This document shows, one piece after another, positions 1 to 64,000 of a stretch of 64,000 nucleotides of DNA. The position numbers and the translations under genes were made by a program. The notes under the pieces are model-generated. The model ran no database searches and was not told where the DNA came from. It saw only the letters and a list, made by a program, of their open reading frames with translations. Where the stretch lies: sequence record OQ722176.1; one strand, given 5' to 3'. The first letter of the stretch is position 1; each line of letters begins with the position of its first letter.

Positions 1-385
1 CGTACGGGTCGATGACATCTTCAGTCGAACCCCACATAAACAAGCTGTTTGGCGTCATGTCTGGGATTGCCATTGAGTTGATAGTCAGATCTCGACGAGA
101 TAAATCATCTTCTAAAGTCACACCATCGGTTGTGAACGTAAAGTCAGTTGTTTTGCCGCCAGTACTTCTCTCAACACGTGCAAGTGCAACTTCATTGCCT
201 TGTTTGTCTAACCACACGGGAAAATCTGCCCCGATGGGTTCACCGTACATCATTTTCATTTGTTCATGCGTGCAATTTGTCACGACGTAATCAATGTCGT
301 TCGGGAACTGAGCCCATCCATCAACATGTTTCAGAATTGAGTCGCGAACTGCACCGCCAACGATATATTTCTTCATTTCGAACAT
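1..385 (-). CDS. cca: tRNA nucleotidyltransferase (CCA-adding enzyme), N-terminal part, truncated by window edge
   Basis: Not in ORF track. Manual translation gives MFEMKKYIVGGAVRDSIL..NDIDYVV..GADFPVWL..EVALARVER..VTLEDDLSRRDLTINSMAI..VIDPY, which are class II CCA motifs (GGAVRD, DxD, RRDLTIN). AAGGAG SD upstream. Confidence 0.92.
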   Translation of the reverse strand, partial: MFEMKKYIVGGAVRDSILKHVDGWAQFPNDIDYVVTNCTHEQMKMMYGEPIGADFPVWLDKQGNEVALARVERSTGGKTTDFTFTTDGVTLEDDLSRRDLTINSMAIPDMTPNSLFMWGSTEDVIDPY

Positions 386-457
386 TTTAAATCTCCTTTG
401 TAGACCTACACAATACAAGACTAAATAATATAAGTCAACCAGATATATGGGAAGATT

Positions 458-799
458 ATGGAATATACGAAATACGAAATAGAAAAGTATCGAAGTCGCC
501 GTAGTCATGGTATCAATCTACCTGATTACAAAGGGGCGATTTACATCGACTTGCAAAGCAGCCCATGTGGTTCAGACAGCAATTATTTCGCTGTTCTTAA
601 TAGCGAAGAGCAAGTTGCAGTCGAGATAGCTTTCGGAGGGTATTATAACGAATCTGAGCCAGACCGTGACCCGATACCAGAAGATACAGATTTTCATTTG
701 ATTGGCTCTCAAGGACATTACGAAGTTCAAGGGAGAATGTTTAACAGCAACATGCGAGTTTGGCTGCGTGGTGTAGGTAGAATAACAGTAATTTACTAA
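458..799 (+). CDS. hypothetical protein (late)
   Basis: 113-aa ORF with GGAAG SD, downstream of ACTAAATA. Confidence 0.7.
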   Translation: MEYTKYEIEKYRSRRSHGINLPDYKGAIYIDLQSSPCGSDSNYFAVLNSEEQVAVEIAFGGYYNESEPDRDPIPEDTDFHLIGSQGHYEVQGRMFNSNMRVWLRGVGRITVIY

Positions 800-808
800 G
801 GAAATACT

Positions 809-2269
809 ATGTCAAGTATTAATATACCGGGCTTCGGGTTTACTGCTATCCCTGAAGCACCAAACGACGGTCAGCTTTACGCTCGTCGTGATGCTACATG
901 GGAGCTTGTAGCTCTATCAGATGGGGTATTAGAAGCACCAGCCGATGGTACTGAGTACGTAAGAAAAGATTTACAATGGGTGCATCCAACATACCCGATG
1001 TATTCAGCCGTTGAGATTTCATTTACGGCAACAAACTCAAATATTCAGGCAACGGACGTTGCTGGCGCGATTGAGGAGCTTTATGAAAAATACCCTCAAA
1101 ATATGGTCTTCGTTCGAAGTTCTGCTGACTTGCCAACGCCGCAATTACTAAACGGTGTTCTGACTCACAAACTTGAGCCGTATGAATATGTGATTGACGG
1201 TGATGTTTCAATCACCGCAGCAATCGGATTCCCAGGTCCCGGTCAGAGTGCTACGATTCGTGCTGTGAATCGCTCGTTGTTGATATACACCGGAACAGCG
1301 GCAATGTTTCATGACTTGAGCGCACAGGGTTCAATCGAAATTGGTGGTCAAACTGAGTTTCAAGCACCTAATGGAGATATGTTCAATCTACTATCAGGCG
1401 CAGGCGGATTCTCGTTTCAGTCGTCTAAAGCTGACCGTTTTACAAACTGTGATAGACTAGGTGAAGTGTATTGTAATGGTCTATCTACGTTTGTATTGAA
1501 CAATGGTACATTTAGAAACTTCAATCAGGGACTGATTGTTCATGACCCAGGTTTCTTTGAAATCAACACGTTCTTTGCATTCGGTAACAACCAAGTCGGG
1601 TGTACATATTTCACAGTTGAGGGAACATCATCGTCTGGCTCAGTGAACATGGATACATTGACTGTTTCAGTCGGATCAAACGAAACAGTATTCAACTTCA
1701 ACCCGAATATTCAGAACACAATTGATACGATTAATGTCAGAGATTGTACACTGAGGGGTCCACTTAACGGTCAGATATTTGCACCGGGAAGTCTTACACC
1801 GAGAGACCGTAAATTCGAAGCAACTGGTAACACGCTTATCGGAAACACTGTTCATGGTGGCTTGATTTATCTAAGCGGTAACACGACACAAACACCAGTT
1901 GCGGCAATCAATACGCCGACTAAGGCACTTGGCACGTGGACAACTGCTGATATATCTCACTTCAATCACACAGTAAACGGTGCATTACAATCGGAAGTAA
2001 TACGCAATATATCAAGTAGCGTTGATTTGTCGGTAAGTGTTCAGCCGGCTTCTGGTAACGGTGTAGTTATTCGATGCTATCTAGCTAAGAATGGCGTACC
2101 TATTGCAGCTAGTGCTAAAACAACGACGGCTGATAACGGAAAAACGGCAAACTTGTCTATTTCATGGCATGTTGATATAGCACAGAACGATTATTTTGAA
2201 TTGTTTGTAGAGAACAGAACTGGTACAACACCAATCATCGTCACGGACGCGACATTGCGCATACCGTAA
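809..2269 (+). CDS. putative trimeric fibre/adhesin with two N-terminal foldon-like repeats
   Basis: IPEAPNDGQLYARRDATW and LEAPADGTEYVRKDLQW resemble the T4 fibritin foldon; beta-rich body; C-terminal jelly-roll-like segment (NDYFELFVEN). Confidence 0.6.
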   Translation: MSSINIPGFGFTAIPEAPNDGQLYARRDATWELVALSDGVLEAPADGTEYVRKDLQWVHPTYPMYSAVEISFTATNSNIQATDVAGAIEELYEKYPQNMVFVRSSADLPTPQLLNGVLTHKLEPYEYVIDGDVSITAAIGFPGPGQSATIRAVNRSLLIYTGTAAMFHDLSAQGSIEIGGQTEFQAPNGDMFNLLSGAGGFSFQSSKADRFTNCDRLGEVYCNGLSTFVLNNGTFRNFNQGLIVHDPGFFEINTFFAFGNNQVGCTYFTVEGTSSSGSVNMDTLTVSVGSNETVFNFNPNIQNTIDTINVRDCTLRGPLNGQIFAPGSLTPRDRKFEATGNTLIGNTVHGGLIYLSGNTTQTPVAAINTPTKALGTWTTADISHFNHTVNGALQSEVIRNISSSVDLSVSVQPASGNGVVIRCYLAKNGVPIAASAKTTTADNGKTANLSISWHVDIAQNDYFELFVENRTGTTPIIVTDATLRIP

Positions 2270-2304
2270 TAAATAGAACTGAATGAATTAATTTGGAGAT
2301 TCAA

Positions 2305-2808
2305 ATGAGTCAATTGAAAACACATGCAGATTCACTAACAAAAGCTGAACTAGATGAATTCGCACAAGAATATTTCGGCATCGACTTAGATCGTCGTAAA
2401 TCAAAAGGCGCAATGACTAAAGCACTGCTAGAAGCTGCTGAAGACAAAACGCCACTTAAACAACTGCCATGGGAAGAGCTTCTTTTAGAAGAAACGCCTG
2501 AGCCAGAAGCTGAAGTTGTCCCAGAGCCAGTAGCTGAAGTGAAAGAAACGTCGGTAGCAGTTGAACTACCAAAAGATGAATCATTCTCGCCGATTAAGCT
2601 TGCATTCAAGCGCGGTGCTGAACAATTCATGATTGCGTCTGCTTCTGCCGTTGACTCTGCAACTGCAATTTTATCAGGTAAAGATACGCTTGAAAGTGTA
2701 TTGGCGTCTGATCTACGAGTTGTGAAATCAATTTTACATTACGTTGAACGTGATGGTAAAGTATTGGTGCGCGAAACTCGAAACAGTCAATTTATCACAA
2801 TCAAATAA
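2305..2808 (+). CDS. inh: Inh-like minor head protein / prohead protease inhibitor
   Basis: C-terminus DGKVLVRETRNSQFITIK matches T4 Inh (DGSVLIRETRNSSF); N-terminal FAQEYFGIDL; AATAAATA upstream. Confidence 0.8.
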   Translation: MSQLKTHADSLTKAELDEFAQEYFGIDLDRRKSKGAMTKALLEAAEDKTPLKQLPWEELLLEETPEPEAEVVPEPVAEVKETSVAVELPKDESFSPIKLAFKRGAEQFMIASASAVDSATAILSGKDTLESVLASDLRVVKSILHYVERDGKVLVRETRNSQFITIK

Positions 2809-2817
2809 GGTAACGAA

Positions 2818-3147
2818 ATGACAACACCAATTAACACAGAACTGAACTTGACTGTTACTACAGATCAAACCGTAGTTGATGCTGCTATTCTAGCAAAAAG
2901 CGGCTACGATGATGCTGACCAGTCACCGCTAAACCACAACGGTGAAACGTACATCATCGTTGACAAGCAAACTTATGCTGAACTAGAAGCTGCAATCGCA
3001 TCAGGTGCAGTTGGTTCAATCGACGGTCTATCTCAAGAATGCGTTGACATTCTAGCAGGTGCTGAAGATGGTATAACTCTATTGTGTCGCGAACATACGA
3101 ATAGTCGATTCTTCAGAATTGAATTCGTTGTTGCTGTAGCACCATAA
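2818..3147 (+). CDS. hypothetical protein
   Basis: 109-aa ORF, AAGGT SD, followed by terminator. Confidence 0.7.
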   Translation: MTTPINTELNLTVTTDQTVVDAAILAKSGYDDADQSPLNHNGETYIIVDKQTYAELEAAIASGAVGSIDGLSQECVDILAGAEDGITLLCREHTNSRFFRIEFVVAVAP

Positions 3148-3148
3148 C

Positions 3149-3176
3149 AAAAAGCCCGCAATTAGCGGGCTTTTTT
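3149..3176. terminator. bidirectional intrinsic terminator
   Basis: AAAAAGCCCGC-aatta-GCGGGCTTTTTT between convergent genes. Confidence 0.9.
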
Positions 3177-3204
3177 AGGTCTGTACGACGCTCTGTGTGC
3201 GATT

Positions 3205-4383
3205 CTAAGCGACGAACGCTACACGCTGTACGATTGTCTGTTTTTCGTCACGAAACTCGCTGTGCTCTTTTACAGTAGCTTTAATCGTAACAGTCTCACC
3301 AGTTTCAATCTTGTCGTTGTCATTGTTGCGTAGACGTTTAGTACCAAACCAGATAATTAGGTTGTTTTGCTCATCACGGAAGCGGTGGATAAATGTGTCA
3401 CCGTAGTAACCTTCAGTCACGATTGTTTTCTCAAGAGTCACAGTGAAGTTTTCACGCTTCTTAACAGTACCGACGTGCTCAGACTCTGGTAGATCAGCTT
3501 TGCGCTCTGCTTCTAGTTTAGCTAGAATCTCACGCTCTTTTGCTTTGTTGTAAGCAACGATGGCTGCTGCTATGAAACCAGTTTGTTTGTATTCAACGAA
3601 CGGTGCAGTGCAAGACGCGATTACATTGTGCATGAAATCGTTAGTTGCTTCTTGATTAGCAACCCACTCTAAGATTTCTTTTGCTTGCTCTTCACACTTG
3701 TCGTAGTTGTATTCAGCAAGCATTGCATCACGCTCTTCGCGCATTTCTTTTGTCTGTGCGTTGATCATGTTCATTACCCACTGACGAGTGATGCCACCGC
3801 CGTGGTATGAACCGTTATGCTCAACATACATAGCAGCCCAAGAAACAATCTGAAGCGCATTGTATACTGGTTTAGAAGAACCACGACCCCATGAATCTTC
3901 TTCACCGAATTCTGAAATTGCGACGTAGAATGTAGCTAGTGAGTCGATTGATTTAGTAGGCAAGTAGTATTTCAGACATGAACCACCCACGCGAATCTCT
4001 TCTTTTGTCTCTTCGTTTTGAATAACGTAAGTCACGTTACGCTGACGATTTGAGTTGCAGTGATCGCATGTAGTATCGCCAAGAAGATGACGGTGATTTG
4101 TTTCGTTGTTTGAACGAACAAGATTTGTTGCGTGATCAAGTTGAGTCAAGAATGACCAACCTTTGTTTGATGGGTATTCACCGCGAATCGTAACGTCAAC
4201 GTAGTATTCACGCTCTTTTTGACCGTTTACTACACGAACTACTGAGTAAACTTCACCGAATTCAGATTCGATTTCAGCAACGTTTAGACGCTTTGCAATT
4301 TTGTTAGTTGATGCAACACGAGCTTCGAACTCGCTCATGAAGATAGAACGGATTGTGTAAGTGTTTTCGAATTGGTTAGTCAT
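3205..4383 (-). CDS. early protein with Zn-binding motif and C-terminal OB-like fold
   Basis: CDHC...GGSC motif; C-terminal HVGTVKKRE..FRDEQNNLIIWF..GETVTIKATVKEH resembles OB folds. Confidence 0.6.
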   Translation of the reverse strand: MTNQFENTYTIRSIFMSEFEARVASTNKIAKRLNVAEIESEFGEVYSVVRVVNGQKEREYYVDVTIRGEYPSNKGWSFLTQLDHATNLVRSNNETNHRHLLGDTTCDHCNSNRQRNVTYVIQNEETKEEIRVGGSCLKYYLPTKSIDSLATFYVAISEFGEEDSWGRGSSKPVYNALQIVSWAAMYVEHNGSYHGGGITRQWVMNMINAQTKEMREERDAMLAEYNYDKCEEQAKEILEWVANQEATNDFMHNVIASCTAPFVEYKQTGFIAAAIVAYNKAKEREILAKLEAERKADLPESEHVGTVKKRENFTVTLEKTIVTEGYYGDTFIHRFRDEQNNLIIWFGTKRLRNNDNDKIETGETVTIKATVKEHSEFRDEKQTIVQRVAFVA

Positions 4384-4422
4384 AATATTCTCTCTCAGTT
4401 AGTCGATGTCGTTTCGATGTAG
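4381..4422 (-). repeat. conserved early-gene leader, copy
   Basis: CTACATCGAAACGACATCGACTAACtgAGAGAGAAtattATG; 25 bp identical to 57906. Confidence 0.9.
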
Positions 4423-4424
4423 AG

Positions 4425-4453
4425 ATAATACGACTTTATGGTGAAAGTGTCAA
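4425..4453 (-). promoter_or_regulatory. sigma70-type early promoter
   Basis: TTGACA-17-TATTAT on minus strand. Confidence 0.9.
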
Positions 4454-4464
4454 TAGGTAAAAAC

Positions 4465-4490
4465 AAAAAAGCGCAAATTAATGCGCTTTT
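4465..4490 (-). terminator. intrinsic terminator
   Basis: AAAAAGCGCA-aatta-aTGCGCTTTT. Confidence 0.8.
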
Positions 4491-4492
4491 GT

Positions 4493-5473
4493 TTATTTGT
4501 TGAGCGTGAACATAGTTACATCGCCTTGAGTTTCAAACGAAGGCTTGTACCCATGCTTGCTACCATATCGTTGGAATAGACGCTTGTACAATCTAACTCG
4601 CTTCTCATTCCCATCTTTGATTGATGTCGCGATTGTATTACAGTTGTATGTCGTTGCGAATTTAACCGTTTCGTTGACTACTGTAGCGAACACTTGAAGC
4701 GGGTTTTCAGACGCGGTTAAATCATTCGTCCAACTTCCCATGTATCGAACTTGAAAATGCACTTCAACGCCGCCAACTGACTCTGGCGGATTGAAATTGA
4801 ACAACTCGCCATTATCACCCCAATTAATATCGTGCGGTACTAGAATAACACGATATGTTTGTTGACCAATCTGAAATAGACCTTCAACTGGCTTTTTGTC
4901 ACCCTTCGGGTCATCGCCTTTCGGATACATTACTTTAGCAGGCTTGTCCATAGATTCAGAGAACAGACTAGATTCACTCAAGTTTACCGATGTTAGCCAT
5001 TCAGACCACGTCTTTTTATTGCCGATTTTAGCAAATGGGATGTCGTCATGATCTAGCCATTGAGCCGAACGGTCATAAGACTGAGTAGTGTTGAACCCAC
5101 GATAATCATCACCAACCCACAGCCATTTGTGGTGCCAGATCTGATTTACTTGACGTGGCTTAGAAACAGCACCGTCTTTGTAAGTAACCATTAAACCAGC
5201 CGCAGGTTCTTGAACAGTATCAAATTCAACTGAGTCATAGAACGCTACCCCACCTTTCTTGTAGTCAATGCGTACGATATTCGGTGTGAATTGTGGATTA
5301 GCAATAGAAACTTGCGTACGAGCATCAGCAACCATTTGCTTGAACTCGTCTGGTACGTAGTCAACGTGAACATATAATGAACCACCGATGTCTTTACCCA
5401 CGCCCCATTTGCTGCGTTTAATCGCGCTACCTTTGCGAGTTTTCAACGTCGCACGTTCAAAAATCATGTTCAT
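4493..5473 (-). CDS. two-domain late protein; N-domain resembles the accessory domain of phosphorothioation-associated methyltransferases; C-domain shared with ORF 49708
   Basis: GKDIGGSLYVH..NIVR..EFDT..QIWHHKWLWVGDDY..IGNKKTWSEWL; C-domain motif KRVRLYKR. Confidence 0.6.
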   Translation of the reverse strand: MNMIFERATLKTRKGSAIKRSKWGVGKDIGGSLYVHVDYVPDEFKQMVADARTQVSIANPQFTPNIVRIDYKKGGVAFYDSVEFDTVQEPAAGLMVTYKDGAVSKPRQVNQIWHHKWLWVGDDYRGFNTTQSYDRSAQWLDHDDIPFAKIGNKKTWSEWLTSVNLSESSLFSESMDKPAKVMYPKGDDPKGDKKPVEGLFQIGQQTYRVILVPHDINWGDNGELFNFNPPESVGGVEVHFQVRYMGSWTNDLTASENPLQVFATVVNETVKFATTYNCNTIATSIKDGNEKRVRLYKRLFQRYGSKHGYKPSFETQGDVTMFTLNK

Positions 5474-6063
5474 CGTCTTGCCTCGTTGGTAATGTTTCTG
5501 ATCATTCGTACTGCGAATTGAGTATCGCCTGTCATTGCTGCTGAAGCTGCCTTATCGACGTAAAACGTGCTATCTTCAATCATGTTCAGGTGATGATAGA
5601 TTTCGCGAAAATCATGTCGGTCGTACTCGCGATCATTGAATCGTAGTGCACCTGCTTTCTTGTCATCATCGTGAACACGCTTGTACTCATCAACGACGCG
5701 AATCATTTCAGCGGCGTATTTCTTCATTGTCATGTTGTCAAGCTTCAGTCTCTTAGCTGCTGCCATGACTTCTTCACGCGGTCTATCAAGCTCAATCGCA
5801 TCTTTTAGAATGTTCAAGCTGTGAATCGTGTCAACGGCTGACTTTTCCATTCTTAGTTTATGTTCTTCAAGAGAACGATTGTGCTTTTTCAATTCACCCG
5901 AAGCAGTTGCACCAGCAATTAAGCCCGCAAATGTACCCCAGAACCCACCTTTTCGTTGCAGACGTTTTTTAACCTCTCCCTTCGAACCTGCGGTCATTGC
6001 TTGAAATTGCGCCCATCGCCCGCTTTTTTTCGCTTTGTCCATTTCTGTTAAAAATTCAATCAT
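5470..6063 (-). CDS. putative internal head protein
   Basis: MIEFLTE capsid-targeting-like N-terminus; TCTAAATA promoter upstream. Confidence 0.55.
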   Translation of the reverse strand: MIEFLTEMDKAKKSGRWAQFQAMTAGSKGEVKKRLQRKGGFWGTFAGLIAGATASGELKKHNRSLEEHKLRMEKSAVDTIHSLNILKDAIELDRPREEVMAAAKRLKLDNMTMKKYAAEMIRVVDEYKRVHDDDKKAGALRFNDREYDRHDFREIYHHLNMIEDSTFYVDKAASAAMTGDTQFAVRMIRNITNEARR

Positions 6064-6088
6064 AGTTTTAACCCCTTATTGTTTATTA

Positions 6089-6097
6089 TATTTAGAC
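6089..6097 (-). promoter_or_regulatory. late promoter variant GTCTAAATA
   Basis: Same 9-mer precedes the inh-like operon and gene 34. Confidence 0.7.
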
Positions 6098-6104
6098 AGA
6101 AACG

Positions 6105-6132
6105 AAAAAAGGGCGACCGAAGTCACCCTTTT
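6105..6132 (-). terminator. intrinsic terminator
   Basis: AAAAAAGGGCGAC-cgaa-GTCACCCTTTT; TTCG loop on minus strand. Confidence 0.85.
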
Positions 6133-6144
6133 AATGTGGTTAAA

Positions 6145-6771
6145 TTAACCGTAGATTGATTTGATGTTATCGAAAAACGCACTTGATTTGTTCACTTTAG
6201 CAATCACATATGTTGCATTAGCACGAATCAATTTGGTAACATTGATTTTCTCAAGCTCTTCTTTTGGTAGATTTGCTTTATTAACAATATCTAAAATCTC
6301 ACGCGCATGGTCACGTTGAGCAATAGAAGACAAGTGGCGAATTTGTTGCTTTGTTTCTAGAGCTTTAAACGCATCAATTGCTTGTTGCCCTGCAACGGCA
6401 ACTGACAGACCGAGACCACGATTCAACGCACGAGTCAATAGCTCCTCAAACCCTCGAATAGGCTTGCGAGGCGACTTTCGTTTCGGGATGTCGATTGCTA
6501 GACGACCTTTAGTGTCTAGCGTGTAAACGTAAACTTCAACTGAGCCAAACTTTTCAAGACGGCAGACGATAATTTTATCTGACTTTTGTACGTTTGCTTG
6601 AACTCGACGACGTAGAGTTTCGCTGTATTCCCCGCCGTTCAATGCGTACACGATTTCAGCTACTGTTAGTTCACGCTTCTCTAGAAGATCGTGAACAGCT
6701 TGTCGAAATACACTGCGTTTTAGTGTTTCATTGTTTGCAAGTGCTTTGCGTACGATTTCAATGTTAGTCAT
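6145..6771 (-). CDS. hypothetical basic early protein
   Basis: 208-aa ORF, GAGAGA SD. Confidence 0.75.
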   Translation of the reverse strand: MTNIEIVRKALANNETLKRSVFRQAVHDLLEKRELTVAEIVYALNGGEYSETLRRRVQANVQKSDKIIVCRLEKFGSVEVYVYTLDTKGRLAIDIPKRKSPRKPIRGFEELLTRALNRGLGLSVAVAGQQAIDAFKALETKQQIRHLSSIAQRDHAREILDIVNKANLPKEELEKINVTKLIRANATYVIAKVNKSSAFFDNIKSIYG

Positions 6772-6787
6772 GATATATTTCTCTCAT

Positions 6788-7063
6788 TTAAAGTGGTTTT
6801 TCAACGGGAACTTGTAGTTCACTGAACTGCTCATTGCAGTATTGCACATAAGCTTCATGGAAGCTATCAAGCTCATCGTCAACAATAATCTGTTCGCCGG
6901 TGTCGAATACATACATAATGCAATCGTGCATACCAGTGGCAGTGTTATACATTGGTTCAGTTGTGAATCTCACACCGCACGGCGTGAAAAGCTCAGTTCT
7001 GACTTCAGGCGCAGAAACTTGTTCTGCGTTGTATTCAGCAAATGCTTTTTCAAGAATAGTCAT
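6788..7063 (-). CDS. hypothetical early protein
   Basis: Start moved to MTILEK after AGAGAGCACATT leader. Confidence 0.7.
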   Translation of the reverse strand: MTILEKAFAEYNAEQVSAPEVRTELFTPCGVRFTTEPMYNTATGMHDCIMYVFDTGEQIIVDDELDSFHEAYVQYCNEQFSELQVPVEKPL

Positions 7064-7095
7064 AATGTGCTCTCTATATTGTCTCAACGAAAACA

Positions 7096-7124
7096 AGTTT
7101 AGGCTAAGACAATATCAATGTCAA
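7096..7124 (-). promoter_or_regulatory. sigma70-type early promoter
   Basis: TTGACA-17-TAAACT. Confidence 0.8.
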
Positions 7125-7613
7125 TTACTTTTTGCGCCATTTTGCAAGTTTTTCATCATATTCGCTGTGCTTCCACAAATCAAACACGATTGTCCCACTC
7201 TGAAACCACCACACTAGTGCAATTGTATCATTCAGCTTAGGATCTTTCGGGTTTTTACCAGTGTAAAGCTCAGTACTCGGGTGTGAGTGGTAGATGGCTT
7301 TCTTGACCGCAAACTTATACCCCGTCTCTGGCTTACCGACTTCTTTCGGCGGGTGAATGTTACCTAGATACGCGACTTGATAAACCGTGTTTTTGAACAC
7401 AATACGACTAGAGTCGATATTGAAAAGCAACGTCTGATACTTAGCAGCATTCGGTGCAATTTTCCATTTATGCTTCGGTTTAGTCTCAAGTAGCTTGTCA
7501 ATCTCAGGTTCAGGTATCATCTTGCCTAGATTGTGATTCCCCCATTCCTCATCAATTGAAAGACTGATATGAACACCGTATAGAGTGTTCTCATATTCGT
7601 TGAATCGAAACAT
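7125..7613 (-). CDS. hypothetical late protein
   Basis: 162-aa ORF, last gene of late operon; MFRFNEYE N-terminus. Confidence 0.7.
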   Translation of the reverse strand: MFRFNEYENTLYGVHISLSIDEEWGNHNLGKMIPEPEIDKLLETKPKHKWKIAPNAAKYQTLLFNIDSSRIVFKNTVYQVAYLGNIHPPKEVGKPETGYKFAVKKAIYHSHPSTELYTGKNPKDPKLNDTIALVWWFQSGTIVFDLWKHSEYDEKLAKWRKK

Positions 7614-7617
7614 GTTA

Positions 7618-8130
7618 TTACCTCAGATAAGTAAAGCTGTTTGATTGGCGTTCATGAACCAGTAGTTGACCACGAAGTTTAACCCAGTGTTCAATAGTTT
7701 TCAGATCATGCGAATCGCGACGACCGATATGCCAGTCATGAATAATATCAGCCGAAAGCGGTTGATACATTTCATCACCCCGACGATAAGTAGGCATCCA
7801 CTTAGGCTTGAACTCGTCTTCGATTACAATCACTAGATCTTCGTCACCTAGCGGACAATCTAGTTTAATTGCGGTTAAATCGACTTCAGCCGCAATCTCA
7901 GCGTCTTTAATTGGAATCGCGTCTGATTCATCGACTAGATCGCATGTCGTCTTAGACTCGATTACAGTGCATTCTAGCGGCACATCAGAGTTGTTAACAA
8001 TTTCGTTAGACATTAGCTCTTCGATCATCTTGCTTTTAGTAAGTGCATTGTCGAGTTCAATGTCGTAGTGCTTCAACGCGAATTCAGCTACGCCACGTTT
8101 GGTTTGTTTCTTCAGATATTCAGTAATCAT
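7618..8130 (-). CDS. second Inh-like protein
   Basis: VAEFALKHYDIELD..TKSKMIEEL and C-terminal RGQLLVHERQSNSFTYLR parallel Inh; divergent from uvsW as T4 inh is. Confidence 0.65.
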   Translation of the reverse strand: MITEYLKKQTKRGVAEFALKHYDIELDNALTKSKMIEELMSNEIVNNSDVPLECTVIESKTTCDLVDESDAIPIKDAEIAAEVDLTAIKLDCPLGDEDLVIVIEDEFKPKWMPTYRRGDEMYQPLSADIIHDWHIGRRDSHDLKTIEHWVKLRGQLLVHERQSNSFTYLR

Positions 8131-8138
8131 AATTTCCC

Positions 8139-8345
8139 TTAGACCTTAATCGTTACCCATACATTGTCGTTCAAGTCGAAGAAAGTTACCGTATCGGTAG
8201 ACTTTTCATTTTTTCGCATTTCTTCGCGATTTGTTTCTAGTACAGGTAAATAATGTTTACACAATGTTCCGTGATATTTTCGACCGTCGCGTTCGAATTT
8301 AAGACAACCCTTGTCAAACTTCGACATCATTTCGACTCGTGTCAT
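8139..8345 (-). CDS. small hypothetical protein (possible SH3/WYL-like barrel)
   Basis: DGRKYHGTL..TVTFFDL..W pattern. Confidence 0.55.
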   Translation of the reverse strand: MTRVEMMSKFDKGCLKFERDGRKYHGTLCKHYLPVLETNREEMRKNEKSTDTVTFFDLNDNVWVTIKV

Positions 8346-8358
8346 GTTTTTAGACCCC

Positions 8359-8366
8359 TATAAATA
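8359..8366 (+). promoter_or_regulatory. T4-type late promoter for uvsW
   Basis: TATAAATA. Confidence 0.85.
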
Positions 8367-8376
8367 CAGTTATACA

Positions 8377-8385
8377 TATTTAGAC
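8377..8385 (-). promoter_or_regulatory. late promoter variant GTCTAAATA
   Basis: Divergent from the uvsW promoter; upstream of 8345/8130/7613. Confidence 0.7.
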
Positions 8386-8408
8386 AAAACTCGCATAGAG
8401 AGAAAAAC

Positions 8409-9938
8409 ATGGCAGATATTAAAATTGAGTACTTCGATGAGAGTTATGCGAGAGTCGTAGCAGAGCCAAGCATTACTCATGAAATGATTGACTACTTTTC
8501 ATTTCTGACTGACGGGTACAAATTCAACCCTAAATTTAAAATGGGCATATGGGATGGTAAGATTCGACTAATGACTTATCAAGGTTTCTTGCCATATGGT
8601 CTAGTCGGACAAGCTAGAGCGTTCGCATCAAACATGATGTATTCGATTGAAACTGACCCGATGATTGATCCAGTCGAGAAAATCACTCGCGAAGATTTTG
8701 AAGCATGGGTTGCGTCGCTTGATATTTACGGCGGTAGCAATAAAATCGACCCGTATTGGTATCAAATGGACTCAGTGTTTCATGGCATCAACCATCAGCA
8801 TAGTCTATTAAATCTACCAACATCAGCCGGTAAATCGTTGATTCAGTCGTTAATAACTCGCTGGTTCTTAGAGCAAGAAGAACACGAAGAAGAAAAAGTT
8901 CTAATCATCGTACCGACTACTGCGTTGGTTCAGCAAATGCGTGATGACTTTTTAGACTATCGTCTATTCGATCACAGTGACATCTATCAGATTCGAGGTG
9001 GTGTTGACCGTGATGCAATCGGTGATTGTAGAATCGTTGTTTCGACGTGGCAATCTGCTGTTAAGCAAGACAAGTCATGGTTCGACCAGTTCGGTATGCT
9101 TCTAGTCGATGAGTGTCACTTAGCAACTGGTAAATCTCTTGATGGTATCATTAAGAAGATGACAAACTGTAAATTTAAAATCGGTCTTACTGGCTCACTT
9201 CGAGACGGTAAAGCGAACATTCTACAGTACGTGGGTTCATTCGGTGATATTTTCAGACCTGTTTCAACTGCACAGCTAATGGAAGAAGGGCAAGTAACTG
9301 ATCTGAAGATCAACTGCTTAATGCTCGAATATCCACAGCCATTGCGTGATGAAATGAAAGGCAGTTCATATCAAGAAGAAATGAAATTCATTCTTGAGAA
9401 CAAGCAGCGAAATCGTTATTTGATCAAGCTTGCGCATCATCTAAGTGCTAAGAAAGGTGAAAACACGCTATTGTTGTTCAAGAACATCAAGCATGGTAAG
9501 TTGCTGTACGAAGCATTGAAGAAAGTTTATGACCCTGAGAAAGTGTTCTACGTGTCAGGTGAGACTAAAACCGATGACCGTACGCATGTGAAGAAGATTG
9601 CAGAAGACATTGATGGTGCGATTATCGTCGCGTCGTATGGTGTATTCTCGACTGGTATCAGTATCAAGAAACTTCACAACGTAATCTTCGCTCACCCAAC
9701 GAAGAGTAAGATCATCAACTTGCAGTCGATTGGTCGTATTCTACGTAAACACGGTTCGAAAGTTACTGCGAAGCTGTTTGATATTATCGACAACTTAGCA
9801 ATCAAGCCGAAACGTGCGAACGCTAAGAAGCCGTACACTCACGTAAATTACACAATGAAGCATGGGATGCAGCGTATTGAGCTTTACAACCAAGAAGAGT
9901 TCAAATATGCAGTTAAGAAAGTAGACCTTGCCGCATAG
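8409..9938 (+). CDS. uvsW: UvsW SF2 DNA helicase
   Basis: LPTSAGKS, DECH, GLTGS, QSIGR(V/I)LR motifs. Confidence 0.97.
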   Translation: MADIKIEYFDESYARVVAEPSITHEMIDYFSFLTDGYKFNPKFKMGIWDGKIRLMTYQGFLPYGLVGQARAFASNMMYSIETDPMIDPVEKITREDFEAWVASLDIYGGSNKIDPYWYQMDSVFHGINHQHSLLNLPTSAGKSLIQSLITRWFLEQEEHEEEKVLIIVPTTALVQQMRDDFLDYRLFDHSDIYQIRGGVDRDAIGDCRIVVSTWQSAVKQDKSWFDQFGMLLVDECHLATGKSLDGIIKKMTNCKFKIGLTGSLRDGKANILQYVGSFGDIFRPVSTAQLMEEGQVTDLKINCLMLEYPQPLRDEMKGSSYQEEMKFILENKQRNRYLIKLAHHLSAKKGENTLLLFKNIKHGKLLYEALKKVYDPEKVFYVSGETKTDDRTHVKKIAEDIDGAIIVASYGVFSTGISIKKLHNVIFAHPTKSKIINLQSIGRILRKHGSKVTAKLFDIIDNLAIKPKRANAKKPYTHVNYTMKHGMQRIELYNQEEFKYAVKKVDLAA

Positions 9939-9943
9939 ACACG

Positions 9944-9970
9944 AAAAAGGGAGCAAATTGCTCCCTTTTT
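9944..9970. terminator. bidirectional terminator
   Basis: AAAAAGGGAGC-aaatt-GCTCCCTTTTT. Confidence 0.9.
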
Positions 9971-9971
9971 A

Positions 9972-10082
9972 TTAGTCAGAAAAGATTGCCGAGAGAATCG
10001 CGCCGATTACCTCAAACAATAATTCAATTGGATAAAATAACCAATCGAAGAACCCTCGATCTCGTTTGCGATCTCTGCTCAT
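9972..10082 (-). CDS. 36-aa putative membrane peptide
   Basis: Not in track. MSRDRKRDRGFFDWLFYPIELLFEVIGAILSAIFSD fills the gap in the operon. Confidence 0.55.
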   Translation of the reverse strand: MSRDRKRDRGFFDWLFYPIELLFEVIGAILSAIFSD

Positions 10083-10086
10083 ATCT

Positions 10087-10257
10087 TTACCCGTTTAGAA
10101 GTTGTGTTTCAACTAGCTGCTGATCGCCGCCAGATTCAGACATCGCCATTTCGGCAAGATGTTGCTGACATTGACCTGCGTGTACAGTGCCTTGTGGCGT
10201 GTCGATAGTGACATCACCTTCTTTAATTGGCTGTTTACATACAACACAATGTGCCAT
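10087..10257 (-). CDS. uvsY.-2: UvsY.-2-like small protein
   Basis: MAHCVVCKQPI..GTVHAGQC..ETQLL matches T4 UvsY.-2; start corrected. Confidence 0.85.
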   Translation of the reverse strand: MAHCVVCKQPIKEGDVTIDTPQGTVHAGQCQQHLAEMAMSESGGDQQLVETQLLNG

Positions 10258-10421
10258 TAGTCTAACCCCGTTTTTGTAAGTGATTGGTAGAGGTAGAACT
10301 GGTCGACTTGTAAAGAGCCATGTAGTTCCCATCCCTCGTTAAGTAGTTTCTGCACTTCTTCTTCAAAAGTTTTTGAATTGTTATGCGTCACTACTTTGTA
10401 TTTAATGTAATCAGTCTGCAT
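10257..10421 (-). CDS. 54-aa DUF1737-like protein
   Basis: Not in track. MQTDYIKYKVVT..FEEEVQKLLNEGWELHGS..YQSLTK. Confidence 0.65.
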   Translation of the reverse strand: MQTDYIKYKVVTHNNSKTFEEEVQKLLNEGWELHGSLQVDQFYLYQSLTKTGLD

Positions 10422-10422
10422 A

Positions 10423-10836
10423 TTACAGACCGATTGCTAGTTTGAATAGAGCAGACGCCTTGCCACCATCGAAAACTTTACCAGTTGCTTTCAAAGCACC
10501 CATCAGTTTACTCATGTCACGCATAGAGTCAGCACCAGATTCAAGAACGAATTCAGAAACGAACGTATCTAGTTCAGAGTCTGAGATTTTCGCAGGTAAT
10601 AGAGACTCAAGCACAGCGTTTTCTTTGTTAAGAATGTCAACGTGGTCGCCTTGAGCGTGCTCAAGTGCTAGTTTGTTGTTGTCAATCGCGCTAGAGATTA
10701 CTTTGATACAAGATTCGTCATCGTGATTCTGACGACGGTCAAGTTCACTCATGATAACACCCAGAACGGATGCCACTGCGTTGTTACGGTCTTTACGTGC
10801 TTGTAGACGTGTTGCTTTGATAGTTTCGATGATCAT
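10423..10836 (-). CDS. GatB/YqeY-domain protein
   Basis: ENAVLESLLP..MRDMSKLMGALK..DGGKAS are YqeY motifs. Confidence 0.85.
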   Translation of the reverse strand: MIIETIKATRLQARKDRNNAVASVLGVIMSELDRRQNHDDESCIKVISSAIDNNKLALEHAQGDHVDILNKENAVLESLLPAKISDSELDTFVSEFVLESGADSMRDMSKLMGALKATGKVFDGGKASALFKLAIGL

Positions 10837-11246
10837 ACTATGCCACTCTCAATTTTTCTGTTATCAATAATGTGTTTAATTGTGAAGCCCATTTGGCTAA
10901 TGCCTTTTAAAGCCTCTTCGATGAAAGACAACGTATCTTTCATGTGTTGGAAACGAGCAATCGCAACTTGTAGATATTCATCACCTGCAAGTGCGTACTT
11001 CATTTCACTCTTCTCAACGATGAAATCACAAACTTCATCATCGTGTTTGCCGCTATAAAAGAGCCAGCGGTCTTTTCTCACAGCTTCCATTTTCATTTCA
11101 GCTTTAATAAGAAGTTGTCTTGCATCGGCTCGATATGCAAGCCACTTTGCATGAAGAACAGGGATGCGTACGGCTGCTGTTTCTAGTGCAGTCGTATCGA
11201 TCTTAACGTCTTCATGGTATTGTGCTTTTAAATCTTGTAGCTTCAT
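10833..11246 (-). CDS. uvsY: recombination mediator UvsY
   Basis: MKLQDLK..EDVKID..IPVLHAKWL..FTIKHIIDNRKIESG; synteny with uvsW. Confidence 0.93.
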   Translation of the reverse strand: MKLQDLKAQYHEDVKIDTTALETAAVRIPVLHAKWLAYRADARQLLIKAEMKMEAVRKDRWLFYSGKHDDEVCDFIVEKSEMKYALAGDEYLQVAIARFQHMKDTLSFIEEALKGISQMGFTIKHIIDNRKIESGIV

Positions 11247-11266
11247 ATAATACCCTCGCTTCATCA

Positions 11267-11295
11267 AGTATACATATCATTCGGGTGTCTGTAAA
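11267..11295 (-). promoter_or_regulatory. uvsY promoter (GTTTA class)
   Basis: GTTTACA-17-TATACT. Confidence 0.8.
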
Positions 11296-11299
11296 CAAG

Positions 11300-11370
11300 A
11301 ATCTCACTAATACTTCTAATATCACTAAAAGTACTAATTCTACTAAGATGATGCGGAATTTTTCCGCCTC
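11300..11370 (-). repeat. 71-bp iteron/hairpin cassette, copy 1
   Basis: 62/71 identical to 53904-53974; five TTAG at 9-bp period. Confidence 0.9.
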
Positions 11371-11392
11371 TTACCAGTTTCGCTTCGCATAC

Positions 11393-11416
11393 AAAAAAAA
11401 GCCCCGAAGGGCTTTT
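11393..11416 (-). terminator. terminator after gene 35
   Basis: GCCC-TTCG-GGGC followed by T8 on minus strand. Confidence 0.9.
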
Positions 11417-11417
11417 C

Positions 11418-14099
11418 TTATTTCATTGAATAGTCAATAGCTGTTAGCGTGTTCTCATAGAAACAAGCAACTTTCACTTCAGACACGATAGGTAATGCCC
11501 ACATTGTTTGACTTTCAGTTAACGATCCCTCATCACGATAGCGCAAGAACATCTTAGCGTGTTCTGATTTCCATCTATAAAAACTAATTGCATTCGCTGT
11601 ATATGAACCAATGCCTTTTGCTGTTATCACATTTGGATCATCTTCAGGGTTGTAAACACCGAAGTAGTTTTTGTATTTGTCTTCAAATGCTTGATGTTGC
11701 GCATCTGTCCAGTCATGTGGCAATATGAATGCTTGCAAAAGAATCCACTTTCCGTTTGCATCAGGGAAATTATCAACCCGGTCTATAGTAGCGTATGTTG
11801 AGGCATCTGTCCCGTCTGCCATTGTAAGCGTGCTGAATGATCCGCCACTCGTCTTAACACGACAACTGAAATGCAAATAACCCGCATCCTTGTCAATCGA
11901 GTTAACCCACAATGACAAGAAATATGGTCGAGTTGGGTCGATGTCAACTTCACTCATTTCAATCATTGATTGCGTACCCGTCGAGCGAGTGAAACACTTC
12001 TCGCCGTTTGTTAGCACGTAGTTACCCCAATGAACATTGTCACTCTCACGAAGTGGCATTGTAACACCGTCATACAGATTCGAATCTGAATTGTATGCAT
12101 TAAGCCAACTTGTGTCATCAACTGCATTTCCTGAGATTGGCGAGTTGATTACGTCTTGAGCAGCCATACCATTGATGTTCGAGATCATATGAGGCACGCC
12201 GTCTGGCGTAGAAAATCCGCCTTTGAACAATAGAGCATAGTCAAAATACTCTTGATCTAAGTCAGACCATACGCCAAATGTAACTGCTCCTGCTGGTACA
12301 GGTACAAAGTACTCTTGAGTTTCGAACATTTCAGACGAACCAAATATAGCATTCTGACGACCTATTTCAGCATTGATAGCGTTGTAGAATCTCAAGTTGC
12401 AAGATTTAGTTCCGTTACCGATTGCAGTTGTTCGGTCAATGCAAGCCCTGACTTTGTAAATCAGGTTTTGACCTTCAACAATACCATAGTCAACAATGTT
12501 CTGACGTTGATCAACTGGCACAATATCACGTGCTAATAAAGCGTTGCCGTAACCTGCTGAACCGATTCCATCTTTGTCTTCGAACGCAGTATCTACAATG
12601 CTATCACCCTCAGCGAGGTGAATACAACGATCATACACAATTCCCAGATCAGCACGACCGAATGCAGCGTAGCTATACGGATAATTTCCGAAATACGAAG
12701 CACCTCGATACTCAACTGGTCTGTATTGATTGATTGCAGTATCTACCGCAGTATCTGCATACATTGACCCGTTCGATATGATAAGAAATATCTCATTTGT
12801 CAAGTTATTCAACGCATTGATAAAGTTACTTCTCTGCGTCGAGTTGTTTAACAGATATTTGCTGTTTGTCTTCACTGTCATGTTATCATTGAAAATGATG
12901 ATTCTGATTTGTGAAGTTGCTCTTGCTTCTGGTGTGAATACGCTAACGTCATTCAAATAACATGATGCTAGATTTGAGCTTCCGTTTGCTACACCTGTTG
13001 CTACTAGTCTAAAATTGTTGTTTGAAAACTCTCTTAGATGTCGCGTTGCAAGCTCATACTCGCCTATCATCGAACCAACTGGTGCATAAATCCACAGTTC
13101 AGTAATGTTTACTGTTTGACCGGGACCTGGCGTTGTATTTCCAGTGTATGCTTCTTGTTGACCAATTGCATACCACCACGATGAGCTATCAACCGAACCA
13201 TCTGCAAGTGACTGAGGTCCCGTATTGAACTCTAAACCACCCCAGCTACTAGCTGTAGACTGAATCGAGATTGCTTCATACCCACGAACCCCACCTGCAT
13301 ACGCATCGTAATCGCCCGTGTAGTTTTTGATCAATGGTGCATCTGACATCATGAAGTTGGTAATCCAACGTTTTCCAGTCGGAACTTGACCACTTGTGTT
13401 CGTATAGCCGACAAACCACGACATATTTGACGTGTTTAGAGACGATGGTGTTGTGATTCTAGCATAGTGTCGTTTCCACACGATGCCGTCAATTGTTACT
13501 TCATTTCCCGCTGCTTCGAAAACATCCCCGGGAGTCGGGCTTAGTGAAGACGCTGTACCTGACGCATTGAACCATTGCGCATGAAAAATTGCCGCAGTAT
13601 CATGGTCTGATTCGTTTTCATATCCCACCCAACAAGACAGTGTATATGTTCTGTTTGGAAGTAAACGTGTTTGAGGTATATCAAATCTTAGCTGATTGTT
13701 TATTGCAGGCGTTGGCTGTTCTATTGTATACTTCGACGACCCGGGATTCGATTTCTCGATGATATTCCACGTGCCTGTTGTCGATGTCTGCTCAGTTACA
13801 GATACGCCACCTGCTAAGTTACCGTTTGTTAGAAATTGACCAACGCTGTTTGCTGCAAAGTTGTTACTCTGCTTCCAAATGTTAGTTACACCGAGTTCAG
13901 GGTAGTGTAGCTTGAATTGGAATTTGCCGTCTTCACGGCGAAATTCCTCAAGTCCATTTAATGCACTGAATTTAGCTTCAATGTCGGGATCTGACCCGAC
14001 ACTTCTAGCCTCAGCGTTGGAGGTGAAATAAACACCTCCTGTAGAGTCGTGGCGAAAGACAAGAAGCCAATCGCCGTCACGTTTAAGTCTTTCGTACAT
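11418..14099 (-). CDS. 35: tail fibre hinge gp35 with large N- and C-terminal extra domains
   Basis: Core NFINALNNLTNEIFLIISNG, YSYAAF, LRFYNAIN, VPVPAGAVTF matches T4 gp35; immediately downstream of gene 34. Confidence 0.8.
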   Translation of the reverse strand: MYERLKRDGDWLLVFRHDSTGGVYFTSNAEARSVGSDPDIEAKFSALNGLEEFRREDGKFQFKLHYPELGVTNIWKQSNNFAANSVGQFLTNGNLAGGVSVTEQTSTTGTWNIIEKSNPGSSKYTIEQPTPAINNQLRFDIPQTRLLPNRTYTLSCWVGYENESDHDTAAIFHAQWFNASGTASSLSPTPGDVFEAAGNEVTIDGIVWKRHYARITTPSSLNTSNMSWFVGYTNTSGQVPTGKRWITNFMMSDAPLIKNYTGDYDAYAGGVRGYEAISIQSTASSWGGLEFNTGPQSLADGSVDSSSWWYAIGQQEAYTGNTTPGPGQTVNITELWIYAPVGSMIGEYELATRHLREFSNNNFRLVATGVANGSSNLASCYLNDVSVFTPEARATSQIRIIIFNDNMTVKTNSKYLLNNSTQRSNFINALNNLTNEIFLIISNGSMYADTAVDTAINQYRPVEYRGASYFGNYPYSYAAFGRADLGIVYDRCIHLAEGDSIVDTAFEDKDGIGSAGYGNALLARDIVPVDQRQNIVDYGIVEGQNLIYKVRACIDRTTAIGNGTKSCNLRFYNAINAEIGRQNAIFGSSEMFETQEYFVPVPAGAVTFGVWSDLDQEYFDYALLFKGGFSTPDGVPHMISNINGMAAQDVINSPISGNAVDDTSWLNAYNSDSNLYDGVTMPLRESDNVHWGNYVLTNGEKCFTRSTGTQSMIEMSEVDIDPTRPYFLSLWVNSIDKDAGYLHFSCRVKTSGGSFSTLTMADGTDASTYATIDRVDNFPDANGKWILLQAFILPHDWTDAQHQAFEDKYKNYFGVYNPEDDPNVITAKGIGSYTANAISFYRWKSEHAKMFLRYRDEGSLTESQTMWALPIVSEVKVACFYENTLTAIDYSMK

Positions 14100-14107
14100 A
14101 AGTCACC

Positions 14108-17100
14108 TTATATCGCGTGACCGAAAGTGAACTCCAGCACGCCTTGATTGTTTGTTGACATTCTTACAGAGCCAACTTGAATATAGTCTCTGTATTTAAC
14201 ACTGTCACCTGTACCGCCGTCTGGTGTGAACAAGTCGATACGCTCAGAAAGCGTCTTACCTGCACCTGCCGATAGAGCTTGGTGTGGGTCTGAAGCATTC
14301 ACTGGATCGGCTGTACGAACGTCACTTGTTACTTGAACGATACCTTGACTTGTACGACTTGACTTGATTAGTCGAGCGTTTGCAATTGTACCGCTAGTGA
14401 TGTTCTCACCAGAGTGATTGTGGCTATTGTCGTTAACTTGCACGTTTGTTGAAACGTTTCCGCTTCCGTCAATTGTGAAGTTACCAGTCAAGTCGCCAGT
14501 TAGTGTCACTGTACGCGCTGTAACCCACTTCTCAGCCGCTTTAGCTACGTTATTAATACCCAAGTACTTCTGACGTAGTGTTCCTGCTGCTGGGCTGCTG
14601 TAAGTCGCGTATGTACCATCGACGTTTGCAGTGCTTTGAGTCTCAGTAACCGCACCAGTAACTAATAGTCGAGAAGCATCAGTTGCCGAAGCACCGTCAT
14701 TCACTCGAACAATACCCGAACCGTTTTGGAACGAAGTATCACCGTTCGCAGCAAACAATTGGCGAACAGTTGCTGATCCGTCTTCTCGAATGCTCAATCC
14801 CGAAAGACTTACAAGAACATTCCATTCTTTATTAGATTGATCTGTTTCAATCAGTGTTAAACGCGGCGATTCCCCACGAACAATCAAATCATTCTGTGTG
14901 AATGTGTAAACGCCGTCAATCACATCTGATTCGTCGCTACGTGCAAACTGCGTGCTGTCGATACCATCAAGCAATTCTGAATCATCAGCTTTTGCATGTA
15001 ATGGCAAGTAGTTACGCAATGCGTAATGCAACCCGTACGGGGTTACTGCATATGTGTTACGCAAGTAAGACGTATATGGCTGCGTTGAACCAACTGTGTC
15101 GTTACCAACGAACGTTTCAGCAATAGTCGCGTTATGAACGGTACCCCATTGAGATTCAGTCGCACGAGAGTTTGTACTGTTACGAGTCCAGTGCAGCAAT
15201 TTAGCCGGCGTAACAATAGTTACATCATCTGTACCTGTATCAATCTCGCCAGTTGTTGCAAGTTCAGCGATACCCGCTAGTGATTCTGTTGCACGACGTG
15301 CATTCAGTTTCGCAGGCGTGATGATCTTCGTATCTGACGGTACTAGCTGTGCGTTTGCTTCAGATTGCGTTGCAACTTCAAGCGTACCACGTTGAGTCTC
15401 AGTCGCTAGTGCAATCTCAAGATTGATGCCATTCCAAATATCGCCTGTATGAGAGATACCAGATACGCCGTAACCTGCACCTTGCAACACGCCGTCACTT
15501 GTAAAGTGATCGTAAGCAAGCCACGTTTGTAGTTTCAGTGGGCTAACGATATGCGTATCAAGAGAACCAGCATCAACTTCAGCTTGTGTAGCAATCTCTG
15601 CAACACCGCGACGTGTTTCAGTAGCTGAACGGTTATGCAATGTTTCTGGCGTGATGAACACAGTAGTCCATGATTCACCTGAGCCAGTAATTGCATTAGC
15701 TTCAGTTTGTGTCGCTGAACGAGCAATACCGCGAATTGTTGCACTTGCTTTCCACGCTGCTAATTTCTTAGGCGTGATGATTGCGTCATCTACTGTAGAA
15801 TCGTTAACGCGAAGTTCACTTGATTTAGCAACCCACAATGTACCCGGTTGGTTCTCAGTAGCACGATATTCATTAAGCATCTTCGGTGTTACAATGCGAA
15901 GATGATCTGTGATGTCGTATACAGTATCAATCAGACCGTTAACTGTTCTGTCAGAACGCATATTTGCAGTAGAACCTAGCGTTCCGTTTGCATTTATGTT
16001 GTTAGAAGCCTTGACAAGCTCTGCTACACCTGTTAAATTCTCTTCCGCTTGAGCAGCATGAAACTTCTTCGGTGTCAGTACTTGTACATCGTTAGTTGTG
16101 CTTCGAGTTTCAGTCTGTGTTGCGATTTCAACAACACCACGACGTGTCTCTGTAGCAGTTCTTGCGTTCAAGCTTCGAGGCGTGATAATAATATCATGTC
16201 TGAATGCTGAATCTGGGTAACGAACAAGCGTACCTGAACGTGATTCTTCAAGTGCTTCATCAGTATCGAGTGTAGCAATACGCGCAATACCGACTTGATC
16301 TTCTGCTGCACGACGTGCATCTAGAGTTTCAACCGTGATTACGTGATCTTTCAGAGGACTTTGATCAGCCCATGGCTGTGCTGCGTCTTCTGGGTGTGCG
16401 TACTCAATGCCGTGTGCAAGTGCTTCAGTAGGGTCCGCTAACGGAACAATACCTGGGCGTTTACGATGTAGTTCATCTGCAACGTCGATACGAGTTGCAA
16501 TGTTACCGAACGACCATACTTTACGTGTGCCGTCGTAGTACAGAACAAACGAGTAGCCGCTGTCATAATCGCTGATTTCGAACGATTCAACGAAGAACGG
16601 AACGAAGTCAACATAGTGACGATATTTCTGGTAACGATACGTTTCAAAGTCCAAGAATACTTTGTATTCATCGACGCCATGACCCGGGTCATTATCACCG
16701 AAGTTCGGGTGTACTTGAACTGTTACTGTTTTATGTGCTGTTTTGTTATGCGAAATCTCAATCCAGTCACCATCAACTGGTTTTTCTGGTAGAGTGATCG
16801 TCATTGACGGTACAGCATCTGCGATTTCAATCGCGTAACGAGTACGTGGTTTAAGCGTTACTGAGCTTGATTCACCTACGTAGTTCCACAAGTGTGGGTT
16901 GTTCGCAAGTGTGATAATCCACACGCCTGTGCCGTTGTCATCAATGAATGTGATGTCAGCCGCACCGATTGTATCTAAGCTGATCGTATTGCTACGAACA
17001 CCTGAGAATGGGTCTTGGACAATTTGACCAGACGATATTAGTCGCACGCCAATTTGAATTGACGTTTGATTTTCAAGGTACGCAACATCTTTAAGATGAA

Positions 17101-17848
17101 TTGTGTCACCTACGTTCGGGTTAAGCGGTAGCGAGATCGCAATTTTCTTCACTGAGCCGTCAAACGTAACAGTTTCACCGACGTTAGTGAAGTAACCACC
17201 AGTTGTCAGATACGCGCCTTGTTGGCTTGCGTGACTGTCATCAAGGTATGTGTGGTATGGTTGTTGGTTGATCTGATACGTCCATGCAATCCCGTTGTAC
17301 ACAAGATAAATTGTGCTTGCTGAGCGATTGAATGAAATACTTGTGTCAGATTGTACGCCACCGTTGATGCCGTAATGCTGAATAGTTTTACCGCCAGCCG
17401 CAACAATAGAACATGGGTATGTTGAAATAACGCCACGCCCGTCTTTGATTGTTACAGTATCGCCAGTAAGAGGCGAGGCTGGTAGTGTAACTGTGATTGC
17501 TGAACTAGCAGTCAACAATAAGAAGTCACCGACGTTAGCACCAACTGAAGAGTCTGTATCTTCCCATTCTGGGTCGTTACGCATCTTCTTCCACTTTTGT
17601 GGATCGAATGCTTCGGGCGCGTTGACTTCAATAATATTTTTGTAGAGACGTTGGTTAAATTCAACGATGAAATCTACTTTGTAGTGCGCTCGTGTTGAAT
17701 CATACTCTTGAACGGTGTTTTCATCAATAAAGTAACCTTGGTTAATACCGTCGAACAGTTCATCAGTTCTTGGGTTAGCCACGTTGATTACGTTTTGATT
17801 ACTTGCATCAAGACCTGACGCACGAAATGCTCTGCGGAATTCCGACAT
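14108..17848 (-). CDS. 34: long tail fibre proximal subunit gp34
   Basis: MSEFRRAFRASGLDA..INVA; repeats ATETRRGVAEIATQ / VTPKKL; start corrected. Confidence 0.95.
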   Translation of the reverse strand: MSEFRRAFRASGLDASNQNVINVANPRTDELFDGINQGYFIDENTVQEYDSTRAHYKVDFIVEFNQRLYKNIIEVNAPEAFDPQKWKKMRNDPEWEDTDSSVGANVGDFLLLTASSAITVTLPASPLTGDTVTIKDGRGVISTYPCSIVAAGGKTIQHYGINGGVQSDTSISFNRSASTIYLVYNGIAWTYQINQQPYHTYLDDSHASQQGAYLTTGGYFTNVGETVTFDGSVKKIAISLPLNPNVGDTIHLKDVAYLENQTSIQIGVRLISSGQIVQDPFSGVRSNTISLDTIGAADITFIDDNGTGVWIITLANNPHLWNYVGESSSVTLKPRTRYAIEIADAVPSMTITLPEKPVDGDWIEISHNKTAHKTVTVQVHPNFGDNDPGHGVDEYKVFLDFETYRYQKYRHYVDFVPFFVESFEISDYDSGYSFVLYYDGTRKVWSFGNIATRIDVADELHRKRPGIVPLADPTEALAHGIEYAHPEDAAQPWADQSPLKDHVITVETLDARRAAEDQVGIARIATLDTDEALEESRSGTLVRYPDSAFRHDIIITPRSLNARTATETRRGVVEIATQTETRSTTNDVQVLTPKKFHAAQAEENLTGVAELVKASNNINANGTLGSTANMRSDRTVNGLIDTVYDITDHLRIVTPKMLNEYRATENQPGTLWVAKSSELRVNDSTVDDAIITPKKLAAWKASATIRGIARSATQTEANAITGSGESWTTVFITPETLHNRSATETRRGVAEIATQAEVDAGSLDTHIVSPLKLQTWLAYDHFTSDGVLQGAGYGVSGISHTGDIWNGINLEIALATETQRGTLEVATQSEANAQLVPSDTKIITPAKLNARRATESLAGIAELATTGEIDTGTDDVTIVTPAKLLHWTRNSTNSRATESQWGTVHNATIAETFVGNDTVGSTQPYTSYLRNTYAVTPYGLHYALRNYLPLHAKADDSELLDGIDSTQFARSDESDVIDGVYTFTQNDLIVRGESPRLTLIETDQSNKEWNVLVSLSGLSIREDGSATVRQLFAANGDTSFQNGSGIVRVNDGASATDASRLLVTGAVTETQSTANVDGTYATYSSPAAGTLRQKYLGINNVAKAAEKWVTARTVTLTGDLTGNFTIDGSGNVSTNVQVNDNSHNHSGENITSGTIANARLIKSSRTSQGIVQVTSDVRTADPVNASDPHQALSAGAGKTLSERIDLFTPDGGTGDSVKYRDYIQVGSVRMSTNNQGVLEFTFGHAI

Positions 17849-17888
17849 TTCATTGCTCCTTTGTTTAGATATGCAATTCGCTATGTTA

Positions 17889-17897
17889 TATTTAGAC
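17889..17897 (-). promoter_or_regulatory. late promoter for gene 34 (GTCTAAATA)
   Basis: Located between rnh and 34, as in T4. Confidence 0.75.
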
Positions 17898-17926
17898 ACA
17901 CGATATAAACACATAGGAAACGGCAC

Positions 17927-18859
17927 ATGAGTTTAGAGGGTTTCTTCAAACGAAAGACAAAATCGTTTGACGGCTTGCCAGCGGGTGTTAATCTCGTTGA
18001 CTTTAGCCAGATTGTTTTGAGTACAATCATGGCGACATATAAGCCGACTGATTTACTTACAGTCGATTTGATTCGACACATCGTTCTAAACACGTTGCGT
18101 AGTAACGTATTAAAGAACAAAATTAAATACCCACGCATCATCTTGTGCATTGATAACGGCAAAGGCGGTTATTGGCGTAAGAAAGAAGCTTGGTATTACA
18201 AATACAAGCGTAGTGAGCAGCGAGAAGAATCTGGTTGGGACTTTGACACCATTTTCGAAGCAATGGCAACTATCAAAGAAGAAATTAAGCAGAATATGCC
18301 GTATTTCGTTATGGACATTGAAGGCGTTGAAGCCGATGACCATATTGGTGTGTTGACTAACTATTACGTAAGTAAAAACGTACCTGTTTTAATCACGTCT
18401 TCAGACGGTGACTTTACTCAGTTGCACACGAGCAAGCTTGTGTCACAGTGGTCTCCAATTCAGAAGAAGTGGGTAAAACCAAAACATGGTTCGCCAGAAA
18501 TGGACATCATGTTCAAGTGCATCAAAGGCGATAAGAAAGACGGTGTTGCACCGATGAAAGCGCCAAATGATCACTATACACATGGTGATGGTCGTCGTGC
18601 GCCTTCTGTTCGTAAAGAAGAGCTTCGCACGCTTATGACTTCTACGCCAGAAGAGCTTAAAACTCTTCTTACCGACGAGCAATTTGCTCGTTACGAAGAA
18701 AACAGAAAATTGTTAGATTTCGCGTTTATTCCTAAGAATATCAGTGATAGTATTATCGAACAATTTGAATCGCAAAAGCCTGCACCGCGCAGCAAAATCA
18801 TGATGTATTTCGCTTCTAAGAAGTTAGATAAACTGATTGAAAGCATGAGCGAATTTTAA
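17927..18859 (+). CDS. rnh: RNase H / 5'-3' exonuclease
   Basis: VDFSQI, VEADDHIGVL, SSDGDFTQL, KGDKKDGVA. Confidence 0.96.
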   Translation: MSLEGFFKRKTKSFDGLPAGVNLVDFSQIVLSTIMATYKPTDLLTVDLIRHIVLNTLRSNVLKNKIKYPRIILCIDNGKGGYWRKKEAWYYKYKRSEQREESGWDFDTIFEAMATIKEEIKQNMPYFVMDIEGVEADDHIGVLTNYYVSKNVPVLITSSDGDFTQLHTSKLVSQWSPIQKKWVKPKHGSPEMDIMFKCIKGDKKDGVAPMKAPNDHYTHGDGRRAPSVRKEELRTLMTSTPEELKTLLTDEQFARYEENRKLLDFAFIPKNISDSIIEQFESQKPAPRSKIMMYFASKKLDKLIESMSEF

Positions 18860-18866
18860 AAAAACT

Positions 18867-18895
18867 GTTTAGAACAACTCGTGCTGCTGTATAAT
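18867..18895 (+). promoter_or_regulatory. GTTTA-class promoter
   Basis: GTTTAG..gcTGTATAAT upstream of dsbA. Confidence 0.75.
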
Positions 18896-18941
18896 GAGCA
18901 GCACGAAACAACGACATTGAACAAAACATATTGAGGTAACG

Positions 18942-19214
18942 ATGGACATTCTTGAATACGAAACAATTTCAACTCCACAAGACAAGCAAGAAGTAGTTAA
19001 CATGGTTAAAGAAGCTTCTGCGTCTTTGCTTCGCATTGATTCTGAGCGTGATCTAATGAAAGACATTGCGAATCGTGCAAAAGAAGAATTCGAAATCAAA
19101 CCTGCTGATTTCAACAAAGTTGTGAAGATGTATCACAAGCAGAATCGCCAAGAAGAACAGGCGAAGCACGAGAAAGTTGACAATCTATACGAGAAGCTAT
19201 TTGATGAAGAGTGA
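18942..19214 (+). CDS. dsbA: double-stranded DNA-binding protein DsbA
   Basis: IKPADFNKVVKMYHKQNR..LYEKLF; synteny rnh-dsbA-33-59-32. Confidence 0.9.
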   Translation: MDILEYETISTPQDKQEVVNMVKEASASLLRIDSERDLMKDIANRAKEEFEIKPADFNKVVKMYHKQNRQEEQAKHEKVDNLYEKLFDEE

Positions 19215-19497
19215 AGACTACGTTCTTAAAGAAGAGCTTGGCGATTTAGTGCCGCCTATCAAAGGCAGCCTTAGACAGCAAATTTCGTTAGAGATTGAAT
19301 CAATCTACAATAGCTGTCCTGCCATGACCTATCTTGAAGCGTGTCTGTTCTTTATCGAGCAATACGATTACGACATCAGTCGATTCCCGTTTCTGATTAA
19401 TCAGACACTGCGAGACAAGATTGAGACTGAGGCGATAAATGAAAAGACTATTAGAAGTCGATTTGGTTCTTCCTCGGACTTGGGTAAATGGATATAG
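19204..19497 (+). CDS. 33: late transcription coactivator gp33
   Basis: TYLEAC..FIE..LRDKIETEAINEKTIR; synteny. Confidence 0.88.
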   Translation: MKSEDYVLKEELGDLVPPIKGSLRQQISLEIESIYNSCPAMTYLEACLFFIEQYDYDISRFPFLINQTLRDKIETEAINEKTIRSRFGSSSDLGKWI

Positions 19498-20089
19498 CGT
19501 ATTTCGCGTCTATTGTGCAGTAAAAGCACATATGGGTGGTAAGTACGACATCTCCAAGTACAAACTCGGGATGAAAACACCTAGGTCTGCGTTCGAGAAA
19601 CGTTCAGATAAGGTGTTTTTTGAACGGCTAGCCAAGCGGCTAACATTGAACGAATGCTATCAGTTACTTGTCAGTAACCTAGCAGCTAACCCTAATGCTA
19701 TCTCGTATGAAATAGCAGGTGCTGACGCTCATGAATTCTGGTTGAAACATACCGGATTTATGGAAATTTACAGTCAACACTACAAAAATGAGCTACTTTC
19801 GATTTTTACTCTTATAAATAAAGAGAACAAAAAATTTAAAGATTTGTTTAGAGGTGAGGGGCATCCAGTTATAATGCAACTCGTATTACGAAACACTATC
19901 TCAATTGAGACGTTCGTAATTCTGAATAGACTTTTAAATTTCGTCCCTGTAATCGACAAGAGCTACAGTGATGACATCTTTTGGCACGAGTTCAAGACGC
20001 GAGCTTTAGCATACGATAAGTTGCTGAAAATCGACGAAGAACTTGCGAAAGATTTGTTTATTCAAGTAAAAAATCAAAGTAAAATATAA
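19439..20089 (+). CDS. 59: helicase loader gp59
   Basis: KAHMGGKYDISKY, FEKRSDKVFF, SNLAAN, ISIETF. Confidence 0.93.
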   Translation: MKRLLEVDLVLPRTWVNGYSVFRVYCAVKAHMGGKYDISKYKLGMKTPRSAFEKRSDKVFFERLAKRLTLNECYQLLVSNLAANPNAISYEIAGADAHEFWLKHTGFMEIYSQHYKNELLSIFTLINKENKKFKDLFRGEGHPVIMQLVLRNTISIETFVILNRLLNFVPVIDKSYSDDIFWHEFKTRALAYDKLLKIDEELAKDLFIQVKNQSKI

Positions 20090-20139
20090 AACACAATACG
20101 ATACTATATCATACTATACAATACAAGGTAAAATACAAT
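20090..20139 (+). promoter_or_regulatory. putative gp32 autogenous translational operator
   Basis: G-poor leader of ATAC(A/T)A repeats upstream of gene 32. Confidence 0.55.
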
Positions 20140-21051
20140 ATGTCTATGTTCAAACGCAAATCTCCAGCACAACTTCAAGAAAAACTAGAGCAAATGTCAA
20201 GCAAAAAATCTTTTGACAATGCTGACGAGTGGAAACTATCCACTGACAAACTAGGCAATGGTGCTGCTGTGATTCGCTTCCTTCCTGCTAAAGGCGAAGA
20301 CGACCTACCATTCGTAAAAATCTTCACTCACGGTTTCAAAGAAAACGGCAACTGGTACATCGAAAACTGTCCATCGACTATCGATCTTCCATGTCCTTGC
20401 TGTGCAGCTAACGGCGAACTTTGGAAAACTGAGAACGAAGACAATCAAAACATTGCACGTAAACGCAAGCGTACTCTTTCATACTGGGCTAACATCATCG
20501 TAATCAAAGATGAAGCTGCGCCAGAAAATGAAGGCAAAGTTTTCAAATACCGCTTCGGTAAGAAAATTCTTGACAAGATCACTCAAGCTGCTCAAGCAGA
20601 CGAAGATCTAGGTGTACCGGGCATGGACGTAACATGTGTGTTCGACGGTGCTAACTTCAGCTTGAAAGCTAAGAAAGTATCTGGTTTCCCTAACTACGAC
20701 GACTCTAAGTTCGGCCCAAGCACTGAGCTATACAACGGTGACGAAGGCAAACTGAAAGAAGTTTGGGACGCAATGCACGATCTAAACGCAATCATTGCAC
20801 CATCAGCTTTCAAATCAGAAGCTGACCTACAGAAACGTTTCTTGCAAGTAACAGGTGCGGCACAGCCAAAAGCATCTGCTGCTCAAAACCTTGAAGCGCA
20901 ACTGAACACTTCTGCACCTGCTCAAGCAAACGCTCCAAAAGCTGCTGCTAAGCCAACTGCATCTGTAGCGGTTGATCCAGAGCCAGTTACTGACTCTGTT
21001 GACGACGAGCTAGACGCGCTATTGGCTGACCTAGAGCTAGGCGACGATTAA
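20140..21051 (+). CDS. 32: single-stranded DNA-binding protein gp32
   Basis: MFKRKS, AVIRFLP, HGFK..YIENCPST, CPCC zinc site, acidic tail. Confidence 0.98.
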   Translation: MSMFKRKSPAQLQEKLEQMSSKKSFDNADEWKLSTDKLGNGAAVIRFLPAKGEDDLPFVKIFTHGFKENGNWYIENCPSTIDLPCPCCAANGELWKTENEDNQNIARKRKRTLSYWANIIVIKDEAAPENEGKVFKYRFGKKILDKITQAAQADEDLGVPGMDVTCVFDGANFSLKAKKVSGFPNYDDSKFGPSTELYNGDEGKLKEVWDAMHDLNAIIAPSAFKSEADLQKRFLQVTGAAQPKASAAQNLEAQLNTSAPAQANAPKAAAKPTASVAVDPEPVTDSVDDELDALLADLELGDD

Positions 21052-21059
21052 TGAATGGT

Positions 21060-21081
21060 AAGGGGCTGAAAAGCCCCTTTG
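21060..21081 (+). terminator. terminator after gene 32
   Basis: AAGGGGCT-gaaa-AGCCCCTTT. Confidence 0.85.
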
Positions 21082-21101
21082 TTCTCTCTATAGGAGACTA
21101 A

Positions 21102-21653
21102 ATGAAAGTTCAAATCGTTTTTGCGCACGCCATGAGCAAGTCGCCACACGCCCCTTTCGGTAATCAAAACGCACTCCCTTGGAATCACAACAAAGAAGAC
21201 TTAGCACATTTCAAAGCCACGACCATGAATAGTGTGCTTGTGATGGGTTCTAAGACCTTCGAATCACTACCGGGTAAACTTCCCAATCGACCTCATATTG
21301 TGCTTACTAGCAAGCTGCACAGTGACGTTACAGCTAAGAACGGTCAACGCGCCGATGTCTATTGTAGCTGTGATGACTTCGAAAAGTTAATTACCTACAT
21401 TGAAAATGTTTATCTTATCGAAGGTTTTGATAAAATAAGTGTTATCGGTGGCCCTAGTGTTATCGAGTCTGCATTACCTTTTGCAGACTGCATATATAAA
21501 ACTACGATAGCTGAGAAAATCGAAGCGTACGACGTTGCGATTGACTTAACTAAAATTTTCATGCATTTCCCACACGCGGAAAAGCAGAATGTCATTGAAT
21601 GCGAGAATGGTTCAATGATATTCATCGACAAGTTAACAAAGGGTGACTTATGA
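21102..21653 (+). CDS. frd: dihydrofolate reductase
   Basis: LPW..EDLAHFK..VMGSKTFESL..LPNR..VIGG. Confidence 0.95.
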   Translation: MKVQIVFAHAMSKSPHAPFGNQNALPWNHNKEDLAHFKATTMNSVLVMGSKTFESLPGKLPNRPHIVLTSKLHSDVTAKNGQRADVYCSCDDFEKLITYIENVYLIEGFDKISVIGGPSVIESALPFADCIYKTTIAEKIEAYDVAIDLTKIFMHFPHAEKQNVIECENGSMIFIDKLTKGDL

Positions 21654-22390
21654 TTTTTAAGAATAACATTGGATGGTACGCAGGCGCGGGTTCAGTTCGT
21701 CATGATTTCTACATCAACGGTGTGATTGAAGAGCCAGAAGATTACAACGAAATGCTTCAAATTCTTCACACTGCTTCTGAAACTGACATCATTTATCTGC
21801 ACTTGAACACGCCTGGCGGTAACTTTGCTGCGGCTTGTCAAATCTGTGATGCGATTATGCAATCTAAAGCGGGTGCAGTTGTTGCATGTGCTGAGGGTGA
21901 AGTATGCAGCGCAGGTACTATGATTTTCCTTGCTTGTAATGGCTGGCATGTATCACCGTTTTCAACGTTCATGTTCCATACTTCAAGTGGCGGTCAAATC
22001 GGTAAAATGCCTGATACGCTGAAACAAGCGAAAGCACACGAAGAGCACTTGAACCGCGTATGTGGTCTGCTTTACGATCCGTTCTTCGACGCTGACGAAA
22101 TCGACATGATCATCAACCATAACCAAGACTTGTGGTTGACGCCTGACGAAGTAACTGAGCGACTTCAATTGATGTCTCAGAAGTTCGAAGCTGACATTAA
22201 AGAAGCTGAAGAAAAAATCGCTGGTGATATTGAGGCTCAACTTGAAGAACAAATTGCCGAGCGTGTTGCTGAAAAGCTACGTGAGCTACAAGAAGCTGAA
22301 GCTGAAGAACTTGAAGAGTTCGAAGAAGAGATTGAAATCGTCGAGAAGCCGAAGCCAAAACGCACGCGCAAAACTGTGAAGAAAGGCTAA
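21650..22390 (+). CDS. ClpP-like serine protease with acidic coiled-coil tail
   Basis: YINGVI, LHLNTPGG, CSAGTMIF, FMFH. Confidence 0.85.
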   Translation: MIFKNNIGWYAGAGSVRHDFYINGVIEEPEDYNEMLQILHTASETDIIYLHLNTPGGNFAAACQICDAIMQSKAGAVVACAEGEVCSAGTMIFLACNGWHVSPFSTFMFHTSSGGQIGKMPDTLKQAKAHEEHLNRVCGLLYDPFFDADEIDMIINHNQDLWLTPDEVTERLQLMSQKFEADIKEAEEKIAGDIEAQLEEQIAERVAEKLRELQEAEAEELEEFEEEIEIVEKPKPKRTRKTVKKG

Positions 22391-22410
22391 TATAGTCTCT
22401 GTTGTAATTT

Positions 22411-22437
22411 AAAGGGGTGGCAAATGCTGCTCCTTTC
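22411..22437 (+). terminator. putative terminator
   Basis: AAAGGGGTGGCA-aa-TGCTGCTCCTTT. Confidence 0.6.
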
Positions 22438-22457
22438 TTAGTTTAAAAGGTAAAATA

Positions 22458-23558
22458 ATGTCAGATTTAATGAAATCACTGAAAAAGTCAAGCACTTCTG
22501 GTTATGCTCAAGTTCTATCAGAAAGTAAGTTTATGTTTGACAAAGACCACACTCGTACGTATGTACCTGCGATTAACATTGCATTCAGTGGTGAAGTAGA
22601 TGGTGGCTTAACTTCAGGCTTGACAGTTCTGGCGGGTCCGTCTAAGCACTTTAAATCAAACTTAGGTCTAGTCGGCGTTGCTGCTTATCTGAAGAAGTAC
22701 CCTGAAGCGATTTGCGTGTTTATTGATACTGAATTCGGTATCACACCGTCATATTTACGTTCACAGGGGGTTGACCCAGACCGTGTTCTTCATATACAAT
22801 GTGAGAGCGTTGAGCGTATGAAGTTCGAAATGGCTAATCAACTTAAAGACCTTGCCGAGCGTAAGCGTGCTAAGAAAGCAGGTGATGAGCCAGACCGTGT
22901 TGTGTTCTTCATTGACTCAGTTGGTAACGTAGCATCAGCTAAAGAAATCGACGACGCTCAAAACGAGAAGTCGGTTGCTGATATGTCGCGTGCGAAGCAG
23001 TTGAAATCACTGTTCCGTATCATCACGCCGTATTTCACAATGCTAGACATTCCTTGTATTGCTATCAACCACACGTATCAGACTCAAGAAATCTACTCGA
23101 AAACTGTAATGTCGGGTGGTACGGGTATTATGTACTCTGCTGATACGGTAATCATTCTTGGCAAACAGCAAGAGAAAGACGGCAAAGAGATCATCGGTTA
23201 TCACTTTATCATGAACATCGAGAAGTCTCGATTCGTGAAAGAGAAGATGAAAGTCCCACTGACTGTAACTTATGAAAACGGTATCGACCCGTTCTCTGGT
23301 CTACTCGATATTGCTCTTCAAACTGGTCATGTAGTCAAACCATCGAATGGTTGGTATCAACGTGCTATGGTTGATGAAGAAACCGGTGAAATGATCATCG
23401 AAGAGAAGAAATATCGTGCGAAAGAAACGCAAACTGTCTCATTCTGGAAAGAAATCATCAACGCACCGACGTTCAAAGAAGGTGTAAAACGCATCTACTG
23501 TCTAGGTCAGCTAGACGAATCTGAACTGTTTGGCGAAGTTGATAGCCTGTTCGACTAA
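22458..23558 (+). CDS. uvsX: RecA-like recombinase UvsX
   Basis: AGPSKHFKS, DTEFG, DSVGN, INHTYQT, SGGTG. Confidence 0.97.
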   Translation: MSDLMKSLKKSSTSGYAQVLSESKFMFDKDHTRTYVPAINIAFSGEVDGGLTSGLTVLAGPSKHFKSNLGLVGVAAYLKKYPEAICVFIDTEFGITPSYLRSQGVDPDRVLHIQCESVERMKFEMANQLKDLAERKRAKKAGDEPDRVVFFIDSVGNVASAKEIDDAQNEKSVADMSRAKQLKSLFRIITPYFTMLDIPCIAINHTYQTQEIYSKTVMSGGTGIMYSADTVIILGKQQEKDGKEIIGYHFIMNIEKSRFVKEKMKVPLTVTYENGIDPFSGLLDIALQTGHVVKPSNGWYQRAMVDEETGEMIIEEKKYRAKETQTVSFWKEIINAPTFKEGVKRIYCLGQLDESELFGEVDSLFD

Positions 23559-23564
23559 TACCCC

Positions 23565-23595
23565 AAGACCCGTTGATTCTGTCAGCGGGTCTTTT
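23565..23595 (+). terminator. hairpin between uvsX and 40
   Basis: AAGACCCGTTGA-ttctg-TCAGCGGGTCTTTT. Confidence 0.7.
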
Positions 23596-23616
23596 AACCT
23601 TTTAGGACGCAATATT

Positions 23617-23919
23617 ATGAATCCATCCCAAATAAGCACAATGCTTACTGAATTAAACGAGCGTGTCAAATTTAGTATCATGATTGATGATATTGAAGTT
23701 TATATCACTGACATTCTAGTAGATAATAGCGGGAGACTCAAAGTTGAATTTGTTACTCAACATCCAGACCGAGAAGAACAAATTCGTCCGCATGTTGAGG
23801 CATGTATTATGAAACTTATTAGTGAAGAACAAAAACGAAACGGGGTAGAACAAAAATGCAAATCGAGAAGTCGATTTTCTCAAATCTTATCGAAAATCAA
23901 GAGTACTTTGCTACCGTAA
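23617..23919 (+). CDS. 40: head vertex assembly chaperone gp40
   Basis: VYITD..G..F..R..PHVEACI; lies between uvsX and 41; start corrected. Confidence 0.8.
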   Translation: MNPSQISTMLTELNERVKFSIMIDDIEVYITDILVDNSGRLKVEFVTQHPDREEQIRPHVEACIMKLISEEQKRNGVEQKCKSRSRFSQILSKIKSTLLP

Positions 23920-25256
23920 TCCCGCATTTAAAGAAAGAGTATTTTCAGTCTGCGGCGCATCAGCACATTTTCATGATGATAAAGAATCACGCGGATGAGT
24001 ATAAGCGACGTGCAACGCCTGAAGTTCTGAAAGTATGTCTTGAATCTCTTAACGGCATTAGTGAATATGACTATGCGGAAATACAGCAAACAATAAACGA
24101 ACTAGAACCACATCCGAGTCACGATTTACGTTGGCTCATTGATACGACTGAACAGTTTTGTATTGAACAAAGTGTTTTCAACGCCCTTAGCGAATCTCTA
24201 GCGATTCAAGAAAACGCAGCAAAGCCACTTGATCAACAAAACAAGCGTATTAAGTCACTTGGTGCGATTCCTGAGCTTATGCGAGACGCGCTAAACGTGT
24301 GCTTTGATACGTCGGTCGGTCACGACTACTTTGAAGACTGGGAACCTCGATACAAGTCTTATATTGAGAAAGCATCGAAACTCCCGTTCAAGATGAACAT
24401 TCTTAACAAGATCACTCAAGGTGGTGTTGAGAGAAGTACGCTGAACCTTCTTCTAGCGGGTTCTAACGTCGGTAAGTCACTTGCATTGTGTCACTTAGCA
24501 ACTGAGTATCTTCTACAAGGCTACAACGTTCTATACATCAGTATGGAAATGAGTGAAGCGGCAGTGTCGAAGCGTATTGATGCCAACTTAATGGACATCA
24601 GTATGGACGATTTCGATACTATTACTGAAAAAACATACGGCAATAAGATTCAGAATCTTGAGAAGAAAACTCAAGGTAAGCTATTCATCAAGCAGTTCCC
24701 GACGGCTGGTGCTAACGTAACTCACTTCAACACGCTCATGAACGAGCTACGTACGAAGAAAAACGTTATCCCCGACATTGTAATCGTCGATTACCTAGGT
24801 ATCTGTGCGAGTTCGCGTGTAAGTAGTTCAGAGAACACATACGTTCATGTTAAAGCAATCGCTGAAGAAATTCGTGGTTTTGCGGTTGAGCATAATGTAG
24901 CTGTTTGGTCTGCTGCTCAGACTACACGTAACGCATGGGATGCAAGCGACATGGGAATGGGTGATATTGCTGAATCTGCTGGTCTTGCACATACCGCTGA
25001 CTTGATTCTCGGTATTATGGAAACTGAAGAAACTGTCGCGCTCGGGCAACAACGAGTGAAGCAAATCAAGTCGCGTTATGCTGACCGAAATCAAGACCAA
25101 ACATTTATGATTGCTGTTAACAAAGGCAAACAACGATGGGGTGATATTGATGGTACAGCGAATTATTCAGCGCCTGCTCAGTCTCAAGCGAAATCGGCGT
25201 CTCCTTTCTCGCAGAAGAAAGAATCGTCGGCAAAAACAGAGGCGGTAAATTGGTAG
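23856..25256 (+). CDS. 41: replicative helicase gp41
   Basis: AGSNVGKSL, YISMEM, IVDYLGI, IKSRY. Confidence 0.97.
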   Translation: MQIEKSIFSNLIENQEYFATVIPHLKKEYFQSAAHQHIFMMIKNHADEYKRRATPEVLKVCLESLNGISEYDYAEIQQTINELEPHPSHDLRWLIDTTEQFCIEQSVFNALSESLAIQENAAKPLDQQNKRIKSLGAIPELMRDALNVCFDTSVGHDYFEDWEPRYKSYIEKASKLPFKMNILNKITQGGVERSTLNLLLAGSNVGKSLALCHLATEYLLQGYNVLYISMEMSEAAVSKRIDANLMDISMDDFDTITEKTYGNKIQNLEKKTQGKLFIKQFPTAGANVTHFNTLMNELRTKKNVIPDIVIVDYLGICASSRVSSSENTYVHVKAIAEEIRGFAVEHNVAVWSAAQTTRNAWDASDMGMGDIAESAGLAHTADLILGIMETEETVALGQQRVKQIKSRYADRNQDQTFMIAVNKGKQRWGDIDGTANYSAPAQSQAKSASPFSQKKESSAKTEAVNW

Positions 25257-25492
25257 AGATCATTGGGTCTAAGTTTTGTCTAGCGTGTCGTAAAGTCTGC
25301 GACACGTTAGACAAGCGAGACATTAAATACACATTTTATGATGCATTTGTTCCGAGTGAACGCTATGTGATTCTTCAGAAGATTGCTGAAGACGAAGGTT
25401 ATATTGCCCATCCGATAGCGTTTTACAATGGTGAATGCTTAGGCGAGGGTGTGAGTGTGTTATCTCGCATCGACAAGAAATTAGAGGAATGA
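25250..25492 (+). CDS. glutaredoxin-like protein (NrdH-type)
   Basis: CLAC CxxC; TTG start; upstream of nrdD. Confidence 0.75.
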   Translation: MVEIIGSKFCLACRKVCDTLDKRDIKYTFYDAFVPSERYVILQKIAEDEGYIAHPIAFYNGECLGEGVSVLSRIDKKLEE

Positions 25493-27328
25493 ATGAAAGA
25501 CGACATCTTAGACATTGTAAGTGGTTCGGGTAATAACAAAGAAAATGCCAATAAAGACTCGAAAGTGATCCCTACAATGCGTGACTTGGTAGCAGGTACA
25601 GTAGCTAAACAATACGCTCTTGAAGACTATCTACCGAAGCACATTGCAGACGCTCATGTTGACGGCGATATTCATTTTCACGACTTAGATTACAGCCCGC
25701 TATTTCCACAATTCAACTGTATGCTTATCGACATCAAAGGTATGTTCGAAGGCGGATTCAAAATGGGTAATGCTGAGATCGAAGAGCCGAATAGTATCGC
25801 GACTGCTGCGACTATCGTGACTCAAGTTATTCAGCAAGTAAGCAGCCACATTTATGGCGGCAACACTATCAACCGAATCGACGAAGTTCTAGCACCGTAC
25901 GTACGTAAGTCATATTACAAGTGGCTTGAAATCGGTAGAGAAGAACACCCAGATTCTGATTCAAAAGCAGCTATCTTTGCGCGTAAGCGTGTAGAAAAAG
26001 AAACATACGACGCATTCCAGACTTTTGAATATCAAGTTAACACAATGCAGACTTCAAACGGTCAGACTCCATTCACGACAATCAACTTTGGGTTGGGTAC
26101 ATCGTGGGAAGAAAAGCTGATTCAGAAGTGCATTCTACAAAACCGAATTGCTGGTCTAGGTAAGACTAAGAAAACTGCGATTTTCCCGAAACTCGTTTTC
26201 ACACTGCGAGACGGCGTGAACTTGAAAGAAGGCGATCCATGCTACGGCATTAAAAAGCTTGCTCTTGAGTGTGCTAGTAAGCGCATGTATCCAGACATTC
26301 TAAACTACGACAAATTAGTTGAAACAACTGGTGGGTTTAAGTCGCCAATGGGATGTCGTTCATTCTTAGGTGATTGGAAAAACGAAGCTGGTGAAACTGT
26401 ATTCGATGGTCGAAACAATCTAGGTGTTGTGTCGTTGAACATTCCTCGAATTGCAATTGAAGCATCGGGCGATACTGAACGTTTCTTTGAAATTCTGCAT
26501 GAACGCTGCACGCTTGCATACGAAGCATTGATGTTGCGCATCAAACGATTTGACGATGTGACTGCATCAGTTGCACCGATTCTGTACTGTGAAGGCGCAA
26601 TGGGCGTACGCTTGAAACCAACTGATAAAGTCAGTGAAGTATTCAAGCACGGTCGTTCAAGTATCTCACTTGGTTACATCGGTCTACACGAAGCTGTAAC
26701 GCTGCTGTCGCCTGATAAAGATATGCATACATTCGAGTCACAGCACAAGCAATTCCTTGCTGAGAAGATTGTAGAGACGCTTAGAGCGTATACTGACGCA
26801 TGGAAAGAACTGACTGGTTACGGCTTTAGTCTGTACAGCACGCCGAGCGAATCATTGTGTGATCGTTTCTGTCGTCTCGACCAAGAGAAATACGGTATCA
26901 TTACTGGTATCAATGACAAAGATTACTACACCAACTCGTTCCACTTAGATGTGTTCAAGAAAGTGAACCCATTTGAGAAAATCGACTTCGAAGCAGCTTA
27001 CCCTATTCACGCGAATGGTGGGTTTATCTGCTACGCTGAATTCCCGAACATGCGAGACAACATAAAAGGTCTAGAGCGTGTGTGGGATTATGCATACGGT
27101 AAAGTTGCATATTTCGGTACAAACACACCGATTGACCAATGTACTTGTGGCTGGTCTGGCGAAGCTCATGCAGATTCAGACGGCTATTCATGTCCTGTTT
27201 GCGGTGAACGTGACGTTGAAAAACTACACGTAACACGACGTGTCTGTGGGTATCTCGGTAACCCGGGTGCTCGTGGATGGAATCATGGCAAGACTGTAGA
27301 AATGCAAAATCGAGTTAAACACTGTTAA
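25493..27328 (+). CDS. nrdD: anaerobic ribonucleotide reductase large subunit
   Basis: HFHDLDY, PMGCRSFL, YSTPSESLC, CxC/CPVC, RRVCGYL glycyl-radical loop; no intron. Confidence 0.98.
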   Translation: MKDDILDIVSGSGNNKENANKDSKVIPTMRDLVAGTVAKQYALEDYLPKHIADAHVDGDIHFHDLDYSPLFPQFNCMLIDIKGMFEGGFKMGNAEIEEPNSIATAATIVTQVIQQVSSHIYGGNTINRIDEVLAPYVRKSYYKWLEIGREEHPDSDSKAAIFARKRVEKETYDAFQTFEYQVNTMQTSNGQTPFTTINFGLGTSWEEKLIQKCILQNRIAGLGKTKKTAIFPKLVFTLRDGVNLKEGDPCYGIKKLALECASKRMYPDILNYDKLVETTGGFKSPMGCRSFLGDWKNEAGETVFDGRNNLGVVSLNIPRIAIEASGDTERFFEILHERCTLAYEALMLRIKRFDDVTASVAPILYCEGAMGVRLKPTDKVSEVFKHGRSSISLGYIGLHEAVTLLSPDKDMHTFESQHKQFLAEKIVETLRAYTDAWKELTGYGFSLYSTPSESLCDRFCRLDQEKYGIITGINDKDYYTNSFHLDVFKKVNPFEKIDFEAAYPIHANGGFICYAEFPNMRDNIKGLERVWDYAYGKVAYFGTNTPIDQCTCGWSGEAHADSDGYSCPVCGERDVEKLHVTRRVCGYLGNPGARGWNHGKTVEMQNRVKHC

Positions 27329-27329
27329 G

Positions 27330-27353
27330 AAAGCGCCTTCGGGCGCTTTTTTT
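27330..27353 (+). terminator. terminator
   Basis: AAAGCGCC-TTCG-GGCGCTTTTTTT. Confidence 0.92.
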
Positions 27354-27373
27354 GTTTTTATTGAAAATAAAGG

Positions 27374-27402
27374 TTGCAAACGAAAATCGAAGAGCGTAAT
27401 AT
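27374..27402 (+). promoter_or_regulatory. sigma70-type early promoter
   Basis: TTGCAA-17-TAATAT. Confidence 0.75.
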
Positions 27403-27408
27403 TAACTT

Positions 27409-27447
27409 CATCGAGACGACATCGACTAACTAAGAGAGAAAATTATG
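27409..27447 (+). repeat. conserved early-gene leader, copy
   Basis: CATCGAGACGACATCGACTAACTAAGAGAGAAAATTATG. Confidence 0.88.
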
Positions 27448-27864
27448 CTATACATCAACTTAACTACATGCAGCATCACAGACGAGTTTTCAGTAGCTGA
27501 AGAATGGCGCTTAAAAGACGGTCACAACGTGCAATCTCGTTGGGATTGGTCGACGCTAGAGCGTGCAACTGAAGTGTGTAACATGCTTGATCAAGAGCTT
27601 TACATGGTAACTGATTCTGGTGCAGGTTGTTCACCTCGCTTTGACATCATCAAAAAGCCACGTGTAGGTGATGAAGTTAGCTATGCTTTCAATGGTGACA
27701 GTCGTCCCGACGGTGAAATCGCTAAGATTTCAAAAACAATGAAAATGATCACGACTACAACTGGTAGCAAATATTACCGCAAACAGTTGACAGGTCGTTG
27801 GGTTCGGGGCGGCTGTTGGACGCTAGTTCAAGGTCACGTATCAAAACTAAATGAGGCATTCTAA
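27445..27864 (+). CDS. hypothetical early protein
   Basis: 139-aa ORF behind promoter and leader. Confidence 0.8.
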   Translation: MLYINLTTCSITDEFSVAEEWRLKDGHNVQSRWDWSTLERATEVCNMLDQELYMVTDSGAGCSPRFDIIKKPRVGDEVSYAFNGDSRPDGEIAKISKTMKMITTTTGSKYYRKQLTGRWVRGGCWTLVQGHVSKLNEAF

Positions 27865-28433
27865 TGTATTTCCCTAGACAGAGAAAAGTACCAATTTACA
27901 CGCCTAAGGCGTTAGAAATCGGTGCAAAAGTTCGAGTGTACGTTGACGGTACACTCTTCACTGAATCTCGATTTGTGTTTCAAGATGAAAGTGGCGAATG
28001 TGTTCTGTATGATTACATGAATTCAGAAACATTCATCGTCGCTGGTAAGAAAATCATTGACCACGTTCGTGGGCGTAATATCACACGCTTTGAAGAAATC
28101 GAAACATGTCAAGAATTGTTTAATAACGACGGTGTGTTATCGTACAATACTGAAACATTCGAAGAAAAGATTGAATATGTTCGAATCAAAGCAGGCGATA
28201 AGATCAAAGTGTACATGAACTGTCAATATGCTCCTTACCAATCTGAAGCTGAAGTTGCATTCTGTAACGACGAGTTTATCATTGTTATTGCAGACGACAT
28301 TCCATTTACATTTAACCGTATTGATGTGACGTGTAAGCGAATTGCCCATGTGTCAACAAACGGGATTAAAGAATCTTGTCGCATCAACGAAGATGTTTTT
28401 GTAGGTACACCGAGTGAAGTATCAAAAAATTAA
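27864..28433 (+). CDS. hypothetical protein with two SH3/KOW-like halves
   Basis: LEIGAKVRVYV and IKAGDKIKVYM internal repeat. Confidence 0.65.
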   Translation: MYFPRQRKVPIYTPKALEIGAKVRVYVDGTLFTESRFVFQDESGECVLYDYMNSETFIVAGKKIIDHVRGRNITRFEEIETCQELFNNDGVLSYNTETFEEKIEYVRIKAGDKIKVYMNCQYAPYQSEAEVAFCNDEFIIVIADDIPFTFNRIDVTCKRIAHVSTNGIKESCRINEDVFVGTPSEVSKN

Positions 28434-28881
28434 CGAGTTTGATTTCGCAAACGGCGAGGGTGTTCGATTGAGCATCTTCGTTTCGGGTTGTGAGCATCGT
28501 TGTAAGGGCTGCTATAACGAATCGACGTGGGACTCGAACGATGGTATTGATTTTACCGAAGATACGCTTAGAGACGTTCTGACGAGCTTAGAACAGCACG
28601 ATGGTTTGAGTCTCACGGGTGGCGATCCGTTGCACCCGAGTAATCGCGACGAAATATTGCGAATTTGCAAAGCAGTAAAAGAACGCTACCCTGAAAAAGA
28701 CATATGGATGTGGAGCGGCTATAAGTTATCTCATGTTTATCATTTAGAGATAATGAATTATATTGATGTCTTCATTGACGGAAAGTACAAGAGACATCAG
28801 CCAACGCAGAAAGCGTGGCGTGGGTCTGACAATCAAATAATGTATAGGAGAGTTGGAAGTGAGTTGTGTTTGGATCACTAG
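28414..28881 (+). CDS. nrdG: anaerobic RNR activase
   Basis: GCEHRCKGCYN radical-SAM motif, GGDPL, RGSDNQ. Confidence 0.96.
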   Translation: MKYQKINEFDFANGEGVRLSIFVSGCEHRCKGCYNESTWDSNDGIDFTEDTLRDVLTSLEQHDGLSLTGGDPLHPSNRDEILRICKAVKERYPEKDIWMWSGYKLSHVYHLEIMNYIDVFIDGKYKRHQPTQKAWRGSDNQIMYRRVGSELCLDH

Positions 28882-29383
28882 TGACCTGCATTTAGGTCAT
28901 CGTAACATTGGTAAGTTTCGTGAAGGCATTGCCGATACTCAAGCGAACACAGATTGGATTGTTGATTTCTGGGTTCAGAACGTAAAGAAGCGTGACACTG
29001 TGATCATGCTTGGTGATACTGCATTCACAGAAGAAGCAATTGGTATTCTTGCGGGTCTACCGGGACGCAAAGTTCAGTACGGTGGAAACCACGACGACCT
29101 GCCAGTAACAAGCTATATGCGTGCGTTTGACGTGATTCGCGGGTGTGAGAAGTTCAAGAAACTGGGTTGGTTAAGCCATTTCCCATTGCATCCTGCTGAG
29201 TTGCGCGGTCATTTCAGCATTCACGGTCACGTGCATTACGAAACGATTGATGATTATCGTTATGTAAACGTTTGCTGTGATAACCTACAGCGTAACATTG
29301 GTCAGCCGATGATTCGTTTAACCGATTTGCGTCAATTGCTTGACAAACGTCGCGTGTCTAAAGAGGTCAGCTACGACTTCTAG
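28853..29383 (+). CDS. calcineurin-like metallophosphoesterase
   Basis: SDLHLGH, LGD, GNHD, SHFP, HGHVH. Confidence 0.9.
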   Translation: MEVSCVWITSDLHLGHRNIGKFREGIADTQANTDWIVDFWVQNVKKRDTVIMLGDTAFTEEAIGILAGLPGRKVQYGGNHDDLPVTSYMRAFDVIRGCEKFKKLGWLSHFPLHPAELRGHFSIHGHVHYETIDDYRYVNVCCDNLQRNIGQPMIRLTDLRQLLDKRRVSKEVSYDF

Positions 29384-29406
29384 CACGTAGTCTATCTGCA
29401 TGAACA

Positions 29407-29414
29407 TCTAAATA
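29407..29414 (+). promoter_or_regulatory. late promoter variant TCTAAATA
   Basis: Upstream of 29448. Confidence 0.6.
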
Positions 29415-29447
29415 CTGGTATGGTATTAAAGATGGTGTTCATGCACT

Positions 29448-30293
29448 ATGATAGATGTTTTGTTGAGATATGACGCAAGGATCATCAATAGCCGAAAGAT
29501 AGTCATCTACACAGATGAAAATCGTCTCAGTCTTATTGTGAAACTCGCGAAAGAACTCGACGGGATGTACAAAAAGTGCGACCCGGGCAGTTCAATTGGT
29601 TGTATACAGATGGAAAAATGCAGAGTATACGTCAAACCAACATCTAATCCTGGCATCGAGAATGAACGCAATTTCTATACTATTGTAAAGCAACACATTG
29701 ATTCTGGCTGTAAGCGGATTAAAATTGGTGGGCGTCTTATAAAAGGTGTTCAGTCGATTGAAATGACTGGTCATGACACGAAAAATAATAAGAAAGCCGA
29801 TATGGTCTTGAAGACAATAAGCGGCGATTTCCCGATTTCAATAAAAAAATCAAATGCAGAGCGTTGGGCGAGTACTGACGTTATTCACGGCACAGAAGCG
29901 TGTAAACTGTTAAATCGCATGGTATCGAAGAGTATCGTTACTTTGACTGATTTCTCAGATGACGGGAAGGTAAAACGATTGAGTCAGCCAATAGCGAGAC
30001 GACTTCGCGACGATGAGATTAATCACGTCGTATTCGGCTCGGATATTCTCGGTAACGGTCTGGTCATTGTTAATAGCTTTACTCTAGATGATTTTGTATT
30101 CAAGCGCGGTACTTTACATATTAACGGTGAGGTGCTTTTAGATTCAAATGATGTAAAAGACACAATATACCACCCGTATATGATGATTAGAAATGATGCG
30201 TGTCGCCGTTCGAAGGCTTTGCCTTATGGTGTTCGCGTTGAAGTTGTATTCGAATCAAGAATTACGAAAAATACGATTGTTTACGAGGAGTAG
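29448..30293 (+). CDS. putative PD-(D/E)XK-fold nuclease-like protein
   Basis: KKADMVL..PISIKK motif. Confidence 0.45.
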   Translation: MIDVLLRYDARIINSRKIVIYTDENRLSLIVKLAKELDGMYKKCDPGSSIGCIQMEKCRVYVKPTSNPGIENERNFYTIVKQHIDSGCKRIKIGGRLIKGVQSIEMTGHDTKNNKKADMVLKTISGDFPISIKKSNAERWASTDVIHGTEACKLLNRMVSKSIVTLTDFSDDGKVKRLSQPIARRLRDDEINHVVFGSDILGNGLVIVNSFTLDDFVFKRGTLHINGEVLLDSNDVKDTIYHPYMMIRNDACRRSKALPYGVRVEVVFESRITKNTIVYEE

Positions 30294-30296
30294 CTA

Positions 30297-31121
30297 ATGG
30301 CTATCAAAGATAAATTGGAAGAACTTATTGCGTCGGTTCACCAATGTACTACCAAAGACGGTGTAGTTGAGATTCAAAAACTATATACGCAAAAGAAAAA
30401 AGAACTCGGTGCTAACATCACTCCGATGATGGACATTCGTGTTCGTGACGCGATTCGTGGTAAAATCACGATGTTCGACAAAGAAAACAACGCTGCTAAA
30501 GAAGAAGCGGCATTGAAAAAACAGCAACAAGAAGCTGAAGCAATTGCGGCTAAACTTGATGAAGGTCTTTTCGTTGTTTCTGAGAAAGAATTCTTTGAAC
30601 ATGAGACCGTAGTTAATGAGTGTGCGATTGACGCTGCATGTATTATGGACGTTGACTCAAGCATTCCTTCAGTAGGTCACAAAGAACTGACTAAAACGCT
30701 TTCAGAAGCGTGTGAGCACGTAGGTGCAGTCGGTAAAGTGTATGTACCAGAAGCGAGAAACAAAGTTCTGTCATTGCAAGAGCGTGTTGAACTATTTGAA
30801 TCGTTCTCTGACGTTGACGTTGCTCCGAAAGGTGTGATGTTTGCGGAAGTAGAAAACATGATTCAGAAAGGCATTACTCGCGTATTTGCATTTGTAGAAG
30901 CAGAGAAAGTCGCTGAATATCGTCGCCTTGCTCGCCATTTCTTACGTGTCGGTGGCACGCGATTTGAGATCGTCGAAGTCAAGAACAAAGTCCCATCTAG
31001 CACAATTGAAAATCTGATTCGCGAAGACAACCTAACTGAATTCTTCAGAAGCGTGCCAATGTCGATGAACGAAGCTGAGAAGATCTTTGATCGTCAAATT
31101 GAGCAGCTATTGGGGGCATAA
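30297..31121 (+). CDS. cytidyltransferase-like (HxGH superfamily) protein, degenerate
   Basis: IPSVGHKEL (cf. PPTIGHEKL), LSLQERV, VPSSTIENLI..EFFRSVP. Confidence 0.5.
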   Translation: MAIKDKLEELIASVHQCTTKDGVVEIQKLYTQKKKELGANITPMMDIRVRDAIRGKITMFDKENNAAKEEAALKKQQQEAEAIAAKLDEGLFVVSEKEFFEHETVVNECAIDAACIMDVDSSIPSVGHKELTKTLSEACEHVGAVGKVYVPEARNKVLSLQERVELFESFSDVDVAPKGVMFAEVENMIQKGITRVFAFVEAEKVAEYRRLARHFLRVGGTRFEIVEVKNKVPSSTIENLIREDNLTEFFRSVPMSMNEAEKIFDRQIEQLLGA

Positions 31122-31600
31122 TGAGCATAGCTAAACGCGGTGCTGACGGGTTTTATGCTCTTCGTCTATCTCGTTTGCTTCATCTACGTTTTGAACGTTG
31201 GGAAGCATATCGAATGGGCATTATCGACGCAACTGGTAAGAAGTTGCGCGACCCAGAAACAGCACAAGAGAAAAGCAACTGGACGATGTTTCACGTGACT
31301 GTGCGCAATATCAAGCGTATGGTTAATGCATTGCCAGGTGGTAGAACTGCACTAGATTATGGTGCTTCTTATCTTCTACTGATCGAGCTTGCAAAAGAAT
31401 ACGGTCTATCAGATGACTTTGCCGACGAGTGTATTCGCGTTGAAGAGTCTATGGTGGCTGGTGATGCAGGTGACGGCAGTGGTTCGCCAGAATCAATCGC
31501 TTCAGGCGAAACGACTGGTGCAGTCACAAATCCGGGTCCTGAGACTCTAGGTAAGAAGAAAAAGAAAAAGAAACTGAAGAAATTCAGGCACTTTGACTAA
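31121..31600 (+). CDS. 61.1: gp61.1-like conserved protein
   Basis: WEAYRMGIIDATG..FHVTVRNIKRM; SMVAGD..IASGETTGAVTNPGPE; upstream of primase. Confidence 0.7.
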   Translation: MSIAKRGADGFYALRLSRLLHLRFERWEAYRMGIIDATGKKLRDPETAQEKSNWTMFHVTVRNIKRMVNALPGGRTALDYGASYLLLIELAKEYGLSDDFADECIRVEESMVAGDAGDGSGSPESIASGETTGAVTNPGPETLGKKKKKKKLKKFRHFD

Positions 31601-31601
31601 C

Positions 31602-31628
31602 AAAATGCCCCGATTTAGGGGCTTTTTT
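31602..31628 (+). terminator. terminator
   Basis: GCCCC-gattta-GGGGCTTTTTT. Confidence 0.8.
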
Positions 31629-31630
31629 AT

Positions 31631-31659
31631 GTTTATCGTATCGTGATGCCGTGTATAAT
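31631..31659 (+). promoter_or_regulatory. GTTTA-class promoter
   Basis: GTTTAT..cgTGTATAAT upstream of primase. Confidence 0.7.
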
Positions 31660-31679
31660 GACTGCACGGAGGTTATATT

Positions 31680-32738
31680 ATGCAAATTTTGATTGATATA
31701 CAATACGCAAAAATGCTTCAGCATCGTTTGTTATTGCCGAAAGTGCATAGCAATCGACCTTTCAAAATAAACGCTCGTTGCCCGATTTGTGGCGACTCGA
31801 AAAAGAACAAGTACAAAACACGTTTTTGGATTAATGAAGTTAAGACTAAAACTGGTGAGGTTCATTTACGCTGTTCATGTTGGAACTGCGACTACAACGA
31901 ATCGCTGTACACTTTTTTGAAAGACCACGAGCCATCCCTATTTTCTCAATATCGAGTTGATCTATTCAAAGAACGCAACTCACGCGAACGAAAAGAGCGC
32001 GATCCAGAACCCGTCGAAGAAAAGCAAGAAGCGACGGTAATCGAGAAAGAACAAGAAGAACAGCTTTTTTACAACATCACTGCACTGAAAGAAGGTCATG
32101 TGATGCACAAATATCTTGAGTCTCGTAAAATCCCGAAAGACAAGTGGCATTTACTTGGGTTTACTCGCGGTTGGACAACAATGGCGAAAACTCTACGCCC
32201 TGACTTATACGAAGGCGAGATTAAGAATGACCACCCACGTCTTGTAATTCCGATTTACAACAAAGACGGGTTGGTTGCAGTTCAAGGTCGTGCGTTGACA
32301 AACAAACATGCTCAACGATATATGACCATCAAAATCGACGATGATTTTAACAAAATCTATGGTACTGAGCGAATCAATGAAGATGACCCTGTTATTTTCG
32401 TTGAGGGACCGATTGATAGTTTATTCCTATACAATTGCTGTGCTATAGTAGGCGGACAAGTCAGTCCGAACAATGCACCTTATGCTGGCAATCGCATATG
32501 GGCACTTGATAATGAGCCACGACATCCCGACGTTATCAAACGTCTTCAAGTTCTAATCAGAGCGGGTGAACGTGTTGTTATTTGGGATAAGCTCCCACCA
32601 CAAATCATTGGCAAGAAAGACATCAATGACTTTGTAAAAGCTGGTGTGTCTGCTGAGTTCATTCAGCAATACATTTATGAAAATGCCGTTAGCGGTCTAA
32701 TGGCAACAAATAGACTTAACAGATGGAAAAAGATTTAA
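31680..32738 (+). CDS. 61: DNA primase gp61
   Basis: RCPICGDS..CWNC zinc finger, VEGPIDSLF, DNE TOPRIM, KDIND. Confidence 0.97.
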   Translation: MQILIDIQYAKMLQHRLLLPKVHSNRPFKINARCPICGDSKKNKYKTRFWINEVKTKTGEVHLRCSCWNCDYNESLYTFLKDHEPSLFSQYRVDLFKERNSRERKERDPEPVEEKQEATVIEKEQEEQLFYNITALKEGHVMHKYLESRKIPKDKWHLLGFTRGWTTMAKTLRPDLYEGEIKNDHPRLVIPIYNKDGLVAVQGRALTNKHAQRYMTIKIDDDFNKIYGTERINEDDPVIFVEGPIDSLFLYNCCAIVGGQVSPNNAPYAGNRIWALDNEPRHPDVIKRLQVLIRAGERVVIWDKLPPQIIGKKDINDFVKAGVSAEFIQQYIYENAVSGLMATNRLNRWKKI

Positions 32739-33235
32739 TGAAGATTATTTACCTACCGCACTACAAAGAAAACAAAGAACTTGGTCTTGAAGCAATCGAG
32801 CCACTTGCTGTTAAAGACCCAGATGACGCAGGTATTGATCTACGTGCTGCTATCACTGAGACGCTACGATTGGGTCCCGGTCAGACGAAAGTAATCCCGA
32901 CTGGCGTTAAGATTCACATCGGCTCACATCCAATTCATAAGCTATACACTGACCTTGGTGTTTACGGTATGGTTGCACCTCGTTCTGGCATGGGCTTCAA
33001 ATACTTCGTTCGTCTTGCCAATACAGTCGGTATCATTGATGCGAACTATCAAGGTGAAATCATGGTTAAGCTTCGTAATGAAGGCGAAGAGTCTGTTGTT
33101 ATTGAGCGTGGTGATCGTTTCTGTCAACTTATCTTCCAAACTTACGTGAAAGGTGTTACATTCGACGAAGTTGAAGACTTCGAAGAAGAAACAGACCGTT
33201 CAGCGCGTGGATTTGGCGGTAGCGGGGTGAAATAA
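32738..33235 (+). CDS. dut: dUTPase (trimeric)
   Basis: AGIDL, PRSG, GIIDANYQGE, GDRFCQ, RGFGGSG. Confidence 0.95.
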   Translation: MKIIYLPHYKENKELGLEAIEPLAVKDPDDAGIDLRAAITETLRLGPGQTKVIPTGVKIHIGSHPIHKLYTDLGVYGMVAPRSGMGFKYFVRLANTVGIIDANYQGEIMVKLRNEGEESVVIERGDRFCQLIFQTYVKGVTFDEVEDFEEETDRSARGFGGSGVK

Positions 33236-33501
33236 TGTCATATGAAGATGATCTTTTAAACGATCATACGGCGCTTGAACGAAGCAAGCGTCGTCGTGAA
33301 ACCCGTTCTGTATTGTTTGACGAGCGCATTGAAGCCGCGCTTCGTCTTGATATTGCGGGCGACCAAGAACAAAAGCAGAAGATGATCGATAGTCGCAAAG
33401 CGACTCTTGGTCAGATTCAAGATCAGCAACGAAAAATCGAAAGCAAGCTTGACTTGCTACACCGATTACTAACTTTAAAGAGAGTAACATACCATGAGTG
33501 A
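33235..33501 (+). CDS. hypothetical coiled-coil protein
   Basis: 88-aa ORF translationally coupled to neighbours. Confidence 0.7.
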   Translation: MSYEDDLLNDHTALERSKRRRETRSVLFDERIEAALRLDIAGDQEQKQKMIDSRKATLGQIQDQQRKIESKLDLLHRLLTLKRVTYHE

Positions 33502-34183
33502 CAAGCCAGTTTACGACATTCTGATCGACTATGAGGGATTCGACGTAACTCCCGACGCAGCGGTTATCGAGCTTGGTGCAGTTGAATTCGAACACGATTT
33601 CACCAAAGTGCCTGACTATCAAGAGCTAGTGAAGAACTCGTTTCGCTGTAAGTTTGAAGTCAAGACTCAAAAAGGCAAGCGTAGCATCAACAAAGCTACT
33701 GTAAAGTGGTGGTCTGAGCAGTCAGCCGAAGCAAAAGAGATTCTAATCCCTTCTGCTGAAGACGTTTCTGTTGAAGAAGGTCACAAGCTGTTCATTGAGT
33801 GGATCGAGCAGAATACGCGATACGATGGTCGTTCGCACTTCTACTGTCGTGGTAATAACTACGATATTCCGCTAATGGCTGACTGTTTCCGTTACAGTGG
33901 ATTGCGTCATGCGATTATTGAGCGATTCTGGAAATTCCGCGACGTTCGTACTCGTATCGAAGCTCTAATGCTTCAGCGTGACATGTGTAAAGTGCCAGTT
34001 CGTCGTGATGCAATGCCAGGTTTTATTCACCACAATGGCGTTCACGACTGTGCGAAAGATGCAATGATGCTGATCATGGCTGCACGCTACGCACTTGATT
34101 TGGAAGATCTACCCGCGAAAATGGAATGCCATGAAGTTTCGGTTGATTTTACTGACGAAGAGAAAGAGGAACTTGGTCTATGA
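33494..34183 (+). CDS. dexA: exonuclease DexA (DEDDh)
   Basis: IDYE, TVKWWSEQ, CRGNNYD, RDVRT, HNGVHDCAKD. Confidence 0.93.
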   Translation: MSDKPVYDILIDYEGFDVTPDAAVIELGAVEFEHDFTKVPDYQELVKNSFRCKFEVKTQKGKRSINKATVKWWSEQSAEAKEILIPSAEDVSVEEGHKLFIEWIEQNTRYDGRSHFYCRGNNYDIPLMADCFRYSGLRHAIIERFWKFRDVRTRIEALMLQRDMCKVPVRRDAMPGFIHHNGVHDCAKDAMMLIMAARYALDLEDLPAKMECHEVSVDFTDEEKEELGL

Positions 34184-34341
34184 TGATAGCAGTACATTTG
34201 CTTTCTCAAGCCAAGCCAGTTGTTCATGACAATGTAAAGAACGCATACACCAAAGACGGTCTTTACTGTTTGATGATGAACGACGGTGTGGTTTTGAAAT
34301 ACCCATTGATTAATATTTTCCGAATTACAGAAAATATGTAA
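34180..34341 (+). CDS. 53-aa hypothetical protein
   Basis: Not in track. MMIAVHLLSQAKPVVHDNVKNAYTKDGLYCL..YPLINIFRITENM, ATGA overlap with dexA. Confidence 0.65.
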   Translation: MMIAVHLLSQAKPVVHDNVKNAYTKDGLYCLMMNDGVVLKYPLINIFRITENM

Positions 34342-34348
34342 AAAGTGG

Positions 34349-34377
34349 TTGCGTTGTCGATGTGACTTGTGTAATAT
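34349..34377 (+). promoter_or_regulatory. early promoter
   Basis: TTGCGT-17-TAATAT followed by leader-like CACATCGAC..AAGAGAACATT. Confidence 0.7.
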
Positions 34378-34408
34378 ACTCACATCGACAACGAAAAGAG
34401 AACATTAT

Positions 34409-34678
34409 ATGAGTCGCTTAATCAAATATGAAGGTCAACCTTATCACTTGACAATCGCTGAGTGCGTAGTCGCAGTTTCAGCGCGTGCAGTAGCACTAGA
34501 GCCGATGGTTAATGAATTCTTCGATATTGAACTCGAAGACTTGATGAATGACGAAGACCGTCACCAAAAGATTGCAACTGAATTTGTATTGATGCACAAT
34601 ATGGGTGTTGCTGATTTCGAAATGATCAGTGGTGATAAAACATTCGACGAGCTTATCGAATTCTTACTCGGTGAATAG
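34409..34678 (+). CDS. hypothetical early protein
   Basis: Start corrected to MSRLIK. Confidence 0.75.
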   Translation: MSRLIKYEGQPYHLTIAECVVAVSARAVALEPMVNEFFDIELEDLMNDEDRHQKIATEFVLMHNMGVADFEMISGDKTFDELIEFLLGE

Positions 34679-34680
34679 CT

Positions 34681-35076
34681 ATGAAATTTCAACCGTTTAT
34701 GTACAAATGGAAGCGTTTTTCGTTTGAATTCAACAATTATTCAATCGAAAAGCAGCGCGGATTAGTCGGAACAGTTGATTTTGTCATGAAGAAACACTTC
34801 GCGCATAGAATCTATGATAGATTTGCATCGTGTGAGCACACAACGATTCGCATGATCATGTATCATACCGTGAATAAGCATTTAGCTGAAGTGTTATTCT
34901 GGTTCTATAGTGACATCGACAAAGACTTGGCAATTCGTCGTCATGATATTATCATGATCATGGAACGCGGTCAGAGTGCGATATTGGTGACGACAATTTA
35001 TCGACTTGAAAACGATCCGCCTGTGGATAAGTTTTTTCTGATTGATATAGGCAAAAAGCGCAATGATTCAGATTAG
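34681..35076 (+). CDS. hypothetical protein
   Basis: 131-aa ORF in operon. Confidence 0.7.
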   Translation: MKFQPFMYKWKRFSFEFNNYSIEKQRGLVGTVDFVMKKHFAHRIYDRFASCEHTTIRMIMYHTVNKHLAEVLFWFYSDIDKDLAIRRHDIIMIMERGQSAILVTTIYRLENDPPVDKFFLIDIGKKRNDSD

Positions 35077-35308
35077 ATTAGGTGATTTCATTGAAATCAC
35101 TGAAAAACTTGACCAAGAAGATTTCTTTGGTCAGTTAATTGAAATATCGCCGTGTCTGTGGGCACGTGGTGATTTTCTACGCCTTGTTGATGAAGCAGGT
35201 AATGACATTCAAGTTAATACTGTGAACATTGACATGATTAATGGAATAGCTGTGGGTGAGATTATTCGAAACGCGCATGGCTTCATGTATTGTGAGGAAA
35301 AGAAGTGA
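35063..35308 (+). CDS. hypothetical protein
   Basis: 81-aa ORF in operon. Confidence 0.65.
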   Translation: MIQIRLGDFIEITEKLDQEDFFGQLIEISPCLWARGDFLRLVDEAGNDIQVNTVNIDMINGIAVGEIIRNAHGFMYCEEKK

Positions 35309-35748
35309 AAGGTTACGTATTTGTAAATCGCTATTGTAAAGGTATTCAGGCTGGTATTCAAGGCGCACATGCGCTACTACGCCTTGCACGTAAAGCAGAC
35401 AAGCCAGTATTCAACAAATGGTTGAACGAGCACGAGACGATTTGCGTTCTTTCAGCTTCTGGTCATGACCATCTTGAAGAAATCGAAATGACTATTCGCG
35501 AAATGAATGTAGTCGAAGATATTACATTTTTTCAAGAAGAAGGTTTACATCACTCTCTAACGGGTGTAGCATTCATTGGCGACGAGAAGTTAATGAAAGT
35601 TCAAGCCGAAATGAAAGAATGGCGTGAACTTCGTAAGATCGGTGAAGGTCTTAAACGTCGTGAATTTGATTCAGACATGTTCTACAAATACGGTAGAACG
35701 TACGAACTTGCAAAATACCTAGAGGGGTTTCATTCGCATCATGGATAA
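35305..35748 (+). CDS. putative peptidyl-tRNA hydrolase II-like fold protein
   Basis: GIQGAHA..KWLNEHETICVL..FFQEEGL..LTGVAF parallels PTH2 AQxxHA / W..K.VL / T..A motifs. Confidence 0.45.
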   Translation: MKGYVFVNRYCKGIQAGIQGAHALLRLARKADKPVFNKWLNEHETICVLSASGHDHLEEIEMTIREMNVVEDITFFQEEGLHHSLTGVAFIGDEKLMKVQAEMKEWRELRKIGEGLKRREFDSDMFYKYGRTYELAKYLEGFHSHHG

Positions 35749-35971
35749 CTTGAATTTGAAATTGACTACTGCTACTCGCTTTGAAGAATTGATGACGCGC
35801 CCTGGCGTCGTCGTCAAGAACAGCAATTCGGGTCCTGAGTTCATCACCACTGTTTATGACAAAGGTGAGCTAATCGCAGAGCGCGTTCTTTACGTGTCTC
35901 AAGCAGAGCACTTTGAATTGCAACTGCCTGAAGCAGTCAAAGCAGTTCGAAAAACTAGCAAATTGCCGTAA
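35741..35971 (+). CDS. hypothetical protein
   Basis: 76-aa ORF in operon. Confidence 0.65.
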   Translation: MDNLNLKLTTATRFEELMTRPGVVVKNSNSGPEFITTVYDKGELIAERVLYVSQAEHFELQLPEAVKAVRKTSKLP

Positions 35972-35977
35972 ATAACT

Positions 35978-36007
35978 GTTTAACAATCAAACTTGTGAGT
36001 GTAATAT
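35978..36007 (+). promoter_or_regulatory. GTTTA-class promoter
   Basis: GTTTAAC-17-TAATAT. Confidence 0.7.
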
Positions 36008-36008
36008 T

Positions 36009-36194
36009 ATGAAATCTAAAGGATTTACTCTAATCGAATTGATGGTCGTGATTGTCATTTTGGGTATCTTAGCGACGATTGGCGCAGGTGCATTGGGCAT
36101 CGGTCAAACTACAACATATACGACTGAACCGCAAGCCGTTCAATACGAGATTGACGGTCAGTTAATGCAATGTACTCCCGTGTGGAGTAATTAA
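36009..36194 (+). CDS. prepilin-type N-terminal cleavage/methylation mini-protein
   Basis: MKSKG|FTLIELMVVIVILGILA class III signal peptide; 61 aa. Confidence 0.85.
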   Translation: MKSKGFTLIELMVVIVILGILATIGAGALGIGQTTTYTTEPQAVQYEIDGQLMQCTPVWSN

Positions 36195-36208
36195 AGATGA
36201 AAAGGTAA

Positions 36209-37111
36209 TTGATGAAAAACTACTTGCAACTATGTACTGAAATTCTCAACGAAGGTGATTTTCTAGAGAACAGAACAGGTACAAACACGGTTAGCGTTAT
36301 TTCGCGTGAGCTTCGCTGGGATTTATCGAAAGGTTTCCCGCTGTTGACGACTAAGAAAATGGCAACAAGAGCTATTTTCGGTGAGCTTCTTTGGTTCTTG
36401 AGTGGTTCTGGTTTGATTAGCGACTTGCGCAAATACACTGAGTTGTCAGACGAAGATTTCTGCATTTGGCAGCAAAATCTCGATGAGCTAAACGAGCGTG
36501 CGAAGAAAGCAGGTATTGTTCGAAACGAAGACGATCTCGGTTATGTTTACGGTAAAGTATGGCGTAAGCGTCTATCAGTAACCGCAGACAAAGACGTGAC
36601 TGAGTTCGACCAGATTCATCAATTACTGTGCGATATTGCAGCGGTAAAAGAAGATCCGACGCAAAGTGCGCAACGTCGTATGCTAGTAGAAGCATGGGAC
36701 CCGTACTTCCACACTGAAAGCAACTCAGTAGACGTAGCTCTACCGCCTTGTCACTACGGCTTTCAAGTGTTCGTGCGTAATGGTAAGATCAGTCTGAAAT
36801 GGCAACAACGTTCAGTTGACACATTCTTGGGTCTGCCGTTCAATATCGCATCGTATGCGCTATTGGTTCACATTCTTGCTCAGTTGACGGGCTTGAAAGT
36901 AGGCGAACTGATTTTCTCAGGCGGTGATGTTCACATTTATGAAGATCACATCGTGCAGGTACTGAAACAATTGCGTCGTACGCCACGTGGTCTGCCGCAA
37001 ATTGAACTGCCTGAATTTGATACGCTGTCACAACTGTTGACTAAGCGTGCAAGCGATTTCGTTGTGTACGACTATGACCCGTACCCAACTCTAAAAGGTA
37101 AAATGTCATGA
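36209..37111 (+). CDS. td: thymidylate synthase
   Basis: RTGT, FPLLTTKK, LPPCH, QRSVDTFLGLPFNIASY, HIY; no intron. Confidence 0.98.
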   Translation: MMKNYLQLCTEILNEGDFLENRTGTNTVSVISRELRWDLSKGFPLLTTKKMATRAIFGELLWFLSGSGLISDLRKYTELSDEDFCIWQQNLDELNERAKKAGIVRNEDDLGYVYGKVWRKRLSVTADKDVTEFDQIHQLLCDIAAVKEDPTQSAQRRMLVEAWDPYFHTESNSVDVALPPCHYGFQVFVRNGKISLKWQQRSVDTFLGLPFNIASYALLVHILAQLTGLKVGELIFSGGDVHIYEDHIVQVLKQLRRTPRGLPQIELPEFDTLSQLLTKRASDFVVYDYDPYPTLKGKMS

Positions 37112-37302
37112 TCAGCAAAACAGATTATTTTGATTTGAAAGTAGGTACGCCAATCATCGTGATTGAACGTATTGACACTATCGACGGCGAGCTTCTAAAG
37201 CTCCCGTTCAGTAAAGTTGTTGCAGCAAATGATCCGCGAATCGGTGAGTCATTGACTGACGGCAAAATTCACTATCTTTTTGACTTCGAAATAGGTGAGT
37301 GA
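37108..37302 (+). CDS. hypothetical protein
   Basis: 64-aa coupled ORF. Confidence 0.6.
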   Translation: MISKTDYFDLKVGTPIIVIERIDTIDGELLKLPFSKVVAANDPRIGESLTDGKIHYLFDFEIGE

Positions 37303-37510
37303 TATGTATACGAAGACGTTCGTTGAGGGTTTGCTTACATTACTTGTATTCGGTATCGTTGCAATGTTTGTCATTCTCGGATTGTCAGTTGGCGGGCTTG
37401 TCTTCGGTGCATGGCTCATCATTTCGGGTCATACGGTCGCGGGGTGGATTGTTTCAGTCATCTCCGCGATTATTCTAGCGTTTACAGTTATTTTTATGAG
37501 GAAATTGTAA
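37295..37510 (+). CDS. putative two-TM membrane protein
   Basis: Long hydrophobic stretches. Confidence 0.65.
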   Translation: MSDMYTKTFVEGLLTLLVFGIVAMFVILGLSVGGLVFGAWLIISGHTVAGWIVSVISAIILAFTVIFMRKL

Positions 37511-37800
37511 TGTCATTGCACATTTATGTTGAAGTAGACACAAACGACGGTGATTATGTTGGCGATTTAAAGGCAGCATCAAGTGAAGAAGTCGAGCGTT
37601 TTGAAACGCTAGTTCACAAGTCTGGTGATAGTCTAGCAAGCTGGACAGAAGGCGAATGCCAAGACCGTCCAAACTCTGAAGTGTATCCTGAGTTCAGCGA
37701 AGACGATCTTCAGTTCATTAGTGAAATGATGCCTTATTGCGAATACGGGTTTCACACTGTTGAAAAAATTCAAATTGTTGATGTGTTGAATACGCTATGA
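37510..37800 (+). CDS. hypothetical acidic protein
   Basis: Start corrected to MSLHIY (TAATG overlap). Confidence 0.7.
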   Translation: MSLHIYVEVDTNDGDYVGDLKAASSEEVERFETLVHKSGDSLASWTEGECQDRPNSEVYPEFSEDDLQFISEMMPYCEYGFHTVEKIQIVDVLNTL

Positions 37801-38114
37801 TCAATGAAATTCTAGCTTCAAGTAAGCGAATCGACAACGGTCGAACAGTAAAAGACGTTCAACTGAGCGTCACTGAAGAAGTAGGCGAACTAGCAACTGA
37901 AGTTCGCGTCAAGTACGGTACTTCGTACAAAACGGCAGATGTTGACGGCATTCTAGGTGAAGCAGTAGATGGGATTTTGTGTCTTGTCGATCTGATTTAC
38001 GTTGATAATCCGAATATCACTGAAGCTGAAATCATGAACGTTGTTCGCAATAAGCTTGCCAAATGGGAGCGTAAAGAAAGCGAACACAAACAAACTGAAC
38101 AAATGGTGAAATAA
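37797..38114 (+). CDS. MazG-like NTP pyrophosphohydrolase
   Basis: EEVGELA...GEAVD all-alpha NTP-PPase motif. Confidence 0.75.
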   Translation: MINEILASSKRIDNGRTVKDVQLSVTEEVGELATEVRVKYGTSYKTADVDGILGEAVDGILCLVDLIYVDNPNITEAEIMNVVRNKLAKWERKESEHKQTEQMVK

Positions 38115-38414
38115 ATGACACAACGTTACACATTCGAAGAAATTCTTGGTGAAGGTTACGAAGACAAAGATTATCTTGACTTTCTATTGGAAGGTTGGGG
38201 TGATGACTTCCCTGGTGTTAAGCTAGTCGACCAAGACGGTGGTGGTGAAGGTGGCTCTGAATACTGCTACTCGATCTTTGAAAAAGACGGTCGCTTCTTC
38301 AAGACTGAATACAGCTACTACAGCTATCACGGTTACGACAACTATGGTGACTACTTCGTTGAAGTATACCCAAAGCAAGTTACGGTAACTCAATACGTGA
38401 GCACTCCTCAGTAA
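38115..38414 (+). CDS. hypothetical acidic protein
   Basis: 99-aa ORF. Confidence 0.7.
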   Translation: MTQRYTFEEILGEGYEDKDYLDFLLEGWGDDFPGVKLVDQDGGGEGGSEYCYSIFEKDGRFFKTEYSYYSYHGYDNYGDYFVEVYPKQVTVTQYVSTPQ

Positions 38415-39175
38415 TGCGTATTGTTGTCGGGTCAACTGCGTTGCATCATCATGGGATTCACCTGCGTAAGACCATTAAAGATCTAGATGTATTCGTAGAC
38501 TCACCCGACTCGGCTAACGACGGGGATGATTTCATCGTCATTCCCGTTCACATTTTGAAGATGTTCGACGGTGATATAGCAACTGCTGACGAAATCTATA
38601 CGATTAAGTGCAGTCATCTTGGTTGGGATGAGCATAAAGTCGGGTATAGTCAGTTTGGTGGTTCGACATTGTGGGACAAGCATAAGCGTGATGTTATTGC
38701 GCTGTCGCGATTCTGCAAAATCAAGCCTGAGCTATACGCAGCGTTAACAAATCACTGGCGAAAAGAGCTTGGCAATAAAGACTATCTGTGTTTGAACAAA
38801 GATGCAGACGATTTCTTTAATGACAAGGTTCGATACGTGTACAATCACGATGAACTACATCGAATGGTTGCTGCACCAAATCGCCCGTTGTATGAGAAAA
38901 TTCTCAAAGACGATTGTGATGTGTTAGTCAGTAAAGAGAAGTTCGAACAGTTGTCATTCGAAGACAAAATCAATCTGTTCCACGAAGAAATTACGGTTAT
39001 TGCTATTGAGCGTTACATCGTTCATGGTATGATGCCGCTTAATGCGTGGAATCATGCGTTGAAGAAGACAATTACACGGCTTACCAAGAATTGGGCATGT
39101 GATTTCATTTGTGCAAACATGAGTCATTACATGAAGCCGAAATATAATTTGAATATTCTTGAAGAAAAGGGTTGA
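38414..39175 (+). CDS. putative Pol-beta-type nucleotidyltransferase
   Basis: N-terminal GSTAL..KDLDV (GS..DxD) motif. Confidence 0.5.
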   Translation: MRIVVGSTALHHHGIHLRKTIKDLDVFVDSPDSANDGDDFIVIPVHILKMFDGDIATADEIYTIKCSHLGWDEHKVGYSQFGGSTLWDKHKRDVIALSRFCKIKPELYAALTNHWRKELGNKDYLCLNKDADDFFNDKVRYVYNHDELHRMVAAPNRPLYEKILKDDCDVLVSKEKFEQLSFEDKINLFHEEITVIAIERYIVHGMMPLNAWNHALKKTITRLTKNWACDFICANMSHYMKPKYNLNILEEKG

Positions 39176-39201
39176 CTTCGGTCAGCCCTTTCGCGTATTA
39201 T
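39165..39201 (+). promoter_or_regulatory. fused terminator/early promoter module
   Basis: AAGGGTTGAC-TTCG-GTCAGCCCTTT hairpin containing TTGACT, 18 bp to TATTAT. Confidence 0.8.
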
Positions 39202-39203
39202 AG

Positions 39204-39247
39204 CTACATCAACACGACGTTGACCAAAACAAAGAGAGAACATTATG
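39204..39247 (+). repeat. conserved early-gene leader, diverged copy
   Basis: CTACATCAACACGACGTTGACCAAAACAAAGAGAGAACATTATG. Confidence 0.75.
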
Positions 39248-39574
39248 ACTGACCTAACTAAATTCGACATCACATTTGCTGAAATCAAAGTCGTTTACTC
39301 TATCGGTGCAGAACACCAAAAAGTAGCAATGCAACTTGAAGACGGTACAATCATGCTGCACGAAGTTCTGTTCATTGATGCGAAAGGTTCATACTGTGAA
39401 AGCCGCAAACTGTGGAGCACTAAAGTTGAAAAGACATGCGCATGGCCAGGTTACGAGTCAGCACAGCTTATCGACAAAATCAAAGCAGCCGGTAAAGTGT
39501 CACTTCGTCATTGGCGCGCAGCATCAAACGCTGACTACGAAATCTTTCGTCTTGTTGAATCATTTGAGGGTTAA
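39245..39574 (+). CDS. hypothetical early protein
   Basis: 109-aa ORF behind leader. Confidence 0.8.
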   Translation: MTDLTKFDITFAEIKVVYSIGAEHQKVAMQLEDGTIMLHEVLFIDAKGSYCESRKLWSTKVEKTCAWPGYESAQLIDKIKAAGKVSLRHWRAASNADYEIFRLVESFEG

Positions 39575-39576
39575 TC

Positions 39577-39978
39577 ATGTCTGATATTTACGAAATGTGG
39601 GAAAAGAAAATCGAACGTCTTGGCGAAATGCACAAGAAAATCTACGATATGGGTCAGCTTGCGGCTGGTGATGAAGGTAAGTATATCTTCAAAACTGAAA
39701 TGAAGCGTGAGCATCTATCACGCGAGATTTCTCACGAAATTGACCACAACGGCATCGACTTGCACCATCTTATGTTCAAAGGTTTGCATGAGACAGCACG
39801 CGAATATCAAGCTGCAATCATGATTTTCTGTAAAGAAATGCCTCTTGAGCAGCGTCGAGAACTTTTCGACAAGATTCGCGCCGTGTTTAACATTGATGCT
39901 TACACAGACCGAGCATGGGAAGGCGTTCTTAAACGTTTCAAAGATTCACTAGTATCACAAGGTATGATTGAGGAATAA
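39577..39978 (+). CDS. hypothetical protein
   Basis: 133-aa ORF. Confidence 0.75.
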   Translation: MSDIYEMWEKKIERLGEMHKKIYDMGQLAAGDEGKYIFKTEMKREHLSREISHEIDHNGIDLHHLMFKGLHETAREYQAAIMIFCKEMPLEQRRELFDKIRAVFNIDAYTDRAWEGVLKRFKDSLVSQGMIEE

Positions 39979-39981
39979 ATT

Positions 39982-40689
39982 ATGAGCAGTTTCAAAGTAA
40001 AGAAAGAAGAGTGTCAGAAACGCGGTATCGCGTTCAACTTTACTGAAGATCAATGGAAAACATTACAGAATATGAAAAACGGTGGTCGTTGTGCATACAC
40101 CAACCACCCATTCAACGCAAGTTGTAAGAAAATGCGTGCTACCGTTGAGCGAATCGACGAGTCAAAGCCGTACGAACCTACAAACTGCGTGCTTGTGACT
40201 CAGATTGCAAACAATGTAAAGTGCAACTTCATTGAAAACAATCAACCAATCAGCGGTGCGACGCCAGAACAAGCTCACACGCTGAAAACGATTAAGAAAT
40301 TTCTCGCTGACAGCAATCGTGTGAAGAAAGTCGTTAAATCATATGTTGATCAGTACAAAGGATTGCTCATTGAAACCCCGACAAGTGATTTAGACATCAC
40401 TAAGCTATACGTGAAGTACGCAACTGAAGCACAGCGCAAAGGTAAGCACTTTGAAATCACGATAGGCGACTTCAAACGCACTGTATCGCGTAAACAGTGT
40501 CAAGTTAGTAAAGTACTACTGCCTAGCATCAAACAGCGCGTAGTGCGCGTTATAGACGATTCTAAGCCTATTACACGTGACAACATTCAAGTAACGTCAC
40601 AACAAATCGACGAAATCATGACTTCTATTGAAGAATTAGACATGACATCAGCGCAGAAACGCGCATTGATGAAGAACTTGGGGGCATAA
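39982..40689 (+). CDS. Srd-like / His-Me-finger-related protein with duplicated domain
   Basis: KRGIAFNF..CAYTNHPF..TVERIDESKPY..NCVLV..N resembles the T4 Srd N-terminus; degenerate second copy. Confidence 0.5.
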   Translation: MSSFKVKKEECQKRGIAFNFTEDQWKTLQNMKNGGRCAYTNHPFNASCKKMRATVERIDESKPYEPTNCVLVTQIANNVKCNFIENNQPISGATPEQAHTLKTIKKFLADSNRVKKVVKSYVDQYKGLLIETPTSDLDITKLYVKYATEAQRKGKHFEITIGDFKRTVSRKQCQVSKVLLPSIKQRVVRVIDDSKPITRDNIQVTSQQIDEIMTSIEELDMTSAQKRALMKNLGA

Positions 40690-40949
40690 TGAGCTATTTG
40701 ATTTCTATGAACAAGGGATGTTCAACGGTAGTGATGGTTAGTGGTGTTCCGTTAGTTGTAGACCATGAAACTGAATACGTAACAGTAGACAGAAACGGTT
40801 ACGTGACGGGATGGACTGATCGCCCGTACTTCGACGAAGAAGACCAAACGTGGTCGTGCTTTGAGCTTTACGGTGAAGAGTGGCATTTAGCAACAATTGC
40901 AAACCCATCGAAAGAAGCTATTGAAACTCTAATCGAGGTGTATCCATGA
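40689..40949 (+). CDS. hypothetical protein
   Basis: 86-aa ORF. Confidence 0.7.
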   Translation: MSYLISMNKGCSTVVMVSGVPLVVDHETEYVTVDRNGYVTGWTDRPYFDEEDQTWSCFELYGEEWHLATIANPSKEAIETLIEVYP

Positions 40950-41311
40950 ATGCGATAATGCAAGAACTTGCTCGTGAATATCGCAAGTCGGTTCACTACA
41001 AGCAAGAGTTGCACTGTGACATCTTTCTAATACCATGCAACGACGGTGATATTGATTCGAAATACATCAAAGAAACTCTGCATGAGGTGTACAACGAAAT
41101 CAAGCGTTTTACCGGTCTTAGTATTGCAGAAGTCAAAGACTGGTTTAAAGATCAGCCTTGCGACACGTGGTTTGGTAAGAAAATCACACATGAAGAAAAA
41201 GTTTATGTTTCGTTTTACGTACGTTACGATATACCTAAGAGTATGTTAAAGACGTATGACATGACAAACTGGACTCAGGGTCCATCATTTAAGAATAAGG
41301 AAGTAACTTGA
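40946..41311 (+). CDS. hypothetical protein
   Basis: 121-aa ORF. Confidence 0.7.
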   Translation: MNAIMQELAREYRKSVHYKQELHCDIFLIPCNDGDIDSKYIKETLHEVYNEIKRFTGLSIAEVKDWFKDQPCDTWFGKKITHEEKVYVSFYVRYDIPKSMLKTYDMTNWTQGPSFKNKEVT

Positions 41312-42048
41312 GAATTTTCATTTTTAGTGGCGCGGGGCTAGATGCCGAATCTGGTATTCCAACATTCCGTGATGCGAATGGCTTATGGGAAAATCACGAT
41401 ATTATGCAAGTGTGTAATATCAATACGTTTTTGAGCAACTATGAGCTAACTCATAAGTTTTACAATCAACGTCGAGTTCAGATGAAAGGCGTTCAGCCGA
41501 ATTCAGCGCATTTCAAAATTGCTGAACTGTGTGAAAAGTACGACGTTGACAACTACACCGCGAATGTGTCTGACTTGCTTGAGCGTGCGGGTTGTAAAGA
41601 CGTGAAGCATATCCATGGCGAACTGACCAAGATCGTACAAGATTACACGTCGAAAGACAGTACGACTATTGATATAGGTTATACCGAGTATGAGCTACGT
41701 CAAGGTCGTCGCGATAAACCGGGTGTTGTGTTCTTCAACGAAGGCGCGCCAATGTACACTCATTTCTGGGGTGATATTGACACTCTATTACCGACTGACA
41801 TTGCAATCGTCGTTGGTTCAACACTTGAAATCAACCCAATTCACTGGGATTTGGCGCAGACAGGTTGTAAATTTATTTTAATTAACCCGACTGGCATTGA
41901 TACAGAGAAGCACACTGAATTGAATGAAGCTATCCGTATGTGTGATATTTTCATCAACAAGCCAGCCACTGAGGCATTTGATGAAATTGATCAACATATT
42001 GAAGAGCATGTTTCTATTCACTTTCCACATGGGCTTCCTGCTGTTTGA
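41308..42048 (+). CDS. sir2: Sir2/CobB NAD-dependent deacylase
   Basis: FSGAGLDAESGIPTFRD, PNSAH, HIHGEL, KPGVVFFNE, VGST; TTG start. Confidence 0.93.
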   Translation: MRIFIFSGAGLDAESGIPTFRDANGLWENHDIMQVCNINTFLSNYELTHKFYNQRRVQMKGVQPNSAHFKIAELCEKYDVDNYTANVSDLLERAGCKDVKHIHGELTKIVQDYTSKDSTTIDIGYTEYELRQGRRDKPGVVFFNEGAPMYTHFWGDIDTLLPTDIAIVVGSTLEINPIHWDLAQTGCKFILINPTGIDTEKHTELNEAIRMCDIFINKPATEAFDEIDQHIEEHVSIHFPHGLPAV

Positions 42049-42211
42049 AGCAATAGCGATTATCGTTAGTGCGAGTGGTGCTGTTGTGTCTTTTCTAGCA
42101 GCACTTTTACTCATTCTAGATAAGTTGTATATTTTAGCGGTATGTGCGTCTATACTAGGCGCATTGTTAACGTACTGCTATGTAAAATTGAGTGAGGAGC
42201 ATGATGTCTAA
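42008..42211 (+). CDS. putative membrane protein
   Basis: Hydrophobic ORF filling the gap; start uncertain. Confidence 0.5.
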   Translation: MFLFTFHMGFLLFEAIAIIVSASGAVVSFLAALLLILDKLYILAVCASILGALLTYCYVKLSEEHDV

Positions 42212-43997
42212 GCAAGACAAATTTCAAATTTTATCAGACAAACAACACGTTCTGAAACGACCGGGTATGTACATCGGGTCTGTTGACAGAGAAGCGCATG
42301 AACGTTTTGTTCTGGGTGAGTACAAGCAAATCGAATATGTACCGGGTCTCGTGAAAATCATCAACGAAGTTATTGATAACTCGCTTGATGAAGCGATTCG
42401 TACAAAGTTCAAGTTTGCAAACGTCATTGAAGTGAAAATCGAAGGTAATCGAATCACTATCGCTGATAACGGTCGCGGCATTCCGCAAGACAAAGTTATC
42501 GACCCGAATGGCAATGAACTACTTCGACCTGAAGCTGCATGGACACGCACAAAAGCAGGTAGTAACTTCGATGATGATCGAACTACTGTTGGTATGAACG
42601 GCGTCGGTGCAGCGTTGACGAACTATTTCAGTCACCAGTTTATTGGTAAAACGTGTGACGGCAAGAATACAGTCACTGTAAGTTGTTCGAACAACGCAGA
42701 TCGTATTTTCGTTCGAACTGCAAAGGGCGGTACTCAAGGTACATCGGTTGAATTCATCCCTGATTTCAATCGCTTTGGCGTCTTCGGTATTTCACCACAA
42801 GATGAAGAAATCATCAAAGATCGTTTAGCGTCGTTGTCAGTTGCATTCCCTGAGATTACGTTCAAGTACAACGGGAAGAAACATGCGCCGACGCTGAAGC
42901 AATACGCGAAGATGTTTGGTTCTGAAGTGTCGTTTGAATTCGATGACGTTGCGTTGTTTGTAGCTGCTTCTGATGAGTTCAGACATAACAGTTTCATCAA
43001 TGGTGTAAATACATCAAATGGCGGCACACACGTTGATTACTTCTCGAATAAGTTAGCTGATGAGCTAATCCCGATGATCAAGCGTAAGCACAAAATCAAT
43101 GTGCCTAAGCCGCAATTGAAGAACGGGTTGACCATCGGTCTGTTTATCAGAAACTTCGTTGACCCGAAATTCGATAGTCAGACGAAAGAACGTCTAACGA
43201 GTTCTCAAGGTGAAGTATCGCCATACTTGAAAGATCTTTCGTATGAGAAGATTGCCAAGAAGATTTTAGCAGATGACGACATCATCATGCCAATCATCGA
43301 AGCATTGCTTGCAAAACAACACGCAGCGGAAGCACGCGAGTTAGCACGTAAGCAGAAAAAAGCACAGAACGCAAAAGTCGCAGATCATATCAAAGCAAGT
43401 ATGCCAGGTGGTACGTTGTTCTTGACTGAAGGTAAGTCAGCGATTGGTTATCTGATCAAAGTGCGTGACAGTAAGAAACATGGTGGTATTCCGCTACGTG
43501 GTAAAGTACTGAGCACATGGGGCAAGCGTCCTGCTGAGATCATGAAGAACAAAGAACTGTGCGATATTATGTCAGTTCTGAATATTCAGCTTGGTGACGA
43601 TGACATTCGAGACATGTACTATAAAGATATTGGTATCTTGGTTGATGCTGATGTCGATGGTAAAGGTTCGATTTTCCCGCTTCTTCTTGCGTTTTTCTAC
43701 AACTGGCCAGAGCTTTACAAACAGAAACGAATCAAATTCGTTCGTACGCCAGTTGTGATTGCGACTAATAAGAAAGATACCAAATGGTTCTATTCTATCG
43801 AAGAGTATCGCAAAGCCAAGCTGTCAAAGACATGGAAGATTCGTTACATCAAGGGTTTGGGTTCATTAACTGAGAAAGAATACAAGAAAGTCATTAACGA
43901 GCCAGTTTTTGACGAGATTGTAATTGATGACCCAGCTTGTTTTGAACTATTATTCGGTGATGACACTGATAAACGTAAGGATTGGATGACCCAATGA
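42201..43997 (+). CDS. 39: DNA topoisomerase II large subunit (gp39+gp60 fused)
   Basis: RPGMYIGS, EVIDNSLDE, DNGRGIP, GMNGVG, TEGKSA, PLRGK, DADVDG, YIKGLGS in one frame. Confidence 0.97.
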   Translation: MMSKQDKFQILSDKQHVLKRPGMYIGSVDREAHERFVLGEYKQIEYVPGLVKIINEVIDNSLDEAIRTKFKFANVIEVKIEGNRITIADNGRGIPQDKVIDPNGNELLRPEAAWTRTKAGSNFDDDRTTVGMNGVGAALTNYFSHQFIGKTCDGKNTVTVSCSNNADRIFVRTAKGGTQGTSVEFIPDFNRFGVFGISPQDEEIIKDRLASLSVAFPEITFKYNGKKHAPTLKQYAKMFGSEVSFEFDDVALFVAASDEFRHNSFINGVNTSNGGTHVDYFSNKLADELIPMIKRKHKINVPKPQLKNGLTIGLFIRNFVDPKFDSQTKERLTSSQGEVSPYLKDLSYEKIAKKILADDDIIMPIIEALLAKQHAAEARELARKQKKAQNAKVADHIKASMPGGTLFLTEGKSAIGYLIKVRDSKKHGGIPLRGKVLSTWGKRPAEIMKNKELCDIMSVLNIQLGDDDIRDMYYKDIGILVDADVDGKGSIFPLLLAFFYNWPELYKQKRIKFVRTPVVIATNKKDTKWFYSIEEYRKAKLSKTWKIRYIKGLGSLTEKEYKKVINEPVFDEIVIDDPACFELLFGDDTDKRKDWMTQ

Positions 43998-44224
43998 TTA
44001 CAGCAAAAGAAGCACGAGCACGCAGGAAGAAACTTCCTGCTGCTGTAACGAAGTCGCTTGAAGAACTTGATTTGGCGGTGCAACTTGCATCGCCGTCGAA
44101 GAATCGCGTCGATTTCAAAACGGAAAAGTTGACTGAGAGTGAGCGTGATACTCTACGAGCTATTTTGATTAGCTTGGGGTATGAAGCTTATATCGCCGGT
44201 GAAAAACTTGAGGTACTGTGGTAA
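43994..44224 (+). CDS. hypothetical protein, MITA..LGY..W family copy 1
   Basis: Similar to 45120 ORF. Confidence 0.7.
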   Translation: MITAKEARARRKKLPAAVTKSLEELDLAVQLASPSKNRVDFKTEKLTESERDTLRAILISLGYEAYIAGEKLEVLW

Positions 44225-44439
44225 TGAGCAACTTTCTTCGAATTCTAGAAGACATGTGCCGCGATTTTCGCGGTGAATTGAATCAAGCTGCAACGGCAGA
44301 GGTAGATTACTACCTAATGCAATTATACGTTGCGTTACTTTCTATCGGGTTTGCGGTTCAAATTGCAATTTTCGTTGCATTTTATGCCGTGTTTTATATC
44401 CCGATGAGTCTAATCGCTAGAGTGTTGGGGATTAAATAA
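44224..44439 (+). CDS. putative membrane protein
   Basis: C-terminal hydrophobic helix. Confidence 0.6.
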   Translation: MSNFLRILEDMCRDFRGELNQAATAEVDYYLMQLYVALLSIGFAVQIAIFVAFYAVFYIPMSLIARVLGIK

Positions 44440-44456
44440 GAGACGGAGGTGGCACT

Positions 44457-44723
44457 ATGCTAAAGTCTTTTATTGAACTATCACTTAACGAAATGACATA
44501 TCAAGAGTTGCGTGATCTCACGATAAACGAGATTCACGCACTCGTTAAGAAGCTGAAAAAACAGCTTCCGAAAGAGTACAAAGACATTATCGACGAATTA
44601 GAACCTGATATGTACGAAGATCTGATTGCAGAAATTGCGTACGATGGTGGGTTAAAAGGTAAGCGATTTGTCAACTTAAAAATCCCGAAGCGAATCTTAG
44701 ATAGGTACGCTGACTACTTCTGA
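44457..44723 (+). CDS. putative internal head protein
   Basis: MLKSFIELSLNE N-terminus; ATTAAATA 44431-44438 upstream; GGAGG SD. Confidence 0.5.
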   Translation: MLKSFIELSLNEMTYQELRDLTINEIHALVKKLKKQLPKEYKDIIDELEPDMYEDLIAEIAYDGGLKGKRFVNLKIPKRILDRYADYF

Positions 44724-44733
44724 GAGAAATATT

Positions 44734-45123
44734 ATGTTTGATGCTGCTAGTATGCGTGATCGTTACCAACCATCCAAACCAACTGAAAAGCAGTTGAAGA
44801 AAATCGACGAATTTCAAAACTTTTTGTATAACACTCTTATTTCTATTGATAAAATAGCTGACAAAGAGCTTGAGATTAAAGTCGGTATCAAAGCTGAATT
44901 TTACGAAGCATCGGTTGCAGAATTCGAGAAATTAGGTTACAATATCAGAGCGGTGAAAGAGACATTTGAAATCAAAAATCATGTCAATCCTTTCGAGCCG
45001 CCAGAAACCGGATACTTACAGTATTCATCACATGACTTGGCGATGTTATCAATCAATCGAATTGTGAGAGACGACCCCGAGCGCATGGTATTGACACTAA
45101 TTGATTGGAGACGAAAATCATGA
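44734..45123 (+). CDS. hypothetical protein, LGY family diverged copy
   Basis: M..A..R.R...KLGY...W. Confidence 0.65.
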   Translation: MFDAASMRDRYQPSKPTEKQLKKIDEFQNFLYNTLISIDKIADKELEIKVGIKAEFYEASVAEFEKLGYNIRAVKETFEIKNHVNPFEPPETGYLQYSSHDLAMLSINRIVRDDPERMVLTLIDWRRKS

Positions 45124-45380
45124 TAACGGCAGAATGGGCGAGAGAACGCAGCATCAAAGTAATGAAAGAGCAGTTTAATAGCGAAGCTATTGAGCATCTT
45201 GACGACCGAATTGGCGAAGCTTGTGAAGAGTACCGATTTGGAATAAATGTCAGCATGAAAGATGAACTGCCTGAAATTTCAAGCCACAAGCACAAACGAC
45301 TGCTTATTGAATATCTCAGACTTCTGGGGTACAAAGCGTTTTACGTAGACGACATTCTGGAGATTCGATGGCAGATTTAA
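45120..45380 (+). CDS. hypothetical protein, MITA..LGY..W family copy 2
   Basis: Similar to 43994 ORF. Confidence 0.7.
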   Translation: MITAEWARERSIKVMKEQFNSEAIEHLDDRIGEACEEYRFGINVSMKDELPEISSHKHKRLLIEYLRLLGYKAFYVDDILEIRWQI

Positions 45381-46096
45381 AAGTTTATTACTGTAGCGAC
45401 ATTCACAACGACTATCACGACACAAACGCGCTAGAACGCATTACAGGCGATAAAGACGCTGTACTGGTAGTAGCGGGTGACATTAACAGCAAAGGGCGCA
45501 CAGTGCGCGATTTAGAAGCTGTAGCCGACCGTTGGCGTGCAGTTATCGCAGTGCCGGGAAATCACGACTGGTGGGGTTTGGCGATTCACGAAACGCATAA
45601 ATTCGAATCAGAGGTTGACAATGTTCATGTATTGCTTGAAAATACAGTTCAGATTGACGACGTGACATTCTGCGGTACAACGCTGTGGCACGAAATCAAT
45701 GACTGGTTTGAAGGTCAACGATGGAAAGAAACCATGAATGACCGTCGTAAGATTCGGGGTCCTCAGTGGCGCGGATTATACGGCGAAGATATTCATGCGC
45801 TGCACGTAAAAGCAGTGAAATTCATTGAGAAATGCAGAGAAATCGACGGTAAGAAAGTGCTGATAACACATCACGCACCGTCTAGAAACAGCATTTCGCC
45901 TTTGTATGCGTACGCAAGTACAAACAGTTTCTATTGCACAAATCTAGATCACTTGCTAGATGGATTTGATTTTGCAATTCACGGTCACGTTCATCAAGAA
46001 TTTGACTATCATGTAAACGGCTGTAATGTAGTGTGTAATCCACATGCATACGGCTCTGAAAACCCAGATTATGGTGTGAGGATTTTTGACATATGA
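45368..46096 (+). CDS. calcineurin-like metallophosphoesterase
   Basis: SDIH, AGDI, GNHD, THHAP, HGHVH, NPHAY. Confidence 0.9.
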   Translation: MADLKVYYCSDIHNDYHDTNALERITGDKDAVLVVAGDINSKGRTVRDLEAVADRWRAVIAVPGNHDWWGLAIHETHKFESEVDNVHVLLENTVQIDDVTFCGTTLWHEINDWFEGQRWKETMNDRRKIRGPQWRGLYGEDIHALHVKAVKFIEKCREIDGKKVLITHHAPSRNSISPLYAYASTNSFYCTNLDHLLDGFDFAIHGHVHQEFDYHVNGCNVVCNPHAYGSENPDYGVRIFDI

Positions 46097-46296
46097 TGTT
46101 TTTTGTCACAATTTACGTTCTGATTGGTGCATTTATTACGATTATTGGCGGCGACGAGCTTTACAAGTCGTATAAAGGTCATGGTGGTAAAATGAGTGGC
46201 GCGGGATTTAGTTTCACGTGCGCGTTAGTTTCACCAGTGCTATTAGCGGTGCTTTTCGGCAAGCGTGTTATCGCAAAAGTTCGTAAATCTCGCTAA
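46093..46296 (+). CDS. putative membrane protein
   Basis: Two hydrophobic segments. Confidence 0.6.
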   Translation: MMFFVTIYVLIGAFITIIGGDELYKSYKGHGGKMSGAGFSFTCALVSPVLLAVLFGKRVIAKVRKSR

Positions 46297-46336
46297 TTAA
46301 ATACGTGCGTCAATATAATAACACAAGGTAACAAAT

Positions 46337-46582
46337 ATGACGCACGATTTGAATATGCTTCTTGAGCAGTACAACCTAGCAAATTTCGAATGCGACGGTG
46401 ATTTTGATGACTATTACTGGTCAGTAGCAGAATGGATCGGACAGACTGTGTTCAGTCACGGTACAATTCGCAAGCACGATATTTTAGAACTGCTTTGCGA
46501 CTTGCTTGAGGTCTCAGAAGACCAAATCAACGTAGATGACGTTGACGAATTTTTATCTGAAGTTTATGAGGTAATTGCATAA
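46337..46582 (+). CDS. hypothetical acidic protein
   Basis: 81-aa ORF, AAGGT SD. Confidence 0.7.
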   Translation: MTHDLNMLLEQYNLANFECDGDFDDYYWSVAEWIGQTVFSHGTIRKHDILELLCDLLEVSEDQINVDDVDEFLSEVYEVIA

Positions 46583-46642
46583 TGAAGAAATTTCATCGTA
46601 AGGAGCTGTTTCACTAGTGTAATTTAACTAGGAGAAACAGCA

Positions 46643-47155
46643 ATGACAGAACCAAAACTGTACAAAGGCGTAAAGAAAAAAGATCTACCTGTTTACAACT
46701 CACGTGAATGCGGTTACAAGCACATCTACAAAGATGATGAGGGTAGCTGGGTTCCAGAGTGGGCTAGAACTTATGTTGTATACGAGCGTTGGTGGGATTA
46801 TCGTACCGCAGTTGGCTTCTACATTTCTAAAGAAGCAAACAGCATCATTCGCCTTATTCGTAACGGCGAATACCTAGCGCGCCACAAAGGTAACTACGTG
46901 TTTCGATACACGCCAGTACCGGGTGTTCACAACTACAAGAACGGAATCTACGCTCATCGTGGGAATGGTCTGATGAATCAGATTCACCACGACCAAATGT
47001 GCAAAGACGAGATTGAACCAGAATACGGCAATGTCGTGCGCATGAAGCGTTCTAAACTAGTTCGCGTGCTTCGTGATTGGGATGGACTTGAGTCTTACCA
47101 CGCACGTTCACACGGCTGGAAACGCTCTAAAAAGCGTAAACAGTGGATGAAATAA
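46643..47155 (+). CDS. hypothetical basic protein
   Basis: 170-aa ORF, AGGAG SD; ends GWKRSKKRKQW. Confidence 0.75.
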   Translation: MTEPKLYKGVKKKDLPVYNSRECGYKHIYKDDEGSWVPEWARTYVVYERWWDYRTAVGFYISKEANSIIRLIRNGEYLARHKGNYVFRYTPVPGVHNYKNGIYAHRGNGLMNQIHHDQMCKDEIEPEYGNVVRMKRSKLVRVLRDWDGLESYHARSHGWKRSKKRKQWMK

Positions 47156-47158
47156 ATG

Positions 47159-47197
47159 AAAAAAGGGTTGACACACGTCAGCCCTTTTTAGTATCAT
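47159..47197 (+). promoter_or_regulatory. fused terminator/early promoter module
   Basis: AAAAGGGTTGAC-acac-GTCAGCCCTTTTT containing TTGACA, 18 bp to TATCAT. Confidence 0.8.
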
Positions 47198-47225
47198 ACA
47201 GTAGTTATTACATGAGAGAAACATT

Positions 47226-47822
47226 ATGACTGATAAGAAAATCAAACCAACCCTAATTTTTGACGTAGACGGCGTGCTTATTGATTGGGCAAGTCAGCTA
47301 CCGTTATTCTGCAAACGATGCGGCATCGACCCTGTTCGTGCGCTAAAACACTTCACAGCAAAAGAACACGTTGACGTACGAGATCTATTTGGCGTAGAGC
47401 AACGTTCAATTGCATTCGACCTGCTTGAGAAATACAATCTTGAGCATGGCAAGTACATGACTGCGTTCCCAGATGCTGTTGAGCATGTACATAAAATCGC
47501 TAAAGAGTACAATCTAATTGCGCTGACAAAATTTGGTGACACTACTGACCACTGGCTAGTTCGCAAGTTCAATCTTGAGACGTTCTTCCCGGGTTGTTTC
47601 AGTGAGCTAATCACTATTCGCGGTGATGAAAGCAAAGTCGGTTATGTTGCTGCACTTCAAGCAGATCACAACGTCGTGGGATTCATTGACGATCAGCTTG
47701 AAAACATTGAAGCAATTGGTCGTGCTACAAGTCTCAAGACTATTCACTTAAATCGCTACGACGAACGTGCCGACGTTCATCACATGTCAAAGCTGTTAGA
47801 CTTTATTCACGCGAAAGTTTAA
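47226..47822 (+). CDS. 30.2: HAD-family phosphatase, gp30.2-like
   Basis: FDVDGVLIDW..LP.F, NLETFFPGCFSE, FIDD match T4 gp30.2. Confidence 0.8.
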   Translation: MTDKKIKPTLIFDVDGVLIDWASQLPLFCKRCGIDPVRALKHFTAKEHVDVRDLFGVEQRSIAFDLLEKYNLEHGKYMTAFPDAVEHVHKIAKEYNLIALTKFGDTTDHWLVRKFNLETFFPGCFSELITIRGDESKVGYVAALQADHNVVGFIDDQLENIEAIGRATSLKTIHLNRYDERADVHHMSKLLDFIHAKV

Positions 47823-47846
47823 CAGAGCTAAACCCCGTTGTATAAT
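47817..47846 (+). promoter_or_regulatory. GTTTA-class promoter
   Basis: GTTTAAC-17-TATAAT. Confidence 0.8.
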
Positions 47847-47878
47847 AAAGCTCCGTTTGGGGCTTTTTGGATTCACTG

Positions 47879-48178
47879 ATGATTAAACGAGCTTATATTA
47901 TTCATGCTGATAGCGCACTTGCAAAGCGTGCTGTTGTGCTTGACAAGAGAGAAGCAAAAGGCAAACCTTTCTTTGCAAGTCGTGAAGAGTGGGAAGCTGA
48001 ATTGCAGACTGATTGGCAAGAATGGAACAAAGAGGCATGTGATTACATTGTTCACATCTATGGCGATCATATCGCTGGCAAGACATTCTTAGTCACAATA
48101 AAAGACGGCAACGTATATTTTGAGGAAAATGATGTTTGCTATACTAATGAAAAGCAACCAAGAAGTGGCGATTATTGA
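47879..48178 (+). CDS. hypothetical protein
   Basis: Start at MIKRAY. Confidence 0.65.
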   Translation: MIKRAYIIHADSALAKRAVVLDKREAKGKPFFASREEWEAELQTDWQEWNKEACDYIVHIYGDHIAGKTFLVTIKDGNVYFEENDVCYTNEKQPRSGDY

Positions 48179-48350
48179 TCTCGCTGATGTTACAATGCCT
48201 GCATTGTACATGAGAGAAGAAGACGCGCTTAAAGTGTTGTACAAAAATGATTTACACGAACTCTGCTTTGTTGCACGTGTTCGTCCTGAAATTTATATCG
48301 AGGGTCCAGATGATTCTACCAATTCTAAACAAACTAGCAGCAACGAGTAA
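48129..48350 (+). CDS. hypothetical protein
   Basis: GAGGA SD before ATG. Confidence 0.55.
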   Translation: MMFAILMKSNQEVAIIDLADVTMPALYMREEDALKVLYKNDLHELCFVARVRPEIYIEGPDDSTNSKQTSSNE

Positions 48351-49650
48351 GCGTACTGAGAAAGAGAAGATTTTGAAAGCTGAAGCAAGCAACGATTTGC
48401 TGAAGCGTGTCTTCCAACTAGCTTACACGCCAACGTACCAGTTCAACATGAAGAAACTGCCTGAAGTATGTCACGAAACAGCGGCGCTTCACGTCGATTG
48501 CTATCTTCCGCTAGAAGAAGCACTTGAGCATGTGTACACCGAGCTTGTGACTAAGCAAACACGTGGTGGCGCTGCTCAGATTTTCGTTGAAAACGTACTG
48601 AAGCAAGTAACTGCCGACAACGCTGAAGTTATTCGTCGTGTTATTCTTCGCGACCTTAGAACTGGCTGTACTGGCGGCACTGCAAACAAAGTTTGGAAGA
48701 AGCTGATCCCAGAGCAACCACAAATGCTTGCAAGCTCTTACAAAGAAGAACTTGTTGACGCGATTCTAGCAAACCCTGCATATGCAGAGCTTAAAGCCGA
48801 TGGTGCTCGTTGTTTCGCGCACATTGACAAAGAAGGCAACATCACGTTCACGTCTCGAAACGGCAAGCCGTATCTTGGTCTTGTGAAGATCGAGAAAGAG
48901 CTTTCTAAGCTTGACGCAAAAGGTTTCGTGATTGATGGTGAGCTTGTTTACGCACCAAATGGTCTTGATAGCGTTGAAGATCGCTCGACTGGTAACGGCA
49001 TCGTTAACAAAGCAAGCAAAGGTACGATCACTGCTAAAGAACAAGCTGACATCGTGTTTCAAGTGTGGGATATTATCCCAGAAGAAGTGTACTTCGGTAT
49101 TGATAACACGATGAACATGCCGTATCGACTACGCAAGCAAATTCTAGCTGATTTAGTTGCATACGCGGTCGACATCGAGCCAATCCCATGGCACCCTGTA
49201 AACTCTAAAGAAGACGCAGGTAAAATCTACGCTGATTACGTCGCGAAGGGTTTGGAAGGCATCATCTTGAAAGACCCAGAAGCACTATGGGAAGACAAGC
49301 GAAGCAAGTCACTTGTTAAGTTCAAAGAAGTGCATGACGGTGACTTAGAAGTTATCGAAGTTCTAGAAGGCGATAAGAAAAACAAAGGCAAAGCTGGTGC
49401 TCTTCTATTGCGTTCAGCATGTGGCAAATTGATTACTAAAGTTGGTAGCGGATTTACTGACAAAGACCGCGAAGATATTTGGGCACGTCGTGATGAAGTA
49501 ATCGGCATGATTGTTGAAATCAACTACAACGCTATTACACAAGCACGAAACAAAGACACGTGGTCATGTTTCTTGCCAATCTTCGTGAAATTCCGTGACG
49601 ACAAAGACGTTGCGAACGTTCTTGAAGAAATGAGCGGTTTCAAAGGTTAA
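48310..49650 (+). CDS. 30: ATP-dependent DNA ligase gp30
   Basis: ELKADGAR, IDGEL, VWDII, EGIILK, VGSG; start corrected. Confidence 0.97.
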   Translation: MILPILNKLAATSKRTEKEKILKAEASNDLLKRVFQLAYTPTYQFNMKKLPEVCHETAALHVDCYLPLEEALEHVYTELVTKQTRGGAAQIFVENVLKQVTADNAEVIRRVILRDLRTGCTGGTANKVWKKLIPEQPQMLASSYKEELVDAILANPAYAELKADGARCFAHIDKEGNITFTSRNGKPYLGLVKIEKELSKLDAKGFVIDGELVYAPNGLDSVEDRSTGNGIVNKASKGTITAKEQADIVFQVWDIIPEEVYFGIDNTMNMPYRLRKQILADLVAYAVDIEPIPWHPVNSKEDAGKIYADYVAKGLEGIILKDPEALWEDKRSKSLVKFKEVHDGDLEVIEVLEGDKKNKGKAGALLLRSACGKLITKVGSGFTDKDREDIWARRDEVIGMIVEINYNAITQARNKDTWSCFLPIFVKFRDDKDVANVLEEMSGFKG

Positions 49651-49651
49651 T

Positions 49652-49675
49652 AAAAGGGGCGAAAGCCCCTTTTTT
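49652..49675 (+). terminator. terminator
   Basis: AAAAGGGGC-gaaa-GCCCCTTTTTT. Confidence 0.9.
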
Positions 49676-49677
49676 CG

Positions 49678-49685
49678 TATAAATA
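49678..49685 (+). promoter_or_regulatory. T4-type late promoter
   Basis: TATAAATA upstream of 49708. Confidence 0.85.
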
Positions 49686-49707
49686 CTTTCATTTAGAGAG
49701 AACGAAA

Positions 49708-50589
49708 ATGATTATTTTTGAACACGACGAAACGTTAATTGAAGCGTTCGACCGACCTGTTCCATACAGATGGGATGCTATGCACAATGAAGCTAGTTTC
49801 ACAGTAGGCGGTACGCAATACATGGCAACAATTCAAGACCGTGACACGCCACGCGGTGTAAGCATATATGTAGCATTCCAACGAAAAGACCGCGAAACTG
49901 GTAATTGGACGCACACGCTTGCAAAGGGTTCGCCTAAAGATGCAATGACAGTATTGAGTACAATTCTAGCTGCTACGTTTGAAAAAGCCTCTGAAATTCA
50001 CCCAGATGAGATTACGTTCAGTGCGTATTCAGATGAAGATCGCAACGATGCAGACAAACGTTTCCGACTGTACAAGCGTATGGCAGAGCGATATGCAAGC
50101 AAGATGGACTACACGGTTCACGTTATGGGAAATAGCTTCACGGTTAAGAACAATAACCCGCCGAAAGTTCGCAGACTGCACAACGACGGTATTAAAAAGG
50201 ACGAAGAACTAACGTACGTCATTTTCCCGAATACTAACGCATTCACATGGGCTAAGTTATTCTGGCTAGACAACGACGGTGATTATATTCGATTTGCATT
50301 ACCACACGGTCGAGTTTACATAGAACGAAAATCAAGTGATGTTGTTCACATTGAAGCAACGACCCCACGCGGTAAGTTCAACCACTTAGATTCGGCTGAG
50401 ATTTGGCTATCAATGCTAGGTGATGTTACAGTTAAAACGAGGACTGGTCGTACATTCGAGATTTCAGAAAAAGGTGCGATTCTTGATGCAGGTGATATGA
50501 TTTTGTGTGAGCAAGATACATTGTATTACGTCGAATCAGAAGAAGATTTCAGCAATATCTGGGGCTATGAACTAGAAGATATTAGATAA
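49708..50589 (+). CDS. putative internal head protein; N-domain paralogous to C-domain of ORF 4493-5473
   Basis: TLIE|AFDRP; KRFRLYKR motif; own late promoter. Confidence 0.6.
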   Translation: MIIFEHDETLIEAFDRPVPYRWDAMHNEASFTVGGTQYMATIQDRDTPRGVSIYVAFQRKDRETGNWTHTLAKGSPKDAMTVLSTILAATFEKASEIHPDEITFSAYSDEDRNDADKRFRLYKRMAERYASKMDYTVHVMGNSFTVKNNNPPKVRRLHNDGIKKDEELTYVIFPNTNAFTWAKLFWLDNDGDYIRFALPHGRVYIERKSSDVVHIEATTPRGKFNHLDSAEIWLSMLGDVTVKTRTGRTFEISEKGAILDAGDMILCEQDTLYYVESEEDFSNIWGYELEDIR

Positions 50590-50592
50590 AAG

Positions 50593-50619
50593 AAAAGGGA
50601 GCTAATTGCTCCCTTTTTT
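50593..50619. terminator. bidirectional terminator
   Basis: AAAAGGGAGC-taatt-GCTCCCTTTTTT. Confidence 0.9.
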
Positions 50620-50621
50620 GA

Positions 50622-52265
50622 TCATGGCGTTAATGGACTACGCTCTTTTACAAGACGCTCTTCGTCGATTTTAATTTCAACGGCACGCATGAAGTTTGCG
50701 ACTTCAGTCAGTTCATGCAAACGGTCTTGCTTTTTGCGCTCAGAAAGAACACTGAATTTTTCATGCTTGTTCTGTTTCGTTAGACGAATCACCGCATCAA
50801 ACTCAGACAGTTGAACCAATTCAGCTTCAAACATCGTATTACGGTTGATGATAAATTCACAATCGCCTTTCTTCCCGTGTTTTCCAGATGCCAGTACAGG
50901 CAATCCTTCAGCTTCGATAACAAACACAACGTTCAGTTTCTTATCTGATTCTAGCATATCACGCATTGTTGGTTTGCTGTTCTTATCAATTGCATTCACA
51001 ATAGTCTTAGACGTTGATTCAACGAAATCACACGCGACTGTTGGGTTGCTTGACGATGAAATAAACGCCGTTGACACAAACACACCAGATTCAAGAATTG
51101 ACCCAACTCGCTTGCTGCTCATTTCAGTACCGCGATACAGTGTCATTGCACTAGCAGACTTACCAGCTTCAGCAAATGCTTGGTCTAGACGTTTGATAAT
51201 CTCAGACGACTTATCAGATTCTTTACCGTGAATCAAAGCTTCGTTAACTTTCCATGCATTATGAGAAGCAGAATAACGAGCGATAGCCGCTTGTGTAAGC
51301 GCAGACAATCCCGCGAATGAATCTTCCTGCATTAGTTGCAGTGAAAGACGCTCATATTGCGCTGTATGCGCACGAGAACGCGATTCCATCAAGCAAGCTA
51401 GTACGTCACTAGGGTTTTTAGATTCACGTACGTACGAGTTGACTGCTTCAGCTAGAATCGGTAGTTCTAGGTTCATGTCGATAACACCGCGTGCAGCATT
51501 AGCCAATGACGAATCCGATTCAGTAAGTGACAGTTCAGTTAAGCGTGCGTTTTGTGTTGCGCTGTAACGAGATTCAAACTGTGGCATTTGAAGAACTTCA
51601 TTTGGAACACGAGCGGCAGGGTTTTCTTCAACCCATTGACCTAGTACGTCGTCTTCATAGTCTTCGTATCCAACATCGGCAGTTATGATAATCGTCTTTT
51701 TAGATGAAATATCAGTTTCAGTTGCCATTTTAGCAGCAAGCATGTTGATTGTTTCTTCCGATGCTTCGACTAGTTTATCAGCATTATAGCCAGGTTTAGT
51801 GATCACGAAGAAGCTGAAATCTTCAGCCATTTCATTCTCGCTGCCGCTCATTACTTTAGTGGTTTCACAGCCGTAGCGTAGTTTCTTGAATAGCGTCTTA
51901 ACGCGCATATCAAACATTTTACCGCTACCTAGCTTTTGAATTCGCATTGATACAGCATTAGCGCGAGTTTTAAGCATGAAACTCTGAACAAGAGTCACCA
52001 GAGTGTCTTGGAACTTTTGTTGATCTCCCATTTCACGAATAGTCAACCCGCCTTTCTTGCCACGCATAGCTGAGACAGTACAGAACCATGCACGCTTGCT
52101 ACGGTTGCCAATGTCAGTTTTAGTTTTAGTTGTGAACGTAACAACAACGTCACGAGCTTCGCCGTTCATGTCGATCACAAAGAATTTGTTTTCTTTGGTC
52201 GAGCGAGCCGGATAGTAGTCGTATGTTGCGCTCATGTTTTCAGTTAATTGTTGAAATCCAATCAT
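50622..52265 (-). CDS. alt: Alt-like NAD:protein ADP-ribosyltransferase
   Basis: MIGFQQLTE start; NAVSMRIQK (cf. T4 DACMLRILK); TLYRG, FISSS, GDCEFII R-S-E motifs; near gene 30. Confidence 0.75.
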   Translation of the reverse strand: MIGFQQLTENMSATYDYYPARSTKENKFFVIDMNGEARDVVVTFTTKTKTDIGNRSKRAWFCTVSAMRGKKGGLTIREMGDQQKFQDTLVTLVQSFMLKTRANAVSMRIQKLGSGKMFDMRVKTLFKKLRYGCETTKVMSGSENEMAEDFSFFVITKPGYNADKLVEASEETINMLAAKMATETDISSKKTIIITADVGYEDYEDDVLGQWVEENPAARVPNEVLQMPQFESRYSATQNARLTELSLTESDSSLANAARGVIDMNLELPILAEAVNSYVRESKNPSDVLACLMESRSRAHTAQYERLSLQLMQEDSFAGLSALTQAAIARYSASHNAWKVNEALIHGKESDKSSEIIKRLDQAFAEAGKSASAMTLYRGTEMSSKRVGSILESGVFVSTAFISSSSNPTVACDFVESTSKTIVNAIDKNSKPTMRDMLESDKKLNVVFVIEAEGLPVLASGKHGKKGDCEFIINRNTMFEAELVQLSEFDAVIRLTKQNKHEKFSVLSERKKQDRLHELTEVANFMRAVEIKIDEERLVKERSPLTP

Positions 52266-52297
52266 TTGTATAGACTCACCCTTTAGAAATATATGAG

Positions 52298-52305
52298 TAT
52301 TTATG
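52298..52305 (-). promoter_or_regulatory. late promoter variant CATAAATA
   Basis: Upstream of corrected alt start. Confidence 0.65.
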
Positions 52306-52355
52306 ATGCTCATAACACCCGTTGAAATTATTTTAAACTTTTTTGAACAAAATGG

Positions 52356-52385
52356 TTGCGTGTTGGCTAAAACATCGCCTAATAT
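52356..52385 (+). promoter_or_regulatory. early promoter
   Basis: TTGCGT-18-TAATAT. Confidence 0.7.
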
Positions 52386-52387
52386 AG

Positions 52388-52430
52388 CTACATCGAAACG
52401 ACTTCTACTAACAAAGAGAGAACAATTATG
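52388..52430 (+). repeat. conserved early-gene leader, copy
   Basis: CTACATCGAAACGACTTCTACTAACAAAGAGAGAACAATTATG. Confidence 0.88.
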
Positions 52431-52934
52431 AATGCACAATCAATGACTAACGCGCAAGTAGCAGCACACTTCAACATGACAGTTGCAGCAAACGGTTTTC
52501 AAGCTATCGACGAGAAAGGTCGTTCGCATTTCTTGACTGACTTACGTCAACAAGCAATGAAAGCTGCTAAAACGAAGCGTACAGCGAAAGTACGTGCAGC
52601 AAGCAAGAAGATTGCATTGCCTACCGCAGAAGAGAATCTAGCGCGTCTAAACGGTGATTTTACTGAATATCAGTGGTTCATTCGCGAATCTCAGCCAGGT
52701 CTTGAAATCGAAGAACTAGGTCTACGCTTCTACTTCATTGGCGGTGTTGTTAATCACCAGCTTAATATTCGCACTAAGCACTTCAGCAACAAAGAACTGA
52801 ACAATTTTTATGCAAATAAAAAGATTCTGAAAGGTCACAAAGGCACTGGTTCTATCACAATCGGCTCTCTAACATACGAAGAAGTGATTGAAATTGCTCA
52901 AGATATTATAGAAAGAAGCAAAAACGAGATCTAA
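52428..52934 (+). CDS. hypothetical early protein
   Basis: 168-aa ORF behind leader. Confidence 0.8.
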   Translation: MNAQSMTNAQVAAHFNMTVAANGFQAIDEKGRSHFLTDLRQQAMKAAKTKRTAKVRAASKKIALPTAEENLARLNGDFTEYQWFIRESQPGLEIEELGLRFYFIGGVVNHQLNIRTKHFSNKELNNFYANKKILKGHKGTGSITIGSLTYEEVIEIAQDIIERSKNEI

Positions 52935-52959
52935 ATCACGAAAAAGTAGTTTTCGGGTA

Positions 52960-52988
52960 TTGACAATAACACACCAATACCCGATAAT
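52960..52988 (+). promoter_or_regulatory. early promoter
   Basis: TTGACA-17-GATAAT. Confidence 0.8.
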
Positions 52989-53034
52989 AAACACATCAAG
53001 ACGAGATACACAAACTACTTTAAGAGAGAACATT

Positions 53035-53865
53035 ATGACAATCACTAAATCAGAAATGAAAGCAATCGCAATCGACCTAATGAGCGGCAACAATCTAATG
53101 CAACGCGATTTGCTTGCTGAAGGCTGGTCTTTTGAGTTTTCAACTCGTAAAGCTGCACTTGGTGATTGTAACTACCGTACTAAAGTTCTTCGCCTTTCTG
53201 AGAAATACTTGAACGCTCGTACTAAAGAAGAGCAAATCAACACAATCACTCATGAAATGGCTCACGCAATCGCGTACACTGATTTCAACGAAACTGGTCA
53301 CGGTGCAATCTGGAAACGTGTACACCGTCAACTAGGTGGTACGGCTGAACGTTGTTCAAAAGTTTCTAACCCAGAAGCAGTAGACAGCAAGTACGTAGTT
53401 TTCTTCGAAAACAACAAAGGCGAACTTGAAGTTGTTCAGAAAATGGATCGCATGACACGTCGTTTTCAGCCAGTACACATCAAGTCTCTATACTTGAAAG
53501 GTCGTAAAGCTGAAACTGAAGGTCAACTTCGTTGTGTATCTTCAGCGACTTTCAAAATCATCAAAGCGAATCTTGAAGCGACAAAAGCTGACAATGCTAA
53601 AGCAGTTGAGCCAGTAGCTCCTAAAGCTGAACCTAAAGCAGAAAAGAAAGAAGCGCCTAAAGCTGCTCCTGCTAAAGTATCTGCACGTGGTCAAGCTGCT
53701 CGTGACGCAATCGCAGAAATCGTAATGACTACAACTCACAAAGGTTGCAAGTCAGTATCTTTCGAACAACGCGGTAAATACAAAGATTGGTACATCATGA
53801 TTGAACTAGACGCTCACACAATCGAGCAGCGCCTAGACACTTTCAAAAAGAAACACAGCTTGTAA
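53035..53865 (+). CDS. SprT-like zinc metalloprotease
   Basis: ALGDC, HEMAH (HExxH), GHGAIWK; start corrected. Confidence 0.85.
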   Translation: MTITKSEMKAIAIDLMSGNNLMQRDLLAEGWSFEFSTRKAALGDCNYRTKVLRLSEKYLNARTKEEQINTITHEMAHAIAYTDFNETGHGAIWKRVHRQLGGTAERCSKVSNPEAVDSKYVVFFENNKGELEVVQKMDRMTRRFQPVHIKSLYLKGRKAETEGQLRCVSSATFKIIKANLEATKADNAKAVEPVAPKAEPKAEKKEAPKAAPAKVSARGQAARDAIAEIVMTTTHKGCKSVSFEQRGKYKDWYIMIELDAHTIEQRLDTFKKKHSL

Positions 53866-53877
53866 TTCTCTCAATCA

Positions 53878-53897
53878 GCCCCGAAAGGGGCTTTTTT
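53878..53897 (+). terminator. terminator
   Basis: GCCCC-gaaa-GGGGCTTTTTT. Confidence 0.9.
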
Positions 53898-53903
53898 AGG
53901 TTT

Positions 53904-53974
53904 GAGGTGGAAAAATTCCGTCTCATCTTAGTAGAATTAGTAGTTTTAGTAATATTAGAGTTATTAGTAAAATT
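53904..53974 (+). repeat. 71-bp iteron/hairpin cassette, copy 2
   Basis: 62/71 identical to reverse complement of 11300-11370. Confidence 0.9.
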
Positions 53975-54004
53975 GTTTAAGAACCGCCTTGATAGCCGTA
54001 TAAT
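53975..54004 (+). promoter_or_regulatory. GTTTA-class promoter
   Basis: GTTTAAG-17-TATAAT. Confidence 0.8.
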
Positions 54005-54022
54005 GTACGTCGAGGTGATGAA

Positions 54023-54262
54023 ATGATAACGATATACACAATTCCTAACTGTGACGGCTGTCGTCACGCTATCTCCCTCTGTAAGTTCAAAAACGTCCCG
54101 TATACTGTAATCGAGTTGCAGTCTCAATCTGACATCGACGAATTGCATAGAAAGCTTGGTGGTGTTCGTAATATTCGAGTTCCGCTTGCCATGCACGGTG
54201 ATACATACATTGGTCACCTGCCTGAATTAAAGCGATTTGTTGATAACCAGACGTATAAATAA
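54023..54262 (+). CDS. glutaredoxin
   Basis: YTIPNCDGC, VP, YIG. Confidence 0.88.
   Translation: MITIYTIPNCDGCRHAISLCKFKNVPYTVIELQSQSDIDELHRKLGGVRNIRVPLAMHGDTYIGHLPELKRFVDNQTYK
54254..54261 (+). promoter_or_regulatory. T4-type late promoter
   Basis: TATAAATA upstream of gene 24. Confidence 0.85.
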
Positions 54263-54320
54263 AAGAAATTACGTACATTCTCTCCGCTGAAATGCGGCAA
54301 TAAATTAAAGGAATCATACA

Positions 54321-55217
54321 ATGACTGTATCGAATAGTAACGGTTTACCAGACATTGTTACTGTCCAAAAACGAGTATATCCGCTAGTATTTACGGAAAT
54401 CGTTTCTGAACAGCCAACAACCCAGCCCGTTGCAACTGCTTATGGCTTTAAAGCTGTACCTGAAGCTGACGACGGAAGCGGCTGGACTCAATTCGGGTTT
54501 AGACTTGATCGCTGGTATGCTGAAGTAAAATCTTCAAAAATGAAGACTGAAATCTCTCTTGAAACAATTCAAGATATGGCTGCACTTGGTGTTAGCAATA
54601 CTGTTATTGTTGACTCGTTAGCTGACCAAATCGCTGATGAGATCAATAGTGACATTATCGACTCACTAAACGCAATTTCAAGCGTTGGTACTGCTATCAC
54701 TCTTGTGGGTAACAATGATTGGGAAAAAGGTCAAGACCTGTATACTCAAGTTCATTTAGCTGCGGCAGCAATTGAAAAGACAACTGGCTGTAAAGGCACA
54801 TATGTCGTTGCTGGTGGTGATTGTTTTGGTTACTTGACTGGCTGTGGTGTTGTTCAACGTGTCGGTGAATCAGACGTTTATAAAGCATGGTCTGGTCTAT
54901 ACATCGTTCACGACAAATACGCAACTTCTGACTATGTAACTGTTGGTGTTAAGAAAGACTTCGGTGATTACGAAATCTCAAGTTTAGTATTCAGCCCATA
55001 CAAATTTGACCGCGCAACTGATGGTGCAATTGCGTATCAGTACAAAGGCACTGATCCAAAATCATTCCACCCTGTGTATGGTGTTATTGCACGTTATGCA
55101 CTGACTGTTCCGCCACTTGAATCTGGTCAAACAGGCGCAGAAGAAATAGACTGGGACAATCTTGGTGCATTAGCTAACAGTTCTAAACTGTCTTACACAT
55201 ACGCAGTAACAGTATAA
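54321..55217 (+). CDS. 24: capsid vertex protein gp24 (short form)
   Basis: LPDIV..LVFTEIVSEQPTTQPVATAYG; SLETIQDM; IARYAL. Confidence 0.8.
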   Translation: MTVSNSNGLPDIVTVQKRVYPLVFTEIVSEQPTTQPVATAYGFKAVPEADDGSGWTQFGFRLDRWYAEVKSSKMKTEISLETIQDMAALGVSNTVIVDSLADQIADEINSDIIDSLNAISSVGTAITLVGNNDWEKGQDLYTQVHLAAAAIEKTTGCKGTYVVAGGDCFGYLTGCGVVQRVGESDVYKAWSGLYIVHDKYATSDYVTVGVKKDFGDYEISSLVFSPYKFDRATDGAIAYQYKGTDPKSFHPVYGVIARYALTVPPLESGQTGAEEIDWDNLGALANSSKLSYTYAVTV

Positions 55218-55225
55218 GGTGTGAC

Positions 55226-55738
55226 ATGAAAAATCATTATGTAGATAATAAAGCTCTATACGCATCTTTGTGCGAATGGAAAGACGACATGAATAATAAT
55301 CCTGATGCTGTGATCCCCGTCCCAGACGTTGTGGCAATCAGCATCATGAAGATTAGCGAGAACTTATCTCGCCGTTACAACTTTAGTGGTTATACTGCTA
55401 CGTGGAAAGAAGAAATGATTGGTGACGCAATCGAGCACTGTTTGCGTTACATCAAGAATTTCGACACTGACAAATACAACAATCCACACGCTTATATCAC
55501 TCGTATCTGTTTCAATGCGTTCGTGCAACGTATTAAGAAAGAAAGAAAAGATACAGCGATTAAATATAAAGTATTCTTATGCGATTCGTCTAACTACACC
55601 GCTGACGGTGAAGAAACAGACTTCGAGTTTCTTCAGCAAATGTTAGAACGTGTCAATTCTTATGAATCTGGCAAGACGCCTAAAGCTCATGCAGACGAAA
55701 AGAACGAACCAATTAACTTACAGAAATTTTACGATTAA
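55226..55738 (+). CDS. 55: late sigma factor gp55
   Basis: YVDNKAL, LSRRYNFSGYT..EMIGDAIE, NPHAYITRICFNAFVQRIKKE. Confidence 0.97.
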   Translation: MKNHYVDNKALYASLCEWKDDMNNNPDAVIPVPDVVAISIMKISENLSRRYNFSGYTATWKEEMIGDAIEHCLRYIKNFDTDKYNNPHAYITRICFNAFVQRIKKERKDTAIKYKVFLCDSSNYTADGEETDFEFLQQMLERVNSYESGKTPKAHADEKNEPINLQKFYD

Positions 55739-55747
55739 GGAATTAAC

Positions 55748-57193
55748 ATGTTAGGTAACTTTGACTCATTTCTGAGTGAAAATCGCCGTCAAACTCAGGG
55801 TGGAAAAATCTACCCTAAGTTTGGTCAAGTTATTGTTGAGCTAGGCACTGCTTCTACCGAGTTCAGCAAAGGCAAAGGCGTTGAAACAACTATCGGCATG
55901 ATGGAAAAGGCAAATGAGCTTAAATCTATCATGGTATCAAAACTTGCTGAAGATGTCAATGTTGATGAGAAAAACTTCGACATTAATCTAAGCGAGAACG
56001 TAAGCACCATCAACCTGCTTATGGAAAACGAATTCTTAGCAATGCCTGCTCATGCTCTACAGCAAGTTAAGTCAATGATCATGTGTACTGAAGCACGTCT
56101 TCCTAGTATCGTGATTAAAGGCGGTGATTTGAACGATGTAGTGACTGAAGCAACTAAGCTAGGTTACAAAAAATCAGACATTCACGTTGTTATCCCAATG
56201 AGTGAAATGAAGATCAATCTTGCAGATTCTGACAAGCTGATCATTGAATCACTTTCATTTGACGGTCTAACAGCGTCTGAAGTACTTGCGCAAGCTGCAC
56301 CAATCAATCTAGGCGACGTTTACGTTACTGTTGAAAGTGTGTCTAGCGACGCTCAACTTTCTGAAATGAAAGAAATCAAGATCAAGACAGCGAATCGCGC
56401 TATGACACTTGGCTCACTAAACCGCCATGTTATGGATCAATTTGTTGTTAAAGAAGCGAAAGACGTATCATACGCACGTGCTAAAGCTGAAGACAGTGGT
56501 CTACCAATGCTTGAAGGTTTCAAAGCGTACGATATGAAGCAGAAAATCACTATGATTGAACATGCTCAGAACGCATTCACCAAAGAAATTGCACGTGCTC
56601 CGCTTTCTGCTACAGCATGGCAAAATCTTGTAGATGTTAAAGAAGCTTATTTCGATAACGGTTGGAAACTGAAGCACAACAACACAAGCATCGTTCTGAC
56701 AAACGCTGGTAACGCTATGCGTGCTAATCGCGTGTGTGAAGAATATCGCGTTGAGCTATCAGAAGCAGGTTATCCTCTTCTTGATATGGTAGCAATGATG
56801 GAAAGTAAAGGCGCGACTCGTTTCGATTGTAAATCATTTGCTGAAGCAATGATGAAATTCGACGGTTGTGTTACGCCAGAACGTCAAACTGTTACTGCAT
56901 TCGTTACTGAATCAGCGGCAAATCGCGTGTTCCACCCTCAAGTGATGTCAAGCCTACGTCCAGTGACTGAAATGGTCGACGACGTTGACGGTCTTGTTCG
57001 TGCTCTTGCAAATGACCAGTTCAGTTCGTTTAAAGTAGCTCAGTCATTCTCGGAAGCAATGCTTGACCAAGAAACGCTTTACTCTATGATGGAAAGCATC
57101 GTATCTGAAGGCGTAGACGTATCAGTTGACGGCACTTTGATTGATTTCAAAGTAAACGATACGCAATACCACATTAACATCGACATCAAATAA
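55748..57193 (+). CDS. putative internal head protein with degenerate P-loop-like N-domain
   Basis: MLGNFDSFLSE start; YPKFGQVIVELGTAS..KGKG. Confidence 0.5.
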   Translation: MLGNFDSFLSENRRQTQGGKIYPKFGQVIVELGTASTEFSKGKGVETTIGMMEKANELKSIMVSKLAEDVNVDEKNFDINLSENVSTINLLMENEFLAMPAHALQQVKSMIMCTEARLPSIVIKGGDLNDVVTEATKLGYKKSDIHVVIPMSEMKINLADSDKLIIESLSFDGLTASEVLAQAAPINLGDVYVTVESVSSDAQLSEMKEIKIKTANRAMTLGSLNRHVMDQFVVKEAKDVSYARAKAEDSGLPMLEGFKAYDMKQKITMIEHAQNAFTKEIARAPLSATAWQNLVDVKEAYFDNGWKLKHNNTSIVLTNAGNAMRANRVCEEYRVELSEAGYPLLDMVAMMESKGATRFDCKSFAEAMMKFDGCVTPERQTVTAFVTESAANRVFHPQVMSSLRPVTEMVDDVDGLVRALANDQFSSFKVAQSFSEAMLDQETLYSMMESIVSEGVDVSVDGTLIDFKVNDTQYHINIDIK

Positions 57194-57202
57194 GGTGACA
57201 AA

Positions 57203-57850
57203 ATGAAAAAGTTCTGCAATTTTCTATCTGAAGTTCAGAAATACAGTTCAGCGGCTACGTCGATTCGTGGTAAAGAAGTTGCAGCGTTAGTTAAGTTGTT
57301 CAAGTCAGGCATGTTCACGCCTGGCGGAACAGCACTTGATTACGGCGCTGGCAAATACGGTCGTAACGCTGACTTCTTACGTAGCGAAGGTATCAAAACG
57401 TATGCATACGACAAATTCAATGGTACATCGGCAGATGGGTGGGAAGCTGTTAGCTTGACTATTCCAAATGGTGAGACTTTCGATACTGGCTTCACGTCAT
57501 ACGTATTGAACGTTGTACCTGAAGAAGTCGAAGCTGAGATCATCCGTGACGTTGAATCTCGTACACGTGGTAAAGTGTTCCACATTACTCGCGGCACTGA
57601 CATCACACAGACAGTTTTCAACGTGATTTCTGGTAAGTCTAAAAATGACGTAATGATGCAATTCATTGCTCAAGAATATCCAGAGATTCATGGTCAGATT
57701 GTCGCAGGTGGCGGCACTAAAGAACTTGCGAAAGAAATTTCCGAGCGCGGTGTGGTTACAGCTAAAGACAGTTTTCAACGTATCCCAGACTTGTCAAAGT
57801 ACGGTTACAAGAAATCTGGTTCAGGTGCTTCTGTAGTCTGGACAAAATAA
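57203..57850 (+). CDS. class I SAM-dependent methyltransferase with capsid-targeting-like N-terminus
   Basis: ATSIR..LDYGAGKYG..YAYDKF..FDTGFTSYVLNVV; MKKFCNFLSE. Confidence 0.85.
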   Translation: MKKFCNFLSEVQKYSSAATSIRGKEVAALVKLFKSGMFTPGGTALDYGAGKYGRNADFLRSEGIKTYAYDKFNGTSADGWEAVSLTIPNGETFDTGFTSYVLNVVPEEVEAEIIRDVESRTRGKVFHITRGTDITQTVFNVISGKSKNDVMMQFIAQEYPEIHGQIVAGGGTKELAKEISERGVVTAKDSFQRIPDLSKYGYKKSGSGASVVWTK

Positions 57851-57867
57851 TTTCGATTATTTTAAAG

Positions 57868-57903
57868 AAAAGGGTTGCTTCGGCAGCCCTTTTTGCGTAT
57901 TAT
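57868..57903 (+). promoter_or_regulatory. fused terminator/early promoter module
   Basis: AAAAGGGTTGC-TTCG-GCAGCCCTTTTT containing TTGCTT-17-TATTAT. Confidence 0.8.
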
Positions 57904-57905
57904 AG

Positions 57906-57947
57906 CTACATCGAAACGACATCGACTAACAAAGAGAGAACATTATG
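57906..57947 (+). repeat. conserved early-gene leader, copy
   Basis: CTACATCGAAACGACATCGACTAACAAAGAGAGAACATTATG. Confidence 0.9.
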
Positions 57948-58217
57948 ATGATTACTGAATCAATTCGCTTTACTACTGTACGTGATATGCTAGACTGCCC
58001 AGCTACGTCTTTCGCTTTCTGGTCAAACGAGTTCATGATCTTCCCAGACGAAGACTTGACTATCAAATCGTACGATGAAGATAAAGTGACTTTTATGCTT
58101 GATCCGATGTGTTTAGCGACTGTATCACTTGATGATACGCTAGAAACACTTGAAGCGAAATTCTCTGCTGCTCTTTCTGTAAGCGTTGCTCAGATCAAAC
58201 AGAAACATAATATGTAA
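57945..58217 (+). CDS. hypothetical early protein
   Basis: 90-aa ORF behind leader. Confidence 0.8.
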   Translation: MMITESIRFTTVRDMLDCPATSFAFWSNEFMIFPDEDLTIKSYDEDKVTFMLDPMCLATVSLDDTLETLEAKFSAALSVSVAQIKQKHNM

Positions 58218-58225
58218 AAAGTTGC

Positions 58226-58262
58226 GAAGCGAGTTTAACAACTCGCTTCACTAACCTATAAT
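58226..58262 (+). promoter_or_regulatory. GTTTA-class promoter with perfect 10-bp inverted repeat over -35
   Basis: GAAGCGAGTT-TAAC-AACTCGCTTC; TTTAAC-17-TATAAT. Confidence 0.8.
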
Positions 58263-58285
58263 ACTCAAACATTGAAGGAAATATC

Positions 58286-58747
58286 ATGATTTATATTGAA
58301 ACAAGCAACATCCTTTCTGATGACACTCTCGGATTCTCAATGGGCGGTGCCCCGAATCACGAGCAGCTTCCTAAAGAAAAGCGTGACACAGTGCTCAACA
58401 AAGCTATTGAAATCAAGCTGTATGAGCGTCTGCCGTCAACTGCTGTACTTGATTTTCTATTGACTGAGAAAATTCCTTTCATTGCCGTTTTAAGCCAAGT
58501 AGAAGTGATTGCTGAACAGCAACGCGCATGGTTTGATGCAATCAGCAAGCACGTGAATCTTGAAATCATGTACACAGATTTTCAAGAAGTCGAGAACGAC
58601 GAAGACACGCTTTTGATTGCCGAAGATCGCTACGCTCTTAAACGTCATGCGCAACAAGGCGGTAAAATTCTGCCATTCTCTAGCCATACACAATTTCAAT
58701 TTATCATCGAACAGCTTCAAATGCTGAACGAAAACAAGGAGCAGTAA
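58286..58747 (+). CDS. hypothetical protein (possibly degenerate HAD-like)
   Basis: 153-aa ORF; LLIAED..GGKILPF. Confidence 0.65.
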   Translation: MIYIETSNILSDDTLGFSMGGAPNHEQLPKEKRDTVLNKAIEIKLYERLPSTAVLDFLLTEKIPFIAVLSQVEVIAEQQRAWFDAISKHVNLEIMYTDFQEVENDEDTLLIAEDRYALKRHAQQGGKILPFSSHTQFQFIIEQLQMLNENKEQ

Positions 58748-59103
58748 TGCAAGAAAAGCCAGATTTACTTAACGACGACGAAATTGTTGATGTAGTCGAA
58801 GATCAAGAAGTACTAGACTATCTTGAAACACTTCAAAATCAGCGTCGTGAGCTTGTTGAGAAAGAAGCGAAGCGTCGAATTAAGAAGAATTCGCGTGAGA
58901 TTAAACGTCTTCACAAGCACGCTGAGAAGTGTCTGATTGACGATAACAAAGATGGTTACATCTATGCTATTCGCAAGCTTCGCTCAATTACTGGTCAGAA
59001 TGTCGGTGACGACGTGCTTGAAACATTGTGGCAAACTAGTCGCGACCAAGTACTGACAATTATTCGCTCATTTGCTGAATCTAAAGCGACTGTTGGTCAG
59101 TAA
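58747..59103 (+). CDS. a-gt.4: a-gt.4-like conserved protein
   Basis: EIKRLHKHAE..NKDGYIYAIRKLR; lies between 55 and 47. Confidence 0.8.
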   Translation: MQEKPDLLNDDEIVDVVEDQEVLDYLETLQNQRRELVEKEAKRRIKKNSREIKRLHKHAEKCLIDDNKDGYIYAIRKLRSITGQNVGDDVLETLWQTSRDQVLTIIRSFAESKATVGQ

Positions 59104-59567
59104 TGGACATTAAATCAGGCGCTGGCTATCCAGCTAGTGCTTTGTCTAACTTCGCACCACATGCATTTACTGTGCGTGGTGTTGAGTGTGCGTCTATGGA
59201 AGGGTTTCTTCAGGGACTGAAGTTCAAAAACCCAGATATGCAACGTGAAGTCTGCAAACTTGTAGGCAAAGTTGCTAAAGCACGCGGTGCGAAGAAAAAC
59301 TGGCAACGCACTCAGACACTTTATTGGCAAGGTGAGCCTATTCAACGCGCATCAATCGGCTATCAGACATTACTCGACGATGCCTATGCAGCGTTAGCTC
59401 AGAACGTCAAATTTCAAAAGGCACTGCTTGCTACTGGTAAAGCTACCCTTACTCATTCAATCGGGCGTAAGAAGCAGGCAGAGACGGTTTTAACTGTACA
59501 AGAATTCTGTAGCCGATTGACAGAGATTCGGGATTATCTTCAAAAAGATGCTGATGAATGTAGTTAA
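59103..59567 (+). CDS. 30.3: NADAR-family hydrolase, gp30.3-like
   Basis: YPASALSNF, SMEGFLQGLK, QTLYWQG, ALLATG, LTHSIG. Confidence 0.85.
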   Translation: MDIKSGAGYPASALSNFAPHAFTVRGVECASMEGFLQGLKFKNPDMQREVCKLVGKVAKARGAKKNWQRTQTLYWQGEPIQRASIGYQTLLDDAYAALAQNVKFQKALLATGKATLTHSIGRKKQAETVLTVQEFCSRLTEIRDYLQKDADECS

Positions 59568-60057
59568 ACTAATGATTCGTGCGATCACTCGTGCGAAGAA
59601 AGTAGACAAGCCAATCGTTTATTTCGACATGGACAACGTATTAGTTGATTTCCAGAGCGGGATTGATACTCTTTCTGTGTGGGAAAAGAATCAATACCAA
59701 GGTCGATACGACGAATGCCCGGGTATTTTCTCACATATGAAGCCGTTAGCCGGCGCAGTTGCTGCGTTTGAAGTGTTGAACAAACACTTTGATTGCTATA
59801 TACTGTCTACCGCCCCGTGGGACAATCCCGGGTCATGGCAAGACAAGCGACTATGGGTTGAGCGTTACTTAGGTAAAGGTGCTTATAAGCGTCTGATCTT
59901 GTCTCACAACAAACAATTGAACTTTGGTCATTATCTCATCGACGACCGCACGAAAAACGGTGCAGGTGAGTTTATGGGCGAACACATTCACTTTGGCACA
60001 GACGAATTCCCTGATTGGCATTCGGTTGTGACTTACCTTATGAGTGAGAAAAAATGA
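59548..60057 (+). CDS. 5'(3')-deoxyribonucleotidase (HAD)
   Basis: YFDMDNVLVDF, ILSTAPW, YLIDDR. Confidence 0.88.
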   Translation: MLMNVVKLMIRAITRAKKVDKPIVYFDMDNVLVDFQSGIDTLSVWEKNQYQGRYDECPGIFSHMKPLAGAVAAFEVLNKHFDCYILSTAPWDNPGSWQDKRLWVERYLGKGAYKRLILSHNKQLNFGHYLIDDRTKNGAGEFMGEHIHFGTDEFPDWHSVVTYLMSEKK

Positions 60058-61097
60058 GCAAAATAGCATTGCTAGGTGACTTGCATATCGGCATTAAAGA
60101 TGATGATATGTGGGTTCAAAACTATCAGCGCAAATTCTTTGATTTCATGTTTGCTGAACTCGAAGAGCGTGGCGTAAAACAAATCATCCAACTTGGTGAC
60201 TGGTTTGACGTACGTCGTGGCGCAACTCAAGAAACGTTAATGTTTCAACGTACGTATTTGAATGGCATGTTGAAAGGGTTTGACACTCACGTTCTAGTGG
60301 GTAACCATGACATGCACTTGCGTGAATGCATCGTCCCAAATACACCATACGAAGTATTGAGTATCGTTCCAGACGTTACAATCTATGAAAAACCGACAAC
60401 TGTCGAGTTTGATGGTGTTGCAATTGACATTATCCCGTGGATTTGTAAAGAAAACGCGGTTGAAATCGACGAATTTATCAAAAATAGCACGTCTGAATAC
60501 TGTGTGGGTCACTTTGAGCTAAACGGCTTCGAGTTTCACAAAGGTCAGAAAGCTACTGGTTGTCTCGATTCTGGCTTCTTGAAGAAATACAAGCAAGTTT
60601 GGTCTGGTCACTTTCATACTCAATCACAAGCGGGCAATATCAACTATCTTGGCACGCCATATACGTTGACTCTTGCAGATGCTGACGACAAGCGTGGTTT
60701 TTGGTTGTTCGATACTGAAACTCATGAAATGGAGTTCATCGAGAACCCAGATTGTTGGCACACCAAGTTGTACTTTGATGCTGAAACGTTCGACGCGAAG
60801 ACAATCCCTTCATATGAGAACAGAAACGTTAAGATCATCGTTGAACGTCGTTCAAGTGACAAGCGTGAAATCTCGTTTGATGTCGTAGAAGACCGTATTG
60901 CGCAAATCGCACATGCGTGCCAGACTCTAGATGAGTTAGACATCAAGAAAGACGTAGCTGACGACATCAAATCGATCAAAGACATCGACGATTATGTTGC
61001 CGAGTATGCCGATACTCTAGACGAATCGACTGAAGTCAAAACGAAAGTCAAAGCTATTTTCTCGGCGCTTCGTGCTGAAGCTTTGGAGAATGCGTAA
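60054..61097 (+). CDS. 47: recombination nuclease gp47 (Mre11-like)
   Basis: GDLHIG, GDWFD, GNHD, GHFEL, SGHFH, YLGTP. Confidence 0.97.
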   Translation: MSKIALLGDLHIGIKDDDMWVQNYQRKFFDFMFAELEERGVKQIIQLGDWFDVRRGATQETLMFQRTYLNGMLKGFDTHVLVGNHDMHLRECIVPNTPYEVLSIVPDVTIYEKPTTVEFDGVAIDIIPWICKENAVEIDEFIKNSTSEYCVGHFELNGFEFHKGQKATGCLDSGFLKKYKQVWSGHFHTQSQAGNINYLGTPYTLTLADADDKRGFWLFDTETHEMEFIENPDCWHTKLYFDAETFDAKTIPSYENRNVKIIVERRSSDKREISFDVVEDRIAQIAHACQTLDELDIKKDVADDIKSIKDIDDYVAEYADTLDESTEVKTKVKAIFSALRAEALENA

Positions 61098-61327
61098 TGA
61101 CTGAACAAATTAAGCTAAGTCCGTGTAAAATCTGTGGTCACGAACCATTTGTACATCGTTCAAATATAGCTGCGAAAGGTTGTAGCTTTCTAGGGTGGAT
61201 TATTGAGTGTGATTACGATAGTGATTACGACCAAGAACTACCGCTATTCGTCGAACACAATTTAACCGTATACGGTGTGTCGAAAGAAGAAGCTATCGAG
61301 CGTTGGGAGCAAATCGCTAATGATTAA
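61097..61327 (+). CDS. small Zn-ribbon protein (Lar-like N-terminus)
   Basis: LSPCKICG..KEEAIERW; lies between 47 and 46. Confidence 0.55.
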   Translation: MTEQIKLSPCKICGHEPFVHRSNIAAKGCSFLGWIIECDYDSDYDQELPLFVEHNLTVYGVSKEEAIERWEQIAND

Positions 61328-63557
61328 ATTCAAACAAGTAACGTATAGCAACATCATGTCGGTCGGCAACACGCCGATCACTGTTTTGCTAGACGAATTC
61401 AATAAAACGTTGATCACTGGTACGAACGGTGCTGGTAAATCAACGTACATTGAGGCAGTCTGTTTTGTACTGTACGGTAAACCATTCCGTAACATCAAAA
61501 AGACTCAGATTGTCAACGCAGTGAACAAGAAAAAGCTATTGGTTGAAATTGTCTTTCAAGACAACAAGCATGTTTACAAGATTGTTCGCGGCATTAAGCC
61601 AAACAAGTTCGAGATCTACAAAGACGATGAGCTAATCCCTCAAGAAGCTGCGGTTGCTGATTACCAAGACATGCTTGAAAAGAACATCTTGAAGATGAAC
61701 TTGAGCACGTTTAAGCAAATCGCTGTACTTGGTACGGCTGGTTACACGCCATTCATGCTGTTACCTGCTGCGAAACGTCGTGAAATCGTAGAAGACTTGC
61801 TTGATATTGGTATCTTCAGTGACATGGCAGCGTTGAACAAAGTTGCATTGAAGCAATTGAACGAGCAGATCAAAGACATCGAAGCTGACATCGAACGTCG
61901 CATGGGTGAATTGAAGCTGCACATTCAGTTCCAGAAAGAGCAGCAAGATAACCGTGACGGTGATTTGGCGCAACTTGAAGAGCGTAAGAAAGAAGCTGAA
62001 GATGAACTTCGACCGCTTGGTGCTGTCATTTCAGAACTCGAAAATCAGATCAGTGCTGATAGTACGATTTTGCGCGACTTGAAAGAGAAGCTTGCTGCGG
62101 AATTGGCAGAAGCTGAAGAAGAGCAGAATGCCGAACTTGCCAATCTAGACGCTGAACATCGTGCAAATATTGCTAAGTCTGAAGCTGACCAAAAAGCTGA
62201 AATTGACGAACTCAAAGCGAAGCAGACAAGCGAACAGAACGTAATTGACGAACTCAATGAACAAGAAGTTCTTGATCTCGACAAAGACCACTCTCAAGCG
62301 TTGATTGATTTTGATAAAGAGACCGAAGCAAGCACACCAGAAGCACCGAATGCTGATGAGATTGCCGCTGATACGTCTACGGTCTTGAGTAACAAGAAAG
62401 AAATCACCAAACTCAAAGAAAACAAAGAATTCTTTGAGAAGAATGGTGACTGTGAGTGTTCGACGTGTAAGCAAACAATCTCTTCTGACTTCGCTCAGAG
62501 TGTGATTGACATGGCTGATCAGCAAATTGCAACGCTGACTAAAGAAACGAAAGAACTTGCCGACAAGATTCGTGCTGCTCAAGCGCAATCTAAAGCGCGT
62601 GCTGAGTTTATTAGCACTCGTGCGAGTGAACGTTCAGCTTTAGATGAAAAACAGCGTACAGAGCGTTCTACGCTCATTAAGAAGCAATCTGCGAAGCGTG
62701 CTGAAGTTATTGACGCACAGCGTGAAGCAATGTCGAAGCTGACAAGCACTTTCAATGATGCGCTATCGCTAATGCGTGAGGTTCAATCGAAAGCTCGTTC
62801 TGAGATTGTTTCGCAACATGCGACAATCAATGCATCGTTGACCAAGAAAGGTGCGAGTGAGCGTGAAGAACTGACTGCAAACATTGGTAAAGACAAAGCT
62901 GAACTTGCTACAGTAGTGACAAAAGAAGCCGCGTTGACCAAGACAATTGCTACTATCGTAGCAGACATTGAAGATGTGAAAGCCAAAGCTGCCACAGAAG
63001 ACCGTACTGCATTGATTAAAAAGCTAACGGCTGAAGTGAAAAGCGTGAAATCCGGGTTGCAAAATGATTTGCAAACGAAGCATTGTCGTGTTATAGTAGG
63101 CACGCTGCTAAAAGACGACGGCGTGAAGTCGATGATTGTTCGACAATACATTCCAATGATCAACAAGTACATCAATGATTACTTGAAGACCATGAATGCG
63201 AACTACAACTTTGTTCTTGACGAAGAATTCAACGAGACAATCAAATCTCGTGGTCGTGATGACTTTAGTTACACGTCATTCTCTCAAGGTGAACGTTGTC
63301 GTATTGACTTAGCATTGCTATTCGCATTCCGTGACTTGGTAAGCGCACGTACTGGTTCGATGACTAACTTGTTGGTACTCGATGAAGTATTCGATTCTGC
63401 TGCTGACACTGATGGTGTTGATTCTATCAACCAAATTCTGAGCAGCATCAACGATAACGTGTTTATTATCTCACACAGTGAGAAGCACGAACAAAGCATG
63501 TTCGACAAGCATATTCGCTTTGCGAAGAAGGGTAATTTCACAAGAGAGGTCAAATGA
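61320..63557 (+). CDS. 46: recombination ATPase gp46 (Rad50-like)
   Basis: GTNGAGKST, CSTC hook, FSQGE, LDEVFD, ISH; start corrected. Confidence 0.97.
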   Translation: MIKFKQVTYSNIMSVGNTPITVLLDEFNKTLITGTNGAGKSTYIEAVCFVLYGKPFRNIKKTQIVNAVNKKKLLVEIVFQDNKHVYKIVRGIKPNKFEIYKDDELIPQEAAVADYQDMLEKNILKMNLSTFKQIAVLGTAGYTPFMLLPAAKRREIVEDLLDIGIFSDMAALNKVALKQLNEQIKDIEADIERRMGELKLHIQFQKEQQDNRDGDLAQLEERKKEAEDELRPLGAVISELENQISADSTILRDLKEKLAAELAEAEEEQNAELANLDAEHRANIAKSEADQKAEIDELKAKQTSEQNVIDELNEQEVLDLDKDHSQALIDFDKETEASTPEAPNADEIAADTSTVLSNKKEITKLKENKEFFEKNGDCECSTCKQTISSDFAQSVIDMADQQIATLTKETKELADKIRAAQAQSKARAEFISTRASERSALDEKQRTERSTLIKKQSAKRAEVIDAQREAMSKLTSTFNDALSLMREVQSKARSEIVSQHATINASLTKKGASEREELTANIGKDKAELATVVTKEAALTKTIATIVADIEDVKAKAATEDRTALIKKLTAEVKSVKSGLQNDLQTKHCRVIVGTLLKDDGVKSMIVRQYIPMINKYINDYLKTMNANYNFVLDEEFNETIKSRGRDDFSYTSFSQGERCRIDLALLFAFRDLVSARTGSMTNLLVLDEVFDSAADTDGVDSINQILSSINDNVFIISHSEKHEQSMFDKHIRFAKKGNFTREVK

Positions 63558-64000
63558 AACTCGTCCCTATGACGGTCGATTACAGTGGGGATATTTACAC
63601 GATGTGTAAGTATCTCTTACTCAACGACTCACACCCAGGATGTCCTGAAACCAAGATCGGGCGCTTTATGCTCGGTCGTGCAACGGGGCACACAACTTCG
63701 ATGATGCAAGCTTCTGAACGTCTACGACGCGAAGGCTTTAACGTACTTGAAGTCTACTTAAATGAGCAACATCGAGTAATGAACCGTCGTGGCGAAGAAC
63801 ACGATACGGCAACAACTTATGACAGACTCGTACGTGATGGGTTCCATCACCGTGCATTTGTTGGTCGTCGAAATCGCGATATGCCAGACATTATCTTGTT
63901 TGACACATATTCGTTTGCGGAACAGCGCGTTCGCGGGGTTTCTACGAAAGTAGATGAATTGATGCATATTTTGTGGCATCAATTAAACAAGAAAACTGCG
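63554..64000 (+). CDS. hypothetical protein with P-loop-like motif, truncated by window edge
   Basis: Not in track. MKLVPMT..GRATGHTT..DIILFD, open to window end; AGAGG SD. Confidence 0.6.
   Translation, partial: MKLVPMTVDYSGDIYTMCKYLLLNDSHPGCPETKIGRFMLGRATGHTTSMMQASERLRREGFNVLEVYLNEQHRVMNRRGEEHDTATTYDRLVRDGFHHRAFVGRRNRDMPDIILFDTYSFAEQRVRGVSTKVDELMHILWHQLNKKTA

What the first reader, a model, noticed from the sequence alone, without database searches (positions are those of the whole stretch)
4979..5473. Stand-alone copy of the accessory domain that bacteria fuse to the PT-associated methyltransferase
Seen: residues 1-165 read GVGKDIGGSLYVH..NIVRID..VAFYDSVEFDTVQEP..NQIWHHKWLWVGDDY..IGNKKTWSEWL. 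Established (from memory): the non-catalytic repeated domain of the dnd-linked MTase has GKxxxxALYVH..NIIK..ISYLxYPDFD..HP..PILHRKExFV..DYP..IGxxxxWxxxL. Inference: the phage carries both modules of that bacterial protein on separate late genes about 52 kb apart, which would be a Rosetta-stone split system, possibly a substrate- or modified-DNA-reader plus a writer.
Basis: partly seen in the sequence, partly recalled or inferred. Interest (0 to 1): 0.78.

Follow-up and report, generated by a model that had tools for sequence, protein, structure and literature searches.

The report
Split methyltransferase-partner domain in a vibriophage
A KVP40-like Vibrio phage encodes, on two genes 52 kb apart, the two halves of an uncharacterised methyltransferase-plus-partner-domain module that other phages, plasmids and bacterial phosphorothioation islands carry as one protein, so an unknown but very widespread enzyme pair can now be tested in a model phage.

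Summary
Window 4979-5473 (minus strand) encodes residues 1-165 of a 326-aa protein, the KVP40.0371 homologue in Vibrio phage vB_VspM_VS2. The domain gives no direct Pfam or NCBIfam hit. However, a profile of it aligns to residues 324-475 of genuine TIGR04096 proteins ([quoted passage not shown]) with hhalign probability 94%, E 9e-8. The family has at least 1013 sequence clusters. 55 of the 157 best members, including 36 of 38 giant "polyvalent" proteins, carry a class-I SAM methyltransferase directly next to the domain, in either order. One fusion protein (P0112) is 42% identical to the window domain and 42% identical to the window's 215-aa methyltransferase (57203-57850). A confident AlphaFold model (pLDDT 95) has no neighbour in the PDB. 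Both window genes lie behind late-promoter-like motifs and have N-termini resembling T4 capsid-targeting propeptides, which suggests delivery with the DNA. Not supported or not tested: that the domain is "repeated" in TIGR04096, that it is non-catalytic, and that it reads phosphorothioate DNA. The phage branch has an invariant His-His-Lys that the TIGR04096 branch lacks. The function remains inferred.

The parts
4979..5473 (-). N-terminal domain (aa 1-165) of the 326-aa protein. It belongs to the 'WHHKW' branch of the family whose sister branch is the C-terminal domain of TIGR04096.
   Evidence: domain HMM E 2e-56 on this ORF. AF2 model pLDDT 95.5.
4493..4978 (-). C-terminal half (aa 166-326 plus stop). 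This variable module is found only in schizo-T4 Vibrio phages and has a paralogue at 49708-50589.
   Evidence: Only weak hits to DUF6934 and phrog_6387.
5470..6063 (-). 197-aa gene directly upstream. Its stop overlaps the target's start, so it is a co-operonic partner. N-terminus MIEFLTE.
   Evidence: (phrog_16422).
6089..6096 (-). TCTAAATA, a one-mismatch variant of the T4 late promoter TATAAATA, about 26 nt upstream of the 197-aa gene's ATG.
   Evidence: The same variant lies upstream of the minus-strand cluster at 8377-8384.
6107..6132 (-). Terminator-like hairpin (11-bp stem plus T-run) that closes the preceding gene and bounds the two-gene unit upstream.
4467..4490 (-). Terminator-like hairpin immediately after the target's stop codon.
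57203..57850 (+). 215-aa class-I SAM methyltransferase (KVP40.0066 homologue), the separated catalytic partner of the domain. N-terminus MKKFCNFLSE resembles a T4 capsid-targeting sequence.
   Evidence: E 3e-43 to P0112; E 5e-29.
55748..57193 (+). 481-aa gene ending 10 nt before the MTase start (KVP40.0065 homologue). N-terminus MLGNFDSFLSE. Function unknown.
54254..54261 (+). Perfect T4-type late promoter TATAAATA upstream of the gene string 24 (head vertex) -> 55 -> 481-aa gene -> MTase.
49708..50589 (+). 293-aa paralogue of the target's C-terminal module. N-terminus MIIFE. A perfect TATAAATA lies at 49678-49685.
   Evidence: E 8e-9; E 5e-8.

Best explanation
Shown: residues 1-165 of the 326-aa protein form a compact alpha/beta domain of a large family that is not in Pfam and has no solved relative. 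The C-terminal domain of TIGR04096 proteins is a diverged sister branch of this family. Across phages, plasmids and bacteria the domain's recurrent partner is one particular class-I SAM methyltransferase, of the same type as the TIGR04096 N-terminus. The two are found fused in either order, as overlapping or neighbouring genes, or, in KVP40-like phages, as separate genes 52 kb apart (326-aa protein at 4493-5473, MTase at 57203-57850). Inferred: the two window proteins act together in trans as one modification module. The MTase is the writer, and the domain supplies substrate recognition or a second activity on the same substrate, most likely a nucleic acid. Also inferred: both are made late, targeted into the head by short N-terminal propeptides cut by the prohead protease, and injected with the DNA. 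This parallels the giant polyvalent proteins that carry the same dyad, and would let the pair act at the start of the next infection against a host defence. The substrate and the chemistry are unknown.
For: Homology: hhalign probability 94.4%, E 9e-8, 146 columns. Relatives of the domain hit TIGR04096 profile positions 285/320-474, and stand-alone domain proteins hit positions 325-484 of an HMM of true members. Partnership: 14 of 47 mid-size fusions hit TIGR04096 and 9 hit Methyltransf_23. 55 of 157 family members, and 36 of 38 proteins longer than 1100 aa, carry the MTase, with a median gap of 63 aa; 32 are domain->MTase and 23 MTase->domain. P0112 is 42% identical to each window protein (E 6e-34 and 9e-45). 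The MTase gene overlaps the domain gene in L006/L007 (E 3e-14) and lies one gene away in Photobacterium. 57203 is the only window ORF hit by the fused-MTase HMM (E 5e-29) and by the TIGR04096 HMM. Both genes are present in every complete schizo-T4 genome. Delivery: the giants carry LPD38, ART-PolyVal, MuF_C and DarA_C, which are hallmarks of injected polyvalent proteins (PMC5512222). F-[LI]-x-E within the first 14 residues occurs in only 3 of 86 window genes, and all three belong to these two gene units. The motif is conserved in KVP40 and fits the T4 CTS rule of targeting residues 4 and 7 and processing residues 8 and 10 (PMC9026906). Late-promoter-like motifs lie upstream of both units. Nucleic-acid context: in two planctomycete genomes a stand-alone copy lies beside DndB, PAPS_reduct, an SNF2 helicase, ScoMcrA_N and a true TIGR04096 gene.
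Against: No physical interaction or activity has been shown. The two window genes are far apart and in different transcription units. About a third of family members are stand-alone proteins, and some loci show no MTase within 6-8 kb (L005, L008, L016), so the domain can probably work alone. The phage branch has invariant H114-H115-K116 plus H36, E89 and S136, which looks like an active site rather than a passive binding surface. The TIGR04096 branch replaces the His-His with Phe-Arg, so the two branches may not do the same thing. Co-occurrence among cultured phages is confined to one clade and is not independent evidence. The CTS-like motif was noticed after the fact, and the looser [LI]-x-E that the target itself carries is common (25 of 86 genes). 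The MTase lacks the (D/N/S)PP(Y/F) motif of DNA amino-methyltransferases, which I read directly from the sequence.
Confidence: 0.6

Rival explanations
1. The domain is an autonomous enzyme or effector, for example a hydrolase or transferase using the invariant His36/Glu89/His114/His115/Lys116 cluster. It acts on its own, and the MTase is merely a frequent neighbour in multi-effector proteins.
For: 54 of 157 members are stand-alone proteins of 230 aa or less. Some loci lack an MTase nearby. The conserved positions are polar and aromatic, as is typical of catalytic pockets. The domain is also fused to unrelated effectors such as YafQ/RelE, PARP, GNAT and NlpC/P60. Polyvalent proteins are known to join unrelated activities (PMC5512222).
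Against: Within proteins of 3000-6000 aa with many domains, the MTase is almost always the immediate neighbour (median gap 63 aa, both orders). That is not expected for random effector shuffling. The architecture is also kept in TIGR04096, where the His-His is lost.
Confidence: 0.22
2. The pair targets RNA, probably tRNA or RNA ends, rather than DNA. The domain would be an RNA-binding module that directs the MTase, possibly to protect or repair tRNAs attacked by host anticodon nucleases.
For: Other fusion partners of the domain are RNA enzymes: CCA-adding/poly(A) polymerase with HD (2 proteins), NFACT-R (2), Tpt1/KptA (1) and YafQ/RelE (1). The P0112 fusion gene lies beside an RNA ligase, a SpoU 2'-O-methylase and an AAA_18 kinase-like gene. 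The MTase is of the Methyltransf_23/11 type, not a DNA amino-methyltransferase type.
Against: The bacterial sister family sits in DNA phosphorothioation islands with DndB, PAPS_reduct, SNF2 and ScoMcrA_N. The giants are rich in DNA methylases and SNF2 helicases. Other fusions involve ParB_N and zinc-ribbon plus T5orf172. Fusion partners in polyvalent proteins need not share a substrate.
Confidence: 0.2
3. One reading: the domain is a reader of phosphorothioate-modified DNA that guides the MTase to PT sites.
For: The sister branch is part of the PT-associated TIGR04096 family. In Rubripirellula and Stieleria, a stand-alone phage-type copy overlaps a ScoMcrA_N gene next to DndB and DndC-like genes.
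Against: There is no similarity to the known sulfur-binding domain or to any PDB structure. Most family members, including all phage and megaplasmid copies examined, are not in PT contexts. No binding data exist.
Confidence: 0.12
4. The resemblance to TIGR04096 is chance similarity of short motifs, and the two window genes are unrelated.
For: The window protein gives no direct TIGR04096 hit at E<=10, and the MTase scores only 11 bits against a cutoff of 150.
Against: The profile-profile match is significant and spans the whole domain. Three independent intermediates map to the same profile region. The fusion protein P0112 matches both window proteins at 42% identity.
Confidence: 0.02

Closest known systems
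TIGR04096 / dnd_rel_methyl (DNA phosphorothioation-associated putative methyltransferase, about 480 aa)
   Same: The two modules are of the same type. The N-terminal class-I SAM MTase carries D-Y-G-x-G and V-L-N-V motifs. The C-terminal ~155-aa domain is homologous to the window domain. Shared conserved positions include His36, an aromatic at 78, Phe84, an acidic residue at 85, Pro90, Lys116 and Trp156.
   Different: Here the modules are on two genes 52 kb apart. The ~165-residue helical middle region of TIGR04096 has no counterpart in the window. The phage branch has invariant Trp-His-His-Lys-Trp where TIGR04096 has Leu-Phe-Arg-Lys-Asp/Glu. There is no dnd context. Neither window protein reaches the family cutoff. 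TIGR04096 itself has no experimentally known function.
DarB-type adenine-methylase/SNF2-helicase dyad of polyvalent proteins (phage P1 DarB; Iyer et al. 2017, PMC5512222)
   Same: It is a methyltransferase tightly coupled to one particular partner domain. It is embedded in giant multi-effector proteins of phages and plasmids that are thought to enter the cell with the DNA, and it also occurs as smaller or solo versions.
   Different: The MTase class differs: class-I Methyltransf_23-like rather than EcoKI/TaqI-like with NPPY. The partner also differs: a 160-aa alpha/beta domain rather than a helicase. This dyad is not mentioned in the main text of that paper.
T4 internal head proteins (IPI-III, Alt) with capsid-targeting sequences
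   Same: Both have a short N-terminal propeptide with hydrophobic or aromatic residues followed by L/I-x-E, the prohead-protease site. Both show likely late expression, lie next to head genes (24, inh) and have a role in host take-over or anti-restriction.
   Different: There is no sequence homology in the mature parts. Packaging and cleavage have not been shown for the KVP40-type proteins.
Sulfur-binding domain (SBD) of ScoMcrA/SprMcrA, the known phosphorothioate reader
   Same: Both are linked by gene context to PT systems. A stand-alone copy of the domain overlaps a ScoMcrA_N gene in two planctomycetes.
   Different: No sequence or structural similarity was detected. The ScoMcrA_N piece that accompanies the domain is not the SBD.

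Membership tests
TIGR04096 (dnd_rel_methyl) | Whole-protein score at or above the curated cutoff of 150 bits | tested here: not met
   The target protein and its two halves give no hit at E<=10. The 57203 MTase scores 11 bits, E 0.13.
TIGR04096 (dnd_rel_methyl) | C-terminal ~155-aa accessory domain (profile positions ~320-474) | tested here: met
   hhalign A5 vs A6: probability 94.4%, E 9.2e-8, 146 columns. Intermediates P0122, P0099 and P0034 map to profile positions 320-463, 285-451 and 409-474. Solo domains hit positions 325-484 of an HMM of true members.
TIGR04096 (dnd_rel_methyl) | N-terminal class-I SAM methyltransferase in the same polypeptide | tested here: not met
   The 326-aa protein has no MTase part. 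The cognate MTase is a separate gene at 57203-57850.
TIGR04096 (dnd_rel_methyl) | Conserved helical middle region (about residues 155-320 of true members) | tested here: not met
   An HMM of 31 true members searched against all 393 window ORF segments matches only positions 14-93, on the 57203 ORF.
TIGR04096 (dnd_rel_methyl) | Neighbourhood of dnd/PT genes | tested here: not met
   The KVP40 annotation of both regions shows head, recombination and hypothetical genes and no dnd genes. The PT context is seen only for the planctomycete copies. The whole window was not scanned with Dnd models.
Unnamed 'WHHKW' domain family (N-half of phrog_16075) | Full-length match to the domain profile, with the invariant positions K27, H36, E89-P90, H114-H115-K116-W117, Y124, F127 and S136 | tested here: met
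   Domain HMM E 2e-56 on the window ORF. All listed positions are present in the window sequence.
Unnamed 'WHHKW' domain family (N-half of phrog_16075) | Association with the TIGR04096-type class-I MTase (fused, adjacent or in the same genome) | tested here: met
   55 of 157 are fused. The window MTase is hit at E 5e-29 by the fused-MTase HMM. P0112 matches both window proteins.
Polyvalent-protein domains (Iyer et al. 2017) | The domain recurs inside giant multi-domain proteins with LPD, ART-PolyVal, MuF, DarA and SNF2 modules | tested here: met
   38 of the top 157 hits are longer than 1100 aa. 12 giants scanned contain LPD38, ART-PolyVal, MuF_C, DarA_C, LPD3, SNF2 and DNA methylases. The window protein itself has only two domains.
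Polyvalent-protein domains (Iyer et al. 2017) | Identity with one of the published LPD1-40 domains | tested here: inconclusive
   No Pfam LPD family matches the domain. However, not all 40 LPDs are in Pfam, and the paper's supplementary alignments could not be read.
T4-type capsid-targeted internal proteins | N-terminal ~10-residue propeptide with targeting residues at 4 and 7 and a processing site of L/I at 8 and Glu at 10 | tested here: met
   The MTase MKKFCNFLSE (KVP40: MKQFCNFLAE) fits exactly. The 481-aa and 197-aa neighbours carry F-L-S/T-E. The target has only I-F-E at residues 4-6, and that loose motif is common.
T4-type capsid-targeted internal proteins | Presence in the virion and cleavage by the prohead protease | not testable with these tools
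   This needs virion mass spectrometry. No KVP40 virion proteome covering these genes was found.
Sulfur-binding domain of PT-dependent endonucleases | Sequence or fold similarity to the ScoMcrA/SprMcrA SBD | tested here: not met
   No Pfam hit, no PDB sequence hit and no Foldseek hit at E<1 with a pLDDT-95 model.

The most novel reading that the evidence does not exclude
The methyltransferase-domain pair is a backbone-directed modification system. The domain recognises a phosphorothioate or terminal/backbone phosphate, and the class-I MTase methylates that sulfur or oxygen. Phages would inject it to erase, mask or mimic the host's PT self-mark and so blind Dnd/Ssp-type defences, while bacteria would use the TIGR04096 version to tune their own PT marks. 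This would be a new chemistry for DNA modification and a new anti-defence principle. My evidence does not exclude it: the MTase is of a small-molecule/phosphate-methylating class, it lacks DNA base-methylase motifs, it is linked to PT islands, and the partner domain is rich in basic and aromatic residues.
Probability: 0.08. Interest if true: 0.9.

Novelty: new variant of a known kind. Interest (0 to 1): 0.64.

Why it matters
TIGR04096 has been a computational family labelled 'putative' since it was defined, with no known substrate and no description of its C-terminal domain. This work shows three things. First, that domain belongs to a much larger family of at least 1013 sequence clusters, absent from Pfam and with no PDB neighbour. 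Second, the MTase-plus-domain pair is a conserved two-part module of the giant injected 'polyvalent' proteins of phages and plasmids, making it a second methylase dyad beside the DarB type. Third, in KVP40-like phages the module is naturally split into two small, separately deletable genes. That makes a long-unassigned enzyme pair directly testable in a culturable model phage through knock-outs, virion proteomics, binding assays and methylation assays. It may also reveal a new counter-defence activity relevant to Vibrio phages.

Tried and rejected
1. Direct scans of the target, its halves and its neighbours against Pfam, NCBIfam and PHROGs gave only families of unknown function.
2. PDB sequence searches found nothing for the target, the family profile A1, the MTase, two mid-size fusions or two giants.
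3. Foldseek on a first, poor model (pLDDT 71) gave noise. With the good model (pLDDT 95.5) there was still no PDB hit, and BFVD returned only one other family member.
4. Attempts to obtain true TIGR04096 members via P0099 homologues and plasmid tblastn returned only the phage/Vibrio branch. True members came instead from the planctomycete neighbour gene.
5. The idea that the domain is repeated in TIGR04096 was rejected. hhalign and hmmsearch find one copy only, at residues 324-475.
6. I considered reading H-x-K followed by Asp as a phospholipase-D/HKD nuclease motif. I rejected this because the confident model has no fold match to PLD-family structures and the TIGR04096 branch lacks the His.
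7. I considered G-x-G-K-D as a P-loop and rejected it, because the model places those residues in beta-strands and Ser/Thr is missing after the Lys.
8. The MTaX1 methylase-associated domain could not be evaluated, since the library holds no usable description.
9. There is no exact TATAAATA directly upstream of either gene. Only a one-mismatch variant and an upstream-operon promoter were found.
10. A search for a KVP40 virion proteome found nothing relevant.
11. The KVP40 record's note of a PF05480 match for KVP40.0371 was not reproduced.
Full report
Where we are. The window is from Vibrio phage vB_VspM_VS2, 100% identical to OQ722176. It is a KVP40-like member of Schizotequatrovirus (Straboviridae). 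The finding lies in ORF 4493..5473 on the minus strand (326 aa), the homologue of KVP40.0371 and a member of phrog_16075, which has no assigned function.

Observation. An alignment of eight schizo-T4 homologues shows an almost invariant N-terminal 165 residues and a variable C-terminal half. The N-terminal part also occurs with different partners. It forms the N-terminus of a 332-aa and a 542-aa metagenomic protein, a 184-aa stand-alone protein, and the C-terminus of a 469-aa viral protein. It is therefore a genuine, mobile domain. Its profile finds 1013 cluster representatives at E<=1e-3 among 1.84 billion proteins. These are stand-alone ~160-aa proteins, mid-size fusions, and proteins of 3000-6400 aa with the domain in the interior.

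Is it the TIGR04096 accessory domain? Directly, no. The window protein and its halves give no NCBIfam or Pfam hit at E<=10. Through relatives and profiles, yes.
- 14 of 47 mid-size family members hit TIGR04096.
- In P0122 the single matching stretch is the domain itself: residues 26-165 against profile positions 320-463, E 6e-8.
- In P0099 it is residues 154-330 against positions 285-451 (E 6e-13), and in P0034 residues 414-479 against positions 409-474 (E 1e-4).

I then obtained genuine members. Next to a stand-alone copy of the domain in Rubripirellula amarantea and Stieleria lies a 486/485-aa gene. NCBI names it [quoted passage not shown], and it has more than 3500 homologues. hhalign of 50 phage-type domains against 31 of these proteins gives probability 94.4%, E 9.2e-8 over 146 columns, with domain positions 17-164 aligned to residues 324-475. 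Only one copy is found, so "repeated" is not supported. The two branches share His36, an aromatic at 78, Phe84, an acidic residue at 85, Pro90, Lys116 and Trp156. However, the invariant Trp-His-His-Lys-Trp of the phage branch corresponds to Leu-Phe-Arg-Lys-Asp/Glu in TIGR04096.

Is the 57203 protein the other half? Alone it scores only 11 bits on TIGR04096, but the link is strong.
- A phmmer search of the 215-aa protein against the domain-bearing proteins finds P0112. This 387-aa protein has the domain at residues 13-167 and an MTase at 199-374, matching at E 3e-43.
- By BLASTP, P0112 is 42% identical to the window domain (E 6e-34) and 42% identical to nearly the whole window MTase (E 9e-45).
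- An iterated HMM of this MTase finds it in 55 of the 157 best domain-bearing proteins, including 36 of 38 that exceed 1100 aa. It is almost always the immediate neighbour of the domain (median gap 63 aa), in both orders: 32 domain->MTase and 23 MTase->domain.
- The same HMM hits exactly one ORF in the window, 57203-57850 (E 5e-29). It also identifies the gene overlapping the start of the domain gene in contigs L006/L007 (E 3e-14) and a gene one position away in a Photobacterium megaplasmid.
- An HMM of true TIGR04096 proteins likewise hits only the 57203 ORF among 393 window ORF segments.
- Among 50,697 phage records, the domain occurs in 51 and the MTase in 49, all schizo-T4 Vibrio phages. 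The two records lacking the MTase are partial genomes. This co-occurrence comes from one clade, so it adds little independent weight.

What kind of proteins carry the pair? Twelve of the giants contain LPD38, ART-PolyVal, MuF_C, DarA_C, LPD3, SNF2/ResIII helicases and DNA methylases. These are the "polyvalent proteins" that Iyer et al. proposed are injected with phage or plasmid DNA (PMC5512222). That paper's main text describes one methylase dyad, the DarB-type adenine methylase plus helicase, and does not mention this one. The 2024 reappraisal of Dnd systems does not discuss the TIGR04096-type MTase either. Other partners of the domain in small fusions are CCA-adding/poly(A) polymerase with HD, NFACT-R, Tpt1/KptA, YafQ/RelE, PARP, GNAT, ParB_N and NlpC/P60, and zinc ribbons plus T5orf172 in L009.

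Structure. With a 50-sequence alignment, AlphaFold2 gives pLDDT 95.5 and pTM 0.89. The model has about eight beta-strands, one long helix (residues 42-58) and three C-terminal helices. Foldseek finds no PDB match better than E ~1 and TM 0.28. In BFVD it finds only a segment of another family member. No solved structure resembles it, including the known sulfur-binding domain.

Expression and delivery (inferred).
- The target gene overlaps the stop of a 197-aa gene. The two-gene unit is bracketed by terminator-like hairpins at 6132-6107 and 4490-4467, and is preceded by TCTAAATA, a one-mismatch variant of the T4 late promoter.
- The MTase starts 10 nt after a 481-aa gene, in the string 24 (head vertex) -> 55 -> 481-aa gene -> MTase, behind a perfect TATAAATA at 54254.
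- F-[LI]-x-E within the first 14 residues occurs in only 3 of 86 approximate window genes: the 197-aa gene, the 481-aa gene and the MTase. A control using positions 31-44 gives 0.
- The MTase N-terminus MKKFCNFLSE has an aromatic residue at 4, Phe at 7, Leu at 8 and Glu at 10. This fits the published rule for the 10-residue T4 capsid-targeting sequence and its gp21 cleavage after Glu (PMC9026906).
- These N-termini are conserved in KVP40 and recur in other phage contigs, but not in the bacterial megaplasmid copies.
- The target itself has only I-F-E at residues 4-6, which is weak evidence on its own.
- Its C-terminal half belongs to a small paralogous family confined to these phages, with 2-4 loci per genome. 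One copy, at 49708-50589, also begins MIIFE and sits behind a perfect late promoter.

Mechanism. What is shown is homology and a tight, order-independent evolutionary coupling of the domain with one MTase type. From this I infer that the two window proteins work together on one substrate, with the MTase as writer and the domain providing recognition or a second catalytic step. I also infer that they are probably delivered with the DNA to act early against a host system. Confidence is 0.6 for the partnership model as a whole, and lower for each inferred step. The substrate is open. DNA is favoured by the PT-island context of the bacterial branch and by the DNA-directed company in the giants. 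RNA or tRNA is suggested by several fusion partners and by the neighbours of P0112. The invariant His-His-Lys of the phage branch, and the many solo copies, keep open the rival view that the domain is an enzyme in its own right.

Classification. The window protein is not a TIGR04096 member. It misses the score cutoff, has no MTase in the same polypeptide, lacks the middle region and has no dnd context. It does carry a homologue of that family's C-terminal domain, and the phage also carries the cognate MTase. I rate it a new variant of a known kind, because the architecture exists as an uncharacterised family. The split form, the phage/polyvalent branch with its distinct motif, and the link between the two are, as far as I could find, undescribed.

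Noticed in passing
window 5470-6063 (-), 55748-57193 (+), 57203-57850 (+): These are the only three of about 86 window genes with F-[LI]-x-E in their first 14 residues (MIEFLTE, MLGNFDSFLSE, MKKFCNFLSE). The pattern resembles T4 capsid-targeting propeptides ending in a prohead-protease site. They may mark a set of head-internal, injected proteins.
   Followed up: partly
window 49708-50589 (+): A 293-aa protein beginning MIIFE lies about 22 nt downstream of a perfect TATAAATA (49678-49685). It shares a ~75-residue module with the target's C-terminal half (E 5e-8). tblastn finds 2-4 such loci per schizo-T4 genome, so this is a small paralogous family of unknown function.
   Followed up: partly
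L014:7715-8612 and L015:7715-8606 (Rubripirellula amarantea, Stieleria sp.): A 97-aa ScoMcrA_N-domain gene overlaps the start of a stand-alone copy of the domain. The pair is transcribed divergently from a true TIGR04096 gene and lies beside DndB, PAPS_reduct and an SNF2 helicase. This could be an undescribed accessory pair of PT islands.
   Followed up: partly
L009:193-2682 (contig binned as a Spirochaetota MAG): An 829-aa protein has the domain in its middle, followed by three near-identical repeats of a 'PYPG..PW.STCK.CGAVSKTI' zinc-ribbon-like unit and a weak T5orf172 match at the C-terminus.
   Followed up: no
L012:217-5395 (metagenomic contig carrying the fusion P0112): The MTase-domain fusion gene lies among an RNA ligase, a SpoU-type 2'-O-methylase and an AAA_18 kinase-like gene. 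This is an RNA-repair-like neighbourhood.
   Followed up: no
L010 (V. parahaemolyticus 882-kb 'plasmid'), L011 (Photobacterium damselae 599-kb 'plasmid'), L016 (V. coralliirubri contig): Very large non-mobilizable replicons of Vibrionaceae carry the fused or split pair among genes such as ndk, a PAAR protein, DNA pol III alpha, SIR2, RuvB-like, gyrB and topo IV. They look like megaplasmids or phage-plasmids rich in hypothetical genes.
   Followed up: no
P0112 residues 174-180 versus window MTase residues 6-12: The CTS-like N-terminus of the split MTase aligns with the inter-domain linker (DFVFES) of the fusion protein. The linker of the fused form might itself be a protease site that separates the two halves after packaging.
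   Followed up: no
L001 (KVP40 record, KVP40.0371 and KVP40.0376): The KVP40 record notes a PF05480 match for KVP40.0371 that current Pfam does not reproduce. It also annotates a second 'prohead protease inhibitor' (KVP40.0376; window homologue 7618-8130) in the same minus-strand cluster as the target.
   Followed up: no
window 8359-8384: A perfect TATAAATA on the plus strand and a TCTAAATA on the minus strand lie within 26 nt of each other, in the divergent intergenic region between the minus-strand cluster and the uvsW-side genes. This may be a bidirectional late-promoter region.
   Followed up: no

Follow-up and report, generated by a model that had tools for sequence, protein, structure and literature searches.

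Candidate genes and their transcriptional context

The 64,000-nucleotide stretch analysed here (the window, from record OQ722176.1) belongs to Vibrio phage vB_VspM_VS2, a KVP40-like relative of T4, and starts immediately downstream of the head genes 20-67-68-21-22-23. VS2 encodes gp21, which is 49% identical to T4 gp21, and the core genes lie directly upstream of the window. An initial annotation had singled out eight dispersed late genes (c1 to c8, Table 1) as encoding proteins with T4-type leaders for capsid targeting and gp21 cleavage, and all eight N-terminal peptides that it quoted were found at the claimed starts. Seven of these carry (I/L)-x-E within 12 residues, the exception being c3 (MFRFNEYE).

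Table 1. Candidate genes, late-promoter-like octamers and terminator-like hairpins in the window.
Feature	Position	Strand	Description
bidirectional terminator-like hairpin	4467..4490	.	closes c1-c2 cassette
c2	4493-5473	-	326 aa; leader MNMIFE; two modules
c1	5470-6063	-	197 aa; pI 9.5; leader MIEFLTE; Gly-rich hydrophobic segment
TCTAAATA late-promoter-like octamer	6089..6096	-	33 nt before c1
terminator-like hairpin	6107..6132	-	upstream of c1-c2 cassette
c3	7125-7613	-	162 aa; pI 9.2; leader MFRFNEYE
c4	44457-44723	+	88 aa; leader MLKSFIELSLNE
exact TATAAATA	49678..49685	+	30 nt before c5; preceded by terminator hairpin
c5	49708-50589	+	293 aa; leader MIIFE plus spacer ending LIE before AFD
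hairpin	50593..50617	.	common to convergent 3' ends of c5 and c6
c6	50622-52265	-	547 aa; leader MIGFQQLTE; Alt-like ADP-ribosyltransferase
exact TATAAATA	54254..54261	+	before gp24; heads tightly packed gp24-gp55-c7-c8 run
ATTAAATA	55559..55566	+	inside gene 55, 189 nt before c7
c7	55748-57193	+	481 aa; leader MLGNFDSFLSE
c8	57203-57850	+	215 aa; leader MKKFCNFLSE; class I SAM-methyltransferase fold

An xxTAAATA element had been reported upstream of each candidate. It was identified 26-40 nt before c1, c4, c5 and c6, but c2, c3, c7 and c8 are not directly preceded by one. The copies before c1 and c5 are conserved in KVP40 and F86; the D479 version of the former is CATAAATA, a variant that also lies ahead of tail fibre gene 34 (at 17896) and 40 nt upstream of c6 (at 52305). 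A ATTAAATA lies 26 nt upstream of c4, overlapping the end of the preceding gene, and c3 is the third gene behind a TCTAAATA at 8384. The c1-c2 pair (the start of c2 overlaps the end of c1), c5 and c6 form terminator-bounded cassettes led only by late-promoter-like octamers, a layout like that of T4 alt, where the arrangement before c5 is also found. In both KVP40 and F86, the ATTAAATA inside gene 55 is conserved with ~30 nt of surrounding sequence. Genes c7 and c8 follow gp24-gp55 and are co-transcribed with gene 55, which counts against their being late cargo, as gene 55 of T4 is expressed early or middle. The element also occurs ahead of genes that are not candidates (uvsW, gp34, inh, and those starting at 29448, 36009 and 46337), and the proposed difference from neighbouring early genes is only marginal: (I/L)-x-E is present in 6 of 13 promoter-proximal genes and in 17 of the 83 others (one-sided Fisher P=0.053).

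Specificity of the leader motifs

T4 comparator leaders were taken from NC_000866 (accession given in PMC2993671), in which IPII and IPIII begin MKTYQEFIAE, IPI begins MKTFKEF and Alt begins MELITE. In T4, gp21 cleaves after L/I-x-E, a short N-terminal peptide is removed from Alt, and the first 10 residues of the internal protein IPIII are enough for packaging; of these, positions 4 and 7 control targeting, and 8 and 10 control processing (PMC9026906). A literature search for KVP40-like phages turned up neither a virion proteome nor an N-terminal sequence or a transcript map.

The bare motif alone is weak, non-discriminating evidence and the rule too loose, because 23 of the 96 window genes (24%) have (I/L)-x-E in the first 12 residues, among them gp32, gp41, gp59, DsbA, gp33 and thymidylate synthase. 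Its rate in interior 12-residue windows is 12.5%, and the first 12 residues are generally rich in L, I, K and F. When residues 2-12 were shuffled protein by protein, 13.4±3.0 genes were expected to match (P=0.003), so that the observed count exceeds the shuffles by ~10 genes.

More specific patterns were examined in KVP40. Among true gene starts, F-[LI]-[STA]-E falls within the first 12 residues only in c1, c7, c8 and the core protein gp68 (4 vs 0.26 expected, P=1.6e-4, a value that is optimistic, as are the others for specific patterns, which were picked after viewing T4 and the candidates). In the leaders of c7 and c8, an aromatic residue is followed first by F and then by L/I-x-E at T4 spacing; among 2370 KVP40 ATG-ORF starts this arrangement was found at c7, c8 and one internal ATG only, and ~0.10 true gene starts with the T4 IPII/IPIII-type pattern are expected by chance.

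Conservation and predicted functions of the candidates

We identified c6 as a homologue of Alt, a packaged, gp21-trimmed and injected ADP-ribosyltransferase of T4, and it is a strong candidate for head-internal cargo. It matches phrog_802 (E=4.5e-79) and aligns with T4 Alt over 224 residues of the transferase domain (BLASTP, E=2e-5, 23% identity), with corresponding R, S-x-S and E positions. Homologues in F86 (48% identical) and D479 (31%) retain the nine-residue leader pattern, and family leaders down to 31% identity include MIGFQQLTE, MIGFQELNE and MLTFNELKE. As at T4 alt, the leader is short and ends L/I-T-E, a hairpin and a late-promoter-like element lie upstream, and ligase gene 30 is in the neighbourhood. 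Unlike the case in T4, c5 separates c6 from the ligase gene and the promoter variant is CATAAATA. T4 Alt is also longer (682 aa vs 547 aa), the N-terminal halves are not alignable, and c6 has Asp in place of the first Glu in the E-x-E pair of T4.

In c1, c2 and c5 the leader is swapped or extended among relatives while L/I-x-E is kept exactly at the junction with the mature protein, which makes all three good candidates for cargo on comparative grounds. Relatives of c5 begin either MIIFE|AF or MIIFE followed by 6-7 variable residues that end in [L/V]-x-E|AF (LVE in nt-1). The c2 leader alternates between MNMIFE, MSIIFE and MIEFIAE (the last in D479) ahead of a conserved mature start. The internal LSE/FSE pair that had been reported in c2 was located at about residues 165-171, where it forms an L-x-E|S linker conserved at the boundary between the two modules. 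The C-terminal module and the N-terminal domain of c5 are related to each other, and the D479 homologue of c2 ends 3 residues past the linker motif. The seven-residue leader of c1 is retained in KVP40, F86 and D479 (whose homologue is 36% identical). In the head gene cluster of D479, a divergent relative, the c1 and c2 homologues closely follow gene 23 on the same strand, that of c1 within the gene 23 operon. The VS2 genes for c1, c2 and c3, all basic proteins (pI 8.6-9.5), are located between gene 23 and uvsW and adjoin two inh paralogues.

Both c7 and c8 are also good candidates, judged from their leaders, which agree with those of T4 IPII and IPIII at the positions that matter (4, 7, 8 and 10). 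The leader of c8 in KVP40 is MKQFCNFLAE. Among 240 relatives of c8, 107 have an N-terminal extension and 78 of these contain L/I-x-E, mostly ending at residues 8-10, vs 24.6±4.2 expected from composition-preserving shuffles (the members are related and so not independent); some relatives entirely lack an extension. Equivalent leaders are present on distant relatives of c8 from uncultured marine T4-like phages. Across the family, the residues of motif I and motif II do not vary. In the AlphaFold model of c8, residues 1-8 have pLDDT <50 and the confident core starts at about residue 20. Against cleavage, the F86 orthologue has FME instead of L/I-x-E; against a role as late cargo, one distant relative sits among early-type genes.

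At its N-terminus (about residues 14-234), c7 has a domain with a Zeta-toxin/AAA_33-like kinase fold, followed by a disordered linker and a C-terminal domain with no assigned fold. Profiles relate the N-terminal domain to phage proteins matching PF06414 and PF13671, and a BFVD fold match was to a 'Zeta toxin domain containing protein' (E=1e-7); no fold match in the PDB was significant. From Zeta/PezT toxin kinases and AAA_33 P-loop kinases, c7 differs in the absence of the Walker A motif throughout its clade, in the additional C-terminal domain and in the lack of antitoxin context. Remote Zeta-toxin-like kinase relatives on uncultured marine T4-like contigs begin MKKFTQFLNE, MIRFSEFITE, MKSFNSFLNE and similar, and some distant relatives bear the same leader type on apparently intact P-loop kinases. 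Counting against cleavage, the orthologue in phage 1.081.O has Ala in place of the cut-site Glu.

As cargo, c3 is doubtful on its sequence: it lacks L/I at P3 and hence a canonical gp21 cleavage motif. Its D479 homologue (36% identical) starts MKTFSEFHYE, in which 6 of the first 7 residues match T4 IPI. Evidence for c4 is thin and it is the weakest candidate, with [LI]-x-E right before MTYQEL retained in KVP40 and F86.

A probable set of head-internal proteins

We consider it probable that most of the candidate genes encode cargo carried inside the head, in the manner of the T4 internal proteins. Like the internal proteins, they have short N-terminal candidate leaders ending L/I-x-E, with one leader type on unrelated mature proteins and genes dispersed in plastic genome regions. 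Unlike them, they have mature parts without sequence similarity to internal proteins, are larger (162-547 aa vs 95-193 aa), include recognisable enzyme folds and have leaders that vary from 6 to 12 residues, some with two tandem sites.

By analogy with T4, we infer packaging, cleavage and ejection as follows. The leader of 6-12 residues, in which an aromatic residue typically precedes L/I-x-E by a few positions, would be a capsid-targeting sequence that keeps the protein attached to the gp22/gp67/gp68 scaffolding core during prohead assembly. The phage gp21 protease would then cut after the Glu, and the mature protein would stay among the packaged DNA and exit with it at infection, as T4 Alt and the internal proteins do. 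Several kinds of protein make up the predicted cargo: an Alt-type ADP-ribosyltransferase (c6), a SAM-methyltransferase-fold enzyme (c8), a P-loop-less Zeta-toxin/kinase-fold protein (c7), two proteins with a common domain (c5 and c2, the latter with the internal L-x-E linker) and the small basic c1 and c3. The initial description of the proteins as mostly of unknown function was overstated, given the folds of c6, c7 and c8, and the anti-defence roles suggested for them are speculative. Many head proteins of phiKZ-like giant phages and SPN3US, enzymes included, are likewise cut after Glu at a three-residue motif, and there a gp21-like protease processes ejection proteins with redundant sites in the propeptides (PMC9026906). 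However, those phages are a different lineage using S/A-x-E and long propeptides, and VS2 has a T4-type motif and leader.

Some of the candidates could instead be head-core or DNA-condensing proteins. More broadly, the leaders may target the prohead while the proteins are assembly or packaging parts rather than effectors acting on the host. In the enlarged head of the KVP40 type they would then be scaffold-core, head-size or DNA-condensing proteins, some perhaps degraded and expelled before DNA packaging. We regard this as unlikely. The basic charge and location of c1, c2 and c3, the position of c1 and c2 directly after gene 23 in D479, the gp68 start, the loss of Walker A in c7 and the exit of most T4 core fragments from the head (PMC9026906) fit such a role. 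However, catalytic or cofactor-binding residues are kept in c6 and c8, enzyme cargo suits delivery better than scaffolding, and distant c7 relatives put the leader type on seemingly intact kinases. It is quite unlikely that the motifs reflect chance or the composition of AT-rich 5' coding regions, and that the proteins are ordinary intracellular enzymes or accessory proteins, never packaged. The frequency of the bare motif (also in replication proteins), the enriched residues, the marginal promoter link and the distant c8 relative in an early-type cluster would agree with this, but composition-matched shuffles fall short both in the window and in the c8 family, the T4-derived pattern marks only c7 and c8 as true starts across the whole KVP40 genome, leader swapping with an invariant junction is unexpected from composition, and c6 is homologous to a known packaged protein. 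Very unlikely is a signal unrelated to the capsid, such as a degradation tag or one for membrane association or oligomerisation. It would fit the shortness, amphipathic character and aromatic residues of the leaders, their AlphaFold models as a loose helix and the hydrophobic segment of c1, and conservation of a short amphipathic helix at the N-terminus could have other causes; yet at corresponding positions c8 matches the capsid-targeting sequence defined experimentally in T4, such leaders co-occur with gp21-type proteases in T4-like genomes, and gp68 has the same start type.

The proposal of a dispersed set with T4-type targeting and gp21-cleavable leaders thus survives through the comparative evidence, but not in the bare motif rule or for c3 and c4. 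With approximately six to eight such proteins in VS2, part of the injected protein set of this phage can probably be read from sequence.

Leader-like N-termini and the head genes of VS2

The window matches Vibrio phage vB_VspM_VS2 (OQ722176.1) at 100% identity; VS2 is a KVP40-like member of Schizotequatrovirus. The 96 genes in the window had their start codons checked and received annotation transferred from phage QD01, which is 95% identical. Head genes 20-67-68-21-22-23 lie directly upstream of window position 1, so that positions 1-8345 correspond to the gene 23-to-uvsW stretch, an interval occupied in T4 by gene 24, hoc and inh (NC_000866, the accession given in PMC2993671 and the source of all T4 sequences used here). 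The prohead protease gp21 of VS2 is 49% identical to that of T4, and both the protease and the gp22/67/68 core are encoded. The core proteins themselves have short starts ending in Glu in KVP40 and VS2 (MKFISE in gp68, MELQLLIE in gp21, MQIKE in gp22 and MNLTE in gp23).

In T4, the gp21 cut falls after L/I-x-E, a stretch of 10 N-terminal residues from IPIII is enough for packaging, and leader positions 4 and 7 serve targeting and positions 8 and 10 processing; proteins kept in mature virions have propeptides of between 7 (Alt) and 65 residues (gp23), and the known packaged cargo is Alt plus three small internal proteins (PMC9026906). The T4 starts are MKTYQEFIAE in IPII and IPIII, MKTFKEF in IPI, MELITE in Alt and MLLIPE in gp68 (NC_000866). 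The initial annotation had proposed that eight dispersed genes (c1 to c8) encode N-termini of this kind. All eight quoted N-termini were found in the sequence, and (I/L)-x-E falls within the first 12 residues in seven of them, the exception being c3.

Coordinates in the window of the eight candidate genes and of other features mentioned in the text
Feature	Description	Coordinates	Strand
c1		5470-6063	-
c2		4493-5473	-
c3		7125-7613	-
c4		44457-44723	+
c5		49708-50589	+
c6	Alt homologue	50622-52265	-
c7	kinase-fold-like protein	55748-57193	+
c8	predicted methyltransferase-fold protein	57203-57850	+
inh paralogue 1	prohead protease inhibitor	2305-2808	+
inh paralogue 2	prohead protease inhibitor, start MITE	7618-8130	-
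gene 24	vertex protein	54321-55217	+
clpP-like	protease subunit	21650-22390	+
71-aa ORF	start MSNFLRILE	44224-44439	+
small ORF	start MMITE	57945-58217	+
small ORF	start MTILE	6788-7063	-
small ORF	start MTHDLNMLLE	46337-46582	+
61-aa ORF	start MKSKGFTLIELMVV	36009-36194	+

Plain (I/L)-x-E occurs within the first 12 residues of 23/96 window genes, including gp32, gp41, gp59, DsbA, gp33 and thymidylate synthase outside the candidate set, and in 12.5% of interior 12-residue windows. With 24% of genes matching, the motif alone was rejected as a classifier. Shuffling residues 2-12 of each protein lowered the count to 13.4±3.0 genes (P=0.003), so the order of residues matters; the excess of about 10 genes is near the number originally proposed. 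The fuller T4 internal-protein-like arrangement (an aromatic or hydrophobic side chain near each of positions 4 and 7, L/I at P3 and Glu at P1, all within about 7-19 residues) is found in c7 and c8 and, in shortened form, in c1, c2, c5 and c6. It is marginal in c4 and absent from c3, where P3 is not L/I. The leader pattern persists in front of mature parts that are unrelated or divergent. Searches of Pfam and NCBIfam with all eight proteins gave only two chance-level matches, SAC3 for c4 and NrnA for c3.

Every ATG-ORF start of KVP40 (2370 in total, with the record scanned in separate blocks) was searched with two patterns that were picked after the data had been seen, so that the P values are generous. 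Aromatic-x-x-F-[L/I]-x-E matched c7, c8, one internal ATG and nothing else, with about 0.10 true gene starts expected. The only true starts with F-[LI]-[STA]-E in the first 12 residues were those of c1, c7, c8 and gp68 (4 vs 0.26 expected; P=1.6e-4 for this post hoc pattern).

The two paralogues of the prohead protease inhibitor Inh share 22% identity (E about 1e-5) and flank the c1-c3 cluster. The vertex protein gp24 has 298 aa, vs 427 in T4, and lacks L/I-x-E throughout, whereas T4 gp24 begins MAKINELLRE; from its sequence, the window gp24 may, unlike its T4 counterpart, escape gp21 trimming. A ClpP-like protease subunit gene lies between frd and uvsX.

Leader conservation in c1 to c6

The leader MIEF[L/I]TE of c1 persists at 36% identity. 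In c2 the leaders MNMIFE, MSIIFE and MIEFIAE (the last in D479) are each followed by a conserved mature start. The protein consists of two modules, the C-terminal one akin to the N-terminal domain of c5, and the L-x-E/S boundary between them (the slash marks a predicted junction) is kept in VS2, KVP40 and F86; the D479 homologue terminates three residues past the L-x-E motif. Relatives of c5 begin either MIIFE/AF or MIIFE followed by 6-7 variable residues ending [L/V]-x-E/AF (LVE in nt-1). In these two forms a hydrophobic-x-E triplet, with L or I in 7/8 relatives, abuts the conserved mature start. PDB sequence searches with the c5 family and with c1 returned nothing useful.

Less typical is c3, which starts MFRFNEYE in VS2 and MKTFSEFHYE in D479, both without L/I at P3; the D479 form is close to the start of T4 IPI. 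D479 carries c1 and c2 after gene 23, on the same strand. The basic proteins c1-c3 could be core or DNA-associated proteins. For c4, an L/I-x-E ahead of MTYQEL is kept in F86, and the sequence offers little else in favor of a candidate leader. Its second Met was rejected as the start, given the GGAGG Shine-Dalgarno at the first ATG.

The c6 protein matches phrog_802, the Alt-like ADP-ribosyltransferases (E=4.5e-79), and aligns by BLASTP with the transferase domain of T4 Alt (E=2e-5). In this single pairwise alignment three elements line up with T4 Alt, namely the Arg of LYR, S-x-S and the final Glu; at the first Glu of the T4 E-x-E pair, c6 has Asp. A PDB search gave a weak match to an ADP-ribosyltransferase domain, and a Pfam scan of c6 gave no match. 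The leader is MIGFQQLTE in VS2 and KVP40, MIGFQELNE in F86 (48% identity) and MLTFNELKE in D479 (31% identity). In F86 the Alt-like gene (L008, 7953-9689) is annotated from 16 codons before the conserved MIGF leader, whose Met is probably the true start.

Further small ORFs have an early L/I-x-E. Directly upstream of c4 is a 71-aa ORF, absent from the initial annotation's list, that shares the M-x-x-F-x-x-[L/I]-x-E layout with the c6 Alt leader. The ORFs starting MMITE, MTILE and MTHDLNMLLE adjoin candidates or follow a ATTAAATA element. In the 61-aa ORF the start is followed by a hydrophobic stretch, as in a type IV pilin-like (prepilin) N-terminus; its QD01 homologue is annotated as PilE-like, and CGTAAATA lies 42 nt upstream. 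The LIE of this ORF is part of the pilin signature and was rejected as a gp21-type leader.

The predicted enzyme-fold proteins c7 and c8

The c8 leader is MKKFCNFLSE (MKQFCNFLAE in the KVP40 orthologue), which agrees with T4 IPII/IPIII at M1, K2, the aromatic residue 4, F7, L/I 8 and E10. The mature part is predicted to be a class I SAM-methyltransferase fold. In the AlphaFold model (pLDDT 89, pTM 0.86), residues 1-8 have pLDDT <50, with confident modelling of the core from about residue 20 onward. Among the best 50 of 302 Foldseek matches in the PDB (E<=0.001), nearly all are SAM-dependent methyltransferases (TM 0.34-0.55). Across 113 relatives, D46, G48, A49, G50 and D70, corresponding to methyltransferase motif I (D-x-G-x-G) and the post-strand-2 acid, are invariant. 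There was no above-threshold Pfam match for c8 itself, roughly one in three of the relatives listed have a precomputed match to PF13489, and a sequence search of the PDB with the family found nothing.

The 240 relatives of c8 come mostly from metagenomes; by tblastn against isolated phages, c8 was found only in KVP40-like Vibrio phages. Leaders were scored in the 107 relatives that have 16 or more residues ahead of the conserved GGTSI motif. An L/I-x-E ends by residue 14 in 78 of these, mostly at residues 8-10, compared with 24.6±4.2 in shuffles, and some starts are nearly those of T4 IPII (e.g., MKQFSEFLSE and MKSFSEFITE). A few relatives lack the N-terminal extension entirely. One relative lies within a T4-like structural gene cluster, close to proteins with like starts, and another sits among early-type genes. 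On an uncultured T4-like contig (L020, 1684-11307), several proteins of a gp13-gp15-sheath-terminase cluster start MRLEELFE, MRLYE, MKLKDLKE, MKLSDIFE or MKLSE, which may represent a lineage-specific leader variant. An AAA_33 protein is encoded two genes past the terminase gene.

The c7 leader, MLGNFDSFLSE, has the c8-type arrangement displaced by one residue. Only a dozen close relatives were found, in which the leader is kept down to 38% identity, except in phage 1.081.O, where Ala replaces Glu. A profile search with the N-terminal domain retrieved 37 remote relatives, many with starts such as MKKFTQFLNE, MIRFSEFITE and MKSFNSFLNE. Of ten tested, nine matched Pfam Zeta_toxin (PF06414) at E<=0.01, and in six the match exceeded the Pfam cut-off; some also matched AAA_33. 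One remote relative is on marine contigs with a T4 spanin and a gp33-type coactivator. In the c7 model a disordered linker connects two domains; the protein matched a Zeta-toxin-domain protein among the BFVD viral folds (E=1e-7), and the PDB fold search gave nothing significant (best E=0.038). Walker A (G-x-x-G-x-G-K) is present in most of the remote relatives that were aligned and missing in c7 and the three close orthologues aligned. Thus, c7 was rejected as an active kinase.

Transcription signals and predicted delivery

TAAATA is depleted in the window, with 28 NNTAAATA sites on both strands vs about 73 expected from base composition, which fits selection against stray late promoters. The exact TATAAATA octamer lies ahead of uvsW, c5 and gp24, with a fourth copy within gene 59; TCTAAATA precedes c1, the operon from 8345 and tail fibre gene 34, CATAAATA precedes c6, and ATTAAATA precedes c4. 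Hairpins bound the c1-c2, c5 and c6 cassettes, which have late-promoter-like octamers and no strong sigma-70-like site, the same hairpin-then-octamer layout as T4 alt. These octamers sit at 6096(-) for c1, 49678 for c5, 52305(-) for c6 and 54254 for gp24, with one more at 55559, within gene 55. The octamers are kept in KVP40 and F86 and partly in D479. The genes for gp24 and gp55 are followed by c7 and c8 with gaps of 8-10 nt; both belong to the operon of gene 55. In T4, alt and gene 68 are late and gp55 is early or middle (PMC9697503).

VS2 has the leaders, their conservation among relatives, and the protease and core genes. The best reading, from sequence and the T4 analogy, is that most of the cohort would be T4-type, leader-bearing head cargo proteins. 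We infer that the leader-bearing proteins are targeted to the head and cleaved; their ejection into the host with the DNA would follow by analogy with T4 only (PMC9026906). A literature search found neither a virion proteome of any KVP40-like phage nor other experimental data on the group. Because co-injected proteins would act before phage gene expression, they would be leading candidates for roles in counter-defence and host takeover.

A broader proposal, which we hold tentatively and at somewhat below even chances, is that the capsid-targeting leader is a portable label in T4-like phages, among them the abundant uncultured marine phages, that loads enzyme families (SAM-methyltransferases, Zeta-toxin-like kinases and ADP-ribosyltransferases) in their entirety into the head for delivery with the DNA. 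If so, the injected proteome would be predictable from sequence, and in KVP40-like phages it would include three or more enzyme-fold proteins, beyond small inhibitor proteins.

KVP40-like Vibrio phages are studied for aquaculture biocontrol. If the leaders work as in T4, these phages would deliver a methyltransferase, an ADP-ribosyltransferase and a kinase-fold protein, candidate injected proteins could be listed from sequence, and large families of unstudied cargo enzymes would be marked in marine T4-like phages.

Follow-up and report, generated by a model that had tools for sequence, protein, structure and literature searches.

What is the function of an array of five TTAG units, repeated at an exact 9-bp period, that lies with a hairpin and a promoter just upstream of uvsY in a T4-like phage, and does its position mark an origin of replication? 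The stretch of 64,000 nt that was analysed (the window) comes from the Vibrio phage vB_VspM_VS2 (OQ722176.1), a KVP40-like phage of Schizotequatrovirus, and window positions are obtained by subtracting 62000 from the positions in the record. A first-pass annotation had proposed this locus as a candidate origin by analogy with ori(uvsY) of T4, or else as an upstream activator array. We find that the cassette upstream of uvsY is not unique to that gene but is one of 6 conserved intergenic copies per genome, and that it is most likely a docking site at gene boundaries and not a uvsY-specific replication origin.

Anatomy of the two cassettes in the window

Every item of the anatomy described by the first-pass annotation at 11267-11370 is present on the minus strand and was confirmed to the base (Table 1). 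HP1 is joined to the array by ATC, and the array itself has a GC content of 0.24 with a single C on its sense strand. The promoter scores 10/12 and is the sole sigma-70-like site on scanning positions 10500-12000. It may be noted that for the terminator at 11397..11416 the scan scored the plus strand, and the minus-strand T run was read directly. The array is also not a chance arrangement: four TTAG at 9-bp spacing occur at 2 places in the 64-kb window, with 0.00 expected from 100 shuffles, and in the uvsY array Tandem Repeats Finder detects periods of 9 and 18. The mechanically called uvsY ORF starts with a TTG at 11267, inside the -10 hexamer. The true start is most likely the ATG at 11246, which is preceded by GAGGG at a distance of 6 nt and gives a protein as long as KVP40 uvsY.

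Table 1. Coordinates of the features of the uvsY and nrdH cassettes, in window positions
Feature	Position	Strand	Remarks
Stop codon of 893-aa gp35-like ORF	11420-11418	-	KVP40 homologue annotated gp35, tail-fibre hinge protein
Intrinsic terminator	11397..11416	-	GC stem, UUCG loop, T8 run
GCGAAGCG motif	11381..11388	-	10 nt upstream of hairpin; 5' edge of cassette
Hairpin HP1, GAGGCGGAA-AAA-TTCCGCATC	11350..11370	-	Inner 6-bp stem GCGGAA/TTCCGC
Array of five TTAGN5 units: TTAGTAGAA, TTAGTACTT, TTAGTGATA, TTAGAAGTA, TTAGTGAGA	11302..11346	-	Exact 9-bp period
Early promoter, sigma-70-type	11267..11296	-	GTTTACA 11296-11290, 17-bp spacer, TATACT 11272-11267
uvsY	10833..11246	-	137 aa; ribosome-binding site GAGGG 11257-11253
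Terminator, second cassette	53877..53897	+	GAAA loop; after SprT-like gene, upstream of second copy
HP1, second cassette, GAGGTGGAA-AAA-TTCCGTCTC	53904..53924	+	9/9 pairs if two G-U wobbles are counted
Array of five TTAGN5 units, second cassette	53928..53972	+	Second place in window with TTAG at 9-bp spacing
Promoter, TTTAAG-17 bp-TATAAT	53976..54004	+	Upstream of glutaredoxin gene
nrdH-like glutaredoxin gene	54023-54262	+	Called nrdH in KVP40 annotation

The second place with this spacing belongs to a full cassette at 53877-54004 (+), which the first-pass annotation had not linked to the one at uvsY. In this nrdH copy CATC stands between the hairpin and the array, and at both copies the -35 falls within a degenerate sixth unit. 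The preceding gene (52960-53865, +) encodes a SprT-like metallopeptidase, the C-terminal half of which includes a K/A/E/P-rich low-complexity stretch. In 6E35.1a the homologue follows alc by one gene, and in KVP40 it is placed likewise behind a gene annotated as 'inhibitor of host transcription'. Both terminators of the window (11397-11416 and 53877-53897) have stable tetraloops, UUCG and GAAA respectively, with A and T runs on both sides, and may be bidirectional.

Copy number and distribution

The KVP40 and VS2 genomes were assembled from fetched pieces and searched with a profile of the cassette core. Exactly 6 strong matches were obtained in VS2 and 6 in KVP40 (E <= 1e-19), and no weaker or partial copies were found by the profile between these matches and noise in the two genomes. 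Conservation across relatives, by which the first-pass annotation had suggested that its proposal be checked, is borne out, the core being retained at the identical six syntenic sites in KVP40, VH7D and VS2 (6 copies each). The downstream genes at these sites are gene 1 (after gene 3), wac (after gene 12), uvsY (after gene 35), nrdH, an unnamed 178-aa gene and a lipoprotein gene, and the cassettes map to 19, 45, 73, 116, 159 and 212 kb of the 250 kb of VS2. The layout comprises an optional terminator, GCGAAGCG, a hairpin of 6-9 bp, CATC, (TTAGN5)5-6 and an optional sigma-70-type early promoter. The cassettes always lie between co-directional genes, in sense orientation with the local transcription.

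On BLAST search a 114-bp cassette query matched 51 Vibrio phage records and nothing outside Vibrio phages, with 5 or 6 cassette places in each of the full-length genomes among them. The more distant phages 1.081.O, 6E35.1a and F86 also keep the cassette at the sites examined. Outside the KVP40-like clade the UvsY homologues have <40% identity; the region upstream of uvsY in Shewanella phage Thanatos-2 has no TTAG array, and in Aeromonas phage G2 uvsY lies directly behind another ORF, the cassette being absent there. A cassette-specific pattern scan of IMG/VR returned KVP40 and VH7D only, plus 2 chance coding matches. Generic scans for TTAG at a 9-bp period in viral, genome and metagenome collections are uninformative about hosts; most of the matches listed are 9-bp tandem repeats with no relation to the cassette, and a good many of these are perfect. 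Judging from these searches, only KVP40-like Vibrio phages have this cassette family.

A few marine metagenome contigs also have the cassette, one type in a different gene context. In this type (L459:3380-3760 on the minus strand, also L395, L404 and L426) the cassette is placed amid other genes, GCGAAGCG lies ~50 nt 5' of the hairpin as against the usual 10-14, and further downstream there is a second GCGAAGCG. The hairpin of L426 has an altered 5' arm with no compensating change. Also, in 4 public runs with KVP40 the Logan contigs stop at the uvsY cassette (L126:5364-5428), where the word depth is 4-5x that of the flanks; these runs resemble DNA in their low or uniform depth, and the runs listed for the VS2 sequence include none of RNA. 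Contig ends together with such a depth are the signature of a collapsed repeat, so that short-read assemblies break at the six copies.

Conservation of the array

For the analysis of conservation we used 22 copies having 127 TTAG units. TTAG is invariant in 127/127 units, and each of the 22 copies has either five or six units at an exact 9-bp period. The remaining positions of the unit show preferences (T > A > G at position 5, a purine at 6, G or A at 7, T or A at 8 and A > T at 9), and C is found at only 11/635 of them, which leaves the sense strand nearly C-free. The CATC linker and the inner stem of the hairpin are nearly invariant. From the invariance of the tetranucleotide we conclude that the TTAG boxes appear to be read base-specifically.

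Core identity is 0.92 among orthologues, 0.862 among paralogues of the same genome and 0.857 between different sites across genomes. Between VS2 and KVP40 the core remains at 0.87-0.92 even where the flanks fall to 0.53-0.64. This pattern of identity shows that the six copies are old and are held by purifying selection, with no homogenisation or concerted evolution.

Context of the six copies

A terminator is present upstream of 4 of the 6 VS2 copies, the other two being without one, and a promoter matching 9-10/12 follows 5 of the 6. Between the last unit and the -35 there are 4 to 22 bp, depending on the copy, and the boxes span about -40 to -90 with the -35 intact. No promoter is found at the lipoprotein site (212158-212255 of the VS2 record, L146:36652-36761; 129639-129735 in KVP40), where the array runs into the Shine-Dalgarno (SD) sequence and the start codon. 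Here the fifth unit gives AGGAG and the sixth gives ATG (GTG in VH7D), an arrangement kept in the 3 phages; the gene product has an LPAM_1 signal with Cys at position 17. The term 'upstream activator array' therefore suits five copies and fails at the sixth, which runs into a ribosome-binding site and start codon and has no promoter.

At the 5' side, GCGAAGCG occurs in 4 of the 6 VS2 sites (wac, lipoprotein, uvsY and gene 1). Most of the remaining copies have it at the corresponding place, and in most copies 10-14 nt separate it from the hairpin. The upstream ORF at the lipoprotein site terminates within GCGAAGCG (K-S-E-A-K-stop), and in two cases the last codons and the stop of the upstream ORF come from the 5' edge of the cassette. 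The heptamer GCGAAGC occurs 2-4x over the base-composition expectation on both strands of the VS2 and KVP40 genomes. As a special signal it was rejected because it is over-represented genome-wide and its listed non-cassette occurrences resemble coding DNA; it is informative only through its fixed position in the cassette.

It may be added that downstream of one cassette RefSeq KVP40 has a 690-bp gap without CDS (79213-79904, L003:29213-29904), at which locus tag 0136 is skipped. VS2 (L145:34016-34552) and 6E35.1a have in that gap a conserved acidic ORF of 178 aa with no Pfam match, and its promoter, TTGACA-17-TAATAT, is the best-matching of the six.

Pairing in the hairpin and the array

Among the aligned cells of HP1 in the 22 copies, 91% pair. 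Two pairs go from G-C to C-G together in 3 copies, where GCCCAA/TTGGGC stands in place of GCGGAA/TTCCGC: one copy of KVP40, upstream of gene 1, and two of VH7D. At one further pair 11 copies have G-U and 9 have G-C. That both stem forms coexist within one genome argues for pairing, and not base identity, as the feature that counts there. We conclude that HP1 is probably a genuine structural element, which would require a single-stranded state at some point.

One alternative reading is that the cassette acts as RNA in transcripts reading in from the upstream gene, either through HP1 and an adjacent A-U/G-U hairpin of the UUAG array or through a ring-shaped RNA-binding protein on the UUAG repeats, the outcome being processing, stability, termination or translation control of the downstream gene. 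The folding of the sense strand is in favour of this. Sense RNA of 11297-11392 forms two hairpins at -25.3 kcal/mol (z = -3.2, with 0/200 shuffles as good) against z = -0.9 for antisense RNA, and the sense strand as single-stranded DNA gives z = -2.0. When only the array is folded, the mean is -8.0 kcal/mol for sense and -0.1 for antisense, and all 22 copies do better than their within-unit shuffles (mean z -1.9); UUAG is self-complementary with wobble, and the unit consensus pairs antiparallel with itself. Over the alignment, 85.5% of cells pair as compared to 36-60% with slid partners, and 8 cells are changed on both sides against 2.5 in shuffles, the copies being related. Also, the rare C in the nrdH and uvsY copies is paired with G (C-G going to G-U or A-U at one pair), the sense strand is otherwise almost free of C, SD and AUG lie within the array at the lipoprotein site, and every copy is co-oriented with transcription.

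Yet column shuffles of the same alignment already give 83.9%, so the pairing of the array is mostly a matter of column composition, and the strength of the array hairpin at uvsY (-11.7 in VS2 and -4.8 in KVP40) is not conserved between orthologues. The invariant TTAG, with no strengthening change of U-G to C-G in 127 units, points to base readout over pairing. Moreover, a position behind a terminator (4/6) and ahead of the downstream promoter (5/6) is the least transcribed spot. In Rfam 15 no family was matched at its gathering score, the best scores being 13-20 bits against thresholds of 50-90 (E >= 0.56). We regard the array hairpin as unproven and an RNA function of the cassette as rather unlikely, though still a serious rival. 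Two other candidates were ruled out, namely a Rho utilisation site, as the sense strand is without C, and a cruciform in duplex DNA, as the stems need G-T wobbles on one strand only.

A proposed docking platform at gene boundaries

From the sequence comparisons we infer that an oligomeric factor may dock on the core, which would be its strand-oriented platform for the control of transcription at unit boundaries. We consider this the best reading, plausible but not yet to be called probable. The earlier description of the locus as a binding array for a putative factor remains a good one and can be extended to all six loci. Several protomers of one sequence-specific factor would bind, one per TTAG box and five or six in a row, and the hairpin would nucleate or delimit this row. 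The complex would sit at the boundary of two co-directional transcription units, where it would stop or modulate polymerases that come in from the gene upstream. It would also tune the downstream early promoter at those sites at which the -35 is overlapped by the last box or directly adjoins it. The form read by the factor could be duplex DNA, the displaced sense strand or nascent RNA. Since orientation with transcription, boundary position and promoter independence are common to all six copies, a boundary or roadblock role would fit 6/6, whereas a pure promoter-activator role fits 5/6 on account of the promoter-less lipoprotein copy.

A few points count against docking. The 9-bp period is off the helical repeat and is unusual for activators that bind duplex DNA. 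A simple duplex operator is also disfavoured by the covariation of the hairpin and by the wobble-dependent, sense-only folding, both of which suggest a single-stranded form. Four copies stand behind an efficient-looking terminator, which would leave little read-through to block, and six dispersed low-GC sites would suit origins equally. A Pfam search of the genes neighbouring the cassettes gave no DNA- or RNA-binding candidate.

As for the factor, KVP40-type phages have no recognisable MotA and retain AsiA, and a functional MotA analogue has been postulated for them. The core could then be the platform of a putative KVP40-clade protein that is either a MotA replacement working with AsiA or a dedicated replication initiator, though we give this only a small chance. 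If it is a MotA replacement, the six cassettes would be the 'middle-mode' control points of the clade; if it is an initiator, they would be its set of origins, all with one motif, unlike T4.

The cassettes as possible replication origins

The origins oriF (the same as ori(uvsY)) and oriG of T4 are R-loop origins that have a MotA-dependent middle promoter and a downstream A+T-rich unwinding element (PMC3016281). The uvsY promoter of VS2, TTTACA-17-TATACT, has no TGCTT MotA box in its spacer. The 60 nt after the -10 have a GC content of 0.33-0.44 at the six VS2 sites as against 0.425 for the genome and are thus not A+T-rich; the A+T-rich part is the array, upstream of the promoter (0.18-0.31). 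With six paralogous copies, no MotA box and no downstream A+T-rich element, the analogy with T4 ori(uvsY) fails. Of the first-pass proposal of an origin at uvsY, the motif array is real, and the origin reading itself is weakened.

A broader form of this reading is that all six cassettes are replication origins of KVP40-like phages, or loading sites for a helicase or primosome. An initiator would bind the TTAG boxes and the A+T-rich array would open, aided by negative supercoiling behind the early promoter and stabilised by the sense-strand hairpins. The low GC content of the array and the single-strand signatures, which are specific to the sense strand, agree with this. T4 has at least 5 origins, and most of its early synthesis begins in late-gene regions (Kreuzer and Brister 2010, PMC3016281); the VS2 copies are six and dispersed, with three within late-gene blocks and one at the map position of T4 oriF, just upstream of uvsY. 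A cluster of evenly spaced direct repeats, as in iteron-type origins, is seen in 22/22 copies examined, and T4 oriE likewise has evenly spaced direct repeats (12 nt, at a single locus), depends on an early promoter and is conserved in relatives (PMC3016281).

However, the T4 origins have no common motif, and a link of the oriE iterons to replication itself is unproven (PMC3016281). The defining features of T4 oriF and oriG are absent here, and one copy has no promoter. Classical iterons are 17-22 bp in length, from which contiguous 9-bp units with a 4-bp core differ. Also, the GC skew changes sign at 25, 64, 80 and 243 kb, positions that do not match those of the cassettes. On this evidence an origin function of the six cassettes is rather improbable, though it too is a serious rival. 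Host DnaA was rejected as the binding protein, there being no DnaA box; the TAG-rich triplet pattern is, we presume, only loosely like DnaA-trios.

Terminator-promoter modules and coding sequence as alternatives

In T4-type phages, promoter-early stem-loop (PeSL) cassettes have been described (Arbiol et al. 2010; Comeau et al. 2014, PMC4122927), which consist of a stem-loop A3-4G3-loop-C3T3-4 followed by TTGYVH-N17-TAWWAT; they are found in nt-1 and KVP40 and are said to be unusually conserved there (PMC4122927). If the six cassettes were PeSL-type terminator-promoter modules only, serving as substrates of homologous recombination, the TTAG array would be a functionless inherited A/T-rich region. 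The resemblance is clear: modules of this kind are on record for nt-1 and KVP40, and our cassettes likewise have a repeated intergenic stem-loop or terminator, a sigma-70-like early promoter, SD and start, with outer parts that match the consensus in most copies. In favour of this reading, the hairpin alleles CGCATC, CGTCTC and GGGCATC are distributed differently among the sites between phages, and the 5' edge supplies the last codons and stop of the upstream ORF at two sites. But PeSLs are associated with hyperplastic regions beside indels or replacements, and no such association is found for the cassettes in VS2, KVP40 and VH7D, which share six fixed, syntenic core-gene sites. Paralogues of one genome are no more alike than copies across genomes, as homogenisation would have made them. 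A neutral A/T-rich spacer would not be expected to keep a strict 9-nt phase, an invariant TTAG and always five or six units. The published PeSL text mentions neither GCGAAGCG nor the second hairpin nor phased TTAG boxes. The modules themselves are incomplete at some sites, the promoter being missing at one copy and the terminator at two VS2 copies. We therefore hold a role as recombination module alone to be very unlikely.

That the array is coding sequence, with a repeat of 3 codons, is hardly credible: the 9-nt period does preserve the frame and hypothetical proteins are annotated over the cassette in F86 (L142:1423-1626) and D48x phages, but one sense frame meets a TAG at 9-nt intervals, ORFs extending over the array cross terminator, hairpin and promoter, and their frame and extent vary among copies. 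The F86 and D48x ORFs are probably spurious, and at uvsY the overlapping ORFs are short and cross both terminator and promoter, in agreement with the first-pass statement that no ORF accounts for the array.

Significance and comparison with known systems

KVP40-like phages keep AsiA without a recognisable MotA, and the cassette may bear on their switch from early to later prereplicative transcription, and also on where these phages begin replication. A short core in six copies, under strong selection and with a phased invariant tetranucleotide, provides a concrete experimental handle. For annotation and assembly it is of practical concern, since spurious ORFs are called across the cassette and short-read assemblies break there. 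In the PeSL papers and T4 reviews covered, the TTAG array was not found mentioned. Compared with PeSLs, the known portion of the cassette is the PeSL-like terminator and early promoter, and the new portion is the strongly constrained inner core.

Among the T4 origins, oriF is similar in lying immediately upstream of uvsY with a promoter within an element of ~100 bp, and differs from the cassettes, which have a -35/-10 promoter, downstream DNA that is not A+T-rich and six copies. The short, evenly spaced direct repeats near an early promoter recall oriE; unlike its 12-nt repeats at one locus, the cassettes have a 9-nt period, a 4-nt invariant core, a flanking hairpin and six loci. In T4 the -35 is replaced by the MotA box, one 9-bp site at -30 with TGCTT, whereas the cassettes keep an intact -35 and have their boxes at about -40 to -90 with a variable offset. 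The setting is nevertheless alike: uvsY and gene 1 of T4 have middle promoters, the cassettes precede both genes, and AsiA is kept in the clade.

Regularly spaced short boxes, each taken by one subunit of an oligomer, are also known from the operators of ribbon-helix-helix proteins (omega heptads and MetJ metboxes, with a period of 7-8 bp) and from the RNA sites of TRAP and HutP ((U/G)AG repeats, that is UAG or GAG triplets, with a period of 5-7 nt). The cassettes resemble these in their regular spacing and differ in having a period of 9, a comparison made at the level of sequence. The boundary role proposed for the docking platform would find a likeness in the stoperators of mycobacteriophage L5, which are asymmetric sites dispersed over short intergenic regions, all oriented with transcription, at which one phage protein blocks the elongating polymerase. 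A stoperator is a single site of 13 bp, present in about 30 copies and bound by the repressor of a temperate phage, while the cassettes are arrays of five or six boxes with a hairpin, present in six copies in a virulent T4-like phage.
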